Source: Candidatus Uhrbacteria bacterium (GTDB lineage Bacteria > Patescibacteriota > Patescibacteriia > UBA9934). Taken from it: a DNA stretch of 64,000 nucleotides. Below, piece by piece: positions 1 to 64,000 of this stretch (within the stretch, counting starts at the first letter, position 1; every line of letters starts with the position of its first letter). The translations under genes were made by a program, and so were the position numbers. The DNA lies in NCBI GenBank assembly GCA_943354605.1, contig CALRCK010000003.1, forward strand, positions 85,609 through 149,608, in the 5' to 3' direction. The notes beneath the pieces are model-generated. The model worked only from the letters and a program-made list of their open reading frames with translations. It was not told the origin of the DNA and did no database searches.

Positions 1-571
1 TCTTTTTTTCATCAATCACCTTCTTTACCTCATTCCCCATGTATCGCAAGTTTGATCCCTTGCCCGGAATCTCCCCCGGTATGCCGAATGGATGAACGGT
101 CACAACAAAGTCCGCAAACTTCTCGGCGTATTTTGCTTTGACGCTTGCGGCGTACTTCCGAAAATTTTCCTCGTCGCGTTCTTCGCCACCAAGCGCGACA
201 ATGATCCGATCCGTGCGATACGGCCCGCGAAGCAGCGATTGAATTGCCTCGTCGATAATCGATTCGTCCTCATGCAACGTCGGCAACATCACGAGGTGAT
301 AGATCCGTTCCCAGCCCGCAATCTTCTGTACTTCCGCGTACCAATCCACGGAAAGCGTTTTTCGATACGATCGGTATGCGGCGATGACGTGAATCACGAA
401 GTAGTACACGCGGAGCATCCAGTACAAATCGAAGACAATGATAAAAATGATGCCGGCAATTGGAGCGAAGATCGACAACGAAAACGCGAAGGCGAGAACG
501 CCCCAAGCAAACATCCCCGGAATCATTTCGAGGAATCGATGCTCACCGTACTGACCGAATCGGACACTCAT
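1..571 (-). CDS. Membrane family-2 glycosyltransferase (CesA/HAS-like); N-terminal part only, gene continues past window start
   Basis: Reverse-strand translation from ATG (569-571): MSVRFGQYGEHRFLEMIPGMFAWGVLAFAFSLSIFAPIAGIIFIIVFDLYW... gives two TM helices followed by LVMLPTLHEDESIIDEAIQSLL...RIIVALGGEERDE, typical of processive GT2 enzymes. There is no stop before position 1, so it is absent from the ORF track. Confidence 0.5.
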   Translation of the reverse strand, partial: MSVRFGQYGEHRFLEMIPGMFAWGVLAFAFSLSIFAPIAGIIFIIVFDLYWMLRVYYFVIHVIAAYRSYRKTLSVDWYAEVQKIAGWERIYHLVMLPTLHEDESIIDEAIQSLLRGPYRTDRIIVALGGEERDEENFRKYAASVKAKYAEKFADFVVTVHPFGIPGEIPGKGSNLRYMGNEVKKVIDEKK

Positions 572-596
572 AATATATGGAGACTATTGTTCCCGG

Positions 597-676
597 GTCA
601 TCCTGAGTGCAACGAAGGATCTCTCGTAGGTGATCCGGATCACCTACGGAAGATTCTTCGCTTCGCTCAGAATGAC
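597..676. repeat. REP/MITE-like nested palindromic element, family 1 (GTCATCCTGAG...CTCAGAATGAC), copy 1
   Basis: Terminal inverted repeats GTCATCCTGAGTGCAACGAAGGATCT / AGATTCTTCGCTTCGCTCAGAATGAC flank an internal perfect palindrome CGTAGGTGATCCGGATCACCTACG. It lies between the tsaB stop and the GT2 start. Confidence 0.75.
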
Positions 677-1101
677 TGAGGCGAAATATTTCGTCGAAGC
701 GCGTCCTTCTTTGTGGCAGTAATCGTTGGTGCGTTTGCGTAGAGTGGACGAAGCATGGGAACCGAATGCGTGCCGGCGAGATCGATCAACGCGGCACGGT
801 CGTCCACTCCAGGAGCAAGTTCAATGCTGTACATCGGAATTGATTGCGTGAAGGCAAACGTATTCGCCCACGCCAATATCGTTCGAAGCGCGGTGGCCGA
901 TCCTGGACCAACAACGACAGCAAGATCGGAAATCGACTTCAGATCAATGCGCTGTTCACGAAGCCAGCTGTCGATAGTGAAGAGAAACTCTTCAGGACGA
1001 ACGCTGAATGTCTTTGGTGGAATCGCAAACGACGCGCGGTTTTCCGCAATGGCTCCGATGGTGAGTTTCGCGATGTCGGATCCATTCACGTACAGCATCA
1101 T
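667..1101 (-). CDS. tsaB: tRNA threonylcarbamoyladenosine biosynthesis protein TsaB-like (YeaZ family, C-terminally short)
   Basis: MMLYVNGSDIAKLTIGAIAENRAS...DLAVVVGPGSATALRTILAWANTFAFTQSIPMYSI matches the TsaB/Kae1-like N-terminal fold (GPGSFTG-type motif). Its start abuts the stop of the upstream gene. Confidence 0.55.
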   Translation of the reverse strand: MMLYVNGSDIAKLTIGAIAENRASFAIPPKTFSVRPEEFLFTIDSWLREQRIDLKSISDLAVVVGPGSATALRTILAWANTFAFTQSIPMYSIELAPGVDDRAALIDLAGTHSVPMLRPLYANAPTITATKKDALRRNISPQSF

Positions 1102-1757
1102 AGTTCTGGAAACGTGTTCCACAATACCACGCGCTTTGCATCAAGAATCGTTGCAAGGAATCGGTCGCCAACATCTTTGCGATACAAGAATTCCTCCTTT
1201 GGCATGGCGGTAAAGTTCACCTCTCGCGCAATGTCGCGCTCAAATTCGCGAATCGCGCCGGCAAGATGCTCCGGATCGATCGTTCCAACGATGAGAAGAT
1301 CAGTTGGGACGTTTGTCGCATCCACGAATCGGCCCGTGAGCAAAATGAGATCGATGTCGCCTTTCTCGCGCAAGACTCGAACAATCTCGCGATTCATCAG
1401 CACTGCCGCTTTTCGCATCACGCCGCGCAAATCTTCGAACAGAGGAAATTCCATGTTCGCACGATAGAATTTCTTCTTCTCTCCCTTTGTTTCCGGCTCG
1501 TCGTCTTTTGCCTCTGTTGGGATAATTTTCCCCTCAACTTCGAGCACCACGCCCACATCCACCAAATTCTTCAGCTCGCGGCGCACCGCGTTCAGCTGAG
1601 CATCAATCCGGCGGGTCAATTCACGCACGTAAAATGCGCGATCGGAATTCTCCAAAAACAACGTTAAGAGACGTGCCCTCGTTCGTGAACCAAAAAGTTG
1701 TTCAATGCGGAACTCTCCAGGTTTTGCTACTACTTCCGGCTCGTCGGTGTTATCCAT
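1098..1757 (-). CDS. Putative HTH transcriptional regulator with uncharacterised C-terminal domain
   Basis: 219 aa. N-terminal winged-helix-like segment (RTRARLLTLFLENSDRAFYVRELTRRIDAQLNAVRRELKNLVDVGVV), lysine-rich linker and a C-terminal alpha/beta domain. Divergently arranged with the 723-aa membrane protein gene. Confidence 0.4.
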   Translation of the reverse strand: MDNTDEPEVVAKPGEFRIEQLFGSRTRARLLTLFLENSDRAFYVRELTRRIDAQLNAVRRELKNLVDVGVVLEVEGKIIPTEAKDDEPETKGEKKKFYRANMEFPLFEDLRGVMRKAAVLMNREIVRVLREKGDIDLILLTGRFVDATNVPTDLLIVGTIDPEHLAGAIREFERDIAREVNFTAMPKEEFLYRKDVGDRFLATILDAKRVVLWNTFPEL

Positions 1758-1810
1758 AGAGGAGATCGCGTATATCGGAAACTACTACTATACTGTACGA
1801 GAAGAGACCT

Positions 1811-3982
1811 TTGTCCGCAACCAGCATCATGCCTGCCCCATTATACCGTTTGAAATCCGCAGAACTCCTTGTTCCAGGCACCACACCGGAACATTTGAGT
1901 ATTCGCACTATCCTTTTACCGCTTTCCCAAGGCCAAGGATCCGTTTTCGGGTTGATGGACATCACACACCGCGACAGCGAGGCTCGCGAGCGATTTCTGC
2001 ATATTATCGCCAGTCACCTGGAAGTGCTTCGCGCCGATATTGAGAAAGACGGTGGCAATGTGCCGCGCAGGTTTGAAGCCATGCTCGTCACGATGAATGC
2101 CGACATCGCTCGTCGTGTTGATGAAACAAATCTCTCACTCAAAAAGGCAAACATCCTCGTTGGCGTCATAACGAACACGCAAGTGTTCTTCAGTGGCATC
2201 GGCTCAAACCATGCGCTATTTCTCCATCGCACCGCAGAACGCCGATACGTGGTGTACGAACTTGACGCACAACTCGTGAGTGACGAAAATTCTCCGGAGA
2301 AGCCGCTTGTGACCGTTCTTGATGGCGAGCTCCACCCAGGCGACGTCTTTTATGCGGCACGTCGCATCCCGCCGCACGCGCTTTCGCTTGGTGATTTGCA
2401 AGACATTCTCGTGACACTCCCCCCACAAGGCGCGCTGGAACGCATCCAACAGTTTGTTCCGCCAACGGCACAATTTGGTGGGATCTGTTTTCATGTGAGC
2501 GAAGAGGAGCCACTTGGGCCGCCAAAGAAAGCGAACCCAATGGTGTCAATTTCGGATTTGGAAGAAACAAAGTCCCGAACTGCGGATCTGCTTGGCGAAC
2601 AAACGCCAGACGTTCCACAAAAACTCGCGCTTGGTTTAGCGTCCACAAAAAAATTCCTCGCAACCTACAGCGACAGCGCACTGTGGCGCGGAGTGAAGCG
2701 CGCTGGCCGATTCGCTATCGGCGCGATTGAGCGATTCCTCAAGCAAAAACCGGTCGGCGAAATGCGCACCGGTACCCGGATTGGCGGAAGCAACCATCGC
2801 GGCCGGTTTGGCGGCTTTGCCGGGCGGATTGATTCGTTGCGCCACGCAGGAATTACCGCTGTCAACGGCGCGTCGCGCACCACCAAAGTTGTTGGTGTCG
2901 GTGTTGCAATCGTCGTCGTGATTGTCGTGATGAGCATCGCGAATCGCCAGGCCGGACAGAGGGCTGCAGAAGAAAATGTCGCGTACCAATCTGCGTTAAC
3001 GAAAATCGAGGAAAAGCGCACCGCCGCAGAAGCCGCGATTATTTACGGCAACACTCAGGAAGCACAAACACTCGTCACCGATGCAACCAATCTTCTCGCA
3101 ACGCTTCCAAAAGACACTTCTGCACAAAAAACAAAAGCGGATGACCTGAGCCGCGCCCTTCAAGATTTACTTGGTCGAACGCGCGGCATGGAAACAGTTG
3201 TTCCAACGAAAATCGCGGAGCTTCCAGCACAATTCGCATTCCCGCTTGTTGGCATCACAAGTTCTGGTAACGCGCTCTATGGTATTACTGCCGACGCCGC
3301 ACCGTGGCGTGTGAATGAAGTAAGCAAGGCGATGGAACGCGTCGATGTTGGCCAAAGCCCAGCACAAAACATCATCATCACCGCCGGTGAAGGCGATAAT
3401 ATTCTTACCGTGGACATGGACAAGCGTTTGTGGCGCACCACGGTGGCAACGCCAGCAATCGCGTCGCTCACGAGCGGCATCGACGGCATGGCGAGTATTG
3501 AAGACATCTCCTCATACAACGACAACCTGTATGCCCTAAGCGCGACAAGCGGCCAAATCGTCAAGATGCGTCCACAAGGCCTAGGCTTTGAGGCGGGTAC
3601 GCCGTGGATTACCGCAAAGACGAGCGATCTCAGCCACGCGAAAGCGATCGCAATCGATGGAAGCGTATGGGTGCTAACGGATACGGACGTGGTCGTGTTT
3701 AAGAGCGGCCGCGAAACGCCATGGGATCATGCAAAGATTGATCCAGCAATCGTGAAACCGCTCGATATCTGGACGGACATCGACAGCAAATATCTCTACA
3801 TCCTGGACGGCAGCGACGGCCGCGTGGTGGTGATGGACAAAGACAAGGGCGGTATCGTTGCCCAATACGTCGCAAATCTCTCCGGAGTCGTCAGCTTCGT
3901 GGTTCGCGAAAGCGAGAATCGAATTCTCCTCACCACACCAACAGCAGTGTACTCGTACACGGCAACGCATTTATTGAAGTAA
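1811..3982 (+). CDS. Large membrane protein: N-terminal PP2C/SpoIIE-like domain, one TM helix, C-terminal beta-propeller-like repeats
   Basis: 723 aa. ILVGVITNTQVFFSGIGSNHALFL and LVTVLDGELHPGDVFYAAR resemble PP2C signature blocks. TM segment VVGVGVAIVVVIVVMSIA. C-terminal repeated motifs (YALSATSGQIVKM, VWVLTDTDVVVFKSG, LYILDGSDGRVVVMD). Confidence 0.55.
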   Translation: MSATSIMPAPLYRLKSAELLVPGTTPEHLSIRTILLPLSQGQGSVFGLMDITHRDSEARERFLHIIASHLEVLRADIEKDGGNVPRRFEAMLVTMNADIARRVDETNLSLKKANILVGVITNTQVFFSGIGSNHALFLHRTAERRYVVYELDAQLVSDENSPEKPLVTVLDGELHPGDVFYAARRIPPHALSLGDLQDILVTLPPQGALERIQQFVPPTAQFGGICFHVSEEEPLGPPKKANPMVSISDLEETKSRTADLLGEQTPDVPQKLALGLASTKKFLATYSDSALWRGVKRAGRFAIGAIERFLKQKPVGEMRTGTRIGGSNHRGRFGGFAGRIDSLRHAGITAVNGASRTTKVVGVGVAIVVVIVVMSIANRQAGQRAAEENVAYQSALTKIEEKRTAAEAAIIYGNTQEAQTLVTDATNLLATLPKDTSAQKTKADDLSRALQDLLGRTRGMETVVPTKIAELPAQFAFPLVGITSSGNALYGITADAAPWRVNEVSKAMERVDVGQSPAQNIIITAGEGDNILTVDMDKRLWRTTVATPAIASLTSGIDGMASIEDISSYNDNLYALSATSGQIVKMRPQGLGFEAGTPWITAKTSDLSHAKAIAIDGSVWVLTDTDVVVFKSGRETPWDHAKIDPAIVKPLDIWTDIDSKYLYILDGSDGRVVVMDKDKGGIVAQYVANLSGVVSFVVRESENRILLTTPTAVYSYTATHLLK

Positions 3983-4030
3983 ATACAAAACGCGAGCCCG
4001 TCATGCGGACTCGCGTTTTGGTTTCGTGAA

Positions 4031-4438
4031 TTATCGCAAGGAAATTTTGAACATCTTTTCTGGCATCTTTACCGAATACTCTCCAGGGCCCATCCATGCC
4101 ATGCCGATGGCTGCCGTGAGAAGAGTGAATTCGAATTCCCATCCGCCAGTGAATCCCATCTTCCACTTCATCGTGAGGATTGCACCAACCATCACCGCCG
4201 CCAATGCGTAGCCGGCGTAGCGAGTATATGCGCCAACGAGCATTGCTGCGCCGCCGAGGAGCTCGATGATTCCAACCACTACGCCAAGCCATCCTGGCAT
4301 ACCGAACTTCACAAACATCGCCATCACGCCCGCAACACTCGCAAGCTTCATTGCACCGTGGGTAATGAATACTGCCGCGAGCCCAAGACGAACACTGAGA
4401 AGTCCTGCGTCTGGTGTCGCCCATTTCATCTTGACCAT
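4031..4438 (-). CDS. doxX: DoxX family membrane protein
   Basis: MVKMKWATPDAGLLSVRLGLAAVFITHGAMKL... four predicted TM helices, DoxX-like. Confidence 0.7.
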   Translation of the reverse strand: MVKMKWATPDAGLLSVRLGLAAVFITHGAMKLASVAGVMAMFVKFGMPGWLGVVVGIIELLGGAAMLVGAYTRYAGYALAAVMVGAILTMKWKMGFTGGWEFEFTLLTAAIGMAWMGPGEYSVKMPEKMFKISLR

Positions 4439-4454
4439 ACAAAAGGCAAACTTC

Positions 4455-4570
4455 CCCATTTGGTCTAGTTTCGATTCACACCATCGCAAACTCGCTCAAC
4501 GTACCATGGAGTACGCCTCGCGAGTTTTGCTCGTCGTTCATCGAAACTAGCCTCAAATGTGAAAGTTCGA
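4455..4570 (-). repeat. Family-2 conserved ~110 bp hairpin element (copy A), sense orientation toward doxX start
   Basis: Shares ...CCATTTGG...GAAACTCGCTCAACGTAC..GTACGCCTCGCGAG...CTCAAATGTG with copies at 5672-5784, 29010-29125 and 38647-38715. It ends about 20 nt upstream of the doxX ATG. Confidence 0.7.
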
Positions 4571-4595
4571 TTAGGAATAATCGTAATCAGTGTAC

Positions 4596-4622
4596 CAAAA
4601 ACCCCAGCCTTACGCTGGGGCT
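4596..4622 (-). terminator. Rho-independent terminator after rplL
   Basis: Minus-strand hairpin CCCCAGCgtaagGCTGGGG followed by a T-run. Confidence 0.6.
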
Positions 4623-4630
4623 TTGTGGAC

Positions 4631-5014
4631 TTATTTCAAGGTAACCGTTGCACCTGCGGCTTCGAGCTTTGCCTTCATGTCGTCGGCTTCTGCCTTTGAA
4701 GCGCCTTCCTTCACGGCCTTTGGAGCAGCATCCACGATGTCCTTTGCTTCCTTGAGGCCAAGACCGGTCACTTCGCGAACTGCCTTAATGACGTTGATCT
4801 TGCTGTCGCCAGCTGCGGTGAGTTCAACGGTGAATGTGGACTTCTCTTCTGCTGCTGCACCCGCTGCTGCTGGAGCTGCGGCCATCATCATTGCTGGAGC
4901 TGCTGCAGAGACACCGAAGTTCTCTTCCAACACCTTCACCAACTCCGAAAGATCAAGAACAGACATCTTCTCAATTTCGCTCACGATGGACTGGAACTTT
5001 GCTGGGATTTCCAT
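4631..5014 (-). CDS. rplL: 50S ribosomal protein L7/L12
   Basis: [35 protein letters not shown]...[27 protein letters not shown], canonical L7/L12. Confidence 0.95.
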
Positions 5015-5036
5015 AAAAAGATAAATGATTTTTGAA

Positions 5037-5564
5037 TTACGCTGTTTTCTTTTCCTTCACTGCACCAAGGACATTGACCAAACTACGGAGGTTGCCAGCG
5101 AGAACGTTGACAAATCCGGTTGGCGTTGCGTTGAGTGTGCGAACGAGCATTCCAAGGAGCTGTTCCTTGCTTGGCAGTTCTGCCACACGCTTCACGTCGG
5201 CAGTACCGATGAGACGGTTTTCCAACACACCTGCAACCAAGCTTCCGATTTCTTTGTCTTTCAAGAAATCCTTCAGCACTTTTGCAGCAGTCACTTCGTC
5301 GCCATAGCTCACCGCAGTGAGAATGGAACCCTGTAACGCGTCGGGCACCACACCTTCCAACCCCGCTTCCTTTGCCGCAAGCGTCAGCAACGTTTTCTTC
5401 GAGATGAAGATATCCACGTTCTGTGCTCGAGCCTTGGCGCGCAAGTCGTCGGCATGATTCATGGTAAATCCGGACACGGACACAAAGGCTGCACCTTTCA
5501 TCCGCGTAAACTGATCCGCGATTCCCGCCACGATGTCGCGTTTTTCTGAACGAGACTTTGGCAT
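5037..5564 (-). CDS. rplJ: 50S ribosomal protein L10
   Basis: [46 protein letters not shown]..., canonical L10, immediately upstream of rplL. Confidence 0.9.
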
Positions 5565-5671
5565 AAATGAACCCTTAAATAAATGAGCAGCCCTTTAGGG
5601 GCCGCAGACATGTTCTAAACCGAGAGGTTCAGAGCGAGATTCTCGACAGGACTTACACCGGGATATCGAAC

Positions 5672-5784
5672 GTTCATATTTGAGACCAGTTTCGATGAAG
5701 GTCGAGGAAAGCTCGCGAGGCGTACTTCTCGGTACGTTGAGCGAGTTTCCGATGACCTGAGTCGAAAATGGGCCAAATAGGGAC
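5672..5784 (+). repeat. Family-2 conserved hairpin element (copy C), sense toward GGDEF gene
   Basis: GTTCATATTTGAGACCAGTTTCGATGAAGGTCGAGGAAAGCTCGCGAGGCGTACTTCTCGGTACGTTGAGCGAGTTTCCGATGACCTGAGTCGAAAATGGGCCAAATAGGG. Confidence 0.7.
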
Positions 5785-5967
5785 GTTCGATCGGCGACCT
5801 GTTGTCTGCGGATCTCGAGGACGGTGGAATAGTACAAATCCAAGCTCAAACTGTCAAATCTTTGCGAACATTCGCGATGTTTTATTGACGAAAACCCCAA
5901 ATTTTGCTATACTTTTCCGTTCGGCTGTTCTCAGTTTCTTCCACTGTTCCACACCCAGGTACTCACC

Positions 5968-6582
5968 ATGGACGTTCTCACGAACGCTGATCTCCACCCC
6001 ACCAACCTCCTGGACGCGCAGCGAGTCATCGCCCAACTCGTCAAGGAAAATGCTCGCCTACGCGACCTCGCATTCACCGATGAGCTGACGAAGCTCATGA
6101 AGCGCGAGCCGGTCATCGACCGTATTTCCCGTGAACTCGGCGTGCATTCGCTGAATAAACGGAAGCCGAAAAACGGCATCGAAAGCATCGCTGTCGTCGC
6201 CGTTGACCTCATCGGATTCAAAAACGTCAACGATCGCGTGAGCCACACCGCCGGCGACGCCGTCCTCGTTCAGACGGCAACGGCGCTCACCAGCGCCGTG
6301 CGCGTGAATGACCTTGTTGCGCGCTGGGGTGGCGACGAGTTCATGCTCGTCTTGTGGAACATCATCCCGGAAGACGTGACCATCGTACTCGATCGTGCCA
6401 GGAGCTCTATCAAGGCCCTGGGACACGACCTCGACGTACGGATGGGCTGCGTCGTCTGGGAGCGAAAGCATGGGTATCCCGCGAACGCACAACGGCTCAT
6501 CGATGTCGCAGATGCCAACGAGCGCGAGCTCCACCGCGCCAAGTTGGCGGGGCACCTCGTCACCACGTTCGGGGAGCGGTAG
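5968..6582 (+). CDS. GGDEF-domain protein (putative diguanylate cyclase)
   Basis: Contains RWGGDEFMLVL (intact GGDEF motif) and an upstream I-site-like region. 204 aa. Confidence 0.7.
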   Translation: MDVLTNADLHPTNLLDAQRVIAQLVKENARLRDLAFTDELTKLMKREPVIDRISRELGVHSLNKRKPKNGIESIAVVAVDLIGFKNVNDRVSHTAGDAVLVQTATALTSAVRVNDLVARWGGDEFMLVLWNIIPEDVTIVLDRARSSIKALGHDLDVRMGCVVWERKHGYPANAQRLIDVADANERELHRAKLAGHLVTTFGER

Positions 6583-6600
6583 AACGCCACGCACGCCCAA

Positions 6601-6637
6601 CGGCCGGCCCTTCGCGAGAGGGGCCGGTTCGCGTTTT
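6601..6637 (+). terminator. Rho-independent terminator after GGDEF gene
   Basis: GGCCGGCCCttcgcgagaGGGGCCGG followed by CGCGTTTT. Confidence 0.55.
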
Positions 6638-6819
6638 AAGCGAATATTCGCCATTTTTCTTCTCTTTCCACATTGACAAATCTCCATGTTTCTGGCACTA
6701 TTTATGGTCTGAAATGCCCTGGAGCTCTGGGAAACGCCACCAAAAGCGGCCTTTCCCAGGGCTCGAGCAGCCCATCAGTCCCCACGGGCTTCAAGCCCAT
6801 CACTCAGGAAGGAGCCGTC

Positions 6820-7125
6820 ATGGCAATGGCAAATTGCGATCCCCGACCCACCCGTTCCAACCGCGGGATCCTGCTCGACAGCGACGACGCCCTCGTCGTC
6901 GTCGGGTTCACCCTCCCGATGCGGAAGTTCGGCGATGACCGGCAGGACGTCGTTGACCGCCGCGAGCCCGACGCCTGGCTCGCGGAACAGCGAGCGGAGC
7001 GCTACGAAGCATGGCTCTCCGCCCGACTCCGCGAGATCGCCGAGATCGCCACCTGTGCCGATGCGGGGTGGGACGACGGCATCCCCTGGGATCCCTTCGG
7101 CCTCGACCAACCCGCGAGCTGGTAG
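6820..7125 (+). CDS. Hypothetical small acidic protein in a high-GC island
   Basis: ATG at 6820 preceded by the SD GGAAGGAG (6807-6814). MAMANCDPRPTRSNRGILLDSDDALVVVGF...GWDDGIPWDPFGLDQPASW. GC about 65% with high GC3. Followed by its own terminator. Confidence 0.45.
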   Translation: MAMANCDPRPTRSNRGILLDSDDALVVVGFTLPMRKFGDDRQDVVDRREPDAWLAEQRAERYEAWLSARLREIAEIATCADAGWDDGIPWDPFGLDQPASW

Positions 7126-7225
7126 CCAACCAGCAGCGACACGACAGCGGGCGGAGAGAACGAGACCTCTCCGCCCACCCGCAGAGTTCATGATCAGCCG
7201 ATCGTGAGTTGTGCGAGTGAAATGC

Positions 7226-7257
7226 AAAACCGCCACCGAGATTTCGGTGGCGGTTTT
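7226..7257. terminator. Bidirectional rho-independent terminator
   Basis: AAAACCGCCACCGAgattTCGGTGGCGGTTTT, a perfect stem flanked by A and T runs. Confidence 0.75.
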
Positions 7258-7272
7258 GTCGTATGTGCTTCA

Positions 7273-7339
7273 GTCATCCCCGCGTAGGCGGGGATCCATC
7301 TCTCCGAACAGCCTGGATCCCCGCCTACGCGGGGATGAC
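7273..7339. repeat. Perfect 26-bp inverted repeat element (GTCATCCCCGCGTAGGCGGGGATCCA ... TGGATCCCCGCCTACGCGGGGATGAC), pristine member of the GTCAT..ATGAC family
   Basis: Arms at 7273-7298 and 7314-7339 are exact reverse complements. Each arm contains its own CCCCGC-GTAG-GCGGGG sub-hairpin. The termini match family-1 elements. Confidence 0.75.
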
Positions 7340-7360
7340 CAGAGTCGAGAACGGCACTTG

Positions 7361-10315
7361 TTACACCTGGAGAATATCAATAATGTTCGTTACCGACGAT
7401 TCAACGGCGTCTGGATCAAAGTCGCTTGTGCTATTGATGTCGTCGCCAAAGTGATAATTGCCGTAGAAGGCGTCGCTAATGTCGTCAATCTGTGTGTTCC
7501 AGTCGCTCCCCCAAATACTCGCTGCCACGTCTTCGCTTGCGATAGCGCGAAGCTCTCCGGTTTCGCCAACCGCGTACACCGTGTTCACGGAAACAAACTT
7601 CACCATCGTGGTGCCCGGGTGATACGTGACATTCACTCCAAGCGTAATCGACGACAGGAAGTCGTCTGTAACAATAATCACGTCGTCAAAATTCTCGTAC
7701 CAGGTAAAGTACACCTTCTCATTCGGGAACGCATGGCGCTTGCCGTCGTAGTAGTACACCGCGTGACAAGGGTCTTCCACATCCGCATCCGATCCGCATG
7801 CAAGCTTGATCAATGAGTCCACGTCAGCCTCGCCAACGGCAACGTCTTCTTCTGCAGTTGTTTCCGTTGTTGTGCTCGTTTCTGATGCAATCGTGATCGT
7901 TGTTGAGGCGCCACGTGTGGCATTGCCCGCAGCATCCACACAATACGCGTTTGCGATTGCGCTTCCCTCAGCCGCGAACGTATACAAATACGTTGCATAT
8001 CCACCAGAAATACTCATCGCGCCAATATTTGTGCTGTTCACGTACAGCGTGCATGTTCCCATGCCGCCACTATCCGCCACCGATGCGCTTAATGTTGTTG
8101 CTGTTCCCGCGGTGACCGACGTTGGCGTGATCACGCCAACCGTTGGCGCGACAGTATCCGTTGTGGTTGTTGCGGCGGCGGCAACCGTCACCGTAACCGC
8201 CGTTCCTGCGCCGATATTCCCCACCCCATCGCCGCACCATGCATATGCCGTTAATGTTCCACTCGTTGCTGCCGTGTAGCTTCGGCTGTACGTGGACGAC
8301 GACGCCGTCATCTGGCCTTGGTCACTGTCATTGACAAACAATCGGCACTCGTAAATTCCAGAATCGTCTGTTGCCGTCGCCGAGAATGTTACCGCAGTGT
8401 TCTGTGTTGCGGTGGTTGGCGTCATCGCGCTAATCGTTGGAGCAGTCGTGTCTGTAGAAACCGCGGAAACCTTTACCGTCACCGTGCTGCCGGTTCCCAC
8501 GTTCCCTGCAGCATCGGTACATGTCATGTATACCGAATAATCCCCAGCGGCATCAAACGTTCCGGATGCGGAAGCCGTTCCTGACGCGAGCGCCATACTC
8601 TTCGCAGAACCATCCACATACGCCGTACAACTCGTCACACCTACCGCGTCGCTGTACGTTGCACTAAATGTTGTAGCAACACCGGCCGTTGCAGTCGTTG
8701 GGGTGATTGCTCCCACGGTTGGAGCAGTGGTGTCCGCGCTCGCTGCTGCAGCAACCGTGACGGTTGTTGCCGAACCCGTTCCACTATTTCCTGCCGCGTC
8801 TTTACATGAAACGTACACCGACAACGTTCCGCTTGCCGACGGCGTGTAGGACAGCGTCGCGTATCCCGACGCCACCGTCATTGCGCCGACGTTCGTGCTG
8901 CCAACGTACAAGGAACACGTTGAAACTCCAACTGCGTCAGAGACAGCAGCAGTGAACGTTGATGCGGTTCCAGCAGTCGCTGTTGTTGGCGTCACAGAAC
9001 CCACCGTTGGCGCTGTCGTGTCCGTAGACGAAGACGACGCAGCGACAGTAATTGATGTGACGGTTCCGCTCTTGCTGTTCCCTGCGGCATCAACACACGT
9101 TGCCTTTGCATTGAATGTTCCGCTTGTTGAAAACGTATAGCTCTTACTTGCGGTTCCACTTGCGAGGGTCATGGCGCCCTGGCTCACTCCACCAACATAC
9201 AGCGTGCATCCCGTCACCGCGATGTTGTCTGAATATGTCGCCGACAACGTTGCTGCAGTTCCTGCTGTTGCCGTGGTTGGGGTGATGGATCCGACGGTTG
9301 GAGCGGTAGTGTCTCCGGTAATCACCAACGTTTTCGACGTCCCGCTCCCCGTGTTTCCGGAAGTATCCGTACATTTTGCCTGTACCGATACTGATCCTGT
9401 TGTAGATGCGGTGTATGAATACGTTGCCGTCCCGCTCGTGGTAGAGCTCCCGAGCGTCATCGCACCAACACTCGATCCGCTCACGTACAATGTACAACTC
9501 GATACACCAACAGCATCAGAATATGTTGCAGAAAGTGTTGTTGCAACCGTTGCGGTGATTGTCAGCGGAGTGATGCTTCCTACCGTTGGGGCCGTCGTGT
9601 CTGGACTTGCAACCGCGACGTACGTTACCGCACCCGTCCCGACATTTCCCGCAGCATCCACACACGTGACCCACGATGGATCGGTTCCGTTGTCTGGCGG
9701 CGCAGCATACAACGTTGCGGTTCCGCTTGTGCTTCCTGATCCTCCGGAAAGCGTCATTGTTCCCTGACTTGCGCTATCAAGGTACAACGTACAGCTCGTG
9801 ACACCAACGCTATCCGCATACGACGCAGAGAATGTTTGGTACGCGAATTCCGTTCCCGTTGTTGGGCTTACCGACCCCACTGTTGGAGCGGTGGTATCTG
9901 ACGACGATGAAGACGACGCAGAGACTGTTACCGTTGTGGACGAACCTGTACCGCTATTTCCGGCAGCATCCGTACACACCGCATACGCCGTGATCGATCC
10001 TGCCGGACCAGTCATGTATCCATATGTTGCGGTTCCGCTGGTTGTAGAACTTCCAAGCGCCATGGTCCCCGCCGGCATCCCGCTCACGTACAACATACAG
10101 CTCGACACGCCAACTGCATCCGAGTACGTTGCGGAAAACGTGGTCATGGTTGTAGCGGTTGCCGTGGTTGGTGTGATAGCACCAACGACTGGCGCAGTCG
10201 TATCTGCCGTCGCAAGGCTCAACGCCGGCGAAAAGACGAGAAAACCGAACCCAAAACATAACGCTAACCCCAATTTTTGAAGTCCAAAACGAATATTTGC
10301 ATTCATATACCGCAA
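7361..10315 (-). CDS. Large secreted/cell-surface protein with about 10 tandem Ig-like (~95 aa) repeats and a unique C-terminal domain
   Basis: Signal peptide MNANIRFGLQKLGLALCFGFGFLVFSPALSLA. Repeats of DTTAPTVGSITPTTATAGTA.TLSATYSDAVGV.SCTLYV.G...GAMTL.....Y.......G....Y..CTDAAGN.G.G. The C-terminal ~190 aa are non-repetitive. All plus-strand ORFs across this span are antisense artefacts. Confidence 0.75.
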   Translation of the reverse strand: MRYMNANIRFGLQKLGLALCFGFGFLVFSPALSLATADTTAPVVGAITPTTATATTMTTFSATYSDAVGVSSCMLYVSGMPAGTMALGSSTTSGTATYGYMTGPAGSITAYAVCTDAAGNSGTGSSTTVTVSASSSSSSDTTAPTVGSVSPTTGTEFAYQTFSASYADSVGVTSCTLYLDSASQGTMTLSGGSGSTSGTATLYAAPPDNGTDPSWVTCVDAAGNVGTGAVTYVAVASPDTTAPTVGSITPLTITATVATTLSATYSDAVGVSSCTLYVSGSSVGAMTLGSSTTSGTATYSYTASTTGSVSVQAKCTDTSGNTGSGTSKTLVITGDTTAPTVGSITPTTATAGTAATLSATYSDNIAVTGCTLYVGGVSQGAMTLASGTASKSYTFSTSGTFNAKATCVDAAGNSKSGTVTSITVAASSSSTDTTAPTVGSVTPTTATAGTASTFTAAVSDAVGVSTCSLYVGSTNVGAMTVASGYATLSYTPSASGTLSVYVSCKDAAGNSGTGSATTVTVAAAASADTTAPTVGAITPTTATAGVATTFSATYSDAVGVTSCTAYVDGSAKSMALASGTASASGTFDAAGDYSVYMTCTDAAGNVGTGSTVTVKVSAVSTDTTAPTISAMTPTTATQNTAVTFSATATDDSGIYECRLFVNDSDQGQMTASSSTYSRSYTAATSGTLTAYAWCGDGVGNIGAGTAVTVTVAAAATTTTDTVAPTVGVITPTSVTAGTATTLSASVADSGGMGTCTLYVNSTNIGAMSISGGYATYLYTFAAEGSAIANAYCVDAAGNATRGASTTITIASETSTTTETTAEEDVAVGEADVDSLIKLACGSDADVEDPCHAVYYYDGKRHAFPNEKVYFTWYENFDDVIIVTDDFLSSITLGVNVTYHPGTTMVKFVSVNTVYAVGETGELRAIASEDVAASIWGSDWNTQIDDISDAFYGNYHFGDDINSTSDFDPDAVESSVTNIIDILQV

Positions 10316-10360
10316 GTATATCTCGATAGCGAACGCCGTCCGAAAGTTATCCGGAGCCTA

Positions 10361-10708
10361 CTACTCGTCGATTTCCTTTAAAAACCAACTTGTTAACGTG
10401 CTCACGGCCCACGTCAGAATGCCCACCATCAAGGCTGGCATAAAGCCCGCCACCGTTACACCTTTCACAAAGGTTGCCATAAACCACACCAGCGCACCGT
10501 TAATCACAAAGGTGAACAATCCAAGCGTGACGATATTCACCGGCAATGTGAGGATCACGAGAATTGGACGAATCACGGCGTTCAACAGCCCAAGCACCAG
10601 TGCTGCAACAAGCGCCGAGTAAAAGCTCGACACGTGGAAACCGGCAATGATCTGCGTTGCGGCAAGGAGCGTGAGTGCGTTGATGAACCAGCGAAGAATA
10701 AGTTTCAT
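10361..10708 (-). CDS. DUF360 / phage-holin-4-like family membrane protein (YvlD-like)
   Basis: MKLILRWFINALTLLAATQIIAGFHVSSFYSALVAALVLGLLNAVIRPILVILTLPVNIVTLGLFTFVING... is the characteristic DUF360 architecture. Confidence 0.7.
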   Translation of the reverse strand: MKLILRWFINALTLLAATQIIAGFHVSSFYSALVAALVLGLLNAVIRPILVILTLPVNIVTLGLFTFVINGALVWFMATFVKGVTVAGFMPALMVGILTWAVSTLTSWFLKEIDE

Positions 10709-10717
10709 ATGGATTGA

Positions 10718-10945
10718 TTATAGCGAATCTTCCGTTGGTGTGTCGTCGAGCGCCGCAAACTTTTTCTTCAAAGTGACCACGGTATTCTCCACGTCGGCAA
10801 GCTTTTCTTTGAGCATTTTTGCTAGTTCAAGCCCGCGCTCAAATTTTTTGACGCCTTCATCAAGATCTACATTCTGTGTTTCGAACCACTCGGTGATAGC
10901 CTCGAGCTCCTGAAATGCATCGGCAAACGATATTTTTTTGGACAT
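10718..10945 (-). CDS. xseB: Exodeoxyribonuclease VII small subunit
   Basis: 75 aa. SFADAFQELEAITEWFETQNVDLDEGVKKFERGLELAKMLKEKL matches the XseB coiled-coil signature. Adjacent to xseA. Confidence 0.8.
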   Translation of the reverse strand: MSKKISFADAFQELEAITEWFETQNVDLDEGVKKFERGLELAKMLKEKLADVENTVVTLKKKFAALDDTPTEDSL

Positions 10946-10956
10946 AGTTTTTTTTC

Positions 10957-11036
10957 GTCACCCTGAGCGAAGCGAAGGGTCTCTCGTAGGTGAGATTTTC
11001 TCCCTGCGGAGATTCCTCGCCTACGCTCGGAATGAC
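10957..11036. repeat. REP/MITE-like nested palindromic element, family 1, copy 2
   Basis: GTCACCCTGAGCGAAGCGAAGGGTCTCTCGTAGGTGAG...CTCGCCTACGCTCGGAATGAC, between xseA and xseB. Source of the spurious HPERSEGSLVGE...ARND ORF. Confidence 0.75.
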
Positions 11037-11050
11037 GGAGCCTTATATGA

Positions 11051-12328
11051 TCACAGCAGACTTTCCTGTACCGCATTCGTCTCCACCTGGGCGCGGATCT
11101 CTCCCTCCCTCAATTGTATGGTGAGACGGTCTCCGGGAGCAACACCACGAGAGGATTTCAAGATTTTTCCCGCAGATCGCACCAATGCGTATCCTCGTTT
11201 TAACACTTCTCGTGGATCGATACTTTTCAACACACGCTCAAGCTCTGTAATCGATCGCGAACGTTCATCCATAACGGCCTTCATCCGACCGTCGATGGTT
11301 TGCACTCGGCGATCGATGTGCTCCACGGTCGCAATGAGGCTCAAGCGGAATCGTTCGAATGCGTAAACAAATCTGCGTGTCACATCGGTCATGGACTGAA
11401 GCAATCGTGCGAGTGAACGGTCGAAGATGCTGAGCGCACGGTCGACCGCATGGCCTTTGTCGTCGATCTCGTATTGCAGCCGATCTCCGATTCTGTCTGC
11501 ACTCATCGCAACACTCACGGTAATCTCGCGTCTGTCCGGCACGACGCGCTCCGCAGCATTGCTCGGTGTGGAAGCGCGAACATCGGCAACAAAGTCGCAT
11601 AACGATTCATCGCGTTCATGACCTACACCCACTACCACCGGAATTGCACTCTGAAACACTGCGCGAACGACAGCCTCGCTATTGAATGCATGCAGGTCCT
11701 CAAGGCTTCCTCCCCCACGAGTCAGCACAATGACTTCAGGTCGATTCTCGATTGGAAGCGTGTTGAGCTGCGCAAATGCACCAAGAATTTCTTGCACCGC
11801 ATCCTTGCCCTGCACCGTCACCGGAACATGCGTCACCGTCACTCCGCTCCACCGATTTCGGAGGATGCGAAGAAAATCGCCGTACGCCGCAGCCTCGCCA
11901 GAGGTAATAAGCCCGATGCGCTCGGGGAATCGTGGGATTGATCGCTTGCGCGCAGTCTCGAACATTCCCTCCAATCGCAGTTTCTCTTTGAGCGCGAGAT
12001 ACGCTTTTTGCAACGCACCTTCGCCCACCAACGCAATCGCTGTCACGTTCAGCGTAAATTTTCCAAATCGCTCAAATACCTTCGACGTTCCGGTGACGTG
12101 CACTCGCATGCCACTTTGCAACGGAACATTCAGTGCGAACACCGTCATGAAACACGAAATCTTCGCTTCCGCTTTCTCGTCTTTCAAATCAAAATTCACC
12201 CACTTCCCCTGGCTCACCTTAAACTCCACCACCTCACCTTCAATCACCATGCCCTCATGAGGGATGGTCCGAAGGGCATGATTGACGAGCCCGAGGTAAT
12301 CGGAAACAGAGATGACCGCAGGAGCCAT
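11051..12328 (-). CDS. xseA: Exodeoxyribonuclease VII large subunit
   Basis: N-terminal OB fold (VSDYLGLVNHALRTIP...EGEVVEFKVSQGKWVNFDLKDEKAEAKISCFM) followed by the catalytic and coiled-coil regions. 425 aa. Confidence 0.85.
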   Translation of the reverse strand: MAPAVISVSDYLGLVNHALRTIPHEGMVIEGEVVEFKVSQGKWVNFDLKDEKAEAKISCFMTVFALNVPLQSGMRVHVTGTSKVFERFGKFTLNVTAIALVGEGALQKAYLALKEKLRLEGMFETARKRSIPRFPERIGLITSGEAAAYGDFLRILRNRWSGVTVTHVPVTVQGKDAVQEILGAFAQLNTLPIENRPEVIVLTRGGGSLEDLHAFNSEAVVRAVFQSAIPVVVGVGHERDESLCDFVADVRASTPSNAAERVVPDRREITVSVAMSADRIGDRLQYEIDDKGHAVDRALSIFDRSLARLLQSMTDVTRRFVYAFERFRLSLIATVEHIDRRVQTIDGRMKAVMDERSRSITELERVLKSIDPREVLKRGYALVRSAGKILKSSRGVAPGDRLTIQLREGEIRAQVETNAVQESLL

Positions 12329-12331
12329 ACG

Positions 12332-12721
12332 TTATGGCGCTGGTTCAGTGTTCAGAATTTCCAGCGCTTTCTTTGCGACTTCATTGACGTCCTCTCCCCC
12401 ATTTATGGCGCTCGACGAACCTGAGTCGGGTGAGGAGAGTGAGTTGGAGGGGGCTTCAGACGAGGCTTCGGCAGGAGCCGGCTCCGGCTTCGATATTTTC
12501 TTCGCTTCCGCCTGCATCACCACAGGATTCTGTTTCAGCAGTGCGTTAAAGCGCTCCGCAGGTGTCATATCTGTTCCAAACATCGATCCGCCGGTTGCAC
12601 GTTCAAAGATATACAACCCGACGCACACCAACGCCACAATGCCAAACAAATATCCGTACCACGGCTTCCATGGTTTCGGCTCCCCCTCTAAGGGATTTTT
12701 GAGTAAGCGATTCATGATCAT
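12332..12721 (-). CDS. Hypothetical single-pass membrane protein
   Basis: TM helix WYGYLFGIVALVCVGLYIF and a C-terminal Ser/Pro/Ala-rich tail. Tightly packed between the nuclease gene and xseA. Confidence 0.4.
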   Translation of the reverse strand: MIMNRLLKNPLEGEPKPWKPWYGYLFGIVALVCVGLYIFERATGGSMFGTDMTPAERFNALLKQNPVVMQAEAKKISKPEPAPAEASSEAPSNSLSSPDSGSSSAINGGEDVNEVAKKALEILNTEPAP

Positions 12722-14106
12722 AGCGCACGCTGCTTAGCCCATTGGCGAACCACCCAGGTTGCCCGAACATCGTCTTCATTGTAACGCAACACGTCGTTCA
12801 GCATCTCGCGGTTTCCAGTACGCAACCAGTCTTCGTACCACAAAACCGAGTTTAAGCCCGACGCGTCGTCGTGACGCCAACGGAAACCCAAGAACTGTGC
12901 AATATCTTTCAACGAGTAAAATGACAACGGAAAAATAACCGCTTCACGCAAACGCTCGAGAACATCGACGGATCGTTCCGCGAGATCGTCGACGAATCCT
13001 TCTGGCGCGCCGTGTCGCTCCGCCATCAATCGAAACACATCTTGCTCATACCACCCGTAGTGATACACCGGAATGCCTGGGCGCGATTCCATGAACGCAA
13101 CAAATGCCTCCCAGGCTGCCTTTTCCTCGTCCTGTTTTTCCGCAAGGAACGTGTGGAACTCGTCGCCTTGGCCGTGCACGTCGAGCACACCAAAGAGGTA
13201 ATGCAAATCGCGCAAAGGATCAGCCTCAATATCAACAACAAGTGCGTCGTCGGTTTTTGGAAAATCGATTTTGCCAAGAACAACCGGCTTGCCGTCAAGT
13301 AACGCTTTCGCGCCAAGGATGAGGAATTGCAATCGCTCTTGGGTGATCCCGGGAACGCCGCGCGCCAAAAGATCGGCGTTGCGAGTGGAAAGCTCTGTAA
13401 CGGTGGTGATCCCCGCGTCGTTCAGCGCTGTCACTTCGCTCCGCCAAATGCGGTTCATACGGGAAAGATGATCGCTCGCAATGGTTTCATTTTTACATTC
13501 GTCGAACCACGGCGATTGTTTGCAATCCGATGTAAGAAAGTGCGGTTCACGGATACCTTCAAGAATTCGCTCAATGCCATCAAGCACAAGGCGGAACTTG
13601 GTCAGATATTCCTCCAGGATATACGCCTCCACTGTGCCGTCTGGGCGCATGATGTATCCCTGTTTTGGCTTCATGCCCTGAATGCCGCGCAATACCTCTG
13701 CATAAAACGCGCCCTGCACACAATATTCGTCCTTGAGATGTCGGGAACGCTTGATGTCGCACGCCACGTAATAGTAGTCGCCAAAATTCGACTTCCCTGA
13801 AACGCGCTCGAAAAGATCGGGCTTCGCAACCCAGTGACCGTGCAGAAGCACACCGCCGTAAATCGACTGCGCGCCCTGCTTCATGAGTTCTACTGTTTTC
13901 GCAAACGCTTCGTCTTCCGATTCCGCAGAAATTTCAATCGATTTTCGCGTCACCAAAATTGCGCGCTCTTGTTCTTGAATCAACGCGTCGTCTTGCACTC
14001 GCGCTCGCATCGCGTCTTCCCTGTGCGGCAACGTCGCATCAAACCAAATCCACGACGGGCATTTGAGATAGCGATAAAAACTTTGTTTGGTAATGCGTTT
14101 GGACAT
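12718..14106 (-). CDS. TM0106-family RecB-like nuclease (Cas4-like PD-(D/E)xK N-domain plus RNase-H-like C-domain)
   Basis: 462 aa. YYVACDIKRSRHLKDEY (D..K nuclease motif). C-terminal LVVDIEADPLRDLHYLFGV resembles an RNase H-like/YprB exonuclease motif. Size and order match TIGR03491-type proteins. Confidence 0.5.
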   Translation of the reverse strand: MSKRITKQSFYRYLKCPSWIWFDATLPHREDAMRARVQDDALIQEQERAILVTRKSIEISAESEDEAFAKTVELMKQGAQSIYGGVLLHGHWVAKPDLFERVSGKSNFGDYYYVACDIKRSRHLKDEYCVQGAFYAEVLRGIQGMKPKQGYIMRPDGTVEAYILEEYLTKFRLVLDGIERILEGIREPHFLTSDCKQSPWFDECKNETIASDHLSRMNRIWRSEVTALNDAGITTVTELSTRNADLLARGVPGITQERLQFLILGAKALLDGKPVVLGKIDFPKTDDALVVDIEADPLRDLHYLFGVLDVHGQGDEFHTFLAEKQDEEKAAWEAFVAFMESRPGIPVYHYGWYEQDVFRLMAERHGAPEGFVDDLAERSVDVLERLREAVIFPLSFYSLKDIAQFLGFRWRHDDASGLNSVLWYEDWLRTGNREMLNDVLRYNEDDVRATWVVRQWAKQRAL

Positions 14107-14123
14107 GAACGCAGTGTACAGGA

Positions 14124-14351
14124 CTACGGCGTGAACGTGAACAAATCCTCGATTTTGACTCGCAAATACTTGGCGAGACGAAAGGCGGTGAGAAGCGACG
14201 GCTGCGCCGTGCCCTTTTCGATTGCGGCAAGTGCCTGACGACCAACGCCGATTTCCTTTGCGAGCTCAATCTGGGAAATTGGAATGAGAATGCGATGTGA
14301 GTAGACGTGGGAAATGAACTTGATTTTCTTTTGAGAAGACGGGATGGGCAT
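14124..14351 (-). CDS. XRE-family helix-turn-helix transcriptional regulator
   Basis: 75 aa. ISQIELAKEIGVGRQALAAIEKGTAQPSLLTAFRLAKYLRVKIEDLF is a classic Cro/C1 HTH. Confidence 0.7.
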   Translation of the reverse strand: MPIPSSQKKIKFISHVYSHRILIPISQIELAKEIGVGRQALAAIEKGTAQPSLLTAFRLAKYLRVKIEDLFTFTP

Positions 14352-14407
14352 AGCAAGATCTGAAACTGAACCTTTGAGGGGCTGGAAGGGAACAGACTGT
14401 TTTTTCA

Positions 14408-14503
14408 GTCATGTTGAGCGAAGCGAAACATCTCCACAGGGAGAATCAGTAACCTGCGAGAGATTCTTACCCTCCGGGTATAAGTCACTTCGTTCAGAAT
14501 GAC
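14408..14503. repeat. REP/MITE-like nested palindromic element, family 1, copy 3
   Basis: GTCATGTTGAGCGAAGCGAAACATCTCC ... AAGTCACTTCGTTCAGAATGAC with a palindromic core. Confidence 0.7.
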
Positions 14504-14583
14504 GGACCCTTGATTTCCGCTTTCGAGGATGTCGTGTCCACACAACATTTCATTTGCAAAAATGCCAATGATTTCGAAGATCA

Positions 14584-14605
14584 GATGTCGTGTTGACACG
14601 ACATC
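14584..14605. promoter_or_regulatory. Perfect 22-bp palindrome (GATGTCGTG-TTGA-CACGACATC), candidate operator
   Basis: 9-bp perfect stem with a 4-nt loop and no flanking T-run. The half-site GATGTCGTGT recurs at 14529-14538. Located in the XRE/PPIase intergenic region. Confidence 0.3.
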
Positions 14606-14700
14606 CACAATATCACAAAACACACATGCCAGGCGCCGATCACGCCGCGGCGTTCGCCTTCTTCACATCCTTCAATGGTTCAGGCTTTTTCTCACATATA

Positions 14701-14735
14701 GGCGAGGCACGGTGGCCTCGCCTTTACTTTTATTT
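14701..14735 (+). terminator. Terminator-like hairpin readable on plus strand
   Basis: GGCGAGGCacggtgGCCTCGCC followed by TTTACTTTTATTT. Overlaps the PPIase stop. A plus-strand terminator here is unexpected given flanking minus-strand genes. Confidence 0.4.
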
Positions 14736-15365
14736 CACATCCTCAACCGTCACTTTTGTCATAACTTGATCTTCTACTGGCCGATCGTGTGCACCAGTCT
14801 GAGTTGCAGCGATCGCGTCAACAACGTCCATGCCCGATGTCACTTCGCCGAAAATGCTATAGGCATGTGGCAGTGGAACATCTTTGTGCATAATAAAAAA
14901 CTGGCTTCCGTTGGTATTTGGCCCAGCATTGGCCATCGCCACTGTTCCTCGCGTATACGTGTGGGTATCCGCAAGCTCGTCGGCAAACTTGTATCCCGGG
15001 CCGCCGGATCCGGTTCCTGTTGGATCACCGCCCTGAATCATGAATCCGCTAATCACTCGGTGAAAGATCAAGCCATCGTAATAGCCGTTGCTCGCCAAGT
15101 ACACAAAGTTCGAAACAGTCTTTGGCGCAGTGTCGTCGTACAGTTTAAAGACGATATCGCCTTTTTCCGTGGTAATGCGAACCTGCTTATTATGAATCTG
15201 CTCAGCAGGAAGCGCGCCTGGGAATGTCCATGTTTTCGTTTGCACAACAGGGGTTTGCGATGAAGAGTCTTGTGTCGCAGACGTTGTACCCGATGTGGAC
15301 GATGTTGTGCAACCCGCACCCATCAACAACAAAAACCCAGCGGTGATGATCAAAGAATGTTTCAC
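14730..15365 (-). CDS. Peptidyl-prolyl cis-trans isomerase, cyclophilin type (lipoprotein)
   Basis: Lipoprotein signal MKHSLIITAGFLLLMGAGC, then GYYDGLIFHRVISGFMIQGGDPTGTGSGGPGYKFADE...GTVAMANAGPNTNGSQFFI, canonical cyclophilin. Confidence 0.85.
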   Translation of the reverse strand: MKHSLIITAGFLLLMGAGCTTSSTSGTTSATQDSSSQTPVVQTKTWTFPGALPAEQIHNKQVRITTEKGDIVFKLYDDTAPKTVSNFVYLASNGYYDGLIFHRVISGFMIQGGDPTGTGSGGPGYKFADELADTHTYTRGTVAMANAGPNTNGSQFFIMHKDVPLPHAYSIFGEVTSGMDVVDAIAATQTGAHDRPVEDQVMTKVTVEDVK

Positions 15366-15368
15366 AAG

Positions 15369-15635
15369 CTACTTTAATTGGGACGTAAGAGTCTGTACCT
15401 TCGCCTGCTGAATGCGAAGCGCGTACACCGAGGTAAAGAGTACCGCGGAAAGCGAAAAAACCAAAACAAGAAGCAACGCCATCAGTTCCATGCTTCCTGC
15501 AGGAAGTGCGTGGCAGCTTTGGCAAAGATTATGATGACGAGCTGGCGCAACAACCGGCACGACGTGCGATGCCGACGAGAACGATCGCATACGGCGCGGT
15601 GCTGTGGATTTTTTTGATGGAGCACGTTTTGGCAT
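15369..15635 (-). CDS. Hypothetical small membrane protein
   Basis: Basic N-terminus MPKRAPSKKSTAPRRMRS..., C-terminal TM LMALLLVLVFSLSAVLFTSVYAL. Start is uncertain. Confidence 0.3.
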   Translation of the reverse strand: MPKRAPSKKSTAPRRMRSFSSASHVVPVVAPARHHNLCQSCHALPAGSMELMALLLVLVFSLSAVLFTSVYALRIQQAKVQTLTSQLK

Positions 15636-15664
15636 AAGAAATGTTTGATGATGCGTAAAGTATA

Positions 15665-16414
15665 TCACTCCCGTGGTTTTAACTCTTCCCCAGCTGCGCA
15701 GCCCGTTCCGTCTGCCGACACCGCCCACTCGCCAACCAACATGAATCCGACACGGGTATCCACATCGTCCACCGGAATGGACAGATTCATCGTAGACGAC
15801 GAGTATTCGCTGTGGTCGCTAGCACCAATTTGCCCACCGCATCCGCCGTGTTCGCTCACATTCTCGAGCCGAACCGGAACACCGCCCGGCAACGTGTATG
15901 CAACAGAAATTTCGTATCCACGTGCGCCGCTCGGCGCTTTTTCACGAAGCGCGTCGAACGCCGTCAGCATCGTTGGCGCAGCAACATTCGGAGTAATGCC
16001 GAGCGCAAAGTCGCCGAGCGTTGTCACCTGCACCGCTAACACGTCGTTCGTATCTGCAACAACGTCGTGCAGCCGTTCCCACATCCCAAGCGACGCATCG
16101 AACCAATACACTGCCGCCGCATCCAACGTTCCGGCAGTCGCCGAGCGCTCAAAAGAAAGCACAATTGGCGCATCGCGCTGCACATTGGTTGGCGCAACGT
16201 GATACACGTGACTGACGAGTGGCGTCGCTACCGTCGCAGTATCATCAACGGTGACGGTAAAATCATTCGCCGTACACGAAAGCCCGGTAATCGTTACCAC
16301 GCCGTCGCTACTCTTTACTTCCCTCGCCTCCGGTTCTTTTGCCACAATAAACCACACCGTCATTCCGAAAACGATCACGGCAAATATCCCAAAAATTCCT
16401 CGGACTGATTTCAT
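15665..16414 (-). CDS. Hypothetical secreted protein
   Basis: Signal/TM MKSVRGIFGIFAVIVFGMTVWFIVA, then a ~230 aa domain with no recognisable motifs. Confidence 0.45.
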   Translation of the reverse strand: MKSVRGIFGIFAVIVFGMTVWFIVAKEPEAREVKSSDGVVTITGLSCTANDFTVTVDDTATVATPLVSHVYHVAPTNVQRDAPIVLSFERSATAGTLDAAAVYWFDASLGMWERLHDVVADTNDVLAVQVTTLGDFALGITPNVAAPTMLTAFDALREKAPSGARGYEISVAYTLPGGVPVRLENVSEHGGCGGQIGASDHSEYSSSTMNLSIPVDDVDTRVGFMLVGEWAVSADGTGCAAGEELKPRE

Positions 16415-16421
16415 TCCTGCA

Positions 16422-17456
16422 TTATACAACGTCCTCCCACGGCAAACCCGGACGACCAAACATGCCGTACGTTGCACACGATGCGTAGATTGGCTTTCGA
16501 AGCTGCAAACGTTCAACAATCGCTTCTGGACGGAAATCAAAACGCTTCTTCACCTCGTCGGTGAGATCGTCCCCATTGCCCGCCTTCGCCGACAACACCA
16601 ATGGCTCTGCAATGCCAAGCGCGTACATGGCGGTGATGAGCACGTTCGATGCAATACCTTCCGTGACCAACGTTTTTGCCGCAAAGCGTGCCATGTATGT
16701 TCCGGAACGTCCTGGTTTCAGCGGATCTTTTCCCGCAAGACCCATACCACCATGAGGCAATAATCCTCCATACGAATCTGCGAGAACCTTTCTGCCGGAC
16801 ACACCAGCGTTCGCGCCAAAGCCACCTTTCGTGAACGATCCGCCGGAGTTCACCAACATCGTTACGTCATCGATAGACGGCAACGACGGTACAATCGCTT
16901 CTTCCACAATCTGCGACTGCACCACCGAAAGCTCCATCGTTGGATCGTGTTCAACAATCACCGTCACGGCACGAACACGATCCCCATCAGTCGCAAGCTG
17001 TACTTTTCCGTCTGGTCGCAACCACGAAAACCGTGGATCACTCTGGCGCAACAGATCAATACGGCGGGCAATCACATTCGCATACACCACACTTCGCGGC
17101 AGCATTTCACGCGTTTCCTTCGTTGCGTATCCATGCACAATCGCTGTGCCCTGTGCACCACCGCGAACCATTGTCCGTGCAGAATCCTCCGTTGGTTTAT
17201 CAAGGTTTACAAAAAGTTCAATCGCATCCGTGTATCCCGCGGCGGCATACACCGCTTTTCCTACTGCTGCAGCATCAAAATCCGCACGCGAATCCACCAC
17301 GCCGCCGAGCATCACCATGCCGTTGCTTCCCAATGCCTGTACATCCATCCGCGTTAACGGATCTCTGCGCAAATATTCGTCGAGCACGGACTCGACAATC
17401 TGATCGCATACCTTATCTGGATGCCCGGCAAGAGGAGCCTCAACAACTTTGAGCAT
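16422..17456 (-). CDS. metK: S-adenosylmethionine synthetase
   Basis: GHPDKVCDQIVESVLDEYL N-terminal signature plus conserved internal blocks. 344 aa. Confidence 0.85.
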   Translation of the reverse strand: MLKVVEAPLAGHPDKVCDQIVESVLDEYLRRDPLTRMDVQALGSNGMVMLGGVVDSRADFDAAAVGKAVYAAAGYTDAIELFVNLDKPTEDSARTMVRGGAQGTAIVHGYATKETREMLPRSVVYANVIARRIDLLRQSDPRFSWLRPDGKVQLATDGDRVRAVTVIVEHDPTMELSVVQSQIVEEAIVPSLPSIDDVTMLVNSGGSFTKGGFGANAGVSGRKVLADSYGGLLPHGGMGLAGKDPLKPGRSGTYMARFAAKTLVTEGIASNVLITAMYALGIAEPLVLSAKAGNGDDLTDEVKKRFDFRPEAIVERLQLRKPIYASCATYGMFGRPGLPWEDVV

Positions 17457-17508
17457 AAAATATGCAGAAACACTACCACAAAAATCTTATCCACACGAAA
17501 CCTCTTGT

Positions 17509-17549
17509 GTTCGTTTTCTGTTCGGCTATGATACGAACATAACACGAAT
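17509..17549 (+). promoter_or_regulatory. Candidate LexA operator: GTTC-N7-GTTC (17509-17523) and GAAC-N7-GAAT (17535-17549) immediately upstream of lexA
   Basis: Direct-repeat tetranucleotides with 7-nt spacing resemble the GTTCN7GTTC-type LexA boxes described in some lineages. The position, overlapping the lexA start region, fits autoregulation. Confidence 0.3.
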
Positions 17550-18183
17550 GCCTATGTCCATTCTTCCACCGCTTACCAAGAAACAACGCGAAGTCCTCGA
17601 CTGTATTGAAGGCTTTGTAAAGGACAACGGCTACACACCATCGTATCGTGAAATCGCAGAGCAGCTCGGCCTTTCGTCCCCGGCCACCATCCACCAGCAC
17701 ATCAAAACACTGTGTGAAAAAGGCATCATCAACACCGGCGACCGTGGCGAAGCGCGAAGCATCGAGCTTGTGGAGCCAGAGCGCATGTCCCCTCTCGCTA
17801 TTATGCTCCCACTTGCGGGGCTCATCACTGCCGGCGAACCCATCGAAGCCGTAGAACAGAACGAAGCTATGGCGATTCCTGCAGACTTCGTGATGGACCC
17901 TATGAACTCCTACGTGCTCAAAGTAAAAGGACGGTCAATGATCGAAGACGGCATCTTCGACGGCGACTACGTGGTGGTTGAACGGAATCCCTCACCAAAG
18001 AACGGAGACATCGTGGTCGCGCTCCTAGACAATGCCTACGCCACACTCAAACGATTTTATCGTGAACGCGATCACATCCGCCTCCAGCCCGCGAACAGCA
18101 CCATGCAACCCATCATCGTCAAAGGAGACTTAAACATCCAAGGAATTGTCCGGGCCGTGATGCGACGTTTCTCTACAATCTAA
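17548..18183 (+). CDS. lexA: LexA repressor
   Basis: N-terminal HTH (LTKKQREVLDCIEGFVKDNGYTPSYREIAEQLGLSSPATIHQHIKTL) and C-terminal S24 peptidase domain (VKGRSMIEDGIFDGDYVVV...GDIVVALLDN). Confidence 0.85.
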   Translation: MPMSILPPLTKKQREVLDCIEGFVKDNGYTPSYREIAEQLGLSSPATIHQHIKTLCEKGIINTGDRGEARSIELVEPERMSPLAIMLPLAGLITAGEPIEAVEQNEAMAIPADFVMDPMNSYVLKVKGRSMIEDGIFDGDYVVVERNPSPKNGDIVVALLDNAYATLKRFYRERDHIRLQPANSTMQPIIVKGDLNIQGIVRAVMRRFSTI

Positions 18184-18368
18184 ATCTTCATCGAGAAATC
18201 TATGAACTCCATCGCCGTTCGTCACTACAATGTGACGGTTGCTTATTGCACCTCGCCATTCAATACCAAGCGCCACGAAGTCGCGAAACAGATTCGTCAG
18301 TTCCTCAATCTTCGCCGCTTCCGCAAGCATATTCGCTCCTTCGCACCACTCCGCCTTGCATAACCTCT

Positions 18369-18620
18369 ATGCCCGTTCATGAACTCCTCAACGAACCTGT
18401 AGATGTCCGTGTCGAGTTTACAGGAAAGCGCGTTCACCCAACACACGTGCACTGGGGAAAGAAGACGTACGTTATGAAAAACGTAAACCTCGTGCACAGC
18501 ACAAATGAAGGCGAAAAACGTATCTACTACTTCTCCGTATCCGACGACACATCATTCATGAAACTGCGTTTAGACACTGGGGCCTTAGAATGGAGAATCG
18601 TCGAGTTCTACAGTGAATAG
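18369..18620 (+). CDS. Hypothetical small protein (83 aa) between lexA and dinB
   Basis: MPVHELLNEPVDVRVEFTGKRVHPTHVHWGKKTYVMKNV... Coding-like, no recognised domain. Sits in the SOS gene neighbourhood. Confidence 0.4.
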   Translation: MPVHELLNEPVDVRVEFTGKRVHPTHVHWGKKTYVMKNVNLVHSTNEGEKRIYYFSVSDDTSFMKLRLDTGALEWRIVEFYSE

Positions 18621-18832
18621 TTCTCACTACTGCCTACTTACTACTTACTACTGCCTATTTATGAACACCCGTCGGAGGACCGGAAATCGTTTCACTTTTT
18701 CCCTCAGTGAAATTCTCTCGTCACACATCCAAAAAGCCCGCAAGCATCGCAGTGCCCTCAAACCGCGCACTCAAGCACGACGGTTCGAGAATAATCTTCG
18801 ATTGCCTTTAGCGCTGCTGAATAAGAACTAGA

Positions 18833-19266
18833 GGTTTTAGGTTATAGGGGTTAGGTTTTAGTATTAAACGACTCACCTGTGAAAATTCTAAGTTATCGAG
18901 ACCTCATTGTCTGGCAAAAAGCCATGATTGCCGCAACGGAAACGTACAAGCTCACTACAGAGATGCCCCTAGAGGAACGGTACGGCCTCACATCGCAGAT
19001 GAGACGATCAGCCGTTTCAATTCCTTCGAATATCGCAGAAGGAAGCAAACGCTCATCAAAAAAAGATTATAAAAACTTTTTACGAATCGCTTTTGGATCT
19101 ACAGCGGAACTCGAGACGCAAATAGAACTTGGAGTTCGACTTACGTATTTTTCAAGATCGAATACCAATATCGTTAGCAATCTTCTTTCTGAAATCTCTA
19201 AAATGCTTCAATCAATTATCGCGAGGCTCGAATATCAATCTCCCGTCCCTTCTATAACCTAAAACC
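18833..19266 (+). mobile_element. AT-rich cassette bounded by 15-bp inverted repeats (GGTTTTAGGTTATAG) carrying a four-helix-bundle protein gene
   Basis: GGTTTTAGGTTATAG at 18833-18847 and its exact reverse complement at 19252-19266, with extra TAGGGG motifs. The interior is about 42% GC versus about 53% in the flanks. It lies between the lexA-associated sORF and dinB. Confidence 0.55.
18879..19262 (+). CDS. Four-helix-bundle protein (23S rRNA intervening-sequence protein / Avd-like family)
   Basis: MKILSYRDLIVWQKAMIAATETYKLTTEMPLEERYGLTSQMRRSAVSIPSNIAEGSKRSSKKDYKNFLRIAFGSTAELETQIELG matches the TIGR02436/PF05635 consensus. Confidence 0.8.
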   Translation: MKILSYRDLIVWQKAMIAATETYKLTTEMPLEERYGLTSQMRRSAVSIPSNIAEGSKRSSKKDYKNFLRIAFGSTAELETQIELGVRLTYFSRSNTNIVSNLLSEISKMLQSIIARLEYQSPVPSIT

Positions 19267-19284
19267 TATCCCCTAAAGCCTCGA

Positions 19285-20559
19285 ATGCCTCGCCTCATTC
19301 TGCACATTGATTTCAATTCCTTCTTTGCGTCCGTTGAGGCGCAGGCAAACCCCTTCCTTCGCGGGAAAGCGTTTGCGGTTGCCGGAAAAGGTAAAGGACG
19401 AATCGATCGCGAGGCAGGGGCAATCCAAGGCAAACGTACATCCATCAGCGAGCTCTCTCATTCACGATCGGTCGTGACCACCGCATCGCGCGAAGCCAAG
19501 AAACTCGGCGTGAAAACTGCGATAACGACGCACGAAGCGCAGCGCATCATTCCAAATCTTCCCATTATTCCCGGCGATCCTCGCAAATACGCGGAGGTCA
19601 CTCATCGATTCCTCAAGATTCTCCGCGAACACTGCGATGCCGTTGAACAGTTCAGTGTAGACGAAGCGTTTGCCGACATTACTACGGTTGCCGGCGACAA
19701 GTTCGGTGCGATCATGTTTGCACAAATTCTCCGATCGAAAATTCTCGACACCATCGGCGAAGCGTGCACAGCCTCGATCGGTATCGGTCCAAATAAAGTT
19801 GTCGCCAAACTTGCGAGTGAGCTCGTAAAACCCAACGGGATCACGTTCGTCGATCCGTCCGAAGTTGAATCTTTTGTCGCGGCTCGGAGCCTCCGCGATA
19901 TCTGCGGCATTGGACCTCGGCTCGGGAAACGGCTCACGAGTCTTGGCGTCACCACCATCCTCCACCTTCGCCAAACGCCAATGGATCGCCTCATCGCCGA
20001 ATTCGGCCCGCACACTGCAGAATTTCTTTGGAATGTTTCACGCGGAATTGGCGATGACGCCGTTATCGATTCCGCAACCGACGATCCAAAATCCGTCGGC
20101 CATTCCTACACGTTTCCCCACGGACTTGAAACCGATCAAGAAGTTCACGACAACCTTCTTGCACTTGCCGACATGGTTACGCAACGCTTACGAAATCAAA
20201 ACCTCTTTGCAACCCACGTGAACGTTTTTGCGCGATACGAAGACGGTGGAGGAAGCGGCACAAACGCCCAATTACCCGAAGCAACGAACGACGGTCTCAC
20301 GCTCTTCGAGCACGGATTCCGGTCCCTCCTACCCATCATCGATATCGATCGCGGCATCCGCCGCCTCGGTATCAATGCGACACAATTCGCGAATAAAATT
20401 CCCTCCCTCATTCCCGAACACAACGAACGCCACGATCGCTGCCTCACCGCCCTCGACCTCATCGCCAAACGCTTCGGCACCGGCGCCTGGCACAGAGCAA
20501 GCACGCTGAATACGGTTTTCTTAGAGCGAGTAAGTGGCTGGCATTACGATCATGAATGA
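19285..20559 (+). CDS. dinB: DNA polymerase IV (Y-family)
   Basis: ILHIDFNSFFASVEAQANPFLRGKAFAVAG..., the Y-family palm motif, plus little-finger region. 424 aa. Confidence 0.85.
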   Translation: MPRLILHIDFNSFFASVEAQANPFLRGKAFAVAGKGKGRIDREAGAIQGKRTSISELSHSRSVVTTASREAKKLGVKTAITTHEAQRIIPNLPIIPGDPRKYAEVTHRFLKILREHCDAVEQFSVDEAFADITTVAGDKFGAIMFAQILRSKILDTIGEACTASIGIGPNKVVAKLASELVKPNGITFVDPSEVESFVAARSLRDICGIGPRLGKRLTSLGVTTILHLRQTPMDRLIAEFGPHTAEFLWNVSRGIGDDAVIDSATDDPKSVGHSYTFPHGLETDQEVHDNLLALADMVTQRLRNQNLFATHVNVFARYEDGGGSGTNAQLPEATNDGLTLFEHGFRSLLPIIDIDRGIRRLGINATQFANKIPSLIPEHNERHDRCLTALDLIAKRFGTGAWHRASTLNTVFLERVSGWHYDHE

Positions 20560-21011
20560 GGAAAAAATGCAGCAAATCTCCCCATAAGCTCCGCTTTCTC
20601 AAGAACATGACCAGATATCGCATCGAGGCATTCGGCCTTCGTTGATCCCTCGGGGAGATCGAGAAGCGTGTCAATTGCGTACAGCGTAAAGAAATATCGA
20701 TGCTCTTTATCTGGAGGTCGAGGACCGCCATATTCTAACTCGCCCCTCGTTCCTTTTCCTCGAACCCCTTCCACAATCCAACGTTCCGGAATACTCGTGA
20801 TGCTTGGTGGAATATTAAAAACTACCCAGTGATCCCACACCGGCACTCCAGCAGCCTCCGGAACATCTGGGTCGTCCATGGTTAATACCAACGATACTGT
20901 CCCTTCAGGAATATTTTCGATATGCAGGGGCGGATTCGCATTTTCAAAATCTCGACCATATTTTTTCGGGATCAATTCCCCATTTTGAAAAGCCGAACTG
21001 ATAATATTCAT
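20550..21011 (-). CDS. YbhB/YbcL family PEBP (Raf-kinase-inhibitor-like) protein
   Basis: LTMDDPDVPEAAGVPVWDHWVVFNIP and RYFFTLYAID match the PEBP signature. Confidence 0.8.
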   Translation of the reverse strand: MNIISSAFQNGELIPKKYGRDFENANPPLHIENIPEGTVSLVLTMDDPDVPEAAGVPVWDHWVVFNIPPSITSIPERWIVEGVRGKGTRGELEYGGPRPPDKEHRYFFTLYAIDTLLDLPEGSTKAECLDAISGHVLEKAELMGRFAAFFPHS

Positions 21012-21073
21012 ATACTTCTATTGTAAACCAAAATCGCCCATTGCTGGACGATTATCGGTGTCGGATCGATGGG

Positions 21074-21150
21074 TGGTGGACTGGACGAGATTCGAACTCG
21101 CAACTCTAAGATGACGATCCAAGTATGTTACCAATTAACACCACCAGCCC
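21074..21150 (-). tRNA. tRNA-like gene with canonical acceptor stem, D-arm and T-arm but a non-canonical anticodon arm (possible unusual tRNA or pseudogene)
   Basis: Minus-strand GGGCTGG-TG-GTGTtaattggtaACAT...GCGAGTTCGAATCTCGT-CCAGTCC-A-CCA: 7-bp acceptor stem (one G-U), TTCGAAT T-loop, encoded CCA, and a TATAAT box about 20 nt upstream. The 17 nt between the D-arm and variable loop (CTTGGATCGTCATCTTA) do not form a 5-bp stem by eye. Confidence 0.45.
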
Positions 21151-21189
21151 AGAACAACCCGACATTTTTATTATAGCACGAACAAAAGA

Positions 21190-21225
21190 CGAACAAAGAA
21201 AAATACCCCGCCGAAGCTGGGTACT
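21190..21225 (-). terminator. Terminator after eno
   Basis: Minus-strand hairpin TACCCAGCTTCGGCGGGGTA followed by a T-rich run. Confidence 0.45.
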
Positions 21226-21313
21226 TTTCCGTCATCTTAGAGAATGTTCTTTCGAACACACCTGGATATAGGTATTAAAGCACAAAACACGAGGGCGGTC
21301 AAAACTATCCCCA

Positions 21314-22573
21314 TCAAATCTCCTCTTCAATCTCCAGCAACCGATTGTACTTACAGAGACGTTCCGATCGTGATGGCGCGCCGGACTTGATGAATTCGGC
21401 GTTTACAGCAACGGCAATGTCGGCGATGGAGGTATCTGTGGTTTCGCCGGAGCGGTGAGAGATGATTACCTTGTAGCCGTTTTCTTTTGCGAGCGCGATC
21501 GTCTCCATCGTCTCCGATAATGTTCCGATCTGGTTTGGTTTGATGAGAATCGCATTTGCAACACCAGAATCGATTCCGCGATGCAAGCGGCGAGCATCAG
21601 TGACGAAGAGATCGTCGCCGATGAGCAGCATCTTTTTTCCAAGACGCTTTGTCATCTCTTCCCAATCGTCCCACGCGTCTTCGGCAAGACCGTCCTCGAT
21701 GCTGATCATCGGATATTTCTTGCTCCATGAATCGTACAGGTCGATCATCTGCTTTGCGGTGCACTTTCGCTTGTCCGTAGACAGCTCGTACTTCTTTGTC
21801 TTCTCATTGAAGAATTCGCTTGCGGCGACGTCGATGCCGAATCCAATCTCCCTTCCGAGCTTGTACTTCGCTTTCTTCACTGCCTGCACAAGATATTCAA
21901 GCGCAGATTCTGTTCGGCCAACATCCGGCGCATAACCACCTTCATTCCCAACATCCGTATCAAGCCCGTCGGCGTGGAGCACGTCGCCGAGCATATGAAA
22001 AATTTCACTGCCGGCCTGAAGTTTGCGTGAGAACGTGGAGAAGCCGTGCGGGATGATAATGAATTCCTGCATGTCTAGATTTGTATCCGCGTGCCGTCCG
22101 CCATTGAACACGTTCAAGAGCGGCGTTGGAAGTTTGAATTTGGATAGTCCAATGTCATACGTTTCGCGCAGATATGCATACAATGGCATTCGTGCGCGAC
22201 GAGCCCCAGCATGGGCAACCGCAAGCGAAACACCGAGAATCGCATTTGCGCCGAGACGTTTCTTATTGTCCGTTCCGTCGATAATGCACATCGATTCATC
22301 GATCCCCCGCTGGTCCGCAACATCGCGTCGACGCAACGACGGGCCAATGATGTCGTTCACATTCCGCACCGCCTTTCGCACACCAAGACCGCGATAGCGC
22401 TTCTTATCGCCATCACGAAGTTCGACGGCTTCATGCACACCGGTCGATGCGCCGCTCGGCACTGCCGCATGTCCACGCGTGCCGTCGCGAAGCATCACCG
22501 ACACATGAACCGTCGGGTTGCCACGCGAATCTAAAATTTCGTGCGCATGAATCGCATCAATGCGTTCGAGCAT
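21314..22573 (-). CDS. eno: Enolase
   Basis: HAHEILDSRGNPTVHVSVMLRDGTRGHAAVPSGASTG... is canonical enolase. 419 aa. Confidence 0.95.
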   Translation of the reverse strand: MLERIDAIHAHEILDSRGNPTVHVSVMLRDGTRGHAAVPSGASTGVHEAVELRDGDKKRYRGLGVRKAVRNVNDIIGPSLRRRDVADQRGIDESMCIIDGTDNKKRLGANAILGVSLAVAHAGARRARMPLYAYLRETYDIGLSKFKLPTPLLNVFNGGRHADTNLDMQEFIIIPHGFSTFSRKLQAGSEIFHMLGDVLHADGLDTDVGNEGGYAPDVGRTESALEYLVQAVKKAKYKLGREIGFGIDVAASEFFNEKTKKYELSTDKRKCTAKQMIDLYDSWSKKYPMISIEDGLAEDAWDDWEEMTKRLGKKMLLIGDDLFVTDARRLHRGIDSGVANAILIKPNQIGTLSETMETIALAKENGYKVIISHRSGETTDTSIADIAVAVNAEFIKSGAPSRSERLCKYNRLLEIEEEI

Positions 22574-22578
22574 AGTGT

Positions 22579-23373
22579 CTATTGAACGAACGAATAGGTC
22601 ACGGTTACCGTCAATTCAACATCTTGCGTTCCTGTTTGGATTGGTGGAGCGACAGTGTCTGCCGATTTTGTTGATTCGCTCAGCATGCCGTAATAGATTG
22701 GCACTGAACCGCCAGTGCTTTCGCTATAACTCACCACACGGCCGACACGGCCGCCCATGGCTTTTGCGATATTTGCCGCATCGGTCTGTACCTTTGCCAT
22801 GGCGTCAACACGCGCCTCCTGATTCACCACCGATGTATCGTCAATGTCGTAACGCAAATCCGAAACGTTCGTTGCGCCATTCTTTGGCCCAGCGTCAAGA
22901 ATCGAAGACACAAGATCAGCATTACGAATTTTCACCGTCAACGATTCCGACGATTCATAGCCGGTTAACACCGCAGGGCTCACGTCGTAGTCGTACACTG
23001 GAGACAGAGAGAACGACGATGTCTTTAAATCTGCAGCAGGAATGCCCAGGGCGAGAATCGCATCTTGCAACGTTTTCATCTTCTTCGACACATCGCTCTG
23101 CGCTGTTGTGCCGCTTGCGTTTGTTTCGCTCACCGTCATGTCCACGGTTGCAATATCCGGCACTGCACTCGCCTTTCCCGTTGCACTCACCACAATCGTT
23201 GGAGCGGAAAGATCACTCACTCCCACATGCGAATATTCGCGCATGGTCTTTTTAATCTCTGCACCAACCCACACCGTGCTGTACACGATGAGAATCGCGA
23301 GAAGCACCGTAAACAACTTGTTCTCGTGCCATGAAGGCCAAAAACTCGACCCGTCTTTTTCCCAAGAAGCCAT
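22579..23373 (-). CDS. SIMPL-domain (DUF541) protein, membrane-anchored
   Basis: N-terminal TM LFTVLLAILIVYSTVWV, then a SIMPL-like domain ending ...QDVELTVTVTYSF. Confidence 0.55.
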   Translation of the reverse strand: MASWEKDGSSFWPSWHENKLFTVLLAILIVYSTVWVGAEIKKTMREYSHVGVSDLSAPTIVVSATGKASAVPDIATVDMTVSETNASGTTAQSDVSKKMKTLQDAILALGIPAADLKTSSFSLSPVYDYDVSPAVLTGYESSESLTVKIRNADLVSSILDAGPKNGATNVSDLRYDIDDTSVVNQEARVDAMAKVQTDAANIAKAMGGRVGRVVSYSESTGGSVPIYYGMLSESTKSADTVAPPIQTGTQDVELTVTVTYSFVQ

Positions 23374-23444
23374 AAAAAGAGTGTTAATTACAAAAAGTAT
23401 AGCACGACGACACGCGCCCAACGCCAAACGTCACGTTTACATCT

Positions 23445-24590
23445 CTATTTCCCAAGTACCTCGAGTCCAGGCATCGCTTCTCCGCCTAAGAACGCAAGCA
23501 TTGCGCCGCCGCCAGTGGAAACGTGGGTGAAGGAATCGGTAAGGTCGAATTCCTCAAGGCATTCAACGGTCTCACCGCCGCCAACAATACTCGTCGCCTT
23601 CGTGTTCTTTGCAATCGCTTTTGCGATTGCAAGCGTTCCCACAAAACCGTCTTCACGTTTTGGAATGCCCATTGGTCCGTTCCATACAATATGCTTCGCC
23701 CTTGCAATCGCGCCGCAAAATGCCTCGATTGTAGAAGGGCCGACGTCAGGAACAAGGTTTTTTGCGACAACGAGATCGCATGGAAGATAGATCTTCTTCC
23801 CAAACTTCTTCGCGATTGCCTTTGCGCTTGCGATATCTTTTGCGCTCGTAAACTCTGGAACATCCACCGGAAGCGATCCAACATCCGCCTTCAGCATGGT
23901 GAGCGCCGTTGCACCACCTATAAGAATTGCATCGGCATGCGCACCGAGATGTTTCATGAGTGGAATTTTTGTTGCAATTTTCATGCCGCCAAGAATCAAC
24001 ACAAACGGATGTTTCGGTGTCGTCGACAACGCGCGCACTTCGCGAACAACCAACTCGCCAGCAAAGCTTGGCAAATACGATGTTATTGCAACCATCGACG
24101 CGTGTTTACGATGACACACACTGAATGCGTTGTTCACATACACGTCGCCAAGTTCGGCAAGGCGCTTTGCAAAATCGGCGCTATTCTTTTCCTCGCCCTT
24201 ATCAAATCGGAGATTCTCCAACATGACGATTGACCCTGGCGCCATACGATCGATAACGCGCGCAGCCTCATCGCCAACCGTGTGCGGAATGAAACGCACT
24301 GGATGGTCGATAGCACGAGCCAGTGCTCGAGCAACCGGAGCAAGCGAAAGTGATTTTACTGATTTTCCCTTTGGGTCACCAAGGTGTGCAATAAGAACAA
24401 TTCGTGCGCCACGGGATCGGAGCCGAGTAATTTCCGGAAGGATCGACTTCAAACGATGCCTGCCGTGAATTGAAACGCGGCCATCATTCATGGGAACATT
24501 CGCATCAATGCGCAACAACACCCGACTATCACGAGGAATGTCGCGTGCTGTCCACGATGCAATATTCTTAAGGAGTTTCATTTTTGCCAT
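23445..24590 (-). CDS. pgk: Phosphoglycerate kinase
   Basis: RIDANVPMNDGRVSIHGRHRLKSILPEITRL...IVLIAHLGDPKG plus C-terminal nucleotide-binding motifs. Confidence 0.9.
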   Translation of the reverse strand: MAKMKLLKNIASWTARDIPRDSRVLLRIDANVPMNDGRVSIHGRHRLKSILPEITRLRSRGARIVLIAHLGDPKGKSVKSLSLAPVARALARAIDHPVRFIPHTVGDEAARVIDRMAPGSIVMLENLRFDKGEEKNSADFAKRLAELGDVYVNNAFSVCHRKHASMVAITSYLPSFAGELVVREVRALSTTPKHPFVLILGGMKIATKIPLMKHLGAHADAILIGGATALTMLKADVGSLPVDVPEFTSAKDIASAKAIAKKFGKKIYLPCDLVVAKNLVPDVGPSTIEAFCGAIARAKHIVWNGPMGIPKREDGFVGTLAIAKAIAKNTKATSIVGGGETVECLEEFDLTDSFTHVSTGGGAMLAFLGGEAMPGLEVLGK

Positions 24591-25821
24591 AGACCGCGAC
24601 GCCCTTCACCACGCGAATGAACGCACTTCGCCACGGAAGAACGGAAAAGAAATATCGTGCGTCGACGAATCGTCGAAGGATGTATGCAGTATACCCCCAA
24701 ATTGGAACACCGAGCGCTCTGCCGACGGCATACTTTCCTCCAAGCGCAATGAGAATATCCCATGACGCACGTTGTCGGTACGGCAACACTGGACGCTTCG
24801 TCACCATCGCGACAATATTCCTTGCCACGACAATGGACTGCTCAACCGCAACTTGTGCCGTCTGCGGATCAGGATATTTTCCCTCCTTCACGTATGCAGC
24901 ATCGCCGAGCACAAAAATGTCTCGATATTCAAGCGTCCGCAACGCATCGTCCACCAATATTCTCCCCTTTGGGTGCCGCTCGAATGGAAGCGACGCAACA
25001 ATCTCCGGCATTTTTACTCCAAGCGCAGTGACACAATACTCACACGACACGGTTTCAATTTTTTCAGCGGGAACGCCTTTCACGATTCGTTTTAATCCAA
25101 CAGAATGCTCAGCGACGTTCGCAAGCGCCGTATTCATTCGCAACACAACACCAAGATCACGAAGGCGAGCTTGCGTTTTCTTTCGGAGAAATGGTGAGAG
25201 CATCTTCAGCGGTTCGTTTCCGGAATCGATGAGCATCACTTCCACAGATCGAGCGCTCAGCGCGCCGCGTTTTTCCAGCGCACGAATCGTTGACGCGCAT
25301 TCTGCGGCAAACTCTGTTCCGTTCGCACCAGCACCAGCGATCACGATTCTTCGTTGTTTCGCCGAAGTGTCCTGCATGATGTTTGAAAGCTCCGTTCGGA
25401 TCATGAGTGCATCGCTCGTTCGCTTCAAATCCGTTGCGAATTGCTTGGCGCCAGGAATACCGAAATCATGTGACACACTTCCCACGGCAAGAACACAAAT
25501 ATCGTACGGAATTGCCGATCCGTCCGCACAGACAACGTTTCGCATTACAGGATCAATCGACTGCATTGCGCACCTTCGAAACCGGATCCCTGAGAACCGA
25601 TCAAGCATGATGTCTGTTGCACGGACAAGATCGCCCCGAAGGGAATCGTCGAGGATTCCACCAGAGGCAACTTCATACAACCACGGCGTGTACACGGATG
25701 CGGACGATGGATCAACAATCGTCACCGCGATGCGATTCGAAACCGACGACCGCACCAATCGACGCGCGACGCTAAAGCCACCAAAACCACCGCCAACAAT
25801 CACGATTCGAGTCTGTGTCAT
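24568..25821 (-). CDS. ndh: Type II NADH dehydrogenase (NDH-2 family FAD-dependent oxidoreductase)
   Basis: MTQTRIVIVGGGFGGFSVARRL Rossmann motif and a second motif IFVLGDAAYV. The longer ORF extension upstream is encoded by the adjacent REP element and was rejected. Confidence 0.8.
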   Translation of the reverse strand: MTQTRIVIVGGGFGGFSVARRLVRSSVSNRIAVTIVDPSSASVYTPWLYEVASGGILDDSLRGDLVRATDIMLDRFSGIRFRRCAMQSIDPVMRNVVCADGSAIPYDICVLAVGSVSHDFGIPGAKQFATDLKRTSDALMIRTELSNIMQDTSAKQRRIVIAGAGANGTEFAAECASTIRALEKRGALSARSVEVMLIDSGNEPLKMLSPFLRKKTQARLRDLGVVLRMNTALANVAEHSVGLKRIVKGVPAEKIETVSCEYCVTALGVKMPEIVASLPFERHPKGRILVDDALRTLEYRDIFVLGDAAYVKEGKYPDPQTAQVAVEQSIVVARNIVAMVTKRPVLPYRQRASWDILIALGGKYAVGRALGVPIWGYTAYILRRFVDARYFFSVLPWRSAFIRVVKGVAVYGKNETP

Positions 25822-25837
25822 ACGTGATTCGATTTCA

Positions 25838-25915
25838 GTCATTGCGAGGAGGGTAATCCCGACGCGGCAATCCAGGTTCATCTAGGTTGCTTCGTTGCAC
25901 TCGCAATGACGGATG
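25838..25915. repeat. REP/MITE-like nested palindromic element, family 1b (GTCATTGCGAGG...CTCGCAATGAC), copy 4
   Basis: Arms are reciprocally identical to the element at 45988-46073 in opposite orientation. It supplies a cryptic ATG to the ndh ORF. Confidence 0.75.
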
Positions 25916-25921
25916 GTACGA

Positions 25922-26419
25922 TTACCCGAATAAAAACTTCACCACAGCATTTGGTTTTCGAAGATTTCCAAGAACAATCGCATTCAATCCAAATGCGTGT
26001 CCAGCGCCACCTGCAGCAAAGAGCGCAAGTACCGCAGCGTAAATGACATGCTCGTCGATGTATCCCATCTTCGTATTGCTAACAAAATGCGCAAAGTAAT
26101 ACAGCGCCATCAAAAGCATACCGAGAATTGCAGCAGGACGAACAAGCAAACCAACAATCAACGCGATGCCAAGGCAGAGCAGTCCCCACTCATTCATGAA
26201 GTCGATCACGCCGTTTCCCGCCAATGATCGAAACCATTCTGCGAACGGGCCTTCTGCGGTGCTGAGATATGTTGCTGCGCTCCAGTCTGTTGAAATCTTT
26301 GCCCATCCCGCAGTGAGATACACGCCACCAAGGAGCACACGAAGTGCAACATATGCCGCTCCGAACGTTTTCTCATGCGTGGTCTCTGCGATTTTCCCAA
26401 GCGTGGACTGTGTGCGCAT
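25922..26419 (-). CDS. doxX: DoxX family membrane protein (second paralog)
   Basis: AYVALRVLLGGVYLTAGWAKI... four TM helices. Adjacent to ndh. Confidence 0.7.
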   Translation of the reverse strand: MRTQSTLGKIAETTHEKTFGAAYVALRVLLGGVYLTAGWAKISTDWSAATYLSTAEGPFAEWFRSLAGNGVIDFMNEWGLLCLGIALIVGLLVRPAAILGMLLMALYYFAHFVSNTKMGYIDEHVIYAAVLALFAAGGAGHAFGLNAIVLGNLRKPNAVVKFLFG

Positions 26420-26442
26420 ACAAAAAAATTACGTGTTCGGCT

Positions 26443-27465
26443 TTACGATGCCAAACACAACTCAACGAGGCTGTGCGAATAGCCCCACTCGTTGTCGTAC
26501 CATGCGACGACTTTCACCAAGTTCCCATCAACAACATTCGTCAGCGAAAGATCGACGGTCGCAGAATGTGGATCGCCGATAAAGTCCGAAGATACAAGAG
26601 GCTCGTCCGTTGTTCCGACAATCGATGCAAAACGCGGCGTTTTTACCGCGGCAAGAATCGCCGCATTCACTTCCTCGATCGTGACGTTCTTCTTGAGAAG
26701 GAACGTCATGTCCGAGAGCGACACGGTTGGTACTGGAACGCGAATCGAGAGCCCATCGAAGCGTCCTTTCAGCGAAGGAATCGTGAGCGCAACAGCGATC
26801 GCGGCGCCGGTTGATGTTGGAACAATGTTCTCTGCGGCTGCGCGGCCTTCGCGCATGTCCTTCTTTGGCGAATCAACCAATGCCTGCGATGCCGTATAGC
26901 CGTGCACCGTCGTCATCATCGCCTTTTCAATACCGAATGCTGCCTCGATAATCGCCGACACTGGTGCAACGCAATTCGTGGTGCACGACGCATTACTGAG
27001 AATACCCGCCTTCTCCCCCTTCAGCTTTTCGTCGTTCACGCTCATCACAAACGTTGGAACATTTCCGCCCTTGGCTGGTGCCGAAATCACCACGCGCTTC
27101 GCTCCAGCAGCAAGATGCACACTCGCCTTTTCTTCTGTCACGAACAACCCAGTCGATTCAATAACGATGTCGATATCCAAATCTTTCCACGGCAATTGCG
27201 CAGGATCTTTCTGTGCCAAGAGCTTGATAGTTTTTCCGCCAACAATCAGGGAGTCTTCCGTGTGACTCACCTCCACATTCCATGCGCCGTAATTCGTATC
27301 GTGCTTCAAAAGATACGCAAGCGTTGCCGCGTCTGTAAGATCATTAATCGCCACCACATCAAACCCCTTTTTCTCCCAACCCACCTTAAATACCGTTCGT
27401 CCAATCCGCCCAAACCCGTTGATAGCAATGCGAGGCATAGATGCCAATATTTTATCACGAAACAC
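26443..27465 (-). CDS. gap: Glyceraldehyde-3-phosphate dehydrogenase
   Basis: RIAINGFGRIGRTVFK...SNASCTTNCVAPV is canonical GAPDH. Confidence 0.95.
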   Translation of the reverse strand: MFRDKILASMPRIAINGFGRIGRTVFKVGWEKKGFDVVAINDLTDAATLAYLLKHDTNYGAWNVEVSHTEDSLIVGGKTIKLLAQKDPAQLPWKDLDIDIVIESTGLFVTEEKASVHLAAGAKRVVISAPAKGGNVPTFVMSVNDEKLKGEKAGILSNASCTTNCVAPVSAIIEAAFGIEKAMMTTVHGYTASQALVDSPKKDMREGRAAAENIVPTSTGAAIAVALTIPSLKGRFDGLSIRVPVPTVSLSDMTFLLKKNVTIEEVNAAILAAVKTPRFASIVGTTDEPLVSSDFIGDPHSATVDLSLTNVVDGNLVKVVAWYDNEWGYSHSLVELCLAS

Positions 27466-27509
27466 AAAACCGAGCCCGGAGGCTCGGTGGTGTGGATTGC
27501 TCTTGGGAG

Positions 27510-28100
27510 TTACGCCCCGAGCTGCATGCGAACCATGCGGCCGATGCGGAGGTTTTCACCAATCGCGGTGATGTTCTCCGTGAGAAGCGCCTGAATGGTC
27601 TTCTCGTCGTCCTTAATGAACTGCTGTTCAAGCAAACAGATGTCTGCGAAGAACTTGTTCAACTTGCCGTCGAGGATCTTTTCGATCATCTCCGCTGGCT
27701 TGCCTTCCTGAGAAAGCTGCTCGCGGTACACCGCCTTTTCGCGGTCAATCACGTCTGCCGGAACCTGATCGCGCGACACGTACTGCGGAGCACTTGCAGC
27801 GATGTGCATCGCCAAATCCTGACCGAATGCCACGAACTTCTCGTTGCGGGCCACGAAATCCGTTTCACACATCACTTCCACCAACACCGCAAGCTTATCG
27901 CCATGCGTGTAGGCAAACACCTTTCCTTCAGCCGTCACACGGTCCGACTTCTTTGCGGCTTTTGCGGCACCTGCAACGCGCAAAGCATCGATAGCCTTTT
28001 CCATGTCGCCACCCGCTTCTTCAAGCGCGCGCTTGGCGTCCATCATTCCCGCACCACTCATCTCGCGAAGCTTCGCGACGTCACCGGCAGAAATTGCCAT
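27510..28100 (-). CDS. tsf: Elongation factor Ts
   Basis: MAISAGDVAKLREMSGAGMMDAKRALEEAGGDMEKAIDALR. Confidence 0.9.
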   Translation of the reverse strand: MAISAGDVAKLREMSGAGMMDAKRALEEAGGDMEKAIDALRVAGAAKAAKKSDRVTAEGKVFAYTHGDKLAVLVEVMCETDFVARNEKFVAFGQDLAMHIAASAPQYVSRDQVPADVIDREKAVYREQLSQEGKPAEMIEKILDGKLNKFFADICLLEQQFIKDDEKTIQALLTENITAIGENLRIGRMVRMQLGA

Positions 28101-28112
28101 AGTGATATTCGA

Positions 28113-28991
28113 TTATTTCTTTCCTTCTGGTTTGCGGACCTCTGGCTTTGCTTCTGCTTTTGCAGCGCCAGCCTTCATTGCAAGCTCCTCCTTAGTTGCG
28201 TCGTCCAAATCGTCGACGGCCGCACGTGAGCTATCGGTCAATTTTACATCATCTTCGGCATTCACGCGAGCGATTGCTGCAGCCTTTTCAGTAGCGATTG
28301 CGGTTGCGCGAGCCTTACCTTCCTTTACTGCTGCTGCGATAAGCTCAGAAACCATTTCCAAGCTTCCCACCGCGTCGTCGTTTCCTGGAATCACGTAGCG
28401 AATGCCGCGTGGGTTCACATTGCTATCCACAAGCGCGACCATCGTTACGCCCATCGTTGTTGCTTCGCGAACAGCAGTCTTCTCATGACGAGCGTCCAAG
28501 ATGAACAATGCATCTGGAAGCTTCGTCAGCGTGGAAAGTCCGCCGATCTTCTCCTCAAGCTCATCGATTTCGCGAGAGAACTGGAGCTGTTCGAGTTTGG
28601 TGTACTTCTTGAGCTCGCCCTTTGCCGACTTGTCCTTCAGGTCCAGATAGTGACGGATGAGGCGCTGGATTTGTGCGAAGTTCGTGAGTGTTCCACCCAA
28701 CCAACGCGTGTTGATGTATGGCACGCCAGCCTCCTTTGCGCATGCTTCCACAATTGGCTGTGCCTGGCGCTTCGTACCGACGAAAACGATCACGCCACCA
28801 CGAGCCGTCGTTTCAGTGACGAACGTCATTGCGCGTTCCAACTGCGTCTGTGTCTTTTCAATGTCGATGATGTGCACACCACCGCGCTCGCCGAAAATGA
28901 ACTGCTTCATCTTTGGGTGCCAGCGGCTAGACTGATGACCGAAGTGAACGCCTGCCTTAAGCATCTCTAACAATGTTGGCATCTTTGCCAT
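28113..28991 (-). CDS. rpsB: 30S ribosomal protein S2 with Lys/Ala-rich C-terminal extension
   Basis: MAKMPTLLEMLKAGVHFGHQSSRWHPKMKQFIFGERGGVHIIDIEKT... C-terminal ~80 aa tail of A/K/E repeats. Confidence 0.9.
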   Translation of the reverse strand: MAKMPTLLEMLKAGVHFGHQSSRWHPKMKQFIFGERGGVHIIDIEKTQTQLERAMTFVTETTARGGVIVFVGTKRQAQPIVEACAKEAGVPYINTRWLGGTLTNFAQIQRLIRHYLDLKDKSAKGELKKYTKLEQLQFSREIDELEEKIGGLSTLTKLPDALFILDARHEKTAVREATTMGVTMVALVDSNVNPRGIRYVIPGNDDAVGSLEMVSELIAAAVKEGKARATAIATEKAAAIARVNAEDDVKLTDSSRAAVDDLDDATKEELAMKAGAAKAEAKPEVRKPEGKK

Positions 28992-29009
28992 ATGAATATA
29001 AGCACTTTT

Positions 29010-29125
29010 CCCATTTGGCCTCTTTTCGGCTTGTCGCATCGGAAACTCGCTCAACGTACACATGAAGTACGCCTCGCGAGCTTTCCTCGCTCCGCACCAA
29101 AAATAGTCTCAAATGTGCAAAGTGC
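29010..29125 (-). repeat. Family-2 conserved hairpin element (copy B), sense toward rpsB; ends about 19 nt upstream of the rpsB ATG
   Basis: CCCATTTGGCCTC...GGAAACTCGCTCAACGTACACATGAAGTACGCCTCGCGAGCTTTCCTCGC...CTCAAATGTGC. Confidence 0.7.
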
Positions 29126-29322
29126 GTCCTTTTATCCTCGGCTTTTGCCATCGCGGGCCCAGTCTGCGCTGGGAGGATCCGGTCGATGATGAAGTCAAAA
29201 GCCTGTGAGATTCTGATGAATAATCGCCTCGCAGAAGACGGCAAAAGAGTACTAAATTCCGCAGAAAAAGGCAAGACCGCCGGGATGCGTTCCCGACGGC
29301 CCCGTTGCCTGTCCGTGCTGTC

Positions 29323-29769
29323 TCACCGCTCCCCCGTCCGCGGCTGAGGCTTTGGTGGAATTTGGTGATCGTGCTCGAGCTTGTCGAAAAGCTCCAAAAG
29401 CGCACTCATCCGCCCCGGCATCGTCACCATCCAGCCGCCAACACCGTTCGCCCATTCCTGGATGTGTTGACTGGCAGTGAACATCAGCAGAACGAAAGGG
29501 ATGTTCGCGTTGAACATGTGCGTGCTGCGCTGCTGGAGAAAATCGATCCCCCGCATTCCACGACGCTTGCCTTCGTCCGGACCGGTCATGTCGTCAGTAA
29601 CCACGACCGCCAGACGTTCTCCGCACGCTCCGAAGACTTTCAGCGCTTCATCGAAGCTCGCCGTTCCGAACACATCCCAGCCGCCCCTGCGGGCAGATTC
29701 GAGGATGACCTCTCGAACGGCTTCATCCTGCAAGAAGAAAAGAATAGTGTTTCTCGTTCTCGTGGCCAC
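29323..29769 (-). CDS. Single-domain response regulator (CheY-like receiver) in a high-GC island
   Basis: TILFFLQDEAVREVILESARRGGWDVFGTASFDEALKVF...LAVVVTDDMTGPD...GIDFLQ has a receiver fold with an acidic pocket. GC is about 64%. Confidence 0.5.
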   Translation of the reverse strand: MATRTRNTILFFLQDEAVREVILESARRGGWDVFGTASFDEALKVFGACGERLAVVVTDDMTGPDEGKRRGMRGIDFLQQRSTHMFNANIPFVLLMFTASQHIQEWANGVGGWMVTMPGRMSALLELFDKLEHDHQIPPKPQPRTGER

Positions 29770-29818
29770 AGACCACCTCCGGGGCTACTGTGACACGACG
29801 TATGCTCTTCGGCAAGAA

Positions 29819-30817
29819 TCAGCGGATAAACATGGCATCGCCAAAGGAGAAGAAACGATAACGATGGCCGATAGCCTCCTGGTATGCGGCCAAGACATGC
29901 TCGCGGCCGGCGAAAGCGGAAACGAGCATGAGGAGTGTTGATTTTGGAAGGTGAAAATTCGTGACAAGACCGTCGACAACTTTAAAATCGAATCCTGGCG
30001 TAATGAACATGTTTATTTCCCCGCTGTACGCGGCAACCTCGCCGATCGTTGCGACAACACCCTCAAGAACTCGCACGGTTGTTGTGCCAACGGCAATAAT
30101 GCGACGATCTTCAGTTTTTGCCAATCGAATTCGAGCTGCCGTCGGCTCATCGATTTCCACAACCTCAGCGTGCATCACGTGGTCCTCGATATAAGCAACC
30201 TGCACCGGACGGAAGGTTCCGATTCCCACGTGAAGAATCACTTCCTCGATCTGTACACCTTTCGATCGAGCCTTCTCGATAAGTTCGGGAGTGAAGTGAA
30301 GCCCGGCGGTTGGTGCAGCCACCGATCCGGTCGACTTCGCATAGACGGTTTGGTAGCGATCGATAGGGCAAAGTCCGGCTTTGACGTACGGCGGAGTGGG
30401 CACCGATCCCTGTTCTTCACAAAAACCGAACATCTCAATCGCTGATTTCCCAGTGTTTAGTGTAAAGATTCCATCATCTGATTTCCCTATCACCATAAAA
30501 CCTCCAAGGTCAAAGCCGGACTTTGCCTTTCGCCCCGGTTTTACCAGCGCGTCGATCTCGCCGTCACGAACCTTGAGAACAAAAACCTCGAAACCGTCGA
30601 TCTGAAGGCGAGCCTTAAAAACCTTGGAAACATTAAAAACCAAAACATCGCCCGCATTCAGCTCGTCGATAATTTCGGAAAATCGATCCCGATGCTGCAC
30701 CTCGCCGGTTGCGCGATCGAGCACAAGCAATCTCGATGCATCTCGAGGCTCGATCGGAACCTGGGCGATGAGCTCTTCCGGAAGATCGTACGAAAAATCA
30801 GCAACAGGCGTTGGCAT
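29819..30817 (-). CDS. queA: S-adenosylmethionine:tRNA ribosyltransferase-isomerase
   Basis: MPTPVADFSYDLPEELIAQVPIEPRDASRLLVLDRATGEVQHRDRFSEI matches the QueA N-terminus. Confidence 0.9.
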   Translation of the reverse strand: MPTPVADFSYDLPEELIAQVPIEPRDASRLLVLDRATGEVQHRDRFSEIIDELNAGDVLVFNVSKVFKARLQIDGFEVFVLKVRDGEIDALVKPGRKAKSGFDLGGFMVIGKSDDGIFTLNTGKSAIEMFGFCEEQGSVPTPPYVKAGLCPIDRYQTVYAKSTGSVAAPTAGLHFTPELIEKARSKGVQIEEVILHVGIGTFRPVQVAYIEDHVMHAEVVEIDEPTAARIRLAKTEDRRIIAVGTTTVRVLEGVVATIGEVAAYSGEINMFITPGFDFKVVDGLVTNFHLPKSTLLMLVSAFAGREHVLAAYQEAIGHRYRFFSFGDAMFIR

Positions 30818-31033
30818 AATGCCGAATATTTTAGGCTAATACTTGCGAAAAAGCAAGAAATGTGATGAAATCTTCCCGCACAAACACCGGAGGTTCCTCT
30901 GATCCCGACCATCGTCTTCGTCCCAGCAGCGATCCTCGCCATCGCGCTCATCATCCTCGGTTCGTTCGGCTGCTTCGGATGCGGCTACGTCCTACAGCTC
31001 CGCGAAACCTCGCGCATCACGCATCGCGTCTTC

Positions 31034-31228
31034 ATGATCCGCATGATCATCGCGATCCCCTGCAGCTCACTGCTCGGGGCGGGATGGGGGCTGACCAAGG
31101 CGCTCGTCGAGCTCCGGCTCTCGACGTGTGGTCAGCCATTCGCCTACCCGCACTACCTGATGCCAGCGATGCTCCTGGCCTACATGGCCTATCAGTTCCG
31201 CTGCGGCATGCGCCACCCGTTGCAGTAA
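31034..31228 (+). CDS. Small hydrophobic protein in a high-GC island; reading frame is open and coding-like from 30869, so the true start may be non-canonical or further upstream
   Basis: MIRMIIAIPCSSLLGAGWGLTKALVELRL... The upstream in-frame segment PEVPLIPTIVFVPAAILAIALIILGSFGCFGCGY is a clean TM helix but has no ATG/GTG/TTG. GC3 is high across the whole frame. Confidence 0.3.
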   Translation: MIRMIIAIPCSSLLGAGWGLTKALVELRLSTCGQPFAYPHYLMPAMLLAYMAYQFRCGMRHPLQ

Positions 31229-31330
31229 CCGGGCGCTGAACCAAACCCTCGTCCAACCCCACGCCCCACGCCGACGCCACCCACGCAGGGTGGCGTCGCG
31301 GTCGTTTTCCCCACAATTCACCGCCAATCT

Positions 31331-31359
31331 TTGACAAAAAAGGTCTGATCCGATACCAT
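31331..31359 (+). promoter_or_regulatory. Sigma70-like promoter upstream of rpmE
   Basis: TTGACA (31331-31336), a 17-nt spacer, then TACCAT (31354-31359), about 45 nt before the rpmE ATG. Confidence 0.4.
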
Positions 31360-31404
31360 TTCCCCACTTAATCGACTGTATACAAAGCAGTCTCAACTCC
31401 CTCT

Positions 31405-31716
31405 ATGAAGGCAGCGATTCACCCAAAATACTTCGATTCGACGATCACCTGTGCATGTGGTGCCGTGTACAAGGTTGGTTCGAGCTTGGAAAAGATCGAC
31501 ATCGAATTGTGCAGTGCGTGCCACCCATTCTTTACTGGTAAGCAGAAAATCTTGGACACCGCTCGTCGCGTGGAAAAGTTCACTGCAAAGGACAGCAAGA
31601 AGACTGGCACCATCAAGACGGCAAAGGACAAGGCTGCAGAACGCGCCGCTCGTGCAACCGCAAAGGCTGCAAAGAAGGCAAACTCCGACACCTCGATCAA
31701 ATCCGTTTCACGTTAG
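31405..31716 (+). CDS. rpmE: 50S ribosomal protein L31 with Lys/Ala-rich C-terminal tail
   Basis: MKAAIHPKYFDSTITCACGAVYKVGSSLEKIDIELCSACHPFFTGKQK. Confidence 0.85.
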   Translation: MKAAIHPKYFDSTITCACGAVYKVGSSLEKIDIELCSACHPFFTGKQKILDTARRVEKFTAKDSKKTGTIKTAKDKAAERAARATAKAAKKANSDTSIKSVSR

Positions 31717-31749
31717 GTTTTCACCGAAAACACTCCGTCGTACGATGGG

Positions 31750-32871
31750 GTGTTTTCATTTATACTGAAATCTATGGCACTCGAATTTGAAAAGGTTATT
31801 GCGGATAAGCGCGCCGAAAAAGCGGCAATCGAAGCTGAGCTCATGAGCCCAGCCGTGCTTGGGAACCCCAAAAAGCTTCGCGAAGTGAACGCGCAATACC
31901 AGCAGATCAGCCGAATCCTGGACATTGCCACAGTGTACGAAATCGCCGCACGCAACCTTGCTGAGGCGCAAGCAACGGTGAACGATGCAGATCCAGAAAT
32001 TCGCCAAATGGCCGAACAGGAAATTGCCGCGATTCTTCCAACAATGCCAAAATTGGAAATGGACCTCGAGCTCGCGCTCATTCCCGCAGATCCAATCGAC
32101 GGCCACGACGCGATCATGGAAATTCGCGCCGGTACTGGTGGCGACGAAGCTGCACTCTTCGCGGCAGACCTCTACCGCATGTACACCCGCTTTGCGGAAC
32201 GCAACAGCTGGAAGGCGATCATCATTTCGCAAAGCCAAAACGATCTTGGCGGCTTCCGTGAAATCATCGTGGAAATTCATGGCGACGGCGCATACGGCAC
32301 CATGAAGCTGGAAAGCGGCGTGCATCGTGTGCAACGTGTGCCGTCCACTGAGAAGGCTGGTCGCATTCACACATCAACCGCAACCGTCGCAGTCCTCCCG
32401 AAGATCGAACAGGAAGAATTCGACATCAATCCAAAAGATCTTACCATCGAAGCGACCACATCACAGGGCGCCGGCGGTCAGTCCGTGAACACCACATACA
32501 GCGCCGTGCGCATGGTGCACATCCCCACCGGAATCACCGTGTACTGTCAGGACGAGCGGTCGTTCAGTCAGAACAAGGAACGCGCCATGGGCGTGATGCG
32601 TTCACGCGTCTTTGCGTTTGAAGCAGAAAAGAAGCGCGCCGCACTGGACGCTGAACGCCGCAGCCAGATTGGTGGCGCAGAACGTTCCGAAAAAATCCGC
32701 ACATACAACTTCCCGCAAGATCGCATTACCGATCATCGCGTCAAACAGTCGTGGCACGGCATCCCAGCAATCCTCGACGGCAACATCACCGACATCCTCA
32801 CCACACTCAAAATGGCGGCACGCGATGCAAAGTTCGGCGAACTGACCAGCGACGACGAGGACGACGAATAA
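31750..32871 (+). CDS. prfA: Peptide chain release factor 1
   Basis: GGQ motif ([24 protein letters not shown]) and the PxT-region architecture. 373 aa. Confidence 0.9.
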
Positions 32872-32874
32872 TGT

Positions 32875-33789
32875 ATGGACGGCGCCATGACGATTTTCGA
32901 ACTCCTCGCATGGGCCGGCGATGCGCTGAAAGCTGCCGATGCAACGCGCTCTGTGAAACAAAACCCTCGCCTTGATGCGCAGGTGTTATTGTCCTACGTC
33001 CTTGGCGTGAACAGCGCGTACCTTTTTACGCATGGCGATGAAACCGTGAAGTCGCAAGACGCAGAAACGTTTCAGCGCCTTGTTGCGCGCCGAGCTCGAC
33101 ACGAACCCGTCGCGTACCTCACCCAAACCAAAGCATTCTTCGGCCGCGATTTCTTCGTCAATCAACACGTCCTCATTCCACGACCCGACACAGAAATTTT
33201 AGTCGAGGCCGCACTCGGCGTGATCGATTTCCGATCGACCATCGTCGACATCGGCACCGGCAGCGGCGCGATCGCAATTTCGCTCGAACTTGAAACCCAT
33301 CGCCCAACATTCGCTATCGAGATTGATCGCGACACCAAAGCGGTCGCCGAACACAATGCGCGAAATCTCGGCGCGAACATTACCTTCCTTGACGGCTCCC
33401 TCTTCGAGCCGTTCGTAAACCTCGCAATAAACGACCTGACCCCTTTTCAAAATTCTCATCTCGTCATCACCGCCAACCTTCCGTACCTCACGCCGTGGCA
33501 GTGGGAAGCGCTCGATCCCGATGTGAAAAATTACGAGCCAAAACTCGCACTCGTCGGCGGTGCCGATGGCTTGGCGCTATACGACGAACTGTGCAACCAA
33601 ATCCGAACCTACCTTCACGAAGCATCACGCAAAGGCAAGCGTATCGCCGTCGATCTTGTCATCGAAATCGACCCGTCCCAAAAGCTCACCGCCCCCGCTC
33701 TTCTGAAATCCCACTTCCCTTCTGCCGCCATCAAAACCATCCGCGATCTCACACACCGCGAACGCGTCGTTGTCGCGTCGATACGGTAA
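32875..33789 (+). CDS. prmC: Release factor glutamine N5-methyltransferase
   Basis: IVDIGTGSGAIAISLEL (SAM motif I) and TANLPYL (NPPY-type motif). Immediately downstream of prfA. Confidence 0.85.
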   Translation: MDGAMTIFELLAWAGDALKAADATRSVKQNPRLDAQVLLSYVLGVNSAYLFTHGDETVKSQDAETFQRLVARRARHEPVAYLTQTKAFFGRDFFVNQHVLIPRPDTEILVEAALGVIDFRSTIVDIGTGSGAIAISLELETHRPTFAIEIDRDTKAVAEHNARNLGANITFLDGSLFEPFVNLAINDLTPFQNSHLVITANLPYLTPWQWEALDPDVKNYEPKLALVGGADGLALYDELCNQIRTYLHEASRKGKRIAVDLVIEIDPSQKLTAPALLKSHFPSAAIKTIRDLTHRERVVVASIR

Positions 33790-33850
33790 ACACTGTACAA
33801 ATCCTGAAAATCCGAGTATAATTCTCGCGGCATCCACGCCCGGAGTTCTC

Positions 33851-34159
33851 TTGATCATCGTCACCATCGGCTTCCCCGACACCCACCACCCAAGCAATGC
33901 AATAGACAGACACCCGCAGCCCGGAACGGTGCGCGAACGGCTTCTCCAAACTCGCGTGAAGATCGCCGGAGTGCACACCGGCACCTTCCTCCAGCTCACG
34001 TTCGAGCCCAACAGCCCCGGCCGGTTCCGTGGGGCGAGCGATCACCTCATCCGTTGGCTCATAGAACTCGCGAAGTGTCAGTGGGGCGAGATCGTGAAGA
34101 TCGAAGTGAAAGGAACCGAGCGCAATCCGCTCCACGCCGAGATTCCGAACTTCGACTGA
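33851..34159 (+). CDS. Hypothetical small protein in a high-GC island (start uncertain, TTG 33851 proposed)
   Basis: TATAAT box at 33816-33821, then GGAG 33842-33845 plus TTG 33851. The frame has about 85% GC3. ...GASDHLIRWLIELAKCQWGEIVKIEVKGTERNPLHAEIPNFD. The overlapping minus-strand ORF 33749-34171 was rejected on codon-position GC. Confidence 0.35.
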   Translation: MIIVTIGFPDTHHPSNAIDRHPQPGTVRERLLQTRVKIAGVHTGTFLQLTFEPNSPGRFRGASDHLIRWLIELAKCQWGEIVKIEVKGTERNPLHAEIPNFD

Positions 34160-34186
34160 GCCGTGCCCCACGCAACGAACACGAAC

Positions 34187-34225
34187 GCGCCGACCTGACG
34201 AAGGTCGGCGCTCGTCGTTTATTCT
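34187..34225. terminator. Bidirectional terminator hairpin (GCGCCGACC-tgacgaa-GGTCGGCGC) followed by TCGTTTATT
   Basis: Perfect 9-bp stem. Shares GTCAGGTCG/CGACCTGAC and TCGTTTATT submotifs with the 22-bp repeat flanking the Y1 transposase. Confidence 0.55.
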
Positions 34226-35328
34226 CCCTTTTCAGCACGCAATCGATCGAGCGAATCCACCACTTCAATCCACGTCTTTCCTGCGTTCATCGTGATTTCT
34301 TTTCCTTGTTCATCGTAGAATCGTGTTCGCGCGAATGGCGATGCTTTTTTCCACGTCCCCGAAATCGACACGCCGTTTTGAAGAAGCGTCATCGAACCTT
34401 CGCCAATGGTTCGCACAGTGCGTCGGCCTTTGTCGTCGCCGGGAATTGTTCCGATATCGGTCGCGATGATAACGACGTTGTTTGCGACGTATATATTTCC
34501 GCCCTGCGTTCGATGGTACGCGTTCGTGGACGGATCATACGTCCAGTCAATATCGTATCCATTCCCCCAGGCGATATGTGTTGTATCTGCCGTCGATGAT
34601 TTCGATGCTCCGTCGGCGAATATCCACACATCGTACGACGGTGAACCGACGGAATATTTCTCGTCGATTTCGGAAATGGATTTCTTCAAATCATCTGTTC
34701 TGGTGTACACGTTGTGCGGAGCGTATCGCGTTAATTCATCGCGATAATAATATTCGCTCTGAAAGAACTGATTGAGATCGAGCGTTCCGTTTGTCGCAAT
34801 ATCGGCGAGCGCTTCCGGCGATCCGCCAACGTGTCCGTAAATACCCTGAAACTCTGCATTCCAATCGAGATAATATGGGCGCGCCGAACGCACTGGCCCA
34901 ATCTTCGCCACTGTTTGACCGTCGGAAAAGAACGCGATAAATCGGGGAATATTTCCCTCAACCGGAGCTTCGATGACCAGAAATGCTTGGTCGATTCCGG
35001 ACAGCGGCCACGCGTCTGCAGAATTCTCCACCATCACACCAAACACCTGCGGCAAATTCGCGAGTGGCGCAGAAAGAATCTCTCCCGTGAGTGGATGACG
35101 GAGAACAACAGCGATCGACGATGGAATGACTCGATCCTGTGGGTCCCTGTTGTAAGATACCGATCCTGAGATGGTCATGAACGCAGAGAGAGTCCCCGTC
35201 AACACAAAAATCCCACCAGCAAGAATGAAGAGATTTTTCGGCGTCCCTTCGCGCTTCCAAAGCCGCAATGCACGGTCGTGAACCCGACGGAACACACTCG
35301 ATGATTTCTTCGCCATAAGAGCTTCCAT
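34219..35328 (-). CDS. DUF3048-like (YerB-like) membrane-anchored protein
   Basis: N-terminal TM NLFILAGGIFVLTGTLSAFMTI and a ~320 aa extracytoplasmic domain. Architecture consistent with the DUF3048 family. Confidence 0.5.
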   Translation of the reverse strand: MEALMAKKSSSVFRRVHDRALRLWKREGTPKNLFILAGGIFVLTGTLSAFMTISGSVSYNRDPQDRVIPSSIAVVLRHPLTGEILSAPLANLPQVFGVMVENSADAWPLSGIDQAFLVIEAPVEGNIPRFIAFFSDGQTVAKIGPVRSARPYYLDWNAEFQGIYGHVGGSPEALADIATNGTLDLNQFFQSEYYYRDELTRYAPHNVYTRTDDLKKSISEIDEKYSVGSPSYDVWIFADGASKSSTADTTHIAWGNGYDIDWTYDPSTNAYHRTQGGNIYVANNVVIIATDIGTIPGDDKGRRTVRTIGEGSMTLLQNGVSISGTWKKASPFARTRFYDEQGKEITMNAGKTWIEVVDSLDRLRAEKGE

Positions 35329-35335
35329 GATATCA

Positions 35336-35370
35336 AAAACACCCCGCCATGACGACGGGGTGTTTTCTGG
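35336..35370 (-). terminator. Rho-independent terminator after rplY
   Basis: Minus strand: ACACCCCGtcgtcatggCGGGGTGT followed by TTTTG. Confidence 0.65.
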
Positions 35371-35372
35371 GC

Positions 35373-36050
35373 TTATTTCTTGTCCTTGGTTTCCTTTGCC
35401 GCTTTTTCTGCTTCTGCAGCTTCTTCCGGCGTCAGCTTCTTTTCCTTGAGCACTTCCACCTTTGAAACGTCGGCATCCACCACTTCGTTCAACGATGCGA
35501 GCTCTTCCTCGGAACGTGGCGGCTGGACGGATGCGATCGCAACTTCGCCGTCGGTCGTAATTTCCACGCCTTCTGGCGCAACAATGTCGGAGACGCGAAT
35601 CACGTCGTCGAAGGTTGCAAGCTTTGAAACATCGATACTGATTTCGTGGACGAGCGCGTTTGGAAGCGAGATCACTTCAACTTCTTCAAGCGACTGCAAC
35701 AGTGTTCCGCCAAGTTCCTTCACGGCTGGAGCCATACCCACAAGCACCAAAGGAATCTTTGCCTCAATCTTGCGGTTTGGATCCACTGCGCGGAAGTCGA
35801 TGTGAGTCACAAAATCGTTCAATGCGTTGCGCTGAATTTCGCCAATAAGCACCTGGAACGTCTTGTCGCTAATCACGAGGTCCACAACGGTGCTTGAACC
35901 TGCGGCCGCGAAAACTTTCAAAAATGCGTTGCGATCAACCTGGATGTTTGTTGGTTCGGTGCCAAAGCCGTAAACGACTGCTGGGACGGTTCCTTCAGCA
36001 CGAAGTGCTTCAGTACCGCGGCCTTTGAGTTCGCGAAGGGTGGCATTCAT
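35373..36050 (-). CDS. rplY: 50S ribosomal protein L25 / general stress protein Ctc
   Basis: MNATLRELKGRGTEALRAEGTVPAVVYGFGTEPTNIQVDRNAFLKVF plus C-terminal beta domain and acidic tail. Confidence 0.85.
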   Translation of the reverse strand: MNATLRELKGRGTEALRAEGTVPAVVYGFGTEPTNIQVDRNAFLKVFAAAGSSTVVDLVISDKTFQVLIGEIQRNALNDFVTHIDFRAVDPNRKIEAKIPLVLVGMAPAVKELGGTLLQSLEEVEVISLPNALVHEISIDVSKLATFDDVIRVSDIVAPEGVEITTDGEVAIASVQPPRSEEELASLNEVVDADVSKVEVLKEKKLTPEEAAEAEKAAKETKDKK

Positions 36051-36158
36051 TGTTGCGTGGTTCTGCATAGATGGCGGGTATTTCATCGAATCTTAGCCTT
36101 TTTGTCAAACCGGTTATACAGAACTCCCTCAATTTCCCCATTTTCGCCGCACTTCCTC

Positions 36159-36464
36159 TTATTTCGTCATTTTTCCAAGGGCGAGATGCACGGAAAGTAC
36201 GTCGTCAAGCGTGATGCGCTTTCGGTCCATGAATCGTAGGGCGTCCTGCGTATCGCAGTCGGTAAAAATACCAACGCACGAAATATTCTGTTCGGAGCGC
36301 TCGACGATATACAACATTGCCCGGGAGCACTGCAGACACGTAGCATGAAGCGTTTCGCGCCGACCGTCTTTCTTTAAAGTGCGCAAACGTTCGCCGTCGT
36401 ATGAAACGGAACAAAACGGGCACCGGGTTACGGGGTCGAGCAATGCGCGGTCGTTCGCGTTCAT
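36159..36464 (-). CDS. Hypothetical zinc-ribbon protein
   Basis: CPFCS...CLQCS Cys pairs. 4-nt ATGA overlap with ftsW supports translation coupling. Confidence 0.45.
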   Translation of the reverse strand: MNANDRALLDPVTRCPFCSVSYDGERLRTLKKDGRRETLHATCLQCSRAMLYIVERSEQNISCVGIFTDCDTQDALRFMDRKRITLDDVLSVHLALGKMTK

Positions 36465-37585
36465 AGAAGAATATCGTGAAAACGGTCACCTGGGCGTAGT
36501 CGAATCGCAACGGACTGGACGAGCCCGAGAAGCACCAAGGAAAGCAAAAGCGCGCTTCCTCCATAGCTGACCAATGGCAGCGCAACGCCGGTTGCGGGCA
36601 TCAGCGAAAGATTTGCGCCAATGTGCACCGTAAGCTCGATAAGCATAACAGAAAACGTCCCAATACACAGATATGCACCAAACGTGTCGCGCGCCATCCT
36701 ACTCATCGCCAGCATCCGCCACAAGAGCACCACGAAAGCCAGGAACAACAACAGCACCCCAACAAACCCCAACTCCTCAGCAATCACCGCAAACACAAAG
36801 TCTGTTTGGCTTTCCGGCAAGAAACGGAGCTGACTCTGGCTGCCGTCGCCCAAACCTCTGCCCCAAAACCCGCCGGAGCCAATAGCGATCTTTGCCTGGG
36901 TGACGTTATATCCGCGGAACAGCGGGTCTCGCGACGGATCCAAGAAGGTGAGAATACGGTCCTTCTGATACGACTGAAACACAAACACCCATCCAATCAC
37001 CGCAATAAGCGCAACGCTTCCCAACAGCACAAACACCTGCGACGGACGAATGCCCGCAAACAACACCATCACCGCCCACGTTCCCACCAGAAGCGCCGCA
37101 CCTCCCAAGTCTGGTTGAAGCATGAGAAGGCCAACCGGAACCGCAACAAATCCACCACTCACGAAGAGGTCGCGCCACCCGAACCGACGTTTTGCACGTT
37201 CACTAAAATACAGCGCAAGCATCATCATGAGCGCGACCTTCATCAGCTCTACCGGCTGAAACGCGAATCCTCCCACTACAAACCAGCCCGTGGATCCATT
37301 CAGTGTTCGTCCAAAAAACAACACCAACACGAGCATCACTGCGCCCGCAACGTAAAAACCGCGAGCGTAATGACGAATTGCGTGATAATTCGCCGCCGCA
37401 ATTAGCGCACACGCCACCAAACCAATACCCAACGCGATCGCCTGCTTTTGGAGAAACACATTCGCTGAGCCGCGGGAAAGCTCAACAGAAAAAATTGCCG
37501 CAAAACCAAAGGTGATCAACACCGCCGCAGCAATCATGAGCAGTACGTCTCCTTTCCGAAGCGCCGTGAGTGAAGCAAAAGCCAT
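36461..37585 (-). CDS. ftsW: FtsW/RodA/SpoVE family peptidoglycan glycosyltransferase
   Basis: About 10 TM helices. Conserved GWFVVGGFAFQPVELMKVALMMMLALYF and ...IGSGGFWGRGLGDGSQ... blocks. Confidence 0.85.
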   Translation of the reverse strand: MAFASLTALRKGDVLLMIAAAVLITFGFAAIFSVELSRGSANVFLQKQAIALGIGLVACALIAAANYHAIRHYARGFYVAGAVMLVLVLFFGRTLNGSTGWFVVGGFAFQPVELMKVALMMMLALYFSERAKRRFGWRDLFVSGGFVAVPVGLLMLQPDLGGAALLVGTWAVMVLFAGIRPSQVFVLLGSVALIAVIGWVFVFQSYQKDRILTFLDPSRDPLFRGYNVTQAKIAIGSGGFWGRGLGDGSQSQLRFLPESQTDFVFAVIAEELGFVGVLLLFLAFVVLLWRMLAMSRMARDTFGAYLCIGTFSVMLIELTVHIGANLSLMPATGVALPLVSYGGSALLLSLVLLGLVQSVAIRLRPGDRFHDILL

Positions 37586-37594
37586 GGCCCCACA

Positions 37595-38506
37595 CTACTT
37601 CAACAAATCTCTTGGATCAATTCCTTGCTCCCCTTGTGGCGACATGTAGCTTGATTCGTCAAAAAAATTCACGTTCGGCGCAACGGTCGCGGTGGCGGTG
37701 AGGGGAATGTCGCCGTACCAACGCACTTCTGAATTCCGAATTTCTCCGGCGGTAAACTCCGACAACGTTGCTTGCGACACGCCAACCACCGCACCAGCAC
37801 GTTCAAGAATCACATTAAACTGTGGCGCCCAATAGCTATATGGCGAGGCGTTCGTGACGGTAAACGTTGTGCGGCCAATCTTGTCGTTCGCAAGCGCAAT
37901 GTCGGCGGCATACGTCGGTGTCGTGAGCAAAAAATTTCCATGTTCCGCAAGCCATGCCGCAACGTCTGGCGCGTCGTGATGATTCACGCGATGCCACACA
38001 ATATTCTCGAGTGTTATGGACGGAGACGATGGACGACCGTCAGCCTTCGTTCCAAGCGAAAGCAGATATTTACTCTCCCCCGGCATCACAAAGCCGTCTT
38101 CAATTCGAGAGGTCGTAGATCCAGCGGAAAAGCTATACGTAAATGTTGCGTACCAATCCGCGTTCGTATTTTTTACCGTTGCATAAAAGTCGTAACTCGT
38201 CGGTGTTCCCTGCACGACTTTTGCCGATCCAAGCGTGAGTTGCTGCGCGTCGCTTCCCTTTGCAATGGAGTGCATTGCAGCAATATTATTCGCAAAGCCT
38301 GCGGCCGAGCGAATCTCAGCGAACGAATCGGAAACAATGTACCCAATAATGACGAGCGCAAAAAATGCCAACATCGCAACATCAGCAATCACCGCCAGCG
38401 CAAAACCCAAGCGCATCAATTTTGGCCGAGCTTCAACAATGCGAATATCGCGCCTGTTCTGCGCCTCGATCGCTTGAAGTTCCGGGGAAAGAATCGGATT
38501 GGCCAC
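37595..38506 (-). CDS. Hypothetical single-pass membrane protein upstream of ftsW
   Basis: TM LGFALAVIADVAMLAFFALVIIGYIV followed by a ~230 aa extracytoplasmic domain. Possible divisome-associated protein. Confidence 0.45.
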   Translation of the reverse strand: MANPILSPELQAIEAQNRRDIRIVEARPKLMRLGFALAVIADVAMLAFFALVIIGYIVSDSFAEIRSAAGFANNIAAMHSIAKGSDAQQLTLGSAKVVQGTPTSYDFYATVKNTNADWYATFTYSFSAGSTTSRIEDGFVMPGESKYLLSLGTKADGRPSSPSITLENIVWHRVNHHDAPDVAAWLAEHGNFLLTTPTYAADIALANDKIGRTTFTVTNASPYSYWAPQFNVILERAGAVVGVSQATLSEFTAGEIRNSEVRWYGDIPLTATATVAPNVNFFDESSYMSPQGEQGIDPRDLLK

Positions 38507-38646
38507 AAATCAAAGTCCAAAAAGACTTTTAGCTTCTGTCAACAGAATAATACCATGTCTCGCTTGTTCCCGATCGACCGCGCATGATAAACTCCGATCA
38601 CGAAATTATTAGAACTTTTTTATTTGCGGCGAGTTTGGGCGCGCAG

Positions 38647-40741
<2,095 letters not shown>

Positions 40742-40742
40742 A

Positions 40743-40765
40743 AAGGGGTCAGGTCGTTTATTGCC
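40743..40765 (+). repeat. Solo copy of the 22-bp repeat AAAGGGGTCAGGTCGTTTATTGC (same as the inverted repeats flanking the Y1 transposase at 59658/60553)
   Basis: Exact 21/22 match. Sits at the junction between the gyrB stop and the high-GC PNP island. Confidence 0.7.
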
Positions 40766-40772
40766 GAGTTTC

Positions 40773-40806
40773 CAAAACACCAGCCTCATCGCTGGTGTTT
40801 TGTTTG
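40773..40806 (+). terminator. Rho-independent terminator after gyrB
   Basis: AACACCAGCctcatcGCTGGTGTT followed by TTGTTTG. Confidence 0.6.
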
Positions 40807-40844
40807 AATCTTTTGTACGCTTTTCGCGCCACTTTGGAGGGCAA

Positions 40845-41693
40845 TTGCAACCCGAACTCACTCGTCGCGATCGTCTCAACGCCGCCGCCCACGACGCAGC
40901 AACAGAAAACCTCCGTCAGCTCGGCAACATCAACACCGACATCGCCGTCGTGCTGGGTACCGGCTGGGGCAAAACCGTGGAGCTCGCCAAAAGCGTCCCT
41001 CTCTCGTACCTCAATCCGGTCTTCAGCCGCCTGGCCGATCTCCCCAGTCACGCCCGGAAGATCGGGATCGCGACGATTGGCGGCAAGCGCGTGCTCGTCG
41101 TGTCTGGCCGCATCCATCTGTACGAGAACAACCGCGATGCAGTGTACGTCCTCATGCGGATCCTGTGGGAACTAGGCATCCGGAAGCTGATCATCACGTC
41201 GGCGACCGGCGGCATGCGGGACTACATCCGTAAGGGCGACATCGTCGTCATCACAGACCTCATCAAGAACCTCGCCTCTCCGGTGGACGGCCCGCCGTTC
41301 CCCAACCCGCATGTCATGATCCCCACCGAGTTGATGCACCGCATCTTCGCCGATGCGCCCGTCAACCGCGTACACATCGGGCATTGCGTGAGCAACGCTG
41401 GGCCAGACTTCGAGAGTCCCGGCGATCGCTTGCAGATCGACCGGCCTGGCGTGCAGTGCGTTGGCATGAGCGGCAGGCCGGAAGCGACGTGCTTCGCGAG
41501 CTTCGTGGAGCAGAACAACCTTCGAGCAGGCAATCGCGCCATCGTCGTTCCCATCACCTGCATCAGCAATGGGCTCGCCGATCCGCATAGCCACAGCAAC
41601 AACACGGCCGCTATGAACGCGAACGCGGAGCGATTGAGTGTGATGCTCGCGCACACCGTGAAGCTGACCGCGGTGCAGCGTCTCAAGCGCTAG
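40845..41693 (+). CDS. Purine nucleoside phosphorylase / MTA phosphorylase family protein (high-GC island; TTG start proposed)
   Basis: DIAVVLGTGWGKTVELAKSVPLSYLNPVFS...IATIGGKRVLVVSGRIHLYE...ITSATGGMR...HIGHCVSNAGPDFESPGDR shows the PNP-I family blocks. SD GGAGGG lies 3 nt before TTG 40845. All in-frame ATGs lie inside gyrB. GC is about 62%. Confidence 0.55.
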   Translation: MQPELTRRDRLNAAAHDAATENLRQLGNINTDIAVVLGTGWGKTVELAKSVPLSYLNPVFSRLADLPSHARKIGIATIGGKRVLVVSGRIHLYENNRDAVYVLMRILWELGIRKLIITSATGGMRDYIRKGDIVVITDLIKNLASPVDGPPFPNPHVMIPTELMHRIFADAPVNRVHIGHCVSNAGPDFESPGDRLQIDRPGVQCVGMSGRPEATCFASFVEQNNLRAGNRAIVVPITCISNGLADPHSHSNNTAAMNANAERLSVMLAHTVKLTAVQRLKR

Positions 41694-41718
41694 AACGTAC
41701 AACGCGTCACACACGAAC

Positions 41719-41748
41719 GACGGCCCCTCGGGCCGTCGTTTCGCTTTT
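41719..41748 (+). terminator. Rho-independent terminator after PNP gene
   Basis: GACGGCCCctcGGGCCGTC followed by GTTTCGCTTTT. A second hairpin, CCCCGCAAGGGG plus TTTTTT, follows at 41799-41816. Confidence 0.6.
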
Positions 41749-41958
41749 CCACCGACCCCCTTGCTCCCCCGCCAAATTCGGTGTATATTTCCGTCGTTCC
41801 CCGCAAGGGGTTTTTTGATACAATGCGACTAGCTATTTCGTCCACATTCGGCTTGCGGGCCCCTGGCAACGTCGTCAACGTACGATTTTGTACGTCTCCT
41901 CGTCGCCATCCCGCGCACCGAACGTGAACAAAATATCTTCGTCGCAGTCATTCCCCAT

Positions 41959-42162
41959 ATGCAACGCATCCTCAACAATCCAGCAATCAAGTACTTCCGT
42001 GAGGCACGGATGGAGCTGGAAAAGGTTTCTTGGCCAAGCCGCAAAGACACCGTCATGTATTCCACCATCGTCCTCGTCCTCAGCCTGGCAACCGCAGCCT
42101 TCATTGGCGTGCTCGACCTTGGCTTGAGCAAGGGCCTGGAGTTCCTTATTTCCAAAGTCTAA
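41959..42162 (+). CDS. secE: Preprotein translocase subunit SecE
   Basis: 67 aa. KYFREARMELEKVSWPSRKDTVMYSTIVLVLSLATAAFIGVLDLGL has a single C-terminal TM. Confidence 0.8.
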   Translation: MQRILNNPAIKYFREARMELEKVSWPSRKDTVMYSTIVLVLSLATAAFIGVLDLGLSKGLEFLISKV

Positions 42163-42164
42163 GT

Positions 42165-42710
42165 ATGGCAAAGCAAACCGCCAATTACGGCCGACGCTGG
42201 TACGTCATTCACACCTACTCGGGATACGAAGAAAGCGTGGTGGAGGCACTCACCCAGCGTATGAGCACCATGGACATGGAAGAGAAGATTTTCAACATTC
42301 TCGTTCCAAAGGAGAAGAAGATCAAAATCAAGAACGGCGCACGCAAGGTGGTTGAAGAAAAAATCTTCCCTGGCTACGTGCTCGTGGAAATGATCGTGAC
42401 CGACGACAGCTGGTACGTGGTGCGCAACACACCAAACGTCACTGGGTTCATCGGTACCGGAAACACGCCAACGCCGATTCCGCAAGAACAGGTGGACGAT
42501 CTCATGAAGCGCGTGGGCGTTGCCGAGCCAGAATTCAAGATCGACGTGGAAAGGGGTTCTCTCGTCGCTATTACCGACGGTCCGTTCAAGGGCCAGCAAG
42601 GAAAGGTGGACGACGTGGATATGTCTCGTGGAAAGGTCAAAGTCATGGTGTCCATGTTCGGCCGCGAAACCCCGCTCGAACTGGATTTCTTGCAGGTCAA
42701 GAAGGTGTAA
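42165..42710 (+). CDS. nusG: Transcription termination/antitermination protein NusG
   Basis: RWYVIHTYSGYEESV (NGN domain) and C-terminal KOW (GPFKGQQGKVDDVDMSRGKVKVMVSMFGRETPLEL). Confidence 0.9.
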   Translation: MAKQTANYGRRWYVIHTYSGYEESVVEALTQRMSTMDMEEKIFNILVPKEKKIKIKNGARKVVEEKIFPGYVLVEMIVTDDSWYVVRNTPNVTGFIGTGNTPTPIPQEQVDDLMKRVGVAEPEFKIDVERGSLVAITDGPFKGQQGKVDDVDMSRGKVKVMVSMFGRETPLELDFLQVKKV

Positions 42711-42728
42711 ATCAAAATCCTCCGATCA

Positions 42729-42767
42729 AAAACGACCGTTCCGAGCTATCGGAGCGGTCGTTTTGTT
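42729..42767 (+). terminator. nusG-rplK intergenic attenuator/terminator hairpin
   Basis: GACCGTTCCGagctatCGGAGCGGTC followed by GTTTTGTTG, with a TTGACT -35-like hexamer directly after. Confidence 0.55.
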
Positions 42768-42863
42768 GACTATTTCCGCCAATACTGGCACACTTTCCGC
42801 ACTTATTAACGACGTGGTCGCTTGGGTAAATCCCCAGGAATCCACTATAAATACTCACTCGTT

Positions 42864-43289
42864 ATGGCAAAGAAGATCAAAGCGGTGATCAAAGTCCAGT
42901 CAATCGGAGGTCGGGCAACACCAGCACCTCCACTCGGACCAGCACTCGGTGCACAGGGTGTGAACATTCAGCAGTTCGTGCAGGAATTCAATGCACAAAC
43001 ACAGGACCGCATGGGAGAGACTGTTCCAGCGATCATCACCATTTACGAAGACCGCACGTTCAGCTTTATCCTGAAGACCGCTCCAGCGAGCGACTTAGTG
43101 AAGAAAGCAATCGGCCTTGAAAAGGGATCCGGAAAGCCACTCACCGAAAAAGTGGGGAAAATCACCCAAGCACAGTTGAGAGAAGTTGCCATGAAGAAAA
43201 TGCCAGACCTCAACACCACAAACGTAGAGGCTGCCATGAAGATCATTGCAGGAACGTGCCGACAGATGGGAGTCGATGTCGTCGCGTAA
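42864..43289 (+). CDS. rplK: 50S ribosomal protein L11
   Basis: [43 protein letters not shown] is canonical L11. Confidence 0.95.
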
Positions 43290-43323
43290 TGATATCCTTG
43301 GGAAAGATTCTTATCTTTACCCT

Positions 43324-43608
43324 ATGGATGCCCACAAACGTTCTTGGCCAAGTTACTTCACCGTCGTGTCGTTTATTACTGGAATGCTCGTGCTTTTTGG
43401 AGCCATTGGTCTTGTCACGAGCAGCCTTCATCTCCTCGTCCCAGCCGCAAATGTTATTGGGAGCCGAGACACCCTTGAAACCGTTCGCCAAAATCTTCTC
43501 GATAAGCTCGTTGACAGTACCAGCCTTCTCATCGTGAGCGCTCCACTGTTCTGGCTCCACTTCCGCTTTTTCCTTCGTCAATGGGAAAAGCAACACAAAG
43601 AAAAATAA
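43324..43608 (+). CDS. Candidate small two-TM membrane protein in the unusually long rplK-rplA spacer (speculative)
   Basis: Same strand as the flanking genes. TM helices SWPSYFTVVSFITGMLVLFGAIGLV and SLLIVSAPLFWLHFRFF. Overlapping alternative-frame ORFs exist, so this call is weak. Confidence 0.3.
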   Translation: MDAHKRSWPSYFTVVSFITGMLVLFGAIGLVTSSLHLLVPAANVIGSRDTLETVRQNLLDKLVDSTSLLIVSAPLFWLHFRFFLRQWEKQHKEK

Positions 43609-43674
43609 CCCCTAATCTTGTGGGAGATCGATTCGATCGCTATCACCACAAACAACCCTATGATCGGTAAGCGA

Positions 43675-44346
43675 ATGGCTACGGCAAAGCAGATGATCGA
43701 CAAAAAGAAACTGTACGCTGTGAAAGACGCTGTTGCGCTTTTGAAAGAAACCGCAAAGGCAAAGTTCGACGAAACGGTTGAATTGCACTTCGCGCTTGGA
43801 ATCGATCCAAAGCAAGGCGACCAGCAGATCCGTGGAACCGTCACGTTGCCACACGGCACCGGTAAGACGAAGCGTGTCATTGCGTTCGTGGACGCAAACA
43901 ACGAAGCTGCAGCAAAGGCAGCAGGCGCAGACATTGTTGGAACCGAAGAAGTCCTCGAAACGATTATCCGCACCGGAAAGATCGACTTCGACGTTGCTGT
44001 TGCTGTTCCAAGCATGATGCCAAAGCTTGCAAAGGCAGCAAAAATTCTTGGCCCTCGCGGTTTGATGCCAAACCCAAAGACCGACACCGTTGGTCCAAAC
44101 ATTGGGAAGATCATCGAAGAGCAGAAGGGTGGAAAGGTTGCATTCAAGAACGATAACACCGCCAACGTGCACATGATTGTGGGAAAGGCCTCGTTCAGCC
44201 CAGAGAATCTTGTTGCAAACCTTGCAACAGCGATTGAAGCCATCCGCAAGGTAAAACCAGCGTCAAGTAAGGGCATCTACATGAAGTCGGTCACCATGAC
44301 TTCAACGATGGGCCCAGCAATTAAGCTTGACCAGGCATCGGTCTAA
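43675..44346 (+). CDS. rplA: 50S ribosomal protein L1
   Basis: MATAKQMIDKKKLYAVKDAVALLKETAKAKFDETVELHFALGIDPKQGDQQIRGTVTLPHGTGK is canonical L1. Confidence 0.9.
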   Translation: MATAKQMIDKKKLYAVKDAVALLKETAKAKFDETVELHFALGIDPKQGDQQIRGTVTLPHGTGKTKRVIAFVDANNEAAAKAAGADIVGTEEVLETIIRTGKIDFDVAVAVPSMMPKLAKAAKILGPRGLMPNPKTDTVGPNIGKIIEEQKGGKVAFKNDNTANVHMIVGKASFSPENLVANLATAIEAIRKVKPASSKGIYMKSVTMTSTMGPAIKLDQASV

Positions 44347-44380
44347 GGTAGTAGAGCGTAGGCCGTTGGCAGTAGCCAGA

Positions 44381-44416
44381 AATCCCCTCGATTCGAAAGA
44401 ATTCGAGGGGATTTTG
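44381..44416 (+). terminator. Rho-independent terminator after rplA
   Basis: AATCCCCTCGAAttcgaaagaaTTCGAGGGGATT followed by TTGG, a 12-bp stem. Confidence 0.65.
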
Positions 44417-44425
44417 GTTGTCCAC

Positions 44426-45061
44426 ATGATCAATTATGCATCTCCTGGATCACTGCTAAACTCGGGGCATATGTCGTCGCCCTATCACGATCCATTCGGT
44501 CCAGGGAGCAACGTGGAAAAGCGCTGCGTCGCGGATCAGGAAAAGCTCCGCGTGCTCGTTGAAAGCCTCAAGGCGCTTGGAATGAAGATCGTCCTCACCC
44601 AAGGCGTGTACGACCTTATTCACGAAGGCCACGCAGCGTACTTGGAAAAGGCGAAGTCACTTGGCGATATTCTTATCGTCGGAGTCGATTCCGACGAACT
44701 GACGAAAATCCGCAAAGGGCCAAAGCGACCAATTGTTCCACAGGCGGAGCGCATCAACATGCTCCTCCACCTGCGCCACGTGGACTTGGTAACGATCAAA
44801 GAAGCCCACCACGGAATTGGCGACATCATTGAAATCGTGAAGCCCGATGTTATGGTCTTTTCGTCGTCCACCACCGATATCGGACCAATCGATGTTGAAG
44901 GATACAAACAACATTGCGGAGAGATTGTCGTTCTTCCACCGCAAGCAACAACAACGACAACAGCACGCGTTCGCAATCTCACCATCGAAGGCGTTGAAGA
45001 CCTCGCAAAAGAAGTAAATACACTGATGACGAATTTCGTGACGAAAATTCGCGAAGGCTAA
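44426..45061 (+). CDS. Cytidylyltransferase-like nucleotidyltransferase domain protein (HxGH family)
   Basis: LTQGVYDLIHEGHAAYLEKAKSLGDILIVGVDSD is the HxGH nucleotidyltransferase motif (RfaE-II/TagD-like). Confidence 0.6.
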   Translation: MINYASPGSLLNSGHMSSPYHDPFGPGSNVEKRCVADQEKLRVLVESLKALGMKIVLTQGVYDLIHEGHAAYLEKAKSLGDILIVGVDSDELTKIRKGPKRPIVPQAERINMLLHLRHVDLVTIKEAHHGIGDIIEIVKPDVMVFSSSTTDIGPIDVEGYKQHCGEIVVLPPQATTTTTARVRNLTIEGVEDLAKEVNTLMTNFVTKIREG

Positions 45062-45062
45062 T

Positions 45063-45986
45063 ATGCTCATCGCGTTCGTTCCGGTTTTACACAAGGGCTA
45101 CATCGACCTTTTCAAAAAATATCCCGACACCCTCGGCATTCTTGGCGCTGACGTCATTGCCGACTTCACATCACTCACTCGCGACTGCCGCGTGGTTGAT
45201 CCTGAGGCGATGAAGCTTGCGATCGAAAGTCTCGGGATTTTTTCATCGGTTCGCGTGCTTTCGAAATCGGATCTCGCTTCGGTCGCGTGGGGTCCTGTCG
45301 CCTCGGACCCCGTTGGTGCTCAAACCGACGGGGCGGTTTTGCGCGCCACCGGGGACCTCCCTCGGCGCCACCCCGTGCTCCCTTCGCTCGAATCAATTCG
45401 ATTCATCATGCCAGACGAAGACGTGTCGCGCGCGCTCGCGGAACAATACAACATTCCCGATGTTACGTTTGAATCGGTTTTCCTCCGCTGGGACAAAATG
45501 CCGACACTGCGCGAAAATATCATCGCACCACATCGAAAGATCACCACAGATGTGTTCGTAAAATCGATGATGAACCTCGCAATTGCAGAATCGATAAAAA
45601 GCTCTGATTGGTGGCGCCAGATTGGAACCGCAATTGTGAGAGACGGCGCAGTCATTGCGCTCAGCCACAACAAGCACCTCCCCACCGATTACCATCTTGC
45701 GATCAATGGCGATCCGCGAACAATTTTTGATGCCGGCCAGCACATCGATATTGCAACATCCATCCATTCCGAAGCGCTTGCCGTTGCCCAAAGCGCAAAA
45801 ACCGGCACGTCGCTCAACGGCGCCGAGGCGTTCGTTACCACATTTCCCTGTCCAAACTGTGCACGTTTGCTTGCCGAAGCCGGAATCAAAACCGTGTATT
45901 ACCACAAGGGCTATTCCCTACTCGATGCTGAAGAAATCTTGAAAGCGTACGGAGTCGAAATTATATTGGTTGATCCGACAAAATAA
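45063..45986 (+). CDS. dCMP/CMP deaminase-family protein with uncharacterised N-terminal domain containing a GC-rich in-frame insertion
   Basis: C-terminal HSEALAVAQ...TTFPCPNCARLLAEAGIKTVYY has the zinc-binding H(A/S)E and PCxxC motifs. The N-terminal ~170 aa are unknown and include the 45275-45395 GC-rich hairpin segment. Confidence 0.6.
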   Translation: MLIAFVPVLHKGYIDLFKKYPDTLGILGADVIADFTSLTRDCRVVDPEAMKLAIESLGIFSSVRVLSKSDLASVAWGPVASDPVGAQTDGAVLRATGDLPRRHPVLPSLESIRFIMPDEDVSRALAEQYNIPDVTFESVFLRWDKMPTLRENIIAPHRKITTDVFVKSMMNLAIAESIKSSDWWRQIGTAIVRDGAVIALSHNKHLPTDYHLAINGDPRTIFDAGQHIDIATSIHSEALAVAQSAKTGTSLNGAEAFVTTFPCPNCARLLAEAGIKTVYYHKGYSLLDAEEILKAYGVEIILVDPTK

Positions 45987-45987
45987 G

Positions 45988-46073
45988 CGTCAGTCATTGC
46001 GAGGCTGTAATCAGCCGAAGCAATCTAGGCTACCCTGGATTGCCGCGTCGGGATTACCCTCCTCGCAATGACA
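45988..46073. repeat. REP/MITE-like nested palindromic element, family 1b, copy 5
   Basis: GTCATTGCGAGGCTGTAATCAGCCGAAGCAATCTAGG...CCTGGATTGCCGCGTCGGGATTACCCTCCTCGCAATGAC. Confidence 0.75.
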
Positions 46074-46080
46074 CATTTTA

Positions 46081-46524
46081 TTAACCGATACGGGTGCGTA
46101 AACCTAGTGCAGGATCGTAACTGGTGTCATCGGGATTAGACTGCACGAGGTTCGCATGAAGATGCGTCACTGACGCGCCAGTGAATCGCGTTTCCCCAAA
46201 TCGCATCAAAAACGTTCCGCCCACCATTGTGGTATCGCCGACCAGCTCTTGAATGATTCCGTACAGCTCAGCCCACGCCTCGGGAATAATTTTCGAAACG
46301 TGATCGATGTGCTCCGTGTGAATGATGAGTTTGTGATGCTTCGACGGCGTATACGGAAATTGATTATCGGTCACAATCCAAAACTTCCAGCGCGTCATCG
46401 GTAATTTATGAAACTCCGCAAGGCGCTCTGGGCAAAACGGGCAAACATTTTGCGCGGCAATACCGGCAATCACCTTGTCGTATCCTCCCGGTCGCGCATT
46501 CTGCTGATTGACAAAGTCACTCAT
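46081..46524 (-). CDS. HIT (histidine triad) family protein
   Basis: VTHLHANLV carries the HxHxHxx motif. Flanked on both sides by family-1b repeats in direct orientation. Confidence 0.75.
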   Translation of the reverse strand: MSDFVNQQNARPGGYDKVIAGIAAQNVCPFCPERLAEFHKLPMTRWKFWIVTDNQFPYTPSKHHKLIIHTEHIDHVSKIIPEAWAELYGIIQELVGDTTMVGGTFLMRFGETRFTGASVTHLHANLVQSNPDDTSYDPALGLRTRIG

Positions 46525-46537
46525 AATATCTTTTTCG

Positions 46538-46615
46538 TCTTTGCGAGGCTGTCATCGGCCGAAGCAATCTCGGTTCACCTGGATTGCCGCGTCGCGATGA
46601 CGCTCCTCGCAATGA
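46538..46615. repeat. REP/MITE-like nested palindromic element, family 1b, copy 6 (termini slightly degenerate)
   Basis: GTCTTTGCGAGGCTGTCATCGGCCGAAGCAATCTCGG...CCTGGATTGCCGCGTCGCGATGACGCTCCTCGCAATGATG. Confidence 0.7.
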
Positions 46616-46623
46616 TGAAGGGA

Positions 46624-48024
46624 TTAAACCGGAGTCGGAATAATCATCGCCTCATGCGGATCGTAGTCGGCGACGGTGAAGTGTTCTGGGCGGAAATCGA
46701 GAAGATCGCTGACGGTGGAGTCCATATACACCGTCGGGAACGTGCGAGGCTCGCGATCAAGGAGCTGCTTCACGTGTTCAAATTGGCTTTCGTAAATGTG
46801 CGCGTCGGAAAGAGTATAGACGAGTTCTTTTGGCGTATAACCCGTTGCTTGCGCAATCATCATCGTGAATGCGGCGTATTGGATGATGTTGAAGACGACG
46901 CCGACCGGAACATCGCCGCTGCGCTGGAAGTGATGTACGGAAAGCTGCTTCGTTTCTGGGAATACAAGGACGTGTAAGTAGCCGTGACATGGCGCGACAA
47001 CCACTTTGCGCGGAGGAATTCCTGAATGCTGCAGCGTGTACTGTGGAATCCATGGCGAAATAATGTGTGTACGCAAATTCGGTCGTTCCTTGATTTGCTT
47101 CACGACATGCTCGATTTGATTGAACGGTTCGCCCTCGCTCGTGGGAAACGCAGTCCATGCCGGGCCGTAGCTTCCTGGGCCAAGATCGCCTTCAGGCAAA
47201 CCAAACATATCGCACCGCTCTTTCGTCACCCACTTCTTCCACCATGCGCAGCCAAATGCCTTCAATTCTTCTTGTGTTCGCGCGCCATGAAGGAATGCGA
47301 AGTGTTCACCAAGTGCACCAACCATGAACCGTCCGCCAAGGTCGCGCTCCGTAATCATTGGGAATCCGTTTGCGAGATCGAAGTGCATTTGTGCACCAAG
47401 AATCATACGGGATCCTTCGCCTTGAATCGGTTTTACATCGACGCCTTCCTCGAGAATCTTCTTGAGCAAGTGATGATACTGCCAATCAATTGCGCGATCG
47501 ATAACCGGCTTCATAAACGATCGCTGCACGCGATAATGCAGCAATACACTTCGAGCGTTGAGCTTTCGCGTATCCACAAGTTCGAGATTCACCCGGGCAA
47601 ACTTCTCGCCCAATGGGACACCGTTTCCAAATAAGAATGGTTCAAGGGTTAAAAAAACTTCGTCGACGAGACCAGCATCCAAAAACTGTCCGTACACGGA
47701 AGCTCCCCCGCCAAGCGCAACCGTTTCAACACCTTCGCCAATAAGTCGCTTCACAAGATTGGCCGGCGAGTCGTTCGTAAACTCAACACCCTCAATCGGA
47801 GCTGCCGCATCCGGGTTTTTCGTCATCACAATCACTCGTCGGTCCTTCAAGCCCTTACCGATTGTTGCAAACGTGGTGCGGCCCATCACCACCACGCCAG
47901 CCTCTTTCGTCTTTTCCACAAAAAACTGCGTATCCTCCGCACTCGTCCAATCCAGCGAGGACTGGTGCGCCTTTTCCGCAATTTTCCCGTCCGCGCTCAT
48001 GGCGGCAATCAGCCAGATTTTCAT
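46624..48024 (-). CDS. thyA: Bifunctional DHFR-like reductase (RibD_C-type) / thymidylate synthase fusion
   Basis: N-terminal KIWLIAAMSADGKIAEKAHQSSLDW...VALGGGASVYGQF is a DHFR-like/RibD_C fold. The C-terminal domain has the ThyA blocks: FPMITERDLGGRF, HIISPWIP (SPWNP-type) and the active-site APCHGYLHVLVF. Confidence 0.75.
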   Translation of the reverse strand: MKIWLIAAMSADGKIAEKAHQSSLDWTSAEDTQFFVEKTKEAGVVVMGRTTFATIGKGLKDRRVIVMTKNPDAAAPIEGVEFTNDSPANLVKRLIGEGVETVALGGGASVYGQFLDAGLVDEVFLTLEPFLFGNGVPLGEKFARVNLELVDTRKLNARSVLLHYRVQRSFMKPVIDRAIDWQYHHLLKKILEEGVDVKPIQGEGSRMILGAQMHFDLANGFPMITERDLGGRFMVGALGEHFAFLHGARTQEELKAFGCAWWKKWVTKERCDMFGLPEGDLGPGSYGPAWTAFPTSEGEPFNQIEHVVKQIKERPNLRTHIISPWIPQYTLQHSGIPPRKVVVAPCHGYLHVLVFPETKQLSVHHFQRSGDVPVGVVFNIIQYAAFTMMIAQATGYTPKELVYTLSDAHIYESQFEHVKQLLDREPRTFPTVYMDSTVSDLLDFRPEHFTVADYDPHEAMIIPTPV

Positions 48025-48227
48025 AGTGATTCGATGGTAGCAGGGCATCCACACGCCGACCAACGAATTCTGTGGATAGAAAAATCACGCGGCCAAGCAT
48101 GGCAACCGCGTGATTCGCTTCGCACTGTACACGGAAAAAAATGAGGGTCAACGAACTTATGTGGATAGAATAGACAAAATGGAAAATTACAGAAGAAACA
48201 GTGGATAACACATTCGATAAATGATCA

Positions 48228-48677
48228 GTGATCGAGTACGATCGAGCGCGTATGGAGATTGCCATCCGTCGTTTACATCCAGATGTTCCCCTTCCAGAAT
48301 ACAAAACGTCTGGCGCCGTGGCGTTTGATATTGCGGTCGTGGAAGGAAGAACCGTCGCGCCGAATGAACGCGTGATGTTTCGCACTGGCCTCGTCATCGC
48401 TATTCCAAGCGATCACGTCCTCATCCTTGCGCCACGATCGAGCAACGCAAAAAAAGGCATTCGCCTTGCCAACGGCATCGGCATCATCGACCCTGACTAC
48501 TGCGGACCAAACGACGAGCTCAAACTCATGCTCCACAATATTGGAGACGAACCATACACCGTGGAAGCCAGCGAACGGATTGCTCAAGGCATGTTCATTC
48601 CCATCACTCGGGCGCAATTTGTGGAGCCAGCAGATTGGCTCGCCGTTGACCGCGGTGGATTCGGAACGACCGGATAA
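48228..48677 (+). CDS. dut: dUTP diphosphatase
   Basis: GAVAFDIAV...GIIDPDYCGPNDELKLML...RGGFGTTG has the dUTPase motifs 1-5. Confidence 0.85.
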   Translation: MIEYDRARMEIAIRRLHPDVPLPEYKTSGAVAFDIAVVEGRTVAPNERVMFRTGLVIAIPSDHVLILAPRSSNAKKGIRLANGIGIIDPDYCGPNDELKLMLHNIGDEPYTVEASERIAQGMFIPITRAQFVEPADWLAVDRGGFGTTG

Positions 48678-48688
48678 TCCTGATATAC

Positions 48689-49630
48689 TTGGCACATCAT
48701 TCCGTGTTTGAGGCGGCCCAACGGGCACGTCTCTACAAAAATATGGCAAAACTCATCACCATCGGTTCGCTCATCGACCGCACCGTCGAACACTTCCGCC
48801 TCCATTTCAAAGAACTCATCGGCATCAGCCTGTGGATTGTGGTTGCCGCAATGCCGTTCTTATTCTCCGGATACCTCGCGCCGTTTGGCGTGGACGAATT
48901 CACACCAAAAGGTGAAGTCATCACGTACATGATTGTGAACGTGCTCGGCGTCATCACTACAACGCTGGCGAGCTTATGGATTGGCATTTGCCTCATTCTC
49001 ACCATTGATGCGCGAGCTCAAGGAAAAACCCCGGATCACGTTGCCCTCGGAAAGCGATCATGGAAATTCATGCTGTCGTTTTTTGTTCTTTCCGCAATCA
49101 TCGCCATTGGGCTCAGCGCCGCGTCCGTCGTATTCATTATTCCAAGCATTCTCGTTATACTCTTTAACCACCTTCCTGGTACCGCCGGAGCCGTGCTCGG
49201 CGGCACAGGAGTTCTCTTGCTCTTTGCCGGCATTGCCATGGCAATGTACACGCTGATTCGCTACAGCGTGGAGCTCGCATTTGCACAATATCACCTTCTG
49301 CTCGACAATGAGCCAGCGCCATTCTCGTTCAAGACGCTCCGAAAATCTCTCAACGCATCTCGTGCATCCGTCAAAGGGGCATGGTGGCCAATCGCCATTC
49401 GTCTCTTTGTCCCAAACGCCATCATTTCGCTCATCGTGGTTGGATTCACGATGACGACAAATCTTGCAACAACCATCTTAATCTCCTTTGCGGCGGCGGC
49501 ACTCTCCCCGCTTGCCATTACACTCATTTCCGTCGCACTCACGTTAAGCGTGTTCATCGTCAACGCTGTGGTGCTGCCACTCTACAGCCTGACGACGTAC
49601 TACCTCTATGACAGCGTCAGCAAGCGATAA
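48689..49630 (+). CDS. Hypothetical polytopic membrane protein
   Basis: At least 6 predicted TM helices. Similar architecture to the next gene. Confidence 0.5.
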   Translation: MAHHSVFEAAQRARLYKNMAKLITIGSLIDRTVEHFRLHFKELIGISLWIVVAAMPFLFSGYLAPFGVDEFTPKGEVITYMIVNVLGVITTTLASLWIGICLILTIDARAQGKTPDHVALGKRSWKFMLSFFVLSAIIAIGLSAASVVFIIPSILVILFNHLPGTAGAVLGGTGVLLLFAGIAMAMYTLIRYSVELAFAQYHLLLDNEPAPFSFKTLRKSLNASRASVKGAWWPIAIRLFVPNAIISLIVVGFTMTTNLATTILISFAAAALSPLAITLISVALTLSVFIVNAVVLPLYSLTTYYLYDSVSKR

Positions 49631-50387
49631 CACTCCAAGCAAGAAGGAAGAGAAGCCGAATGTCGCAGAACTTCCGAGCGCTTTCGACATTCTTCTCTAC
49701 AGCCTCACGCTGACGAAACGACATGCAGGAGATGCGTATGGTTTTACTGCATACCTCCTCTTTCCGCTGATTCTTTCGTTTGGTGTGCGTGGAATTTCCG
49801 GAAACCTCGGCATCGTGGCAGAAAGCACCGTGAACATTCTTTCTCTCGCGCTATCGTGCTGGGCCGCCGCCGCAATCAGTACGTTGATCAGTCTCAAGAC
49901 CGCGCACCCAAAAAAGGATCATGATCCCCGAAGCATCGGCAACCACGCCGCAAGCGTTTTGGGCACACTTCTTCTGGCGTCGCTCCTTTCCGGAATCATT
50001 CAAGCAGCGGGATACTTCCTCCTCATTATTCCAGGAATTTTCGCATCAATTCTTTTTGCATTCACGCTTGAGGAAGTTGTGCTCCGTGGCCATGGACCAA
50101 TCTCCGCGCTCGCAGCATCGAAGGCCCGCGTTCAGCACCACATTGCTGCGGTTGGCTGGAGACTTTTCGCTATTGTTGCAGCGTTCTTAACGGTGTATTT
50201 CGTCCTTGGTGCCGTCGTCATCCTTATTGGATCGTTTGCAACCGGTATCAGCCCAGCAGCGCTTGCGATCAACGGCGTTCCGTTGTGGGTGGACGCAATC
50301 CTCGTTGTGCTCCAGATCGGCCTTTTGCCACCGGTCGTCATTGCCCATACGGTGCTTTACCTGTCTACGAGTCCTACGGTAGAGTAG
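49608..50387 (+). CDS. Hypothetical polytopic membrane protein (tandem paralog-like)
   Basis: At least 6 TM helices. Overlaps the preceding gene by 23 nt. Confidence 0.5.
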   Translation: MTASASDNTPSKKEEKPNVAELPSAFDILLYSLTLTKRHAGDAYGFTAYLLFPLILSFGVRGISGNLGIVAESTVNILSLALSCWAAAAISTLISLKTAHPKKDHDPRSIGNHAASVLGTLLLASLLSGIIQAAGYFLLIIPGIFASILFAFTLEEVVLRGHGPISALAASKARVQHHIAAVGWRLFAIVAAFLTVYFVLGAVVILIGSFATGISPAALAINGVPLWVDAILVVLQIGLLPPVVIAHTVLYLSTSPTVE

Positions 50388-50520
50388 AAGCCGAACGCTC
50401 CTATTTGGCCCATTTTGGCCTTACGGGACCCCAACAACTCCTCACCGTACGGTGCAGTACGCCTCGTCGTTGTTTTCCCCGTGCGCCCAAACTGGTCACA
50501 AATATGAACGTTCGCATCGT

Positions 50521-51996
50521 ATGATTCTCCAACCCGTCATCGGCCTAGAAACCCACGTTGAGCTCAGCACCAAAACCAAGATGTTTTGTGGCTGCAATGC
50601 TCACGACGAAGGCGCGCTTCCCAATACGCACGTCTGCCCTGTGTGCACCGGCCATCCGGGTACACTTCCTGTTCCAAATGCTGCAGCATTACGCTTTGCT
50701 GTGTTGCTTGGCCTTGCGTTGAACGGCACCATCACTGAGCATTCCAAATTCGATCGGAAGCACTACTTCTATCCCGATCTTCCCAAGGCGTACCAAATTT
50801 CGCAGTTCGATCTTCCGGTCATGCAGCACGGGGAGCTTGTCATTGATGTACCAGGCGAAGGTGCCGTGCGCATTGGTATTGAGCGCATGCACCTCGAAGA
50901 AGACTCCGCGAAAAACATTCACGGTGACGATGGAAAGACGTACGTCGATTTCAACCGTTCGAGCGTTCCACTTTGCGAGATCGTCACAAAGCCGGATTTC
51001 CGAAATTCCGCACAAGCAAAAGCGTATGTGCAGGAAATGCGTCTGCTCGTTCGGACGCTCGGCATTTCTGAAGGCGATCTTGAACGTGGACATTTGCGAT
51101 GCGACGTCAATGTCTCGTTACGTGAAGTCGACGGCAACGGCTTGCCGATCGGCCCAATGAATCCAAAAACCGAAATCAAGAACATCAATTCCTTCCGCGC
51201 CATCGAACGCGCAATTGATTACGAAATCGCGCGCCAAACCGCATTGTGGGAAGCAGGAACGCCGCCGATGATTACCACAACACGCGGCTGGAACGACGCG
51301 ACGCAGACCACCGATGCTCAGCGCACCAAAGAAGACTCTGCGGATTATCGCTATTTCCCAGAACCAGATATTCCGCCACTGGACTTGCGCGAACTTGTTG
51401 TTGATCTCAAACGAAACCTTCCCGAACTTCCTCGAGCAAAACGCGCACGATTTGTTGAGGAATACGGATTCAAGCCAGACGTCGCGAAGCAAATTGTGGA
51501 CGATGCTGCACTCGCAGCATTCACCGAGGCAACGATCAGCGAGCTTCGAGCCGAACTTGGATCATCCGCAAAAGACATCGATCTCGCAAAACTCGTCGGC
51601 AGTTGGATTCTCACAAAGTTCGCGAGCGTTCTTGCAAACGAGGGGCACGCAATCGCGGACGTCAAAACAACGCCGGAACGATTCGCAGAATTCCTTGCAC
51701 TCATCGCGAACGGAAACCTGACCGCGCAAAAGGGGCTCGAAGTCCTTTCACAAATGGAGTTCCGCAATCTTGAAGTCTCCGAAGCAATGGAGGTTGTTGG
51801 TGCGCTATCCATCGACGATTCGTCCGTTATCGACTCCATCGTCGCCGATGTGCTCGAGAAGAATGTTTCAGAAGTTACACGATACAAAAACGGGGAGGAA
51901 AAACTTTTTGCCTTCCTTCTCGGTCAAGTGATGAAAGCCGCCAAAGGCAACGCCGATCCACAATCTGCGACTGAAGCACTGAAAAAGGCCTTATAG
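50521..51996 (+). CDS. gatB: Aspartyl/glutamyl-tRNA(Asn/Gln) amidotransferase subunit B
   Basis: MILQPVIGLETHVELSTKTKMFCGC...HYFYPDLPKAYQISQ... is canonical GatB. Confidence 0.9.
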   Translation: MILQPVIGLETHVELSTKTKMFCGCNAHDEGALPNTHVCPVCTGHPGTLPVPNAAALRFAVLLGLALNGTITEHSKFDRKHYFYPDLPKAYQISQFDLPVMQHGELVIDVPGEGAVRIGIERMHLEEDSAKNIHGDDGKTYVDFNRSSVPLCEIVTKPDFRNSAQAKAYVQEMRLLVRTLGISEGDLERGHLRCDVNVSLREVDGNGLPIGPMNPKTEIKNINSFRAIERAIDYEIARQTALWEAGTPPMITTTRGWNDATQTTDAQRTKEDSADYRYFPEPDIPPLDLRELVVDLKRNLPELPRAKRARFVEEYGFKPDVAKQIVDDAALAAFTEATISELRAELGSSAKDIDLAKLVGSWILTKFASVLANEGHAIADVKTTPERFAEFLALIANGNLTAQKGLEVLSQMEFRNLEVSEAMEVVGALSIDDSSVIDSIVADVLEKNVSEVTRYKNGEEKLFAFLLGQVMKAAKGNADPQSATEALKKAL

Positions 51997-52707
51997 GCCT
52001 TTTTCTTTGTTGAGAATTCCGCTCATCTCACGGTCGATTTCTCTGATTGCCGCAGCGACCTCGCGTTTTCGTCCAAACTGCCAAAATGATAATTTCGATG
52101 CTTCGTTTATGAGTCTTATGCGTTCAGCATGCAGGACGGCTTTTCGCGGTCGTTCCATTTTTCCTGCAAGTGCTGGGGCCAGCGTCTCACCGATCCTCTG
52201 CCGTGCTTCCGCAACAACATCCGCTCGCGGAACCGATTTTGCCTGATTCGGAAGCATCGCTTCCATTTCCATGTCGAGCATGTCGCGCTGTCTTCGCGTT
52301 TCCTCGATGTCACGATCAAACGCTGCAAGTCGATCACGACCAGATTTGGAAAACCGCACAAACATTCCATCAGCATGTTTTCGTGCGACGCGAAGGTCTC
52401 GCAATTGAATATTCAGCGCATCGCGTGTTGCCGCAAGAACCGCGGGCTGAACCGAAAGCGATTCCGGTCCACGAAGTTCATTTTTTGTTCTCTGCACACG
52501 AACGTCCTCAGCACTTGCGCGATCTTTTGAACGGAATGTTGTTTCGCCCGACTGCCCTTCAATTTCATTTGGCGGCAACATTGGTGCACCGGCGGTGTCG
52601 TCAGTAGGTTCAACGATGCGTTCTGGAATGTACGGCAGCTCAATACGAGGCCGATGTTCCACGTCGTGCATCTCGTCCATTCGTCCGTCAACCATACAAT
52701 CAAGCAT
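51991..52707 (-). CDS. Hypothetical protein (coiled-coil rich)
   Basis: Start ATG overlaps the miaA stop by 1 nt, which suggests it is genuine and co-transcribed. No recognisable domain. Confidence 0.4.
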   Translation of the reverse strand: MLDCMVDGRMDEMHDVEHRPRIELPYIPERIVEPTDDTAGAPMLPPNEIEGQSGETTFRSKDRASAEDVRVQRTKNELRGPESLSVQPAVLAATRDALNIQLRDLRVARKHADGMFVRFSKSGRDRLAAFDRDIEETRRQRDMLDMEMEAMLPNQAKSVPRADVVAEARQRIGETLAPALAGKMERPRKAVLHAERIRLINEASKLSFWQFGRKREVAAAIREIDREMSGILNKEKGL

Positions 52708-53681
52708 TAGCGCTTGAGGAAATTGTCTGCTACTTTTCGCGCCTCGTCGACGCCACTTACCCACAGAACGCGGAGATCCTTTTGAAACCACGTTTCCTGA
52801 CGTTTGGCGTAATGATGACTATCGTATTTGATGCGCAGCACGGCGTCGCGAAGCTGTTCCTTCTTTTGGAAAAAATCCACAATTTGCCGATAACCGATGC
52901 CCGTCATGCCCGGACAATCGTCGCCGTACTGATCCCGAAGTTTACGGACCTCGTCGACCAACCCCTTGCCGATCATCTCGTCCACGCGGAGATCGATCGC
53001 AGCGTAGAGTTCCTCGCGAGGTTTCGTGACACCAATCTGAAGAGCGTCATACATCGGGTCTGCGAATTCCTGACGATCCGCAAGCGTCTTTCCCGTTGTT
53101 CTGAGAATTTCGAGTGCACGAACCAAACGCCGACGGTTCCGGTCGTCGATGGTGGACGCAGTGTCGGGATCGCGCGATGCAATTTCCTCAAGCAACTCGT
53201 TGTCCGTCATCGCCTCAAGCTCCAATCGGAGCGCAGCATCAGGCTCGGTATTTGCGTAGTTTGGCCGATCAAGAACCGCACGAATGTACATGCCGGTTCC
53301 ACCGACGAGAATTGGTACGTGACCGCGTCCGAGGATTTCGGAAATCTTTTGGTCTGCGTATTCCTGGAATTGCGAAACCGTAAAGACTTCGTCGGGATTC
53401 ACCAAATCGATTCCCCAGTGCGGGACGCCTTCGACGAGACGGGGGCGGTCGGCGAAGAGCATGTCGATGTGATTCGATTCAAGTTCGAGACGGCCCGCCG
53501 GGCCGTCTCTACGATCCGCAGCCGGCTTCGCCGTGCCAATATCCATCCCGATGTAGACGGTTCGGCTATCTGCACAGATCACTTCCCCGCCAAAACGCTT
53601 GGCCAACGCAAGGCCAATCCCTGTTTTTCCGGAACACGTCGGACCAACAACCGCAAGGATTTTCGGCAGTTTTCGTTCCAT
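52707..53681 (-). CDS. miaA: tRNA dimethylallyltransferase
   Basis: ILAVVGPTCSGKTGIGLALAKRFGGEVICADSRTVYIGMDIGTAKP carries the P-loop and conserved MiaA blocks. Confidence 0.9.
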   Translation of the reverse strand: MERKLPKILAVVGPTCSGKTGIGLALAKRFGGEVICADSRTVYIGMDIGTAKPAADRRDGPAGRLELESNHIDMLFADRPRLVEGVPHWGIDLVNPDEVFTVSQFQEYADQKISEILGRGHVPILVGGTGMYIRAVLDRPNYANTEPDAALRLELEAMTDNELLEEIASRDPDTASTIDDRNRRRLVRALEILRTTGKTLADRQEFADPMYDALQIGVTKPREELYAAIDLRVDEMIGKGLVDEVRKLRDQYGDDCPGMTGIGYRQIVDFFQKKEQLRDAVLRIKYDSHHYAKRQETWFQKDLRVLWVSGVDEARKVADNFLKR

Positions 53682-53822
53682 ATTGCCCAATCCTATCACC
53701 TTTCCGCCGGACGATCTATGGAACCGCCAGCTCTTGTGTTCTATACTTTTTTCTGCTAAGGTCAGCTGTTTCTCGCCGCGCCTTTTGTGCGACGGGATTC
53801 GCCCCACCACCCGGAAGGAGCC

Positions 53823-54140
53823 ATGTATTCATCACGACAACCCGACCCGCGTTCCCCCTTCGCCGGCGGACAACCGACACTTCGTCTCGTCATCGCCGAC
53901 ACGGAGGACGAACCCCAGTCGAACGACAGCGACACCGGCGCAGCGCCGGATGCCTCGGCCGTCGATGCACAGTCTGTGCACGACGACGCGAAGATCATCG
54001 CCAGCGACCATCGTCCGCTCCCGATCCGTGTCCTGTCGCGGATCATCAGCGGTATCCGTACCGCCGGAATGGCCTGGCGCATGTTCCGATCCATCCCCTC
54101 GGAGATCAGCGCGGCCTGGCGCAACGCCACGACTGCGTAG
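53823..54140 (+). CDS. Hypothetical small acidic protein in a high-GC island
   Basis: SD GGAAGGAG (53813-53820) then ATG 53823, the same SD context as the 6820 ORF. MYSSRQPDPRSPFAGGQPTLRLVIADTEDEP... A terminator-like hairpin CCCAGCCttcacGGGCTGGG follows at about 54186. Confidence 0.4.
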   Translation: MYSSRQPDPRSPFAGGQPTLRLVIADTEDEPQSNDSDTGAAPDASAVDAQSVHDDAKIIASDHRPLPIRVLSRIISGIRTAGMAWRMFRSIPSEISAAWRNATTA

Positions 54141-54315
54141 AACGGGGCGAATCGAACCGACAACGAAGACCGCACCACGACGAACCCCAGCCTTCACGGG
54201 CTGGGCGTTTGCGTTGTGCACAGATTTTCAACGAAATATATGCATTCTTGATACAATGATGGGGTATTTATTTTTGAACACGCTTATGTCTAAAGGAAGA
54301 GAAGGAATTGGACGT

Positions 54316-56217
54316 ATGAGTCCAGATAGCGACGGAGAAACTTCAGAGCCAGCAGCTCAGGAAGCCGTCGCAAAGGAAGTGCCAAAGGTAAAGCTAGACA
54401 ATCTCATGGGCAGAGTGAAAACCGCGAAAGAATACAACCGAATCAACGCAGCGGAAAAGAGTACACTCGAAAACCGACACGAAACCACACCAAGCGGCCG
54501 GCTTGAACGAATCGCCGAAGAAGCCGATGCGCGCGCGCAAGAAAAACTCGTTGCACAAAACACCGGTCTCTTTAACCGCCTTTCAAACGTCGCAAAGCGC
54601 GGCTGGGAAGTGGTAAAGGGACTTGGTAAAATCTTCAGTTTCGTTCATGAAGACGTTATCCTCCCAATTAAAGATGCGCTTTCAGATATCGTCAGCGGAC
54701 GAAAAGAAAGCGGCGAAGCGGTTGGAGAAGTCGCGCAACGCATCGACACTCTGCAGAACCAAATTGCAACAGCGAGCCCCGAAGCTCGCGGCGCGCTCGA
54801 GCAACAGCTCGCTGAAGCACAAGATGAAATGGCCGAGCTCCGTGATCCGCATAATGCAGCACGCGAACGTGCAGCACGCGAAAAGGCACAAGAGAAGGCG
54901 GAGCAGATCGAAGGAAAGGCATTCATGAAGAGCGAAGAGGAGCGAATGAAGGCAGAGAAGCTTGCCGCAGACGTTGCAGCCGCAAAAGAACGGCACCGAG
55001 AAAAACTCGAACGCGAGGCAATGGAGCGCGATGCTCGCATGAACCTTGGCCGTGGAGCAGCGATGCTCATCGTGAAGGCCGCAGGTGAGGATCCAGAAAA
55101 GATGTCGCTTTCCGAAGGCGAAATGCTTGCAATTGGCGCAGTGATTGAAGGCGCGAAAGCTGCAATCAAAATGCCAGAAACGCTCAAAGCTGGCGCAGAA
55201 CGCGTAAAGGCCGGCGTTGAGGGATACATCGACGACGAAAAGGCAAAAGCAAGAGCAGCCTGGGAACTTACTCGTGGTGCAGCGCGAGGCCTCGTACTCG
55301 CTGACGACATGGGAGAGATGTATGATAATTTGAAAGACGCAAAGGACGCTGCAAAGAAAACGATCGGTGCAAGCCTCTCGCTAACCGCATCAGCGCTCAG
55401 AAATGAACCAGTCCGCGCAGAAATTCTCGAAGCACTTGGAATGCAACCCGACGAGGGGTCAGGGAATGCGCGCGAAATCCTCAAGACTTCTCTTAAAAAC
55501 GGTGCGTTGTTTGCTCCAAGACTCCTGGGGGCAGCAGCGAGACAGGTATACGGCGGCGTTCGCGACAGCGAAGTGGTAAAAGACTACACCCCAGCGGCTC
55601 GCAAAGTCGGGCGTGGTTTAAAGTATGGCGCGCTTGGCGTTGGCGCGCTCGTCGCTTCCCCAATTCTCCTCCCAGGAGCGGGAATCTATTTTGGCGGTAA
55701 AGCAGCAAAACGCGGATATGAAGCAGGAAAGGCTGCCGCGGGCCGCGGTTATGACGCACTCGAAAGCGCTGCAGCCCGAAAGCTCATGGAAGTCGCACCA
55801 GTAATTGGAGAAGCCATTGGGCCAGTTCTTGAGGACACCGCACGATTCATCAATAACGCAAGAAATGCACCGGCAGACGCGAGAAAGGAATTGGGAAAGA
55901 TTGGCGAGGATCTCAACGCGGTCCTTTTGAGCACGGCCGAGGACATCAATACCGGCACTCGTAAAGCCGCAGAAGCATACGCCACATTTGCGGCAAGATT
56001 GAACGCCATAAAATCCGCAGCAGTGACTATCTTCAATCGGCTTGAGGCAGAAGCAATCGGTGAGGCCGCAAAAGCAAAGCATCCTGAAGTCGTGCAAGGA
56101 ATCGAAAGCGCGGAAGACGCGCTCGAAGAGCTCGAGCTTGATGAAGAAGTAAAACTCGAGACCAATCCTTACACAGCACCAACACCGCGTATCACAAGAG
56201 AAGGAAACGCCGCATAA
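54316..56217 (+). CDS. Large Ala/Glu/Lys-rich alpha-helical (coiled-coil-like) hypothetical protein
   Basis: 633 aa with an SD-like GGAAGAGAAGGAA upstream of the ATG. Low-complexity helical sequence, no catalytic motifs. The long ORF-track extension upstream is antisense to miaA and was rejected. Confidence 0.55.
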   Translation: MSPDSDGETSEPAAQEAVAKEVPKVKLDNLMGRVKTAKEYNRINAAEKSTLENRHETTPSGRLERIAEEADARAQEKLVAQNTGLFNRLSNVAKRGWEVVKGLGKIFSFVHEDVILPIKDALSDIVSGRKESGEAVGEVAQRIDTLQNQIATASPEARGALEQQLAEAQDEMAELRDPHNAARERAAREKAQEKAEQIEGKAFMKSEEERMKAEKLAADVAAAKERHREKLEREAMERDARMNLGRGAAMLIVKAAGEDPEKMSLSEGEMLAIGAVIEGAKAAIKMPETLKAGAERVKAGVEGYIDDEKAKARAAWELTRGAARGLVLADDMGEMYDNLKDAKDAAKKTIGASLSLTASALRNEPVRAEILEALGMQPDEGSGNAREILKTSLKNGALFAPRLLGAAARQVYGGVRDSEVVKDYTPAARKVGRGLKYGALGVGALVASPILLPGAGIYFGGKAAKRGYEAGKAAAGRGYDALESAAARKLMEVAPVIGEAIGPVLEDTARFINNARNAPADARKELGKIGEDLNAVLLSTAEDINTGTRKAAEAYATFAARLNAIKSAAVTIFNRLEAEAIGEAAKAKHPEVVQGIESAEDALEELELDEEVKLETNPYTAPTPRITREGNAA

Positions 56218-56226
56218 GCCCAACCT

Positions 56227-56580
56227 ATGTCTTTGCAAACCATTGTCAGCAGTTCACCACTTTCACAAGAGGAAAAGGACTTCCTATTGCAACGCCTGGA
56301 AATGGAGGGCGCAACGCCAGACGTTGTCGCGTCCATCAAGGCGGCGTTGCAGGAATACATCGATGCTGGGTTTAAAACGCTCGGCGTCGAGCTTGATCCG
56401 AACGACCCAAAGGTTCAAGCAGCACAGCAGCAATTCAATGAAGACGTTGCAACGGCAGAAGCTGAGTATAATGAGGAAATGGAAAACATCACCATCGACG
56501 CTGCTGTTGCGCAAGCAAAAGCGAACAAGGCGATCGACGGCATACAGGCAGGCGCGATCAAAACGCAAATGGCAATGTAA
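56227..56580 (+). CDS. Hypothetical small acidic protein
   Basis: 117 aa. Begins 10 nt after the preceding gene, on the same strand. Confidence 0.45.
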   Translation: MSLQTIVSSSPLSQEEKDFLLQRLEMEGATPDVVASIKAALQEYIDAGFKTLGVELDPNDPKVQAAQQQFNEDVATAEAEYNEEMENITIDAAVAQAKANKAIDGIQAGAIKTQMAM

Positions 56581-56584
56581 GAAT

Positions 56585-56622
56585 AAAAAACACACGGCTC
56601 AATTGAGCCGTGTGTTTTTTAG
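56585..56622. terminator. Bidirectional rho-independent terminator
   Basis: AAAAAACACACGGCTCAattgaGCCGTGTGTTTTTT, a 12-bp perfect stem. Confidence 0.8.
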
Positions 56623-56660
56623 ATCGAAACTAACGAAGTTCGTAACAAACTACGCTTAGC

Positions 56661-58403
56661 TTACACCGGCAACTTTCCTGCTTCAACTGCGCGATTTACG
56701 ATCTCGGACTGCGGAATAACGAGCGCGTCGTCGCTTCCGAAGACTTTCACTTGAATATCTCCCCCGTCGCGCTCCTTTGCGCCAACCACGATGGTCCATG
56801 GCACTTTGTTCATTGCGGCATCGCGAATCTTCTTCCCCACTTTCTCCGGCGCATCGTCCAGCATCACACGAATACCGGCGGATTCGAGACTCACTTTCAT
56901 CGCCTTCGCGGTGTCGATAAATTCATCGGCGACCGTCGCAATACGCACCTGCTCTGGTGCAAGCCACATGGGGAAAGCGCCAGCGAAGTGCTCGATCATC
57001 ACGCCAATGAATCGCTCCAGGGATCCAAGAATCGCGCGGTGAATCATCACCGGGCGCTGTTTCTCGTTCTCGGAATCCGTGTATTCAAGCTCGAACCGCT
57101 CTGGAAGATTAAAGTCGAGCTGAATCGTCGCCAACTGCCATTCGCGGCCAATCGCGTCTGTGGCAATAAAGTCGATCTTTGGTCCGTAGAACGCCGCCTC
57201 ACCAACACCGAGGAAGTAGTCCTGGTTCATGTCGGCAAGCAACTCTTTCAACGTTCCAACCGCCTTTTCCCAAACCTCTGCACCACCAAGATATGCTTCC
57301 GGCCTTGCAGGATCGTTCACCGAGAGCCGAGCCTTGAGCGGCATCTGGAATGCTTCGTAGAACTTTGTAATGATGTTCGCAATTGCACGAGCCTCGTCCT
57401 TCACTTGATCGAGCCGGCAGAACACGTGTGCGTCGTCCTGAGTGATCGATCGAACGCGCGACAATCCTTGAAGCTGGCCCGTGTTCTCGTCGCGATACAC
57501 GGTGGTCACCTCGCTATAACGAAGTGGCAAATCACGATAGCTTCGACCGCGTGAGGCGAAGATTTGCGTGTGATGCGGACAGTTCATGGGCTTGAGCACG
57601 AACGCATCGTCGGTCTTTTTGCTCGACACGTGGAAGATATCATCCGCAAACTTATCCCAGTGTCCGCTGGTCTTGTACAAATCGCTCTTCGCCATGTGCG
57701 GAATGTTCACCTTGGTGTATCCGTACGGCTTCATAAGCGCCCAGACGAATGCGACGAGTTGCTCGCGAAGCACAGTGCCGCGAGGCGTGAACAGCGGAAG
57801 TCCCGGACCAACAAGTGGAGAAAATGCGAAGAGATCGAGTTCAACACCGAGTTTCCGATGATCGCGTTTCTTTGCTTCTTCCAACATCGCGAGATATGCA
57901 TCGCGCTCTGCCTTTGTAGGAAATGCAATGCCGTAAATGCGGGTAAGCTGATCATTATGCTCGTCACCACGCCAATACGCACCAGCAAGCTTTGTCAGCG
58001 AGAAACATTCTGGGTCGAGTCCGGCGATTCCGTCGGCATGGCCACCCCGACAGAGATCGGAATAGCTTCCGGATGTGTAGAGCGTGAGCGTCTGTCCGTC
58101 GCCAGCAAACTCGTCGATGAGCTCAACTTTGTACTTGTTGTCTGCGAACATCGACCGTGCCTCATCGGCCGTCATCTCCTTCCGATCGAACCGGCTCCAA
58201 TCAGGCATCAGCTCGCGCATCTTCGCCTCAATCCTTGGAAGATCTTCTTCCGAGATTGGCGTGGAAAACGCGAAGTCGTAATAAAAGCCGTCGTCAATGG
58301 CCGGGCCGATCGTGCGCTTCGCATCGGGATAGAGCTCAAGCACTGCTGCGGCAAGCAAATGCGCCAACGAGTGACGGAGATGTTGAAGTTCTTCAGAATT
58401 CAT
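56661..58403 (-). CDS. thrS: Threonyl-tRNA synthetase (short form lacking N-terminal TGS domain)
   Basis: MNSEELQHLRHSLAHLLAAAVLELYPDAKRTIGPAIDDGFYYDF... plus class II motifs and anticodon-binding domain. 581 aa. Confidence 0.9.
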   Translation of the reverse strand: MNSEELQHLRHSLAHLLAAAVLELYPDAKRTIGPAIDDGFYYDFAFSTPISEEDLPRIEAKMRELMPDWSRFDRKEMTADEARSMFADNKYKVELIDEFAGDGQTLTLYTSGSYSDLCRGGHADGIAGLDPECFSLTKLAGAYWRGDEHNDQLTRIYGIAFPTKAERDAYLAMLEEAKKRDHRKLGVELDLFAFSPLVGPGLPLFTPRGTVLREQLVAFVWALMKPYGYTKVNIPHMAKSDLYKTSGHWDKFADDIFHVSSKKTDDAFVLKPMNCPHHTQIFASRGRSYRDLPLRYSEVTTVYRDENTGQLQGLSRVRSITQDDAHVFCRLDQVKDEARAIANIITKFYEAFQMPLKARLSVNDPARPEAYLGGAEVWEKAVGTLKELLADMNQDYFLGVGEAAFYGPKIDFIATDAIGREWQLATIQLDFNLPERFELEYTDSENEKQRPVMIHRAILGSLERFIGVMIEHFAGAFPMWLAPEQVRIATVADEFIDTAKAMKVSLESAGIRVMLDDAPEKVGKKIRDAAMNKVPWTIVVGAKERDGGDIQVKVFGSDDALVIPQSEIVNRAVEAGKLPV

Positions 58404-58461
58404 AAAAGAATAGGTCGTATGGGCCCCATTGGACCTATTTTTCAGCAAAAACGCAAGTGGA

Positions 58462-59625
58462 CTACTCGGTGATAACGATCTTGATGTGATCCTTCAACGT
58501 TGGCACGCGTTCAAGCCAGAAGGGGGTGAAGTTGACGGATGCGTCTTTCACCGCGTCAGATGCGCGAAGAAGCGTGAGGACTTCGTTTGGCGCACGGCCA
58601 ACAAAGCGATCCTTATTCAACACTGCAGAGTCTTCCGAAATAATCGCCTTGCCCTCAAGATACACGCCAAGGGTTGCAGCTCCCCTTTTTACGTCTGCGC
58701 TCTTGACGGACATCTGCACCGCGTCCGTTGAAACATTCTCTGCAGCGTAGCCCTCCGGAACGCGAGCGTAAAGCTGCGACAGTGCATACTTCTTTACCGC
58801 ATTCTGGTCGTAATACACCGCCGTCACCTCCATTGCGAGGGTAACGGTAAAACTTCCCACGTCAGCACCAACCGCAGCACTCGCACCTTGGGACGTGACG
58901 GTAGATGTGTACGATTCGCCAGTAAACACATTCCGATCCACATTCGCCGACATGGTGGTTTTTGCCTTTTCCAACAACGACGTTGAGACGGACGACACCG
59001 CGTCGTCGATATCCTTCTGCGTAAGGACACGCTTATACGAAACACCGCCTTTCATCGACTCCACGCTCACCGCGTAAATCGATTTCTGCATGGATTCTGG
59101 CAGTCCGGGAATGGTGAATTGCGTTGGACCAATCTCGCCGGAAAGCCCAGGCACGTCAGCATGAGCGATCACATCCACCTGACCTTTTGATGGTACGTTC
59201 ACCGCAGAATCGATACGGAATAGAATGCCGTCCTTCGACAACAACCGCGTGGTTGCAACAAGTGTCTGCGAAGCCGCAGATTCATTAATGATTGTAACGG
59301 TTCCACCCGCTTTTTCCTCTACCGCCGTTCCTCCGTCTGTTGGGAGCGTGATGATTTCCTGCGTATCAAATGATTGTTTCGAGACAATACCGCTCAACTC
59401 GCCGTCGTTCGCCGGATTCGCCACGGCCTGCACCTCCGTGTCCACCGAAATCACCCGGGGATTTGCAATAACGGTAATCGTTGCTCGGGAAATGGATAAA
59501 TAGAGCACCGCCAATAACAGGAAGAACGTCATGAACACAAATGCCACCGCAATCCGCTGATACACCTTCAGCGAACGCGAGAGTGGCTGTGCCCCGCGAG
59601 TTTCACGTGCCATATACAAAATCAT
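58462..59625 (-). CDS. Hypothetical single-pass membrane protein with large extracytoplasmic domain
   Basis: TM IAVAFVFMTFFLLLAVLYLSI followed by a ~340 aa domain. Confidence 0.45.
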   Translation of the reverse strand: MILYMARETRGAQPLSRSLKVYQRIAVAFVFMTFFLLLAVLYLSISRATITVIANPRVISVDTEVQAVANPANDGELSGIVSKQSFDTQEIITLPTDGGTAVEEKAGGTVTIINESAASQTLVATTRLLSKDGILFRIDSAVNVPSKGQVDVIAHADVPGLSGEIGPTQFTIPGLPESMQKSIYAVSVESMKGGVSYKRVLTQKDIDDAVSSVSTSLLEKAKTTMSANVDRNVFTGESYTSTVTSQGASAAVGADVGSFTVTLAMEVTAVYYDQNAVKKYALSQLYARVPEGYAAENVSTDAVQMSVKSADVKRGAATLGVYLEGKAIISEDSAVLNKDRFVGRAPNEVLTLLRASDAVKDASVNFTPFWLERVPTLKDHIKIVITE

Positions 59626-59657
59626 AACACAAAAATCATCGGGTGGCGCCGAGGACG

Positions 59658-60574
59658 AAAAGGGTCAGGTCGTTTATTGCTAGATTTCATGAGTTATACT
59701 CGGGAATATGACTCGACCTCTTCGCATCGAATTCCCTGGTGCTTTTTATCACGTCACTTCGCGTGGCAATAAGCGTCAAAATATCTTCACGAATCACGAA
59801 GATCGAAATACATTCGTTAATGTTCTCGCGAGAACCATCAAAACGTACAACTGGAAATGCTATGCATTTTGTTTAATGGATAACCACTACCACATTCTTC
59901 TTCAAACACCAAATGGAGATCTTTCCACGGGCATGCGAGATTTGAACGGAATATACACACAACTCTTCAATAAAAAACACCACACCACTGGACATATCTT
60001 CGAAGGCCGCTATAGAGCCTTCGTCATTGAACAAGGAGAATATTTCTGTGAAGTTTTACGCTATACCGTGCTCAATCCTCTCCGAGCGAACATGGTAAAA
60101 AGGCCAGACGATTGGCCATGGAGCAGCTACAGCGCCACGGCATACGGGAGAAAAATGTACCCATTCGTTGATCAAAAATTCGTATTACGACTCTTTTCCC
60201 GCACTGATGGACTTGCTCGAGAACGATATCGCGCCTTTGTGCAAGATGGAGTCGATAAGCGGTCACCATTTCTGAATGTTCGGCATGGAACACTTCTTGG
60301 ATCGGATCGGTTTGTGATGGAGATCTGGAACCAATATTCAGATACCGAAAAAGAGCCGGAGATAAATCTCGATGAACGAAGGCTTGCAAGACCAACGCTC
60401 AAAGAACTCTTTGAAGACACGAAAACAAAAGAAGAACGAAATATCGTCATCAATCTTGCGCGACTACGATGTGCATATTCGATCACTGATATTGCAAAAC
60501 ATTTGCAACTCAATAGAGCAACTATTAGTAATATATTGCGAAATCAAACCTCGCAATAAACGACCTGACCCCTT
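59658..60574 (+). mobile_element. IS200/RAYT-like element: Y1 (HUH) transposase gene bounded by 22-bp inverted repeats AAAGGGTCAGGTCGTTTATTGC
   Basis: Left repeat at 59658-59680 and its reverse complement at 60553-60574. A third solo copy is at 40743-40765. Confidence 0.65.
59708..60559 (+). CDS. IS200-like / REP-associated tyrosine (Y1, HUH) transposase with C-terminal extra domain
   Basis: FYHVTSRGNKRQNIF...AFCLMDNHYHILLQTPNGDLSTGMRDLNGIYTQ has the HuH motif (HYH) and a downstream catalytic Tyr region. An additional ~130 aa C-terminal domain is present (possible HTH). Confidence 0.75.
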   Translation: MTRPLRIEFPGAFYHVTSRGNKRQNIFTNHEDRNTFVNVLARTIKTYNWKCYAFCLMDNHYHILLQTPNGDLSTGMRDLNGIYTQLFNKKHHTTGHIFEGRYRAFVIEQGEYFCEVLRYTVLNPLRANMVKRPDDWPWSSYSATAYGRKMYPFVDQKFVLRLFSRTDGLARERYRAFVQDGVDKRSPFLNVRHGTLLGSDRFVMEIWNQYSDTEKEPEINLDERRLARPTLKELFEDTKTKEERNIVINLARLRCAYSITDIAKHLQLNRATISNILRNQTSQ

Positions 60575-60584
60575 TAGGGCCTCG

Positions 60585-63500
60585 TCAAACCTTCACATTC
60601 TCCTCCCCCACCACTTCCCCAACTTTTTTTACGACGTCCGACGACAGATCGACGGAATATTCGGTGCTCACTTTTCGCATTTCGCCCCCGGATTCTACCA
60701 AAAGGAATACGCGAGCACGGCCAGGATGGGCGCGGAAAATTTCACGAAGGCGCGCAATCATGTCGTGGGTTGGATTTTGCGGAACGGTAATCGACAATCC
60801 TTCACTGAGCGATCCTGCAGGTGCGGCAACCGGCGCCGGGGCCTCCATCGTCATCGGAATGTCGGACGCATTCGAATCTGTCCACCCGCCGCGCGCAAGC
60901 ATTCCTGTAAGCAATGGAATCTCTGGCTCCGTAAACGCAATCACGCCGTCGACGAGCACCGAATACTCCACTGTTTCCGATTCCTCGCGCTTCCGGTGCG
61001 ACACTTTCCCCATAATGAGCAACATCGCCTCTGGATTGAGCGACGCACGAGTCGTCACATAGGTTTTCGGGAACACTACAGATTCAATGCTTCCTGACGG
61101 ATCCTCAATGCGCACGAATGCCATGGGCTCGTTCTTCTTCTTGGTAAAAATCTGCTTGATATTACTCGCCACACCCGCAATCTTCACCATCGCACCGTCC
61201 TCAAACGTCGGAATTGCGCTCGCCTTTACGACATATGGCGAAAACTGATCGTAAAACAAACTCGCTGGGTGCGACGACACATACAATCCGAGCAGCTCTT
61301 TTTCCCACGTCAGGAGCAAGCCCGTAGGAATCTGCGGGACCGTTCGGAATTCAATCTTGTGCTCAACGATCGCTGGACCAACATCAAACAACGACGTTTG
61401 ATTTCGCGCCAATTCATGCTGCACGTGCTTGTTATAGAGGACAAGCGTATCGAGGTTCCCCACAAGTTGTGAGCGATCACCAAACCGATCCAACGCACCA
61501 GCCTTCGTCAGCGCTTCAAGCGTTTTCCGGTTAAACGCACTCGTCTTTACGCGGCCCAACACGTCGGCCAAATCCTTATACGGCCCGCCACGCTTTCGTT
61601 CACGCACAATCTCTTCGGCGACCTCTTGTCCAACGTTTTTAATTGCGGACAGTCCCCAGCGCACGTTCTTCGTATCCTTCACCACCGCAAAACCCGCAAA
61701 CGATTCGTTAATGTCTGGCGCAAGCACCGTGAGCCCCATGCGGCGGCACTCCTCAACTTCAATGGTGATGCGATCGATAATTCCCGAATCAGAATTCATC
61801 AGCGCAGCCATAAACTCCCCGGGATAATGCGCCTTCAAGTACGCGGTACGATACGCAATCATCGCATAACACGCCGCGTGAGACTTGTTGAATCCGTACG
61901 CCGCAAAATCCTCCAGCTTCTGGAACACTTTCATGGCGACATCGGGCTTCACGCCATTTTTGACGGAGCCGTCCACGAACTTCACCTTCATCTTTTCCAT
62001 CAACTCCGCTATCTTCTTTCCCATGGCCTTACGCAGCGTGTCAGCTTCGCCTCCGGTAAAGCCCGCCATGTCTTTTGCGACTTGCATGACCTGCTCCTGA
62101 TACACCGGAATACCGTACGTTTCGCGGAACGAGTTTTCCATGAGCGGATGTTCGTACACCACTTTTTCCGTTCCGTGCTTTCGGCGAATAAAACTTTCAA
62201 TAAATTGCATTGGCCCTGGGCGATATAAGGACACCATAGCGATAATGTCCTCGAACGCGCTTGGCTGAAGTTCCTTGATGTATCGCTTCATGCCGTCGGA
62301 TTCCAACTGGAACACGCCGGTGGTATCACCGCGACCGAGCAATGCAAATGTGAGCGCGTCGTCCAATGGCGCGTTGTCCAAATCAACCACCACGCCATGC
62401 ACGGCGCGAATAATATCGAGCGCGTCTTCAATAACGGTTAAGTTACTCAGTCCAAGGAAATCCATCTTCACGAGTCCAACTGCTTCCGCAGAGTTCAGTG
62501 AGTACTGCGTAATAAGCGCCATGTCTTCTTTTTGTCCTTGCTGGAGCGGAACACGCTGCACCAACGGCCTGTCGCCAATCACAATGCCGCACGCGTGCTG
62601 CGATGCATGACGAGGATTGCCCTCGATCTTCATCGCGAGGTCAATCACGCGCCGCGCCATCGGGTTGCCGTTGTACATCTGCTGCAAGTCTGGCGTTTCC
62701 ACGATCGCCACCTTGAGCGGCGTGTGCTTTCCTTGAATTGGCGGCGGAACCACCTTGGCAATCACATCGGCTTCTTGAAACGACAACCCAAGCACACGAG
62801 CCGCGTCGCGAACGGCAGCGCGCGGCATGAGTGTTCCGAATGTCACAATGCCTGCAACATGGTCCGCTCCGTACCGTTGGGTTACGTACTCCAACACTTT
62901 TCCGCGACCGCGATCCGCAAAGTCCGTATCAATATCCGGCATGGACACGCGATCTGGATTGAGGAATCGCTCAAAGAGGAGGTTGTAGCGCAACGGCTCG
63001 ATGTCGGTGATACGAAGCGCGTATGCAACAATACTTCCGGCCGCAGACCCACGCCCCGGCCCCACCAACACACCGTTGTCCTTTGCCCACGTAATGTAAT
63101 CTTGCACAATTAAGAAGTACGACGAAAACCCCATCTTCACGATAGTTGCGTATTCAAACTCGAATCGCTCCATCACGTTTAGCGGAATAGGATCCGCGTA
63201 CCGATCTTTCAATCCCTGAATACACAACTCTCGCATCACGTCGTTATCCGTTTTTCCTTCTGGCAGCGGATAAATCGGCAAAAAGTTCTTTCCAAGCTCC
63301 ATGGTGTAATTGACACGGTCGGCAACACGGCGCGTGTTCTCGAGCGCTTCTGGAACATCGGCAAACGCCGCCATGATTTCCTCGGGAGTTCCGAACGAAA
63401 GATCAACATCGTCCGTTGATGTACGACGAAAATCCTCGAGCGTGCGGCTTCGTTGAATGCACAGCTGCGCCTCGTAGCCTTCACGATCGTCCGGATTCAA

Positions 63501-64000
63501 GTAGAACACGTTCTTCGTGGCGATCAGCGGAACACCAAGCTTTACCGAAAGCGCTCGGAATGCATCGTTAATATCCACCTGCCGCGGCATGTCTGGGTGA
63601 TGGATGAGTTCGAGGAAAAAATTCTCGGCACCAAAAATATCTTGATACTCACGGATCAGCTTCTCGGCTTTTTCATGCTCCCCGCCAAGATACGCATGAG
63701 CAATTTCGCCACTAACGCTTCCCGACAACGCAATAAGCCCCTTCGAGTGCGTTCTCAAAAACGCCTTATCGACACGCGGCTTGTAATAGAAACCTTCCAA
63801 GAATGCCGCCGAAACGATCGCGAGCAAGTTTCGATACCCCTCCTCGTTCTCCACGATGAGGACGAGGCGGTACGGACGATCATCGAGTCGTGGCCTGCGA
63901 TCCGTCATGCCATGCTGGGCAACGTAAATATCGGCGCCGATAATCGGCTTGATTTCCGCCTCCTTACACGCCTTATAAAACTCCACCGCGCCGTACAGGT
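60585..64000 (-). CDS. dnaE: DNA polymerase III alpha subunit (5' end beyond window)
   Basis: The in-frame sequence upstream of the listed start reads LYGAVEFYKACKEAEIKPIIG (PHP domain), so the true N-terminus lies past 64000. Polymerase core, beta-binding and OB regions are present. Confidence 0.9.
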   Translation of the reverse strand, partial: LYGAVEFYKACKEAEIKPIIGADIYVAQHGMTDRRPRLDDRPYRLVLIVENEEGYRNLLAIVSAAFLEGFYYKPRVDKAFLRTHSKGLIALSGSVSGEIAHAYLGGEHEKAEKLIREYQDIFGAENFFLELIHHPDMPRQVDINDAFRALSVKLGVPLIATKNVFYLNPDDREGYEAQLCIQRSRTLEDFRRTSTDDVDLSFGTPEEIMAAFADVPEALENTRRVADRVNYTMELGKNFLPIYPLPEGKTDNDVMRELCIQGLKDRYADPIPLNVMERFEFEYATIVKMGFSSYFLIVQDYITWAKDNGVLVGPGRGSAAGSIVAYALRITDIEPLRYNLLFERFLNPDRVSMPDIDTDFADRGRGKVLEYVTQRYGADHVAGIVTFGTLMPRAAVRDAARVLGLSFQEADVIAKVVPPPIQGKHTPLKVAIVETPDLQQMYNGNPMARRVIDLAMKIEGNPRHASQHACGIVIGDRPLVQRVPLQQGQKEDMALITQYSLNSAEAVGLVKMDFLGLSNLTVIEDALDIIRAVHGVVVDLDNAPLDDALTFALLGRGDTTGVFQLESDGMKRYIKELQPSAFEDIIAMVSLYRPGPMQFIESFIRRKHGTEKVVYEHPLMENSFRETYGIPVYQEQVMQVAKDMAGFTGGEADTLRKAMGKKIAELMEKMKVKFVDGSVKNGVKPDVAMKVFQKLEDFAAYGFNKSHAACYAMIAYRTAYLKAHYPGEFMAALMNSDSGIIDRITIEVEECRRMGLTVLAPDINESFAGFAVVKDTKNVRWGLSAIKNVGQEVAEEIVRERKRGGPYKDLADVLGRVKTSAFNRKTLEALTKAGALDRFGDRSQLVGNLDTLVLYNKHVQHELARNQTSLFDVGPAIVEHKIEFRTVPQIPTGLLLTWEKELLGLYVSSHPASLFYDQFSPYVVKASAIPTFEDGAMVKIAGVASNIKQIFTKKKNEPMAFVRIEDPSGSIESVVFPKTYVTTRASLNPEAMLLIMGKVSHRKREESETVEYSVLVDGVIAFTEPEIPLLTGMLARGGWTDSNASDIPMTMEAPAPVAAPAGSLSEGLSITVPQNPTHDMIARLREIFRAHPGRARVFLLVESGGEMRKVSTEYSVDLSSDVVKKVGEVVGEENVKV

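Follow-up and report, generated by a model that had tools for sequence, protein, structure and literature searches.

Intergenic GTC-tagged hairpin repeat dimers in a Candidatus Uhrbacteria genome and their probable relation to Ssn nucleases

The 64,000-nt stretch of DNA analysed here (the window) comes from a CPR/Patescibacteria (Uhrbacteria-like) MAG and carries seven short palindromic elements together with a gene for a Y1 transposase. What kind of repeat are these elements, how did they come to lie between genes, and is the transposase, as first suggested, the enzyme that mobilises them?

Anatomy and placement of the seven elements

All seven elements of the original prediction were found in the window, with minor corrections to the ends of elements 5, 6 and 7 (Table 1). 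The two subfamilies and one pristine copy that had been proposed correspond to three types: A, B, and a single copy resembling NTS and dRS3. Each element is a head-to-head pair of modules with the tags facing outward, giving 14 modules in 7 dimers. A module consists of an unpaired GTC tag, a hairpin with A-T opening its stem, and a 3-nt tail. The base preceding the tag is C in 6 modules, A in 5, G in 2 and T in 1. Describing the elements as palindromes within a palindrome was accurate, as every arm is itself a hairpin, and the arms of the copy at 7273 are indeed perfect over 26 nt. The CGAAGC core, said to be common to all copies, is absent from element 2. Stem changes across modules are compensatory, and it is therefore the local hairpin that is conserved.

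Table 1. Coordinates, modules and sites of the seven elements and of the Y1 gene in the window.
Feature	Coordinates	Type	Module (+)	Module (−)	Site	Fold and other features
Element 1	597-676	A; head-to-head dimer	597-623 GTCATCCTGAGTGCAACGAAGGATCTC	650-676 GTCATTCTGAGCGAAGCGAAGAATCTT	tsaB stop / glycosyltransferase start, both − strand	Central palindrome 624-649; 40-nt arms, 83%; z = −6.8
Element 2	7273-7339	NTS/dRS3-like dimer GTCATCCCCGCGTAGGCGGGGATCCA	7273-7298	7314-7339	Big_7 protein gene stop / conserved terminator-like hairpin 7225-7258	−35.4 kcal/mol; z = −11.5
Element 3	10957-11036	A; dimer	10957-10983 GTCACCCTGAGCGAAGCGAAGGGTCTC	11009-11036 GTCATTCCGAGCGTAGGCGAGGAATCTC	Between xseA and xseB, same strand, one operon	
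Element 4	14408-14503	A; head-to-head dimer	14408-14434 GTCATGTTGAGCGAAGCGAAACATCTC (A-type)	14460-14503, loop enlarged to 29 nt	PPIase gene / HTH_3 gene spacer, both − strand, 56 nt upstream of HTH_3 gene	z = −2.3, weakest of seven
Element 5	25838-25910	B; head-to-head dimer	25838-25874 GTCATTGCGAGGAGGGTAATCCCGACGCGGCAATCCA (B-type)	25883-25910 GTCATTGCGAGTGCAACGAAGCAACCTA, mosaic of B-type stem and A-type loop	DoxX stop / ndh start	
Element 6	45993-46072	B; dimer	45993-46027 GTCATTGCGAGGCTGTAATCAGCCGAAGCAATCTA	46036-46072 GTCATTGCGAGGAGGGTAATCCCGACGCGGCAATCCA	Between convergent dCMP-deaminase-like and HIT-like genes	z = −6.6
Element 7	46537-46616	B; decayed dimer	46537-46571 GTCtTTGCGAGGCTGTCATCGGCCGAAGCAATCTC	46580-46616 aTCATTGCGAGGAGCGTCATCGCGACGCGGCAATCCA	thyA-folA stop / HIT-like start	Mutations at both termini (GTCtTT..., aTCATT...)
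Y1 gene	59708-60559					Pfam PF01797, E = 7e-14

Folded as single-stranded DNA, all seven elements form long hairpins (z = −2.3 to −11.5 compared with shuffles). The A-type module pattern matches the window 4 times where 0.01 matches are expected, and GTCATTGCGAG with at most one mismatch matches 8 times against 2.3 expected, a number attained by none of 100 shuffles. GTCA followed by a 5-bp hairpin occurs 23 times (10.6 ± 3.9 expected), with 13 of the 23 inside elements. The reading of the elements as a real family of nested palindromes that behaves as inserted DNA is supported.

All seven elements are intergenic, as predicted, with six between same-strand genes, one between convergent genes and none between divergent genes. 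The peptides HPERSEGSL, RFAQND and SLRGCNQPKQSRL, earlier listed as spurious, are translations that read through elements. The cryptic start ascribed to ndh was also recovered: two in-frame ATGs within element 5 lengthen the ndh ORF, and the genuine start is likely the ATG at 25821. Elements 6 and 7 flank the HIT-like gene in the same orientation and so bracket it as direct repeats.

Insertion into tight gene junctions

Six of the sites (elements 1–4, 6 and 7) were compared with those of syntenic relatives. The comparison of insertion sites put forward with the original prediction gave orthologous spacers without elements: elements 1, 2, 3, 6 and 7 are all missing at alignable sites. Element 1 is missing in L175, where the flanking genes overlap and 1 nt takes the place of ≈115 nt of the window, and element 2 is missing in L174 (102 nt in the window, 3 nt in L174) and in L178. 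The xseA-xseB spacer, which holds element 3, measures 105 nt in the window versus 3 nt in both L174 and L175 and 9 nt in L177. Element 6 is missing in L263 and L264 (the two genes overlap) and in L265, which has an unrelated 51-nt spacer, and L264 and L265 have 2 nt and 1 nt, respectively, at the junction of element 7. A search for modules in the L175 and L177 spacers corresponding to element 4, which are not alignable, found none. At three of the compared sites the relatives have same-strand gene junctions that are 1–9 nt long or overlapping and that lack the element, so the elements are insertions. The thyA-HIT junction of L263 holds a different dimer, A-type and similar to element 3, and this junction was struck independently in L263.

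The flanks did not yield the target-site signatures that had been suggested as a thing to look for. The inserted blocks have no target-site duplication and include unrelated filler of 9–25 nt at either end, and such untidy sites fit no clean known transposition chemistry. The closest relative has an XseA with 96% amino acid identity and a nucleotide identity of only ≈81%, so that these insertions can be called recent only in a relative sense. The repeat census found further copies on the same contig beyond the window.

The elements might instead be ancient fixed structural palindromes, such as protein-binding or domain-boundary sites, inherited vertically and not mobile. The family does occur in many phyla and was read as ancient by Di Nocera et al. 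(PMC3733652). However, the elements are missing at every orthologous site examined in relatives, which carry 0–1 copies per 10–21 kb compared with 7 per 64 kb in the window. Moreover, L263 has a member of a different subfamily at the same thyA-HIT junction, and element 2 is a perfect palindrome. An ancient fixed structure is already contradicted by these results, and we regard it as highly improbable.

The module family and its neighbourhood in other genomes

A 26-nt module pattern was found in at least 120 stretches of GTDB species genomes from many phyla and in 51 stretches of viral contigs. The phyla among the matches listed include Acidobacteriota, Chloroflexota, Bacteroidota, Nitrospirota, Planctomycetota, Verrucomicrobiota, Bacillota, Patescibacteria, Cyanobacteria, Spirochaetota and Proteobacteria; the module is not lineage-specific. 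In other genomes it adjoins a variety of unrelated genes, housekeeping or phage in nature, consistent with what is expected for dispersed repeats. Covariation was examined in other genomes, using 206 matches to GTCAYNNTGAGCGAAGCGAANNRTCT in which the N positions were unconstrained. One of seven fully Watson-Crick stems (TTC/GAA, TCC/GGA, TGT/ACA, CCC/GGG, TGC/GCA, TAC/GTA or CTC/GAG) is present in 197 of them, while chance pairing at both N positions would be about 1 in 16. Departures from Watson-Crick pairing are rare and mostly G-T as read on the tag strand (6, compared with 1 A-C). The base preceding the tag is T in 81% of the broad sample.

The original prediction missed that the family has already been described and that it spans many phyla. 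The elements are inserted copies of this family, known as CGTC-type REPs and also as Ssn-related motifs (NTS/SRM). CGTC REPs have a CGTC or TGTC tag, an 8–9 bp stem starting with A-T then T-A, a 4–5 nt loop and a CCA-like tail; they mostly form head-to-head dimers, have no flanking transposase and include dRS3 of Neisseria and RPE (RPE-4/RPE-6) of Rickettsia (PMC3733652). Di Nocera, De Gregorio and Rocco (2013; PMC3733652) suggested that new CGTC repeats may have ceased to form. The NTS, CGTCATTCCCGCGMAVGCGGGAATCYRG, is bound and cut by SsnA solely as ssDNA, cleavage depends on the sequence upstream of the tag, and SRMs lie close to 71% of ssnA homologs (Chenal et al., 2025; PMC11893778).

One of the 14 window modules, AGTCATCCCCGCGTAGGCGGGGATCCAT of element 2 (7272-7299), fits the published SRM search motif and 13 fall outside it. 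The contig carries another copy, CCGTCATCCCCGCGCAGGCGGGGATCCAG, that is identical to the NTS consensus of Neisseria apart from one compensatory pair. For the A and B types the tie to Ssn comes only from the present neighbourhood analysis. In L047 and in L091, A-type modules directly flank an ssn gene, and modules identical to the left one of element 4 occur in a Bacteroidaceae MAG and beside an ssn gene in L189. GTC-tagged hairpins lie within 300 nt of the gene in 60 of 80 metagenomic ssn loci, and on both sides of it in 43 of the 80. Among them are exact copies of window modules as well as B-like variants in which an inner hairpin is present. Close to ssn there are 3.8 modules per kb, compared with 0.38 per kb in the rest of these loci and 0.21 per kb after shuffling. 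Neither the 79.5 kb of contig examined nor 108 kb from relatives contained an ssn homolog, and a profile HMM of 80 Ssn sequences run on the contig and relatives gave 0.23 as its best E-value; the cognate nuclease of this organism therefore stays a candidate.

Could the elements be retained chiefly for a function in RNA, whether terminating transcription, stabilising or processing mRNA, or translationally insulating adjacent genes? Lying between same-strand or convergent genes, they should be transcribed. Most of the stem pairs that depart from Watson-Crick rules are G-T when read on the tag strand, an argument that Di Nocera et al. also apply to REPs (PMC3733652). At elements 3, 5 and 7 an A-rich linker also separates the hairpin from the start codon that follows. 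However, no Rfam family covers the elements even with the threshold relaxed to E ≤ 10, the matches being generic hairpins, and intrinsic terminator scoring recognised none of elements 1–4, in which the coding-strand T-run is on the wrong side. The relatives function with junctions of 1–9 nt, so there is no conserved regulatory need. Across phyla the module is kept, unpaired tag included, beside unrelated genes, which points to a protein that reads the sequence, and SsnA does not bind RNA (PMC11893778). We consider a mainly RNA-level role unlikely; it could be a secondary effect.

Candidate enzymes and comparison with known systems

The Y1 gene noted earlier is present in the window. Its product scores 90 bits against the NCBIfam model REP_Tyr_transpos, above the cut-off of 80, and direct reading of the protein reveals an HUH motif (HYH) and a RAYT-like tyrosine motif, LRYTVLNP. 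It is conceivable that the dimers are REPINs mobilised by this enzyme through single-strand cleavage beside the hairpin: they resemble REPINs in having two inverted hairpin units that fold as one, and the 9-mer ATTGCGAGG is common to B-type modules and the inner part of the Y1 flanking repeat (8 occurrences versus 0.67 expected). Yet the Y1 gene is in a TIRtron arrangement, bounded by its own perfect inverted repeat AAAGGGGTCAGGTCGTTTATTG (GGGGTCAGGTCGTTTATTG), which belongs to a different family, occurs twice more in the window as solo copies and contains GGGGTCAG, fitting the GGGGWSAS motif of published TIRtrons (PMC3733652). This makes Y1 an unlikely mobiliser of the elements, and the same module types flank the GIY-YIG gene ssn elsewhere, so the role originally proposed for Y1 was not borne out.

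No GTC module flanks the Y1 gene, which is excluded as a flanked partner, and no homolog of this Y1 occurs in 1.33 Mb of loci that bear modules in other genomes. RAYT-associated REPs have a GT[AG]G tag, which differs from the GTC found here, and in no species surveyed by Di Nocera et al. was a tyrosine transposase flanked by CGTC repeats (PMC3733652). Furthermore, REPIN/RAYT pairs are reported to be vertically inherited, whereas the GTC module spans many phyla. Mobilisation by Y1 is accordingly unlikely.

In our judgement the elements are probably Ssn-type dimers of GTC-tagged hairpin repeats, copied in, likely in trans, by an Ssn nuclease. The working unit is the single module, with its unpaired (N)GTC tag, A-T-opening stem, small loop or inner mini-hairpin, and CTC or CCA tail, the hairpin arising in single-stranded DNA on one strand only. 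In characterised members an Ssn-family GIY-YIG nuclease, a single-domain protein of ≈95 aa (cd10448) typically encoded in an SRM-ssn-SRM setting, binds the hairpin in its single-stranded form and cleaves immediately 5′ of the tag; the same probably holds here. The dimers of the window look like a gene-less, MITE- or REPIN-like form of that unit, two inverted modules with a short spacer, copies of which would have entered the narrow gene junctions of this Patescibacteria host. The nuclease acting in trans could be encoded elsewhere in the genome or be borne by a mobile element, and host repair or replication would then complete the copying. Ssn is a demonstrated nuclease, not a transposase, and copying of SRMs by Ssn is demonstrated in no paper. 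Once inserted, the elements would be co-transcribed in operons such as xseA-xseB and may secondarily alter mRNA structure or translation.

Among known systems, TIRtrons/TIRYTs resemble the Y1 locus in their RAYT-like gene, long terminal inverted repeats and extra solo copies, but that repeat family is unrelated to the seven elements. The REPIN-RAYT system (Bertels and Rainey, 2011, PMC3116915; Ton-Hoang et al., 2012, PMC3333891) is similar in that two inverted hairpin repeats make one long hairpin, in its non-autonomous, intergenic, multi-copy dimers, and in an ssDNA hairpin read by a small nuclease-type protein whose gene is repeat-flanked. It differs in that the candidate partner here is a GIY-YIG nuclease and not an HUH/Y1 enzyme, the tag is GTC, the module sequence is cross-phylum and not lineage-specific, and the RAYT-like gene of the window bears another repeat.

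Like the NTS/SRMs, the window hairpins are oriented and have a conserved 5′ flank; element 2 and two further contig copies are near-identical to the Neisseria NTS, one compensatory pair apart, and A and B modules flank metagenomic ssn homologs as SRMs do. In contrast, the window dimers are gene-less with no ssn within 79.5 kb of contig, and the role in Neisseria is modulation of transformation, Chenal et al. (2025) demonstrating no mobility (PMC11893778). With the CGTC REPs the elements share the unpaired tag ending in GTC, the A-T then T-A stem, the 3-nt tail (CCA or CTC), mostly head-to-head dimers, same-strand or convergent placement without a flanking transposase gene, and a spread over several phyla. 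The 8–9 bp stem and 4–5 nt loop are found in element 2, and A-type sizes agree if tandem G-A pairs are counted. Unlike the CGTC REPs, the base before GTC is not chiefly C or T, and B-type modules have a long inner hairpin in place of the 4–5 nt loop. The host belongs to CPR/Patescibacteria, a group outside the 2013 survey (PMC3733652), and the copies of the window were inserted after the split from its sequenced relatives.

Architecture of the GTC-tagged hairpin dimers

All seven palindromic elements of the original prediction are present in the window, with small corrections to the ends of elements 5, 6 and 7. A repeat finder returned the perfect 26-nt inverted repeat that had been described for element 2 and 40-nt arms (83%) for element 1, and element 7 has mutated termini at both ends. 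Each element is built of two inverted modules with a short variable spacer between them. A module consists of an unpaired GTC tag, a stem opening with A-T, a loop or inner mini-hairpin, and a 3-nt tail. The tag is intact in 12 of the 14 modules, and the tails are CTC (6), CCA (5), CTA (2) and CTT (1). When folded as ssDNA, every element forms one long end-to-end hairpin (z between -2.3 and -11.5 relative to dinucleotide-shuffled sequence), in line with the nested palindromes described earlier. The family lies far above chance level in the window, as the A-type pattern has four matches vs 0.01 expected, and GTCATTGCGAG with at most one mismatch has eight vs 2.3 expected.

The type A modules follow GTCA-YNNT-GA-GCGAAGC-GA-ANNR-TCTC, in which tandem G-A pairs stand between the outer stem and a GCGAAGC mini-hairpin. 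Type B reads GTC-ATTGC-GAGG-[inner hairpin]-GA(A/C)G-GCAAT, and the NTS-like type of element 2 reads GTC-ATCCCCGC-GTAG-GCGGGGAT-CCA. The stems often differ between the arms of one element (ATCCT/AGGAT vs ATTCT/AGAAT, or ACCCT/AGGGT vs ATTCC/GGAAT), yet pairing is kept within each arm. Conservation therefore concerns the local hairpin and not the long palindrome. Among 206 instances of GTCAYNNTGAGCGAAGCGAANNRTCT in other genomes, sampled with a pattern that left the stem positions free, 197 have fully complementary stems, of seven kinds. The rare non-Watson-Crick stem pairs are mostly G-T on the tag strand (six G-T vs one A-C), a bias that may lend indirect support to the putative strand-specific binding and cleavage of the hairpin, as ssDNA, by an Ssn nuclease (see below). 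The base 5' of the tag is unusual in the window modules (C 6, A 5, G 2 and T 1), compared with T in 167 and C in 31 of the 206 instances from other genomes.

Coordinates and settings of the elements and other features. Positions are in the window unless a locus is named; L174, L175, L177 and L263-L265 are syntenic contigs of relatives, L179 is the adjoining part of the window's own contig, and L058 is a locus from a Bacteroidaceae MAG.
Feature	Position	Strand	Description	Setting in the window	Same site in relatives
Element 1	597-676		Type A	tsaB / glycosyltransferase, same strand; ~115 nt extra	L175: genes overlap
Element 2	7273-7339		NTS-like type	Big_7 protein gene / next gene, same strand; 102-nt block between Big_7 gene and terminator hairpin	L174: block absent
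Element 3	10957-11036		Type A	xseA / xseB, same strand; spacer 105 nt	Spacers of 3, 3 and 9 nt
Element 4	14408-14503		Type A	PPIase / HTH genes, same strand	Module-free, but spacer unalignable
Element 5	25838-25910		Type B	DoxX / ndh, same strand
Element 6	45993-46072		Type B	dCMP-deaminase-like / HIT-like genes, convergent	L263, L264: genes overlap
Element 7	46537-46616		Type B	thyA/folA / HIT-like gene, same strand	L264: 2 nt; L265: 1 nt
Dimer in L263	L263 7047-7128		Type A	thyA-HIT junction
Single modules	L179 15598-15620; 19684-19706	-; +	NTS-like	3.8 and 7.9 kb beyond window start
Y1 gene	59708-60559		RAYT-like
AAAGGGGTCAGGTCGTTTATTG, flanking	59663-59679; 60554-60570	+; -	Perfect inverted repeat	Either side of the Y1 gene
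AAAGGGGTCAGGTCGTTTATTG, solo	40747-40763; 33425-33441	+; -	Two further copies	One directly after gyrB stop, other in frame within prmC coding region
ORF of 195 aa	92-679	+	Spurious	True gene on - strand: glycosyltransferase, start near 572
ORF	14529-15263	+	Spurious	True gene: PPIase, 14730-15323, - strand
Inverted repeat	14511-14622		51 nt, imperfect, 73% complementary, 10 nt between arms	Adjoins element 4 in the same long spacer
IVP block	18823-19296		474 nt, inverted TTAGG-like repeats on both sides of gene	Four-helix-bundle / 23S rRNA IVP gene, 18879-19262 (TIGR02436, E = 1e-35)	L175, L177: no counterpart (18-27 nt)
tRNA-like	21077-21150	-	Rfam tRNA, 37.3 bits (gathering score 29); no tRNA by ARAGORN in whole window	Anticodon region looks irregular, includes CGTCAT
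Tandem array	L058 3460-4240		At least 7 units of 105 bp	Each unit with GTCATGTTGAGCGAAGCGAAACATCTC

The window belongs to ENA metagenome contig ERZ27280315:k141_168332 (171 kb), which protein homologs assign to Patescibacteria, close to Candidatus Uhrbacteria. Gene context was taken from the called genes of the contig and its relatives, and on the same grounds the two long ORFs in the table were judged spurious. The first of them stays open because its reading frame passes through element 1. The read-through peptides quoted in the original prediction proved to be genuine translations of the elements, and element 5 does supply the ndh ORF with start codons, two in-frame ATGs; the true ndh start is probably the ATG at 25821. 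The elements create spurious ORFs and false starts in MAG annotation, such as the 195-aa ORF and the 20 codons added to the ndh ORF.

Filled and empty sites in relatives

The relatives compared have proteins 96, 87 and 85% (XseA) or 94, 88 and 82% (ThyA) identical to those of the window. They have no counterpart of the element at the sites of elements 1, 2, 3, 4, 6 and 7, the spacer of element 4 being unalignable. This supports the REP/MITE-like mobile character proposed originally, with the elements as insertions. "Recent" is to be understood in a relative sense, since the closest relative, for all its 96% identity in XseA at the protein level, has only ~81% DNA identity there. The relatives hold one single module and one dimer in ~109 kb vs the seven dimers of the 64-kb window. 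The family also continues past the window, with two more single modules just outside it on the same contig.

A different dimer occupies the thyA-HIT junction of L263, the closest relative for the thyA region (ThyA 94%). It is of type A and ~85% identical to element 3, so that this junction carries members of two subfamilies, either through independent hits or through replacement of one element by another. The HIT-like gene itself, which had been seen as bracketed by two elements, was rejected as a cassette or partner, as it has the same position in relatives without elements.

Within the inserted blocks the element is bordered on both sides by unrelated filler of 9-25 nt. Comparison of filled and empty sites at five loci revealed no target-site duplication, and no shared or co-mobilised conserved flanks were found at the inserted blocks. 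The joints are untidy and match no known insertion chemistry.

Insertion into operons could also give the hairpins a secondary role at the RNA level, but the data do not support such a role as the main explanation. Rfam 15 gave nothing at gathering score and only generic miRNA- or snoRNA-like hairpins at E <= 10, none of elements 1-4 was scored as an intrinsic terminator by a terminator scan, the coding strand after the hairpins is A-rich and not T-rich, and the junctions are empty in relatives.

The block around the 23S rRNA IVP gene, missing as a whole from L175 and L177, looks like a separate small mobile cassette. The gene was dismissed as a partner of the elements, as it has its own unrelated inverted repeats.

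Candidate partners and spread across genomes

The original prediction had named the Y1 transposase as a plausible mobiliser. This was not borne out, as its gene is flanked by a different inverted repeat, AAAGGGGTCAGGTCGTTTATTG, of which the window holds two solo copies, and no GTC modules lie beside it. The repeat contains GGGGTCAG, in agreement with the GGGGWSAS that the TIRs of TIRtrons have in common (PMC3733652), and the TIRtron arrangement is shown by the Y1 gene with AAAGGGGTCAGGTCGTTTATTG and not by the elements. Module-bearing loci totalling 1.33 Mb contained no homolog of this Y1. A link is hinted at solely by the 9-mer ATTGCGAGG, which occurs both in B-type modules and in the inner TIR sequence, and Y1 is unlikely to be the partner of the elements.

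A different protein, the small GIY-YIG nuclease Ssn (cd10448), was reached via the literature and targeted tblastn, since a Pfam scan of 132 ORFs adjoining modules gave no enriched family. In Neisseria the 94-aa protein SsnA binds and cuts the oriented sequence NTS, CGTCATTCCCGCGMAVGCGGGAATCYRG, acting only on ssDNA and on one strand only, and across phyla 71% of ssnA homologs have hairpins of the Ssn-related motif (SRM) kind nearby (PMC11893778). The published SRM search motif, HGTCWYN(0-2)YYVSBRHN(0-5)WNVSBRGN(0-2)RNCYNB, matches one of the 14 window modules (7272-7299, element 2), and the partner module of element 2 fails at the first base only. The A and B types fall outside it. One of the two single modules of L179, CCGTCATCCCCGCGCAGGCGGGGATCCAG, departs from the Neisseria NTS consensus at a single compensatory pair only; judging from the called genes, it apparently lies within a GT4 glycosyltransferase gene.

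In other genomes the window's module types do flank ssn genes, as is typical of SRMs. At two loci (L047 and L091) A-type modules directly flank an ssn homolog, and among 80 metagenomic ssn loci GTC-tagged hairpins were found within 300 nt in 60, on both sides in 43. The modules near ssn include exact copies of window modules, e.g., GTCATGTTGAGCGAAGCGAAACAT, as well as B-like forms that show either an inner hairpin or the ATTGC/GCAAT stem. Module density is 3.8/kb beside ssn, 0.38/kb in the rest of those loci and 0.21/kb in shuffled sequence, i.e., a tenfold local enrichment. Very common variants, namely the GAGCGAAGCGAAG loop type and the inner-hairpin types, thus evade the published motif yet flank ssn. 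Searches with tblastn and a profile HMM found no ssn homolog in 79.5 kb (the window and 15.4 kb of adjoining contig), and none was found in the contigs of the relatives. On viral contigs the pattern method placed ssn at four loci, too few to argue for supply by phages.

The A-type module is no lineage-specific repeat. A search for its 26-nt pattern gave 51 matching stretches on viral contigs and at least 120 in species-representative genomes, frequently as the same tags-out dimers. The matches listed include Acidobacteriota, Chloroflexota, Bacteroidota, Nitrospirota, Planctomycetota, Verrucomicrobiota, Gemmatimonadota, Bacillota, Cyanobacteria, Spirochaetota, several Proteobacteria and other Patescibacteria. 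The modules in other genomes neighbour unrelated housekeeping or phage genes, and a literature search with literal module strings gave primer coincidences only. Arrays were also seen. The GTCATGTTGAGCGAAGCGAAACATCTC repeated in the L058 tandem array exactly matches the left module of element 4, and the L013 and L034 loci (IMG/VR contig 2808606664_000001) have dense half-module arrays, with TGTCATGTTGAG every ~20 nt, interleaved with full dimers. The latter arrays suggest that the tag and 5' half-stem can multiply alone.

A possible copying mechanism and relation to known repeats

It is conceivable, though we regard it as rather doubtful, that the GTC-hairpin dimers constitute a mobile element that lacks genes and is actively copied, with the Ssn nuclease as an engine working in trans and perhaps delivered by phages or other mobile DNA. 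Copying of the dimers would then be a nuclease-driven counterpart of the REPIN/RAYT system, with a landing preference for the stop/start junctions of co-directional genes. CPR cells are thought to depend on scavenged DNA and, speculatively, the repeats could shape gene flow if the DNA that these cells take up is a substrate of Ssn. If true, active copying would account for independent hits of the thyA-HIT junction by two subfamilies, for near-identical modules in many phyla and for their expansion in a reduced CPR genome. The question of what mobilises CGTC repeats, left by Di Nocera et al. (2013; PMC3733652), who suggested that fresh copies may have ceased forming, would be answered as well. 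Ssn has been demonstrated to be a nuclease, not a transposase, and Chenal et al. (2025) raised the analogy to mobile elements and went no further (PMC11893778).

The CGTC-tagged REPs have a CGTC tag (with TGTC and CCTC as variants), an 8-9 bp stem opening with A-T then T-A, a 4-5 nt loop and a CCA-like tail; they occur predominantly as head-to-head dimers, in several phyla and without a dedicated transposase, and include Neisseria dRS3 and Rickettsia RPE-4/6 (PMC3733652). Both modules of element 2 have this stem and loop (8 bp, loop GTAG). For the A-type to fit, the tandem G-A/A-G pairs must be included in the stem (leaving CGAAG or TGCAA as loop), whereas the B-type, with a 5-bp outer stem and inner hairpin, and the right module of element 4, with a 29-nt loop, are unlike it. 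The window modules share the 3-nt unpaired tail of consensus CCA. All seven elements are tags-out dimers in intergenic positions, between same-strand (six) or convergent (one) genes, and none has a flanking transposase, the sole transposase gene of the window having another repeat beside it. Their GTC tag differs from the GT[AG]G of the REP/REPIN-RAYT system, while the folding of two inverted units into one long hairpin, the REPIN arrangement, is seen in all seven as ssDNA. They depart from classical MITEs, which have TIRs and a target-site duplication, in that no duplication accompanies the elements. What this locus contributes is a set of clean filled and empty sites in one Patescibacteria lineage, with entries into operon junctions that overlap or span 1-9 nt. 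The family is known already, as CGTC-type REPs since 2013 and through its Ssn link since 2025, and to this CGTC-REP / Ssn-related-motif family the elements add new members from a CPR genome.

Follow-up and report, generated by a model that had tools for sequence, protein, structure and literature searches.

Inverted heptamer arrays around a four-helix-bundle gene between orf56 and dinB: a probable insertion of the 23S rRNA intervening-sequence kind in an SOS operon

The segment that separates orf56 from dinB probably belongs to the kind of insertion known from 23S rRNA as ORF-bearing intervening sequences (IVS), that is, one TIGR02436 gene set within inverted arrays of heptamers, here residing in an mRNA operon. 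The anatomy of the segment, the constraint on its arms and on its protein, the insertion polymorphism with linked flanks and the generality of the build are matters of observation. The insertion in the window seems to be one member of a large and coherent class, to all appearances a poorly described one. Here and below, the window is the whole 64-kb stretch of DNA analysed, and all positions refer to it.

The lexA, orf53, orf83, orf56, four-helix-bundle (4HB) and dinB genes form one co-oriented string, in which the cassette lies between the stop codon of orf56 (TAG, 18829–18831) and the ATG of dinB (19285). The features of the locus are:

17509–17549, plus strand: candidate LexA operator pair in the lexA promoter, conserved in the metK–lexA spacers of all relatives
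17548–18183, plus strand: lexA, 211 aa (TIGR00498, 193 bits; PF01726 and PF00717)
18202–18363, plus strand: orf53, a conserved small basic ORF of 53 aa, second gene of the operon, frame kept in relatives
18369–18620, plus strand: orf83, a conserved partner gene upstream of dinB, found in relatives
18626–18652, plus strand: solo G-poor heptamer array (ACTACTG CCTACTT ACTACTT ACTACTG ...; TRF period 7, 3.9 copies)
18661–18831, plus strand: orf56 (MNTRRRTG...), 56 codons, conserved by comparison with relatives
18831–18861, plus strand: 5' arm, about 4.4 heptamers, C-poor (TRF, pattern scan)
18879–19262, plus strand: 4HB gene, 127 aa, GTG start (TIGR02436/PF05635)
19252–19282, plus strand: 3' arm of inverse heptamers, G-poor (inverted-repeat and pattern scan)
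19285–20559, plus strand: dinB, Y-family DNA polymerase IV, 424 aa (family search)

The insertion extends from about 18823 to about 19297, with the core at 18831–19282. A sequence-only reading of the window had put the cassette between lexA and dinB. It does precede dinB directly, but three small conserved ORFs separate it from lexA. The segment had also been described as AT-rich, and the GC content of 18833–19266 is indeed 0.41, compared to 0.528 for the window, 0.53 for lexA and 0.54 for dinB. The reading frame of orf53 is conserved in seven relatives (L084, L085, L087, L088, L089, L113, L115), and nearly every relative whose sequence extends upstream of dinB has orf83 there, even at a DinB identity as low as 31%. 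Profile searches gave no family match for either of these two ORFs, neither the 4HB protein nor any of the small ORFs matched a defence system in PADLOC, and a search of 17300–20700 against Rfam (E-value mode) yielded nothing significant and no rRNA. In the 64-kb window, which is a part of the genome, there is no further copy of the 15-mer terminal repeat, two matches with three mismatches being register shifts, and no further AGGNNNN array or 4HB gene.

The lexA promoter contains GTTCGTTTTCTGTTC at 17509–17523 and an inverted imperfect copy of it at 17533–17549, the two flanking a TATGAT hexamer that resembles the -10 element. It is the only place between metK and dinB where GTTC-N7-GTTC occurs. 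We take this motif to be a candidate LexA box of the alphaproteobacterial type; the operator type is not established for the host phylum. No LexA-box candidate and no convincing promoter or terminator was found between lexA and dinB; a LexA box of dinB upstream of the cassette, which the earlier reading had asked to look for, is not seen there. With neither a LexA-box candidate nor a convincing promoter detected ahead of it, dinB most likely shares the transcript of lexA, and so does the cassette.

The cassette is bounded by GGTTTTAGGTTATAG at 18833–18847 and its exact reverse complement at 19252–19266. These are the 15-bp inverted repeats of the earlier reading, exact as placed; the perfect inverted match is 16 nt long (18832–18847 and 19252–19267). 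The "terminal repeats" are in turn the best-matching part of two 31-nt arms (18831–18861 and 19252–19282) that are 81% complementary. According to TRF and the pattern scan, each arm is formed by about 4.3–4.4 tandem heptamers of the AGGTTTT type: the units of the 5' arm are AGGTTTT AGGTTAT AGGGGTT AGGTTTT, and the 3' arm is the inverse. The 5' arm starts at the last base of the orf56 stop codon, this G being the first paired base of the stem, and carries TAG stops in each of the three frames. Pairing ends at 19282, which is also the end of the 3' arm, 2 nt ahead of the dinB ATG. The stop codon of the 4HB gene (TAA, 19260–19262) lies inside the 3' arm, in agreement with the overlap reported earlier.

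In the fold of the arms alone, 27 bp form a stem interrupted by three small internal loops (−37.1 kcal/mol, z = −6.2), and the same stem closes the whole cassette in its minimum-energy fold. In L003, a relative that carries the cassette, 63 of the 66 arm positions are identical to those in the window (33/33 for the 5' arm, 30/33 for the 3' arm), unlike synonymous sites, 0.53–0.78 of which differ between the two. Both substitutions within the 3' arm of L003 keep or improve the pairing. The arms are under constraint.

The protein belongs to the PF05635/TIGR02436 family, as had been proposed, with scores well above both cut-offs: 131.8 bits for PF05635 (E = 1.3e-38, cut-off 33.8) and 122.2 bits for TIGR02436 (cut-off 24). 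The AlphaFold model, based on an alignment of 45 homologues, consists of four helices with pLDDT 93.6. Its best fold match is 2GSC (Xanthomonas XCC0516; rmsd 0.9 Å, TM 0.82–0.89), the next one is 2RLD (TM 0.79–0.90), followed by the DGR accessory protein Avd (4DWL, 8UB7) with TM 0.75–0.78 and 12–13% identity. The 2GSC and 2RLD structures comprise five chains each. The protein of the window is basic, with a predicted pI of 9.6. Between the window and L003, the 4HB genes are 79% identical in nucleotides and 79% in amino acids, compared to 77% for DinB, and dN/dS of the 4HB gene is 0.14; codon substitutions thus demonstrate purifying selection on the protein.

The same build is observed throughout the family. 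The sample comprised the 80 best-scoring PF05635 gene loci from a scan of one genome per species and, in addition, 14 loci from viral contigs; the 80 genome loci come from Patescibacteria, Bacillota, Bacteroidota, Chlorobiota, Ignavibacteriota, Acidobacteriota, Fibrobacterota, Actinomycetota, Planctomycetota and Pseudomonadota. An inverted-repeat score of at least 14 was obtained for 47 of 79 4HB loci, as compared to 2 of 207 control ORFs from the same loci. With a looser, uncontrolled threshold of at least 12, arms are present in 71 of 80 loci (median 30 nt). Of the tandem arrays in 698 kb, 120 have a period of 7 and 39 a period of 8; the counts for periods 5, 6, 9, 10 and 11 are 0–8, and those in shuffles are 0–2. 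The arrays adjoining 4HB genes have 4–6 units. The polarity of the arms is fixed and the unit sequences vary by locus: the 5' arms are C-poor (10% C), with TAG seen 175 times and CTA 23 times, and the 3' arms are G-poor, with 177 CTA and 21 TAG. The complementarity of the arms is kept even where the units differ completely between loci.

Most cassettes are situated between co-directional genes. In most loci, no more than about 20 nt lie between the end of the upstream open frame and the start of the arm, and a downstream co-directional start codon is found at most about 30 nt past the arm end. In 76 of 79 loci the 4HB gene has a lower GC content than its flanks, the mean difference being 8 points; since low GC is a trait of the family, it is no sign of recent transfer at the window locus. 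Viral contigs of IMG/VR feature the same combination of the 4HB gene and inverted arms. In several Flavobacteriia, the cassette lies between sdhA and sdhB (the names are from the downstream N-terminal sequence and protein sizes). In X. campestris, the 2GSC homologue is located between accB and accC, being preceded by the array GGGAATC GGGAGTG GAGAATC GGGAATC and followed by CCCATTC-type units. None of the fetched loci has a 23S-like motif, so no sampled cassette resides in rRNA. At an orthologous site in L043 and L078, the synonymous divergence of the cassette is equal to that of the flanks, and hence cassettes can be inherited vertically for long periods. Replacement of the 4HB gene by transfer was considered as the cause of its high divergence at one and the same site in two Capnocytophaga species and rejected, as synonymous divergence matches that of the flanks (pS 0.56, flanks 0.39–0.51) and faster protein evolution suffices.

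The window is from a metagenome assembly of the Patescibacteria type. The state of the orf56–dinB junction in relatives was determined by a metagenome scan with DinB and by look-ups of cluster members. The sequence-only reading had called for a comparison of the lexA–dinB spacer, and at this precise junction the cassette is present in some relatives and absent in others. It is found in the window, in L003, which has the same gene arrangement and DinB 77% identical to that of the window, and in the P0003/P0252 contig. In L085/86, there is no cassette and only 6 nt separate the orf56 stop codon from the dinB ATG. L084 and L121 have no cassette either and carry an unrelated GC-rich insert, for which Rfam gave nothing significant (L121), and L087/L094 and L113 carry other hairpin inserts. 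No 4HB gene was called in the P0244 genome.

The DinB host tree is ((L085/86−, L003+), (L084−, window+)), so that the cassette splits both sister pairs. The end of orf56 reads AAG AAY TAG (..NKN*) with the cassette and CGR GAR TGA (..NRE*) without it, and codons 3–4 of dinB read CGC CTC in filled sites, as opposed to CGA TTG or AAG TTG in empty ones. The flanking markers AAGAAYTAG and CGC CTC thus co-segregate with the cassette, crossing the host clades. The breakpoints are the same in both clades, and at more than about 30 nt from them each genome resembles its own sister. In filled sites, about 462 nt replace the 15 nt of empty ones. Comparison of filled and empty sites revealed no target-site duplication, and no transposase was found.

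Simple deletion cannot recreate the empty sequence CGRGARTGA(TGCA..) shared by both host clades. This leaves either repeated site-specific gain or exchange of alleles by recombination, with short co-converted flanks. The identity of the 4HB proteins across the three cassette lineages is about 79–86%. Incongruence of these identities among the window, P0002 and P0003 is weak evidence for transfer; what the transfer reading relies on is the pattern of presence and absence, together with the linkage of markers in the flanks. Between the window and L003, the divergence of 4HB is close to that of the hosts, so that long residence with exchange of alleles fits as well as repeated insertion. The view that the bounded cassette is a small mobile unit is supported by its presence and absence at an exact junction against the host tree and by the linkage of flanking markers.

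A different explanation is that the 4HB gene is an ordinary resident of the SOS operon, non-mobile, with the hairpin serving as a cis-regulatory element (an attenuator, a processing site or a stabiliser) and the presence/absence pattern produced by loss. It is consistent with the retention of the gene in three lineages at about 79–86% protein identity and dN/dS 0.14, with the co-orientation and tight packing of the cassette with its neighbours, and with the vertical persistence of the sdhA–sdhB cassettes of Flavobacteriia. Relatives also show a second insertion site. The lexA 5' UTR of L090 and L097 houses a more distantly related 4HB cassette that has arms of its own and lies after the conserved promoter motifs and before the lexA ATG, and both sites would put the 4HB gene under the LexA-controlled promoter. 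However, deletion does not yield the empty sequence common to the two host clades, the host tree is at odds with both the presence/absence pattern and the linked markers, the same build is seen in viral contigs and in operons unrelated to this one (accB–accC, sdhA–sdhB), and the GC content is below that of the flanks in 76 of 79 loci. Hence we regard loss of a resident gene as unlikely. SOS-specific targeting of the cassettes was considered as well and rejected: there are two sites in one operon, but the related sequence amounts to about 170 kb with about two independent events, which cannot be told apart from chance.

Heptamer arrays are found not only around 4HB genes. The solo array of the window continues as a repeat run up to CCTATTT, directly before the ATG of orf56 at 18661. 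At this junction, the heptamer array of L003 is a different one, and relatives that lack the cassette have no array. Inverted heptamer hairpins without an ORF are exemplified by two copies, about 90% identical, that flank one gene in L046, and more of them are seen in L060, L063 and L102. The L046 hairpins are not deletion derivatives of the local 4HB cassette, as the heptamers differ. Among arrays elsewhere in the loci, 25 of 46 share heptamers with the local 4HB arms, compared to 3.5 expected when the arms are taken from another locus; two loci supply half of the 25.

Arrays of this type have been described. GGGAATC arrays of Xanthomonas and GGGGAYT arrays of Nostoc were discussed as possible G-quadruplex sequences (PMC4692102). 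In Xcc, GGGAATC forms 186 sites, mostly of four units, with 70 convergent pairs, and the table of that paper places repeat 15 between bccP (XCC0517) and XCC0516; its main text does not mention XCC0516 and does not discuss a link between 4HB genes and arrays (PMC4692102). The TAACTGA arrays of Beggiatoaceae, Cyanobacteria and Bacteroidetes were suggested to be possible sites of translation control upstream of start codons (PMC4679880). Neither study connects the arrays with 4HB genes (PMC4692102, PMC4679880). The arms in the window belong to this class, which is defined by intergenic tandems of 7-nt units in 2–6 or more copies. Dispersed arrays, including the cyanobacterial STRR, share with them the tandem of about four units, the intergenic position between co-directional genes, frequent occurrence in convergent (inverted) pairs and frequent contact with a start codon. 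The difference is that the published arrays are mostly empty or solo, whereas the pair in the window encloses a gene.

These observations bear on a further alternative, that the arrays act as single-stranded sites for protein binding or translation control and not as a hairpin, their inverted symmetry being secondary. The positions of the arrays speak for it: only 2 nt separate the 3' arm from the dinB ATG and the solo run reaches the ATG of orf56, matching the locations reported for TAACTGA arrays (PMC4679880). Many arrays are solo, and the arm mismatches in 71 loci show no G-U bias (73 G-U against 92 A-C, p = 0.16). The lack of this bias means that selection for RNA pairing in the sense strand is not demonstrated, and a role of the arms at the DNA level is equally compatible with the data. 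On the other hand, inverted complementarity is enriched around 4HB genes (47/79 against 2/207), the pairing is kept where the units differ completely, and the L003 changes keep or improve it. We consider single-stranded sites with secondary symmetry improbable as the whole explanation; this alternative and the insertion of the IVS kind are partly compatible.

For the insertion in the window, the nearest known kind is the ORF-bearing IVS of 23S rRNA, with every tested feature in common except the rRNA location. Such IVS with an ORF have been known since 1993 (also in Leptospira), the role of the ORF being unassigned. Both are inserts of about 430–450 nt with a PF05635-family ORF that encodes about 120 aa; both have complementary termini with a stem of about 28 bp, heptamers upstream of the ORF, and GC content below that of the host. 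IVS have been described as selfish or possibly mobile and are sporadically distributed, in likeness to the cassette. In Coxiella, the 28-bp terminal stem is cut by the Coxiella RNase III in vitro, heptameric repeats precede the S23p ORF, and the GC content is lower than in the host (PMC4990558). The authors of that study conclude that production of S23p in vivo is unlikely (PMC4990558). The differences are that the cassette occupies the junction of two cistrons in a protein-coding operon, while IVS reside in helix 9, 25 or 45; that the arms of the cassette are heptameric over their whole length; and that excision by RNase III was shown for IVS, whereas for the cassette it is predicted from the 27-bp stem. 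In our incomplete coverage of the literature, the Coxiella IVS was the only case in which a paper linked flanking heptamer arrays to PF05635/TIGR02436 genes, and the heptamer–4HB link appears under-described.

The cassette also resembles MITE and REP/BIME elements: it is small and intergenic, has terminal inverted repeats and is present or absent between relatives, and the ORF-less heptamer hairpins occur in two copies of about 90% identity (L046). Unlike these elements, it has no target-site duplication or cognate transposase, its arms are tandem heptamers and not a unique TIR, and its cargo is a non-transposase gene.

The similarity to DGR Avd lies in the four-helix bundle, the basic character and the pentameric state of solved relatives. 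One could therefore think of an orphan or remnant DGR accessory gene, given the bAvd-like fold (TM 0.75–0.78) and weak matches to PF22296 and NF033474. These matches are below the cut-offs (26.4 bits against 40 and 31.3 against 80, respectively), so that the Avd models do not recognise the protein, the identity is only 12–13%, and the closest structures, 2GSC and 2RLD, are non-DGR. No reverse transcriptase is encoded within 6 kb on each side or among the 20 scanned window ORFs of at least 303 aa, and no pair resembling template and variable repeats (TR/VR) is present within 8000–30000. A remnant of a DGR is thus very improbable, and the sequence-only reading was right not to claim one. As for a chance match in AT-rich, low-complexity DNA, the probability is negligible even though the 15-mer occurs only twice in the window and heptamers inflate partial matches, since the inverted-repeat score is 16 against the mean of 6.9 in shuffled flanks (z = 10.3), the arms are conserved in L003, and the feature is family-wide.

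Under the preferred reading, an insertion of the IVS kind, the cassette would be transcribed with the SOS operon. The arms would pair in the operon transcript and push the insert out as a hairpin, which is also how an IVS is accommodated in an rRNA helix, and the base of the hairpin would set the orf56 stop codon next to the start codon of dinB. Ribosomes that terminate on orf56 or translate the 4HB ORF may melt the stem, freeing the dinB start and keeping translation coupled. By analogy with the rRNA versions, the arm stem is a likely substrate of RNase III; a tblastn search with an E. coli RNase III query gave no match in the window, itself a part of the genome. Recombination or gene conversion, acting on one and the same site, would account for the spread between lineages, and not classical transposition.

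The Avd protein of DGR systems binds RNA and a reverse transcriptase. Purely by inference from this RNA binding, from the basic pI and from the five chains of its solved relatives, the 4HB protein would be the obvious candidate for a binder of heptamer-array nucleic acid. Basic and probably pentameric, it may act on its own arms and on similar ORF-less hairpins, and thus could be the element's own factor of maintenance or spread and not a host SOS function.

More tentatively, TIGR02436 proteins as a whole could be dedicated partners of dispersed heptamer hairpins, in which case IVS and cassettes would be autonomous elements and empty arrays non-autonomous ones; we think of this as a possibility, held with low confidence. 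Empty arrays would then be kept uniform within a genome by a process dependent on the 4HB protein, possibly with a polymerase partner such as Avd has. The elements would be able to colonise operon junctions and rRNA loops because the arms pinch them out of the host RNA.

Such a picture would join the 23S rRNA IVS, the "four helix bundle protein" family and the intergenic heptamer arrays. To our knowledge, this very large family is annotated everywhere and has no known function, and we know of no explanation, over decades, for the intergenic heptamer arrays of cyanobacteria, Xanthomonas and Beggiatoaceae. If the link is true, each gains a testable partner, the protein in the repeat and the repeat in the hairpin cassette, and small elements able to reside in operons while leaving them intact would make up a widespread class. 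For the host genome, it would mean that dinB, the SOS translesion polymerase gene, is translated downstream of a foreign hairpin, and its translational coupling could change.

The heptamer make-up of the repeats and the build common to the family go beyond what had been read from the letters of the window alone.

The orf56–dinB junction, where the window carries the cassette of a four-helix-bundle gene (4HB; TIGR02436/PF05635), is filled in close relatives lacking this cassette by an unrelated insert, rich in GC and about 168 bp long. The 3' part of the insert (gacaggacccgttgatgagtgaga) is found again in locus L003, upstream of a MazG gene, and therefore the insert is a second small repeated element; it has no match in Rfam. 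Two more inserts at this junction are long hairpins that lack heptamer repeats. The orf56–dinB spacer is a hot spot for hairpin elements of different kinds. Relatives at a greater distance carry a 4HB cassette, bounded by its own arms, after the conserved lexA promoter motifs and before the lexA start codon; this position is a second site of insertion in this operon, independent of the first. The elements are as follows (L-numbers denote loci from relatives or other genomes).

L084 2841–3000; L121 2220–2500; L003 1–40: GC-rich insert and its recurrence
L087 2830–2990 (same in L094); L113 2760–2990: long-hairpin inserts, orf56–dinB junction
L090 520–960; L097 350–800: 4HB cassette upstream of lexA

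The lexA–dinB region of the window has several other features, listed here with two motif copies found elsewhere.

17509–17549: conserved pair of GTTC-N7-GTTC-type motifs, lexA promoter
21180–21194, minus strand: similar motif copy with a T-rich spacer, upstream of a PBP-family gene (20550–21011, minus strand)
52476–52490, plus strand: similar motif copy with a T-rich spacer
18202–18363, 18369–18620, 18661–18831: three small conserved ORFs (orf53, orf83, orf56), lexA–dinB interval
18626–18652: solo heptamer array, poor in G (ACTACTG CCTACTT ...), orf83–orf56 junction

The promoter pair is a candidate LexA operator, with direct repeats of a LexA-box type known from Alphaproteobacteria. In nearly all relatives whose sequence reaches upstream of dinB, the 83-codon orf83 is found before this gene, even where DinB identity is as low as 31%. 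Pfam, NCBIfam and PADLOC give no match for orf83, and hence its product may be an as yet uncharacterised protein that partners the Y-family polymerase. The repeat run of the solo array extends to the orf56 ATG. At the orf83–orf56 junction of L003 the heptamers are different, of the AACTTTA type, and the cassette-less relatives have no heptamer array there.

Core operons also harbour 4HB cassettes, namely accB–accC in Xanthomonas and sdhA–sdhB in several Flavobacteriia. The list adds 4HB loci from Patescibacteria and Planctomycetota.

L118 2423–2873 (X. campestris): cassette in accB–accC, its gene a homologue of PDB 2GSC
L031, L043, L054, L058, L078 (Flavobacteriia): cassettes in sdhA–sdhB
L014, L028, L040, L046, L077 (five Patescibacteria genomes): cassettes directly upstream of homologous genes
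L071 289–4739; L072 958–3715 (Planctomycetota): two loci dense with arrays of one unit family

At the sdh site of two Capnocytophaga species the arm interiors are completely unlike, the flanking proteins being 96–98% identical. The arm units of all five Patescibacteria cassettes are unlike one another; four of the five downstream genes encode products with a MxFQVPQFIEVEDKIFGP-like start. In the two Planctomycetota loci, the arrays consist of GAAGCGAC 8-mers and CAGTTGT 7-mers; these units also make up the arms of the 4HB cassettes there.

Two ORF-less hairpins, about 90% identical, flank a single 221-aa gene in L046.

L046 3915–4017; 4680–4783: ORF-less hairpins, one on each side of the gene

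Their arms consist of heptamers (AGAACGT AGTGCGT ... ACTACGT), and each hairpin provides the final codons and the TAG stop of the preceding ORF and reaches as far as the ATG that follows. The two hairpins are similar to MITEs and do not derive from the local 4HB cassette.

A figure legend of a large CRISPR-association screen (PMC10910872) places '23S rRNA IVP' among proteins tied to CRISPR arrays or adaptation modules. Heptamer arrays flanking 4HB genes might be mistaken for repeat arrays by such screens.

Repeats of another kind lie elsewhere in the window.

8112–10210: seven diverged copies of a 53-nt segment, inside ORF 7361–10315 (minus strand)

These copies are spaced by about 290 bp, and the ORF encodes a 984-aa protein with bacterial Ig-like domains.

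Follow-up and report, generated by a model that had tools for sequence, protein, structure and literature searches.

Within the window, the 64,000-nt stretch of Candidatus Uhrbacteria DNA analysed here, a gene for a RAYT-like protein stands between two inverted repeats, and the same repeat unit occurs alone at two further sites, one directly after gyrB and one inside prmC. Loci with RAYT-like genes and long terminal inverted repeats (TIRs) instead of REPs are described in a section of Di Nocera, De Gregorio and Rocco (2013), where the proteins are named TIRYTs and the loci TIRtrons (PMC3733652). We use these names from here on. The features of the locus and its two solo repeats are as follows.

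59658..59687, + strand: TIR-L, the left terminal inverted repeat, AAAAGGGTCAGGTCGTTTATTGCTAGATTT, ending 20 nt before the ATG
59708..60559, + strand: TIRYT gene, an intact ORF of 283 aa
59885..59893, + strand: codons of the HuH motif H60-Y61-H62 (from the alignment with 4er8; H60 and H62 invariant in 50 homologs)
60062..60064, + strand: codon of Tyr119, the predicted catalytic nucleophile (aligned with Y115 of 4er8)
60428..60553, + strand: codons of the C-terminal three-helix HTH, residues about 241-282 (from Pfam and the AF2 model)
60546..60575, − strand: TIR-R, the right terminal inverted repeat, AAAGGGGTCAGGTCGTTTATTGCGAGGTTT on the − strand, overlapping the last four codons and the stop codon of the TIRYT gene
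40742..40771, + strand: solo TIR directly after the gyrB TAG stop and before the gyrB terminator hairpin
33417..33446, − strand: solo TIR in prmC, in frame inside ORF 32875-33789
Residues about 6-153 of TIRYT: Y1/HUH core
Residues 156-213 and 214-230 of TIRYT: helical middle region and low-confidence or disordered linker, in the AlphaFold model

The TIRYT protein

A reading of this DNA made from the sequence only had proposed a Y1/HUH transposase with an HYH motif, and both parts are borne out: the Pfam model Y1_Tnp matches the 283-aa protein with E = 7e-14, and the HYH triplet lies at residues 60-62. The same reading had called the enzyme IS200/RAYT-like. The RAYT half of this label holds, the NCBIfam model REP_Tyr_transpos giving 90.1 bits against a cutoff of 80, whereas the IS200 half does not, transpos_IS200 giving 17.5 bits, under its cutoff of 55. 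The sole solved relative found by sequence search is E. coli TnpA_REP (4er8, E = 5e-5). When the two are aligned, the HYH of TIRYT falls on the HuH motif of 4er8 and Y119 on its catalytic Y115. An AlphaFold (AF2) model computed from an alignment of 50 homologs (pLDDT 84.9) likewise has 4er8 as its top Foldseek match (E = 7.5e-8, TM 0.75 on the target), with the ISDra2, IS608 and IS200 transposases ranking below it. Profile scores and predicted fold support the placement of TIRYT as a Y1/HUH enzyme of the RAYT branch and not of the IS200 branch.

The catalytic tyrosine had been left to be checked by alignment. Y119, the residue in register with Y115 of 4er8, is invariant among the 50 homologs, as are H60, H62 and W138, while S139 is nearly so; W138-S139 (WSSY) forms a serine motif after the tyrosine. 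The invariance of the HuH histidines and of Tyr119 argues for catalysis that has probably been retained. The spacing from HuH to Tyr is 57 residues, just under the median range of 58-67 given in a passage of a survey of this family (PMC6006769). The length of 283 aa and an extra C-terminal domain had also been correctly noticed, and this domain appears to be an HTH, predicted from three helices in the model and from weak matches of Pfam HTH_23, HTH_28 and HTH_38 to residues 247-281; several homologs have the same three families on record. The GC content of the gene is 42.7%, compared with 52.8% for the window.

The survey just mentioned, by Quentin et al. (2018), places 20 of 26 TIRYTs in TnpA_Y1 subclass 2.1 as their probable equivalent, and its passages on this subclass name as marks a C-terminal HTH_23/HTH_28/DnaA_C-like domain and a serine motif after the tyrosine (PMC6006769). 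By published features only, four of them, the TIRYT of the window is assigned to subclass 2.1 as a predicted member.

The repeat unit and its solo copies

The flanking repeats had been described as inverted and 22 bp long. Their inversion is confirmed, but the arms are in fact 30-33 nt: read as 30 nt (59658-59687 and 60546-60575) they are complementary at 27 of 30 positions, and read as 33 nt (59658-59690 and 60543-60575) they are 88% complementary. The 22-mer, which begins with AAAGGGTC, represents the left-arm variant, and with up to three mismatches it matches the window four times, against 0.00 matches expected from 100 shuffles. The unit AAAGGGGTCAGGTCGTTTATTGCGAGGTTT is accordingly present in four copies, the two arms and two solo repeats; the earlier count of three had missed the one at 33417-33446 (−), in prmC. 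A scan of the window for intermediate or decayed copies, at up to 10 mismatches or six edits of the 30-mer, returned only these four sites. The outer end is GGGGTCAG in three of the four copies and AGGGTCAG in the left arm. Taken singly, an arm forms no hairpin (it folds at −1.2 kcal/mol, z = −1.3) and contains no GTAG.

Both solo TIRs are singletons, and with two in about 62 kb the repeat is sparse. Each consists of exactly one 30-nt arm with no element sequence around it, and the TIRYT gene itself occurs once in the DNA of this genome that was examined, 64 kb plus 6.5 kb or roughly 70 kb. The copy in prmC is identical to TIR-R (30/30). The copy after gyrB had been taken for an exact copy of the 22-mer, 2 nt after the stop codon. 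A solo repeat is indeed present there, but it has one mismatch to the left-arm 22-mer, matches the outer 23 nt of TIR-R exactly instead, and starts directly after the TAG, at 40742; compared with the whole of TIR-R it differs at three positions, or by one insertion and one deletion.

A 19-mer scan of a genome collection of 596 Gb that does not include the source genome gave one match, in an unrelated Gammaproteobacteria MAG (L001), which is uninformative because about four chance matches are expected in a collection of this size. At the TIRtron locus an Rfam search returned no family, and a promoter scan upstream of the left arm and the gene found no site, using the sigma-70 consensus only, which may not suit this phylum. 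A hairpin at 34187-34225 had been put forward as a relative of the repeat, and we considered it as a degenerate TIR copy. It falls outside 10 mismatches or six edits and is unrelated to the unit; it resembles a terminator, having a strong GC stem ahead of a T-rich tail (−16.3 kcal/mol, z = −4.3).

Comparison with empty sites, a check the sequence-only reading had suggested, was informative: the orthologous sites are empty in relatives, so that the solo copies are real insertions. The relatives compared have GyrB proteins 96% (L015/L016) or 90% (L017/L018 and L019) identical to that of the window, and no TIR core was found in any of them in the 13-22 kb around gyrB and prmC. At gyrB, where the empty site could be aligned cleanly in one relative only, the terminator of L019 comes immediately after the stop codon; in the window the 30-nt unit stands between the two. 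At the second site, ORF 32875-33789 encodes PrmC/HemK (E = 2e-25 to 2b3t), and the repeat encodes roughly ten residues of a loop just before the NLPY motif. This loop is six residues longer than in L015, whose PrmC is 84% identical, five longer than in L017 and L019 and about nine longer than in E. coli HemK, and the reading frame is intact. Absence of both solo copies from close relatives points to recent insertions of single arms. The mobile unit would then be defined as one 30-nt arm, made up of a core of 11 invariant nt and an inner part that covaries. As comparative evidence for recent repeat mobility at a TIRtron, the two sites appear unusually clean.

The solo repeat after gyrB had also been interpreted as the border of a foreign cassette carrying a PNP gene. 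At 62.6% GC this gene (about 40836-41693) lies above the window's 52.8%, and between it and the repeat stands the terminator hairpin of gyrB (40773-40802). An ortholog lies downstream of gyrB in L017/L018 (64% identity, 63.5% GC) with no TIR near, and L019 lacks both PNP and repeat. The interval between gyrB and secE varies among relatives, and the TIR is not tied to this variation. Since an equally GC-rich ortholog occurs without a TIR, we reject the view of PNP as a repeat-bounded foreign cassette.

Related loci, inheritance and relocation

Over 5,600 homologs with lengths near 283 aa were found, and an exhaustive search at E ≤ 1e-30 gave 2,091 clusters at 50% identity. Those GyrB and TIRYT homologs that carry a host name belong to Candidatus Uhrbacteria or Patescibacteria. 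A protein identical to the TIRYT of the window is encoded on a 171-kb metagenome contig, and a metagenome scan with a single protein as query yielded just one locus, which was already in the set.

Ten further homologous loci have matching arm pairs, nine of them with the core GGGTCAGG. The ends are readable in eight Patescibacteria loci (L004, L005, L006, L010/L012, L014, L020, L021 and L025; TIRYTs 44-83% identical), and the anatomy is the same in all eight. The paired arms measure 20-34 nt, or up to 45 nt if the imperfect flanks of L006 are included, and are perfectly matched in most of the loci. They lie about 850-900 nt apart with outer ends GGGGTCAGGTC, and GGGGTCAG stands at the outer end in 8/8. 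In most loci about 17-23 nt separate the end of the left arm from the ATG, and the right arm either overlaps the stop codon or adjoins it. Farther away, a homolog on a Legionella adelaidensis plasmid (41% identical) has 26-nt TIRs with the core AGGGTCAGG, and a relative on an IMG/VR contig (28% identical) has 33-nt TIRs of different sequence; as to carriage by phages, the IMG/VR search gave only two distant relatives. These comparisons support the TIRs as a conserved feature of the TIRYT family, as judged from the loci available.

Some of the related loci show additional arrangements. Two left arms stand in tandem in L025. In L020, direct repeats that end in a TIR-like core bracket a two-gene segment, and the gene of homolog P0111 is followed by a run of small same-strand accessory genes, including one with a weak SET match.

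The arm falls into two parts. Its outer 11-12 nt, GGGGTCAGGTC[G], are constant across the Patescibacteria loci examined. The inner 10-18 nt vary between lineages, yet within each locus they are complementary between the two arms. An alignment of the window with six of the eight Patescibacteria loci has 96.9% of its cells paired, with both sides changed in 11 of 28 pairs; none of 500 shuffles reaches the observed value, and no slid register comes close. Covariation of this kind would also be expected, without pairing, from gene conversion or from one co-evolving protein that reads both arms. The 9-mer ATTGCGAGG, common to the arm and to palindromic repeats of roughly 79 nt, had been offered as a link to the family-1b elements. 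It lies in the inner part of the arm, which differs between lineages, and is therefore not a family feature; we regard the resemblance to the palindromic repeats as a coincidence or a local oddity.

The surroundings of the gene are shared by the window, L004 (TIRYT 79% identical) and L005 (83%), with dnaE on the far side and, as the other neighbours, a class-II aminoacyl-tRNA synthetase and a 383/387-aa protein that is 87-90% identical between the window and these two loci. In the comparison with L004 and L005, pN of the TIRYT gene is 0.11-0.13 against a saturated pS of about 0.73, similar to the neighbouring gene. The conserved synteny, the saturated pS and the low pN indicate that the gene has long been kept in place under selection. 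Its history thus seems to be mostly vertical, with a fixed position and purifying selection, like that of domesticated RAYTs. In a second sub-lineage (L010, L021) the gene lies between thyX and dut, with the spacer between a 372-aa gene and dnaE empty in L010, and in L025 it lies between mreB and dciA; these differing positions suggest that the whole unit also relocates, rarely. At every locus the GC content of the gene is below that of the host flanks, by about 2-11 points. Taken with the varied positions and the occurrence on a plasmid, this implies that whole-unit movement and horizontal transfer must also occur.

Such relocation raises the possibility that the element belongs to the IS200/IS605 group as an ordinary, autonomous insertion sequence moving as a whole, the solo repeats being leftovers of excised or decayed copies. 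We consider this unlikely. It would explain why the gene is lower in GC than its host at every locus, why it is found at the 383aa-dnaE, thyX-dut and mreB-dciA positions and on the Legionella plasmid, why the 372-aa gene/dnaE site of L010 is empty and why the unit has the opposite orientation in L005. Against it, both solo copies are exactly one 30-nt arm, there are no decayed intermediates within 10 mismatches, and the 70 kb contain only one gene copy, at a position kept during synonymous saturation and under strong purifying selection. The ends are true inverted repeats whose single arms are unfolded, with no subterminal hairpins, and the NCBIfam IS200 score of 17.5 bits stays below 55.

The orientation in L005 deserves separate consideration, as the TIR-bounded TIRtron segment is inverted there relative to the same conserved flanks as in the window and L004. 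Host homologous recombination between the 30-bp repeats could account for this single inversion. In L004 the right arm is present twice, as identical direct copies with a SET-domain gene between them, and the second copy overlaps the 3′ end of a gene. One reading would make the TIR a recombination site and more than just a selfish repeat, with the Y1 enzyme inverting DNA between TIR pairs and capturing or releasing small gene cassettes in the manner of an integron or shufflon. Its leads are the SET pair of L004, the flip of L005, the tandem arms of L025, the bracket of L020 and homolog P0111; the L004 arrangement is a weak lead that keeps the cassette idea alive, and we regard the reading as a whole as improbable. 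If true, reduced CPR genomes would contain an HUH nuclease-based system of an integron-like or shufflon-like kind.

Proposed mechanism and comparison with known systems

We put the probability at about 0.8 that the locus is a TIRtron, with a TIRYT gene held in two 30-nt TIRs, a recently copied repeat unit and a Patescibacteria host. TIRYT would be a RAYT-like HUH endonuclease with a fused C-terminal HTH, in which His60 and His62 hold the metal and Tyr119 acts as nucleophile. The GGGGTCAGGTC core of each arm would be the recognition and cleavage site of the protein, and the HTH probably helps the HUH nuclease to recognise it. TIRYT would act on its own arms and, presumably in trans, copy single 30-nt arms to new sites. 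The covarying inner part may reflect arm-to-arm pairing in single-stranded DNA or a continual homogenisation of the arms, and the segment between them could also flip. That TIRYT is the mover of the TIRs, where it would cut, that its substrate would be single-stranded and which domain would read the GGGGTCAGGTC core are points that we infer. The literature searched treats TIRYTs computationally only and contains no experiment tying a TIRYT to cleavage or movement of a TIR.

The HTH, together with a left arm that in most loci precedes the start codon by 17-23 nt, an operator-like place, and a core GGTCAGGTC that resembles two tandem half-sites, could instead suggest a domesticated DNA-binding regulator. 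The repeats would then be its operators, used for autoregulation and for the control of other genes, with neither cleavage nor movement. Against it, the HuH histidines and the tyrosine are invariant in 50 homologs, which speaks for catalysis having been kept. The solo copies lie away from promoters, one in coding sequence and the other between a stop codon and a terminator, and as recent insertions they call for a copying mechanism. We therefore consider a pure regulator very unlikely. Least probable of all is a role at the RNA level, in which pairing of the mRNA's 5′ leader with its 3′ end would close the transcript and control its stability or translation, the solo copies being incidental. 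Strong arm covariation and arms that bracket the ORF closely would fit it. Against it, there is no Rfam family and, upstream of the left arm, no promoter-like site; the outer 11 nt keep one and the same sequence and are not just paired; it is as DNA that the unit has been copied to unrelated places and the segment inverted; and arms occur doubled, with two left arms in tandem in L025 and two right arms in L004. Whole-unit insertion sequence, pure regulator and RNA-level stem are all less well supported than the TIRtron mechanism.

RAYTs and TIRYTs are widespread, with about 2,100 clusters of relatives (50% identity, E ≤ 1e-30) for this protein alone, and the locus shows that TIRtrons are common in Patescibacteria. 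It offers a natural experiment, combining a small genome and a sparse repeat with two fresh single-unit insertions and an inverted allele in a sister lineage. The 30-nt arm, its core and its inner part are concrete substrates for biochemistry. The TIRtron as a kind is already known and barely studied, and the element of the window is a Patescibacteria member of it.

Among known systems, elements of the IS200/IS605 kind lack TIRs; they carry imperfect hairpins in subterminal position, occur in multiple copies and code for proteins of some 130-150 aa. The locus shares with their TnpA proteins (IS608, ISDra2) the HUH/Y1 fold and catalytic motifs, and like them it shows no visible target-site duplication. 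It differs in its true TIRs, in having one gene copy in the window and in falling short of the IS200 model.

The RAYT/REPtron system, reportedly set out by Nunvar (2010), Bertels and Rainey (2011) and Ton-Hoang (2012), is closer. REPs are individually palindromic hairpins with a 5′ GTAG, are usually very abundant and form REPIN doublets. TnpA_REP (4er8) provides both the closest solved structure and the closest sequence model for TIRYT, and the two systems have in common a flanking inverted short repeat that is also found elsewhere in the genome. They seem alike, too, in having one gene copy (here in the DNA examined), purifying selection and a fixed position in relatives, which here applies to L004 and L005, the position being different in more distant lineages. 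In contrast to REPs, the unit of the window does not fold, lacks GTAG and is a sparse singleton, and its protein is about 120 residues longer, with an HTH.

In-frame inserts in intact genes are known from Rickettsia palindromic elements and intragenic REPs, according to work cited in a passage of the TIRtron paper (PMC3733652). The prmC copy resembles them in being an in-frame insert that leaves its host gene intact. Those elements are palindromic hairpins of other sequence families, however, whereas the insert in prmC is one TIRtron arm.

The closest likeness is to the TIRtrons. In the passages of Di Nocera and colleagues that describe them, GGGGWSAS is a motif common to many of the TIRs, some TIRs extend over the gene at its 3′ end and some belong to moderately abundant families of dispersed TIRs (PMC3733652). 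As far as these passages and those on subclass 2.1 go, the locus of the window agrees in its RAYT-like Y1 HUH core with HuH and Tyr, its C-terminal HTH and its serine motif, in long TIRs that form no hairpin and whose outer end GGGGTCAG fits GGGGWSAS, and in a right TIR that lies over the 3′ end of the gene and a modest family of solo TIRs. It differs in its host, Patescibacteria/CPR being a phylum absent from the passages of both surveys. To the TIRtron descriptions in those passages it adds empty sites, an in-frame intragenic copy, covariation of the arms and inversion of the unit.

GC content and repeat arms at loci with a homologous TIRYT gene

The RAYT-like tyrosine 'transposase' gene (TIRYT) has a GC content of 36-45%, about 2-11 points below that of its own flanks, in the window and in the related loci L004-L006, L010, L014, L020 and L021. 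This deficit extends to loci at which the gene is old and syntenic.

In L004 (10891-11395), a SET-domain gene with a GC content of 41% is bracketed by the right arm of the terminal inverted repeat (TIR), the two copies being identical and in direct orientation. The roughly 11 nt past each copy also resemble one another (a[ta][ca]tgtgac[tc]c). The dnaE-side flank of both L004 and L005 contains relics similar to the outer end of the TIR (ccccttcag). A tandem pair of identical 32-nt left arms, spaced 51 nt start to start, lies upstream of the TIRYT gene in L025 (2469-2551). L020 contains a direct repeat of at least 63 nt (1-63 and 1543-1605; copies 95% alike) that encloses a two-gene segment, RibD_C and a 212-aa gene. 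The end of this repeat is a TIR-like core, GGAC(C/T)TGACCCTG, and the repeat may represent a second TIR family of the Uhrbacteria genome to which L020 belongs.

Further repeat groups in the window

Three groups of repeats are distributed as follows.

Repeat groups by window position
25838-25894, 45993-46071, 46537-46615: palindromic repeats of up to about 79 nt, termini GTCATTGCGAGG...CCTCGCAATGAC
597-676, 7273-7339, 10957-10993, 14405-14444: second hairpin group, 5' GTCATCC(T/C)...
4449-4571, 5665-5787, 29007-29120, 50392-50514: direct and inverted repeats of about 50-120 nt, 77-83% alike

The palindromic repeats are 86-91% alike and probably correspond to the 'family-1b' elements of the sequence-only reading. 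They share the 9-mer ATTGCGAGG, found 8 times in the window vs 0.67 expected, with the inner end of the TIR of the window's lineage. Within the second hairpin group, the copy at 7273-7339 forms a perfect 26-nt stem (GTCATCCCCGCGTAGGCGGGGATCCA / TGGATCCCCGCCTACGCGGGGATGAC). Shorter pieces akin to the direct and inverted repeats occur near 50.4 kb.

The gyrB to secE-nusG interval and the PrmC motif

Among close relatives, the content between gyrB and secE-nusG differs.

Genes between gyrB and secE-nusG
Window (40772-42030): PNP alone
L017/L018: HTH, PNP, a 295-aa gene and an M50 peptidase
L015: an unrelated 241-aa gene directly 3' of gyrB; the contig ends soon beyond
L019: no gene

The prmC reading frame encodes NLPY as the catalytic motif (33477-33488), compared with the canonical NPPY. 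The same stretch, ITANLPYLTPWQW, is unchanged in three relatives, so NLPY is a trait of the lineage rather than damage.
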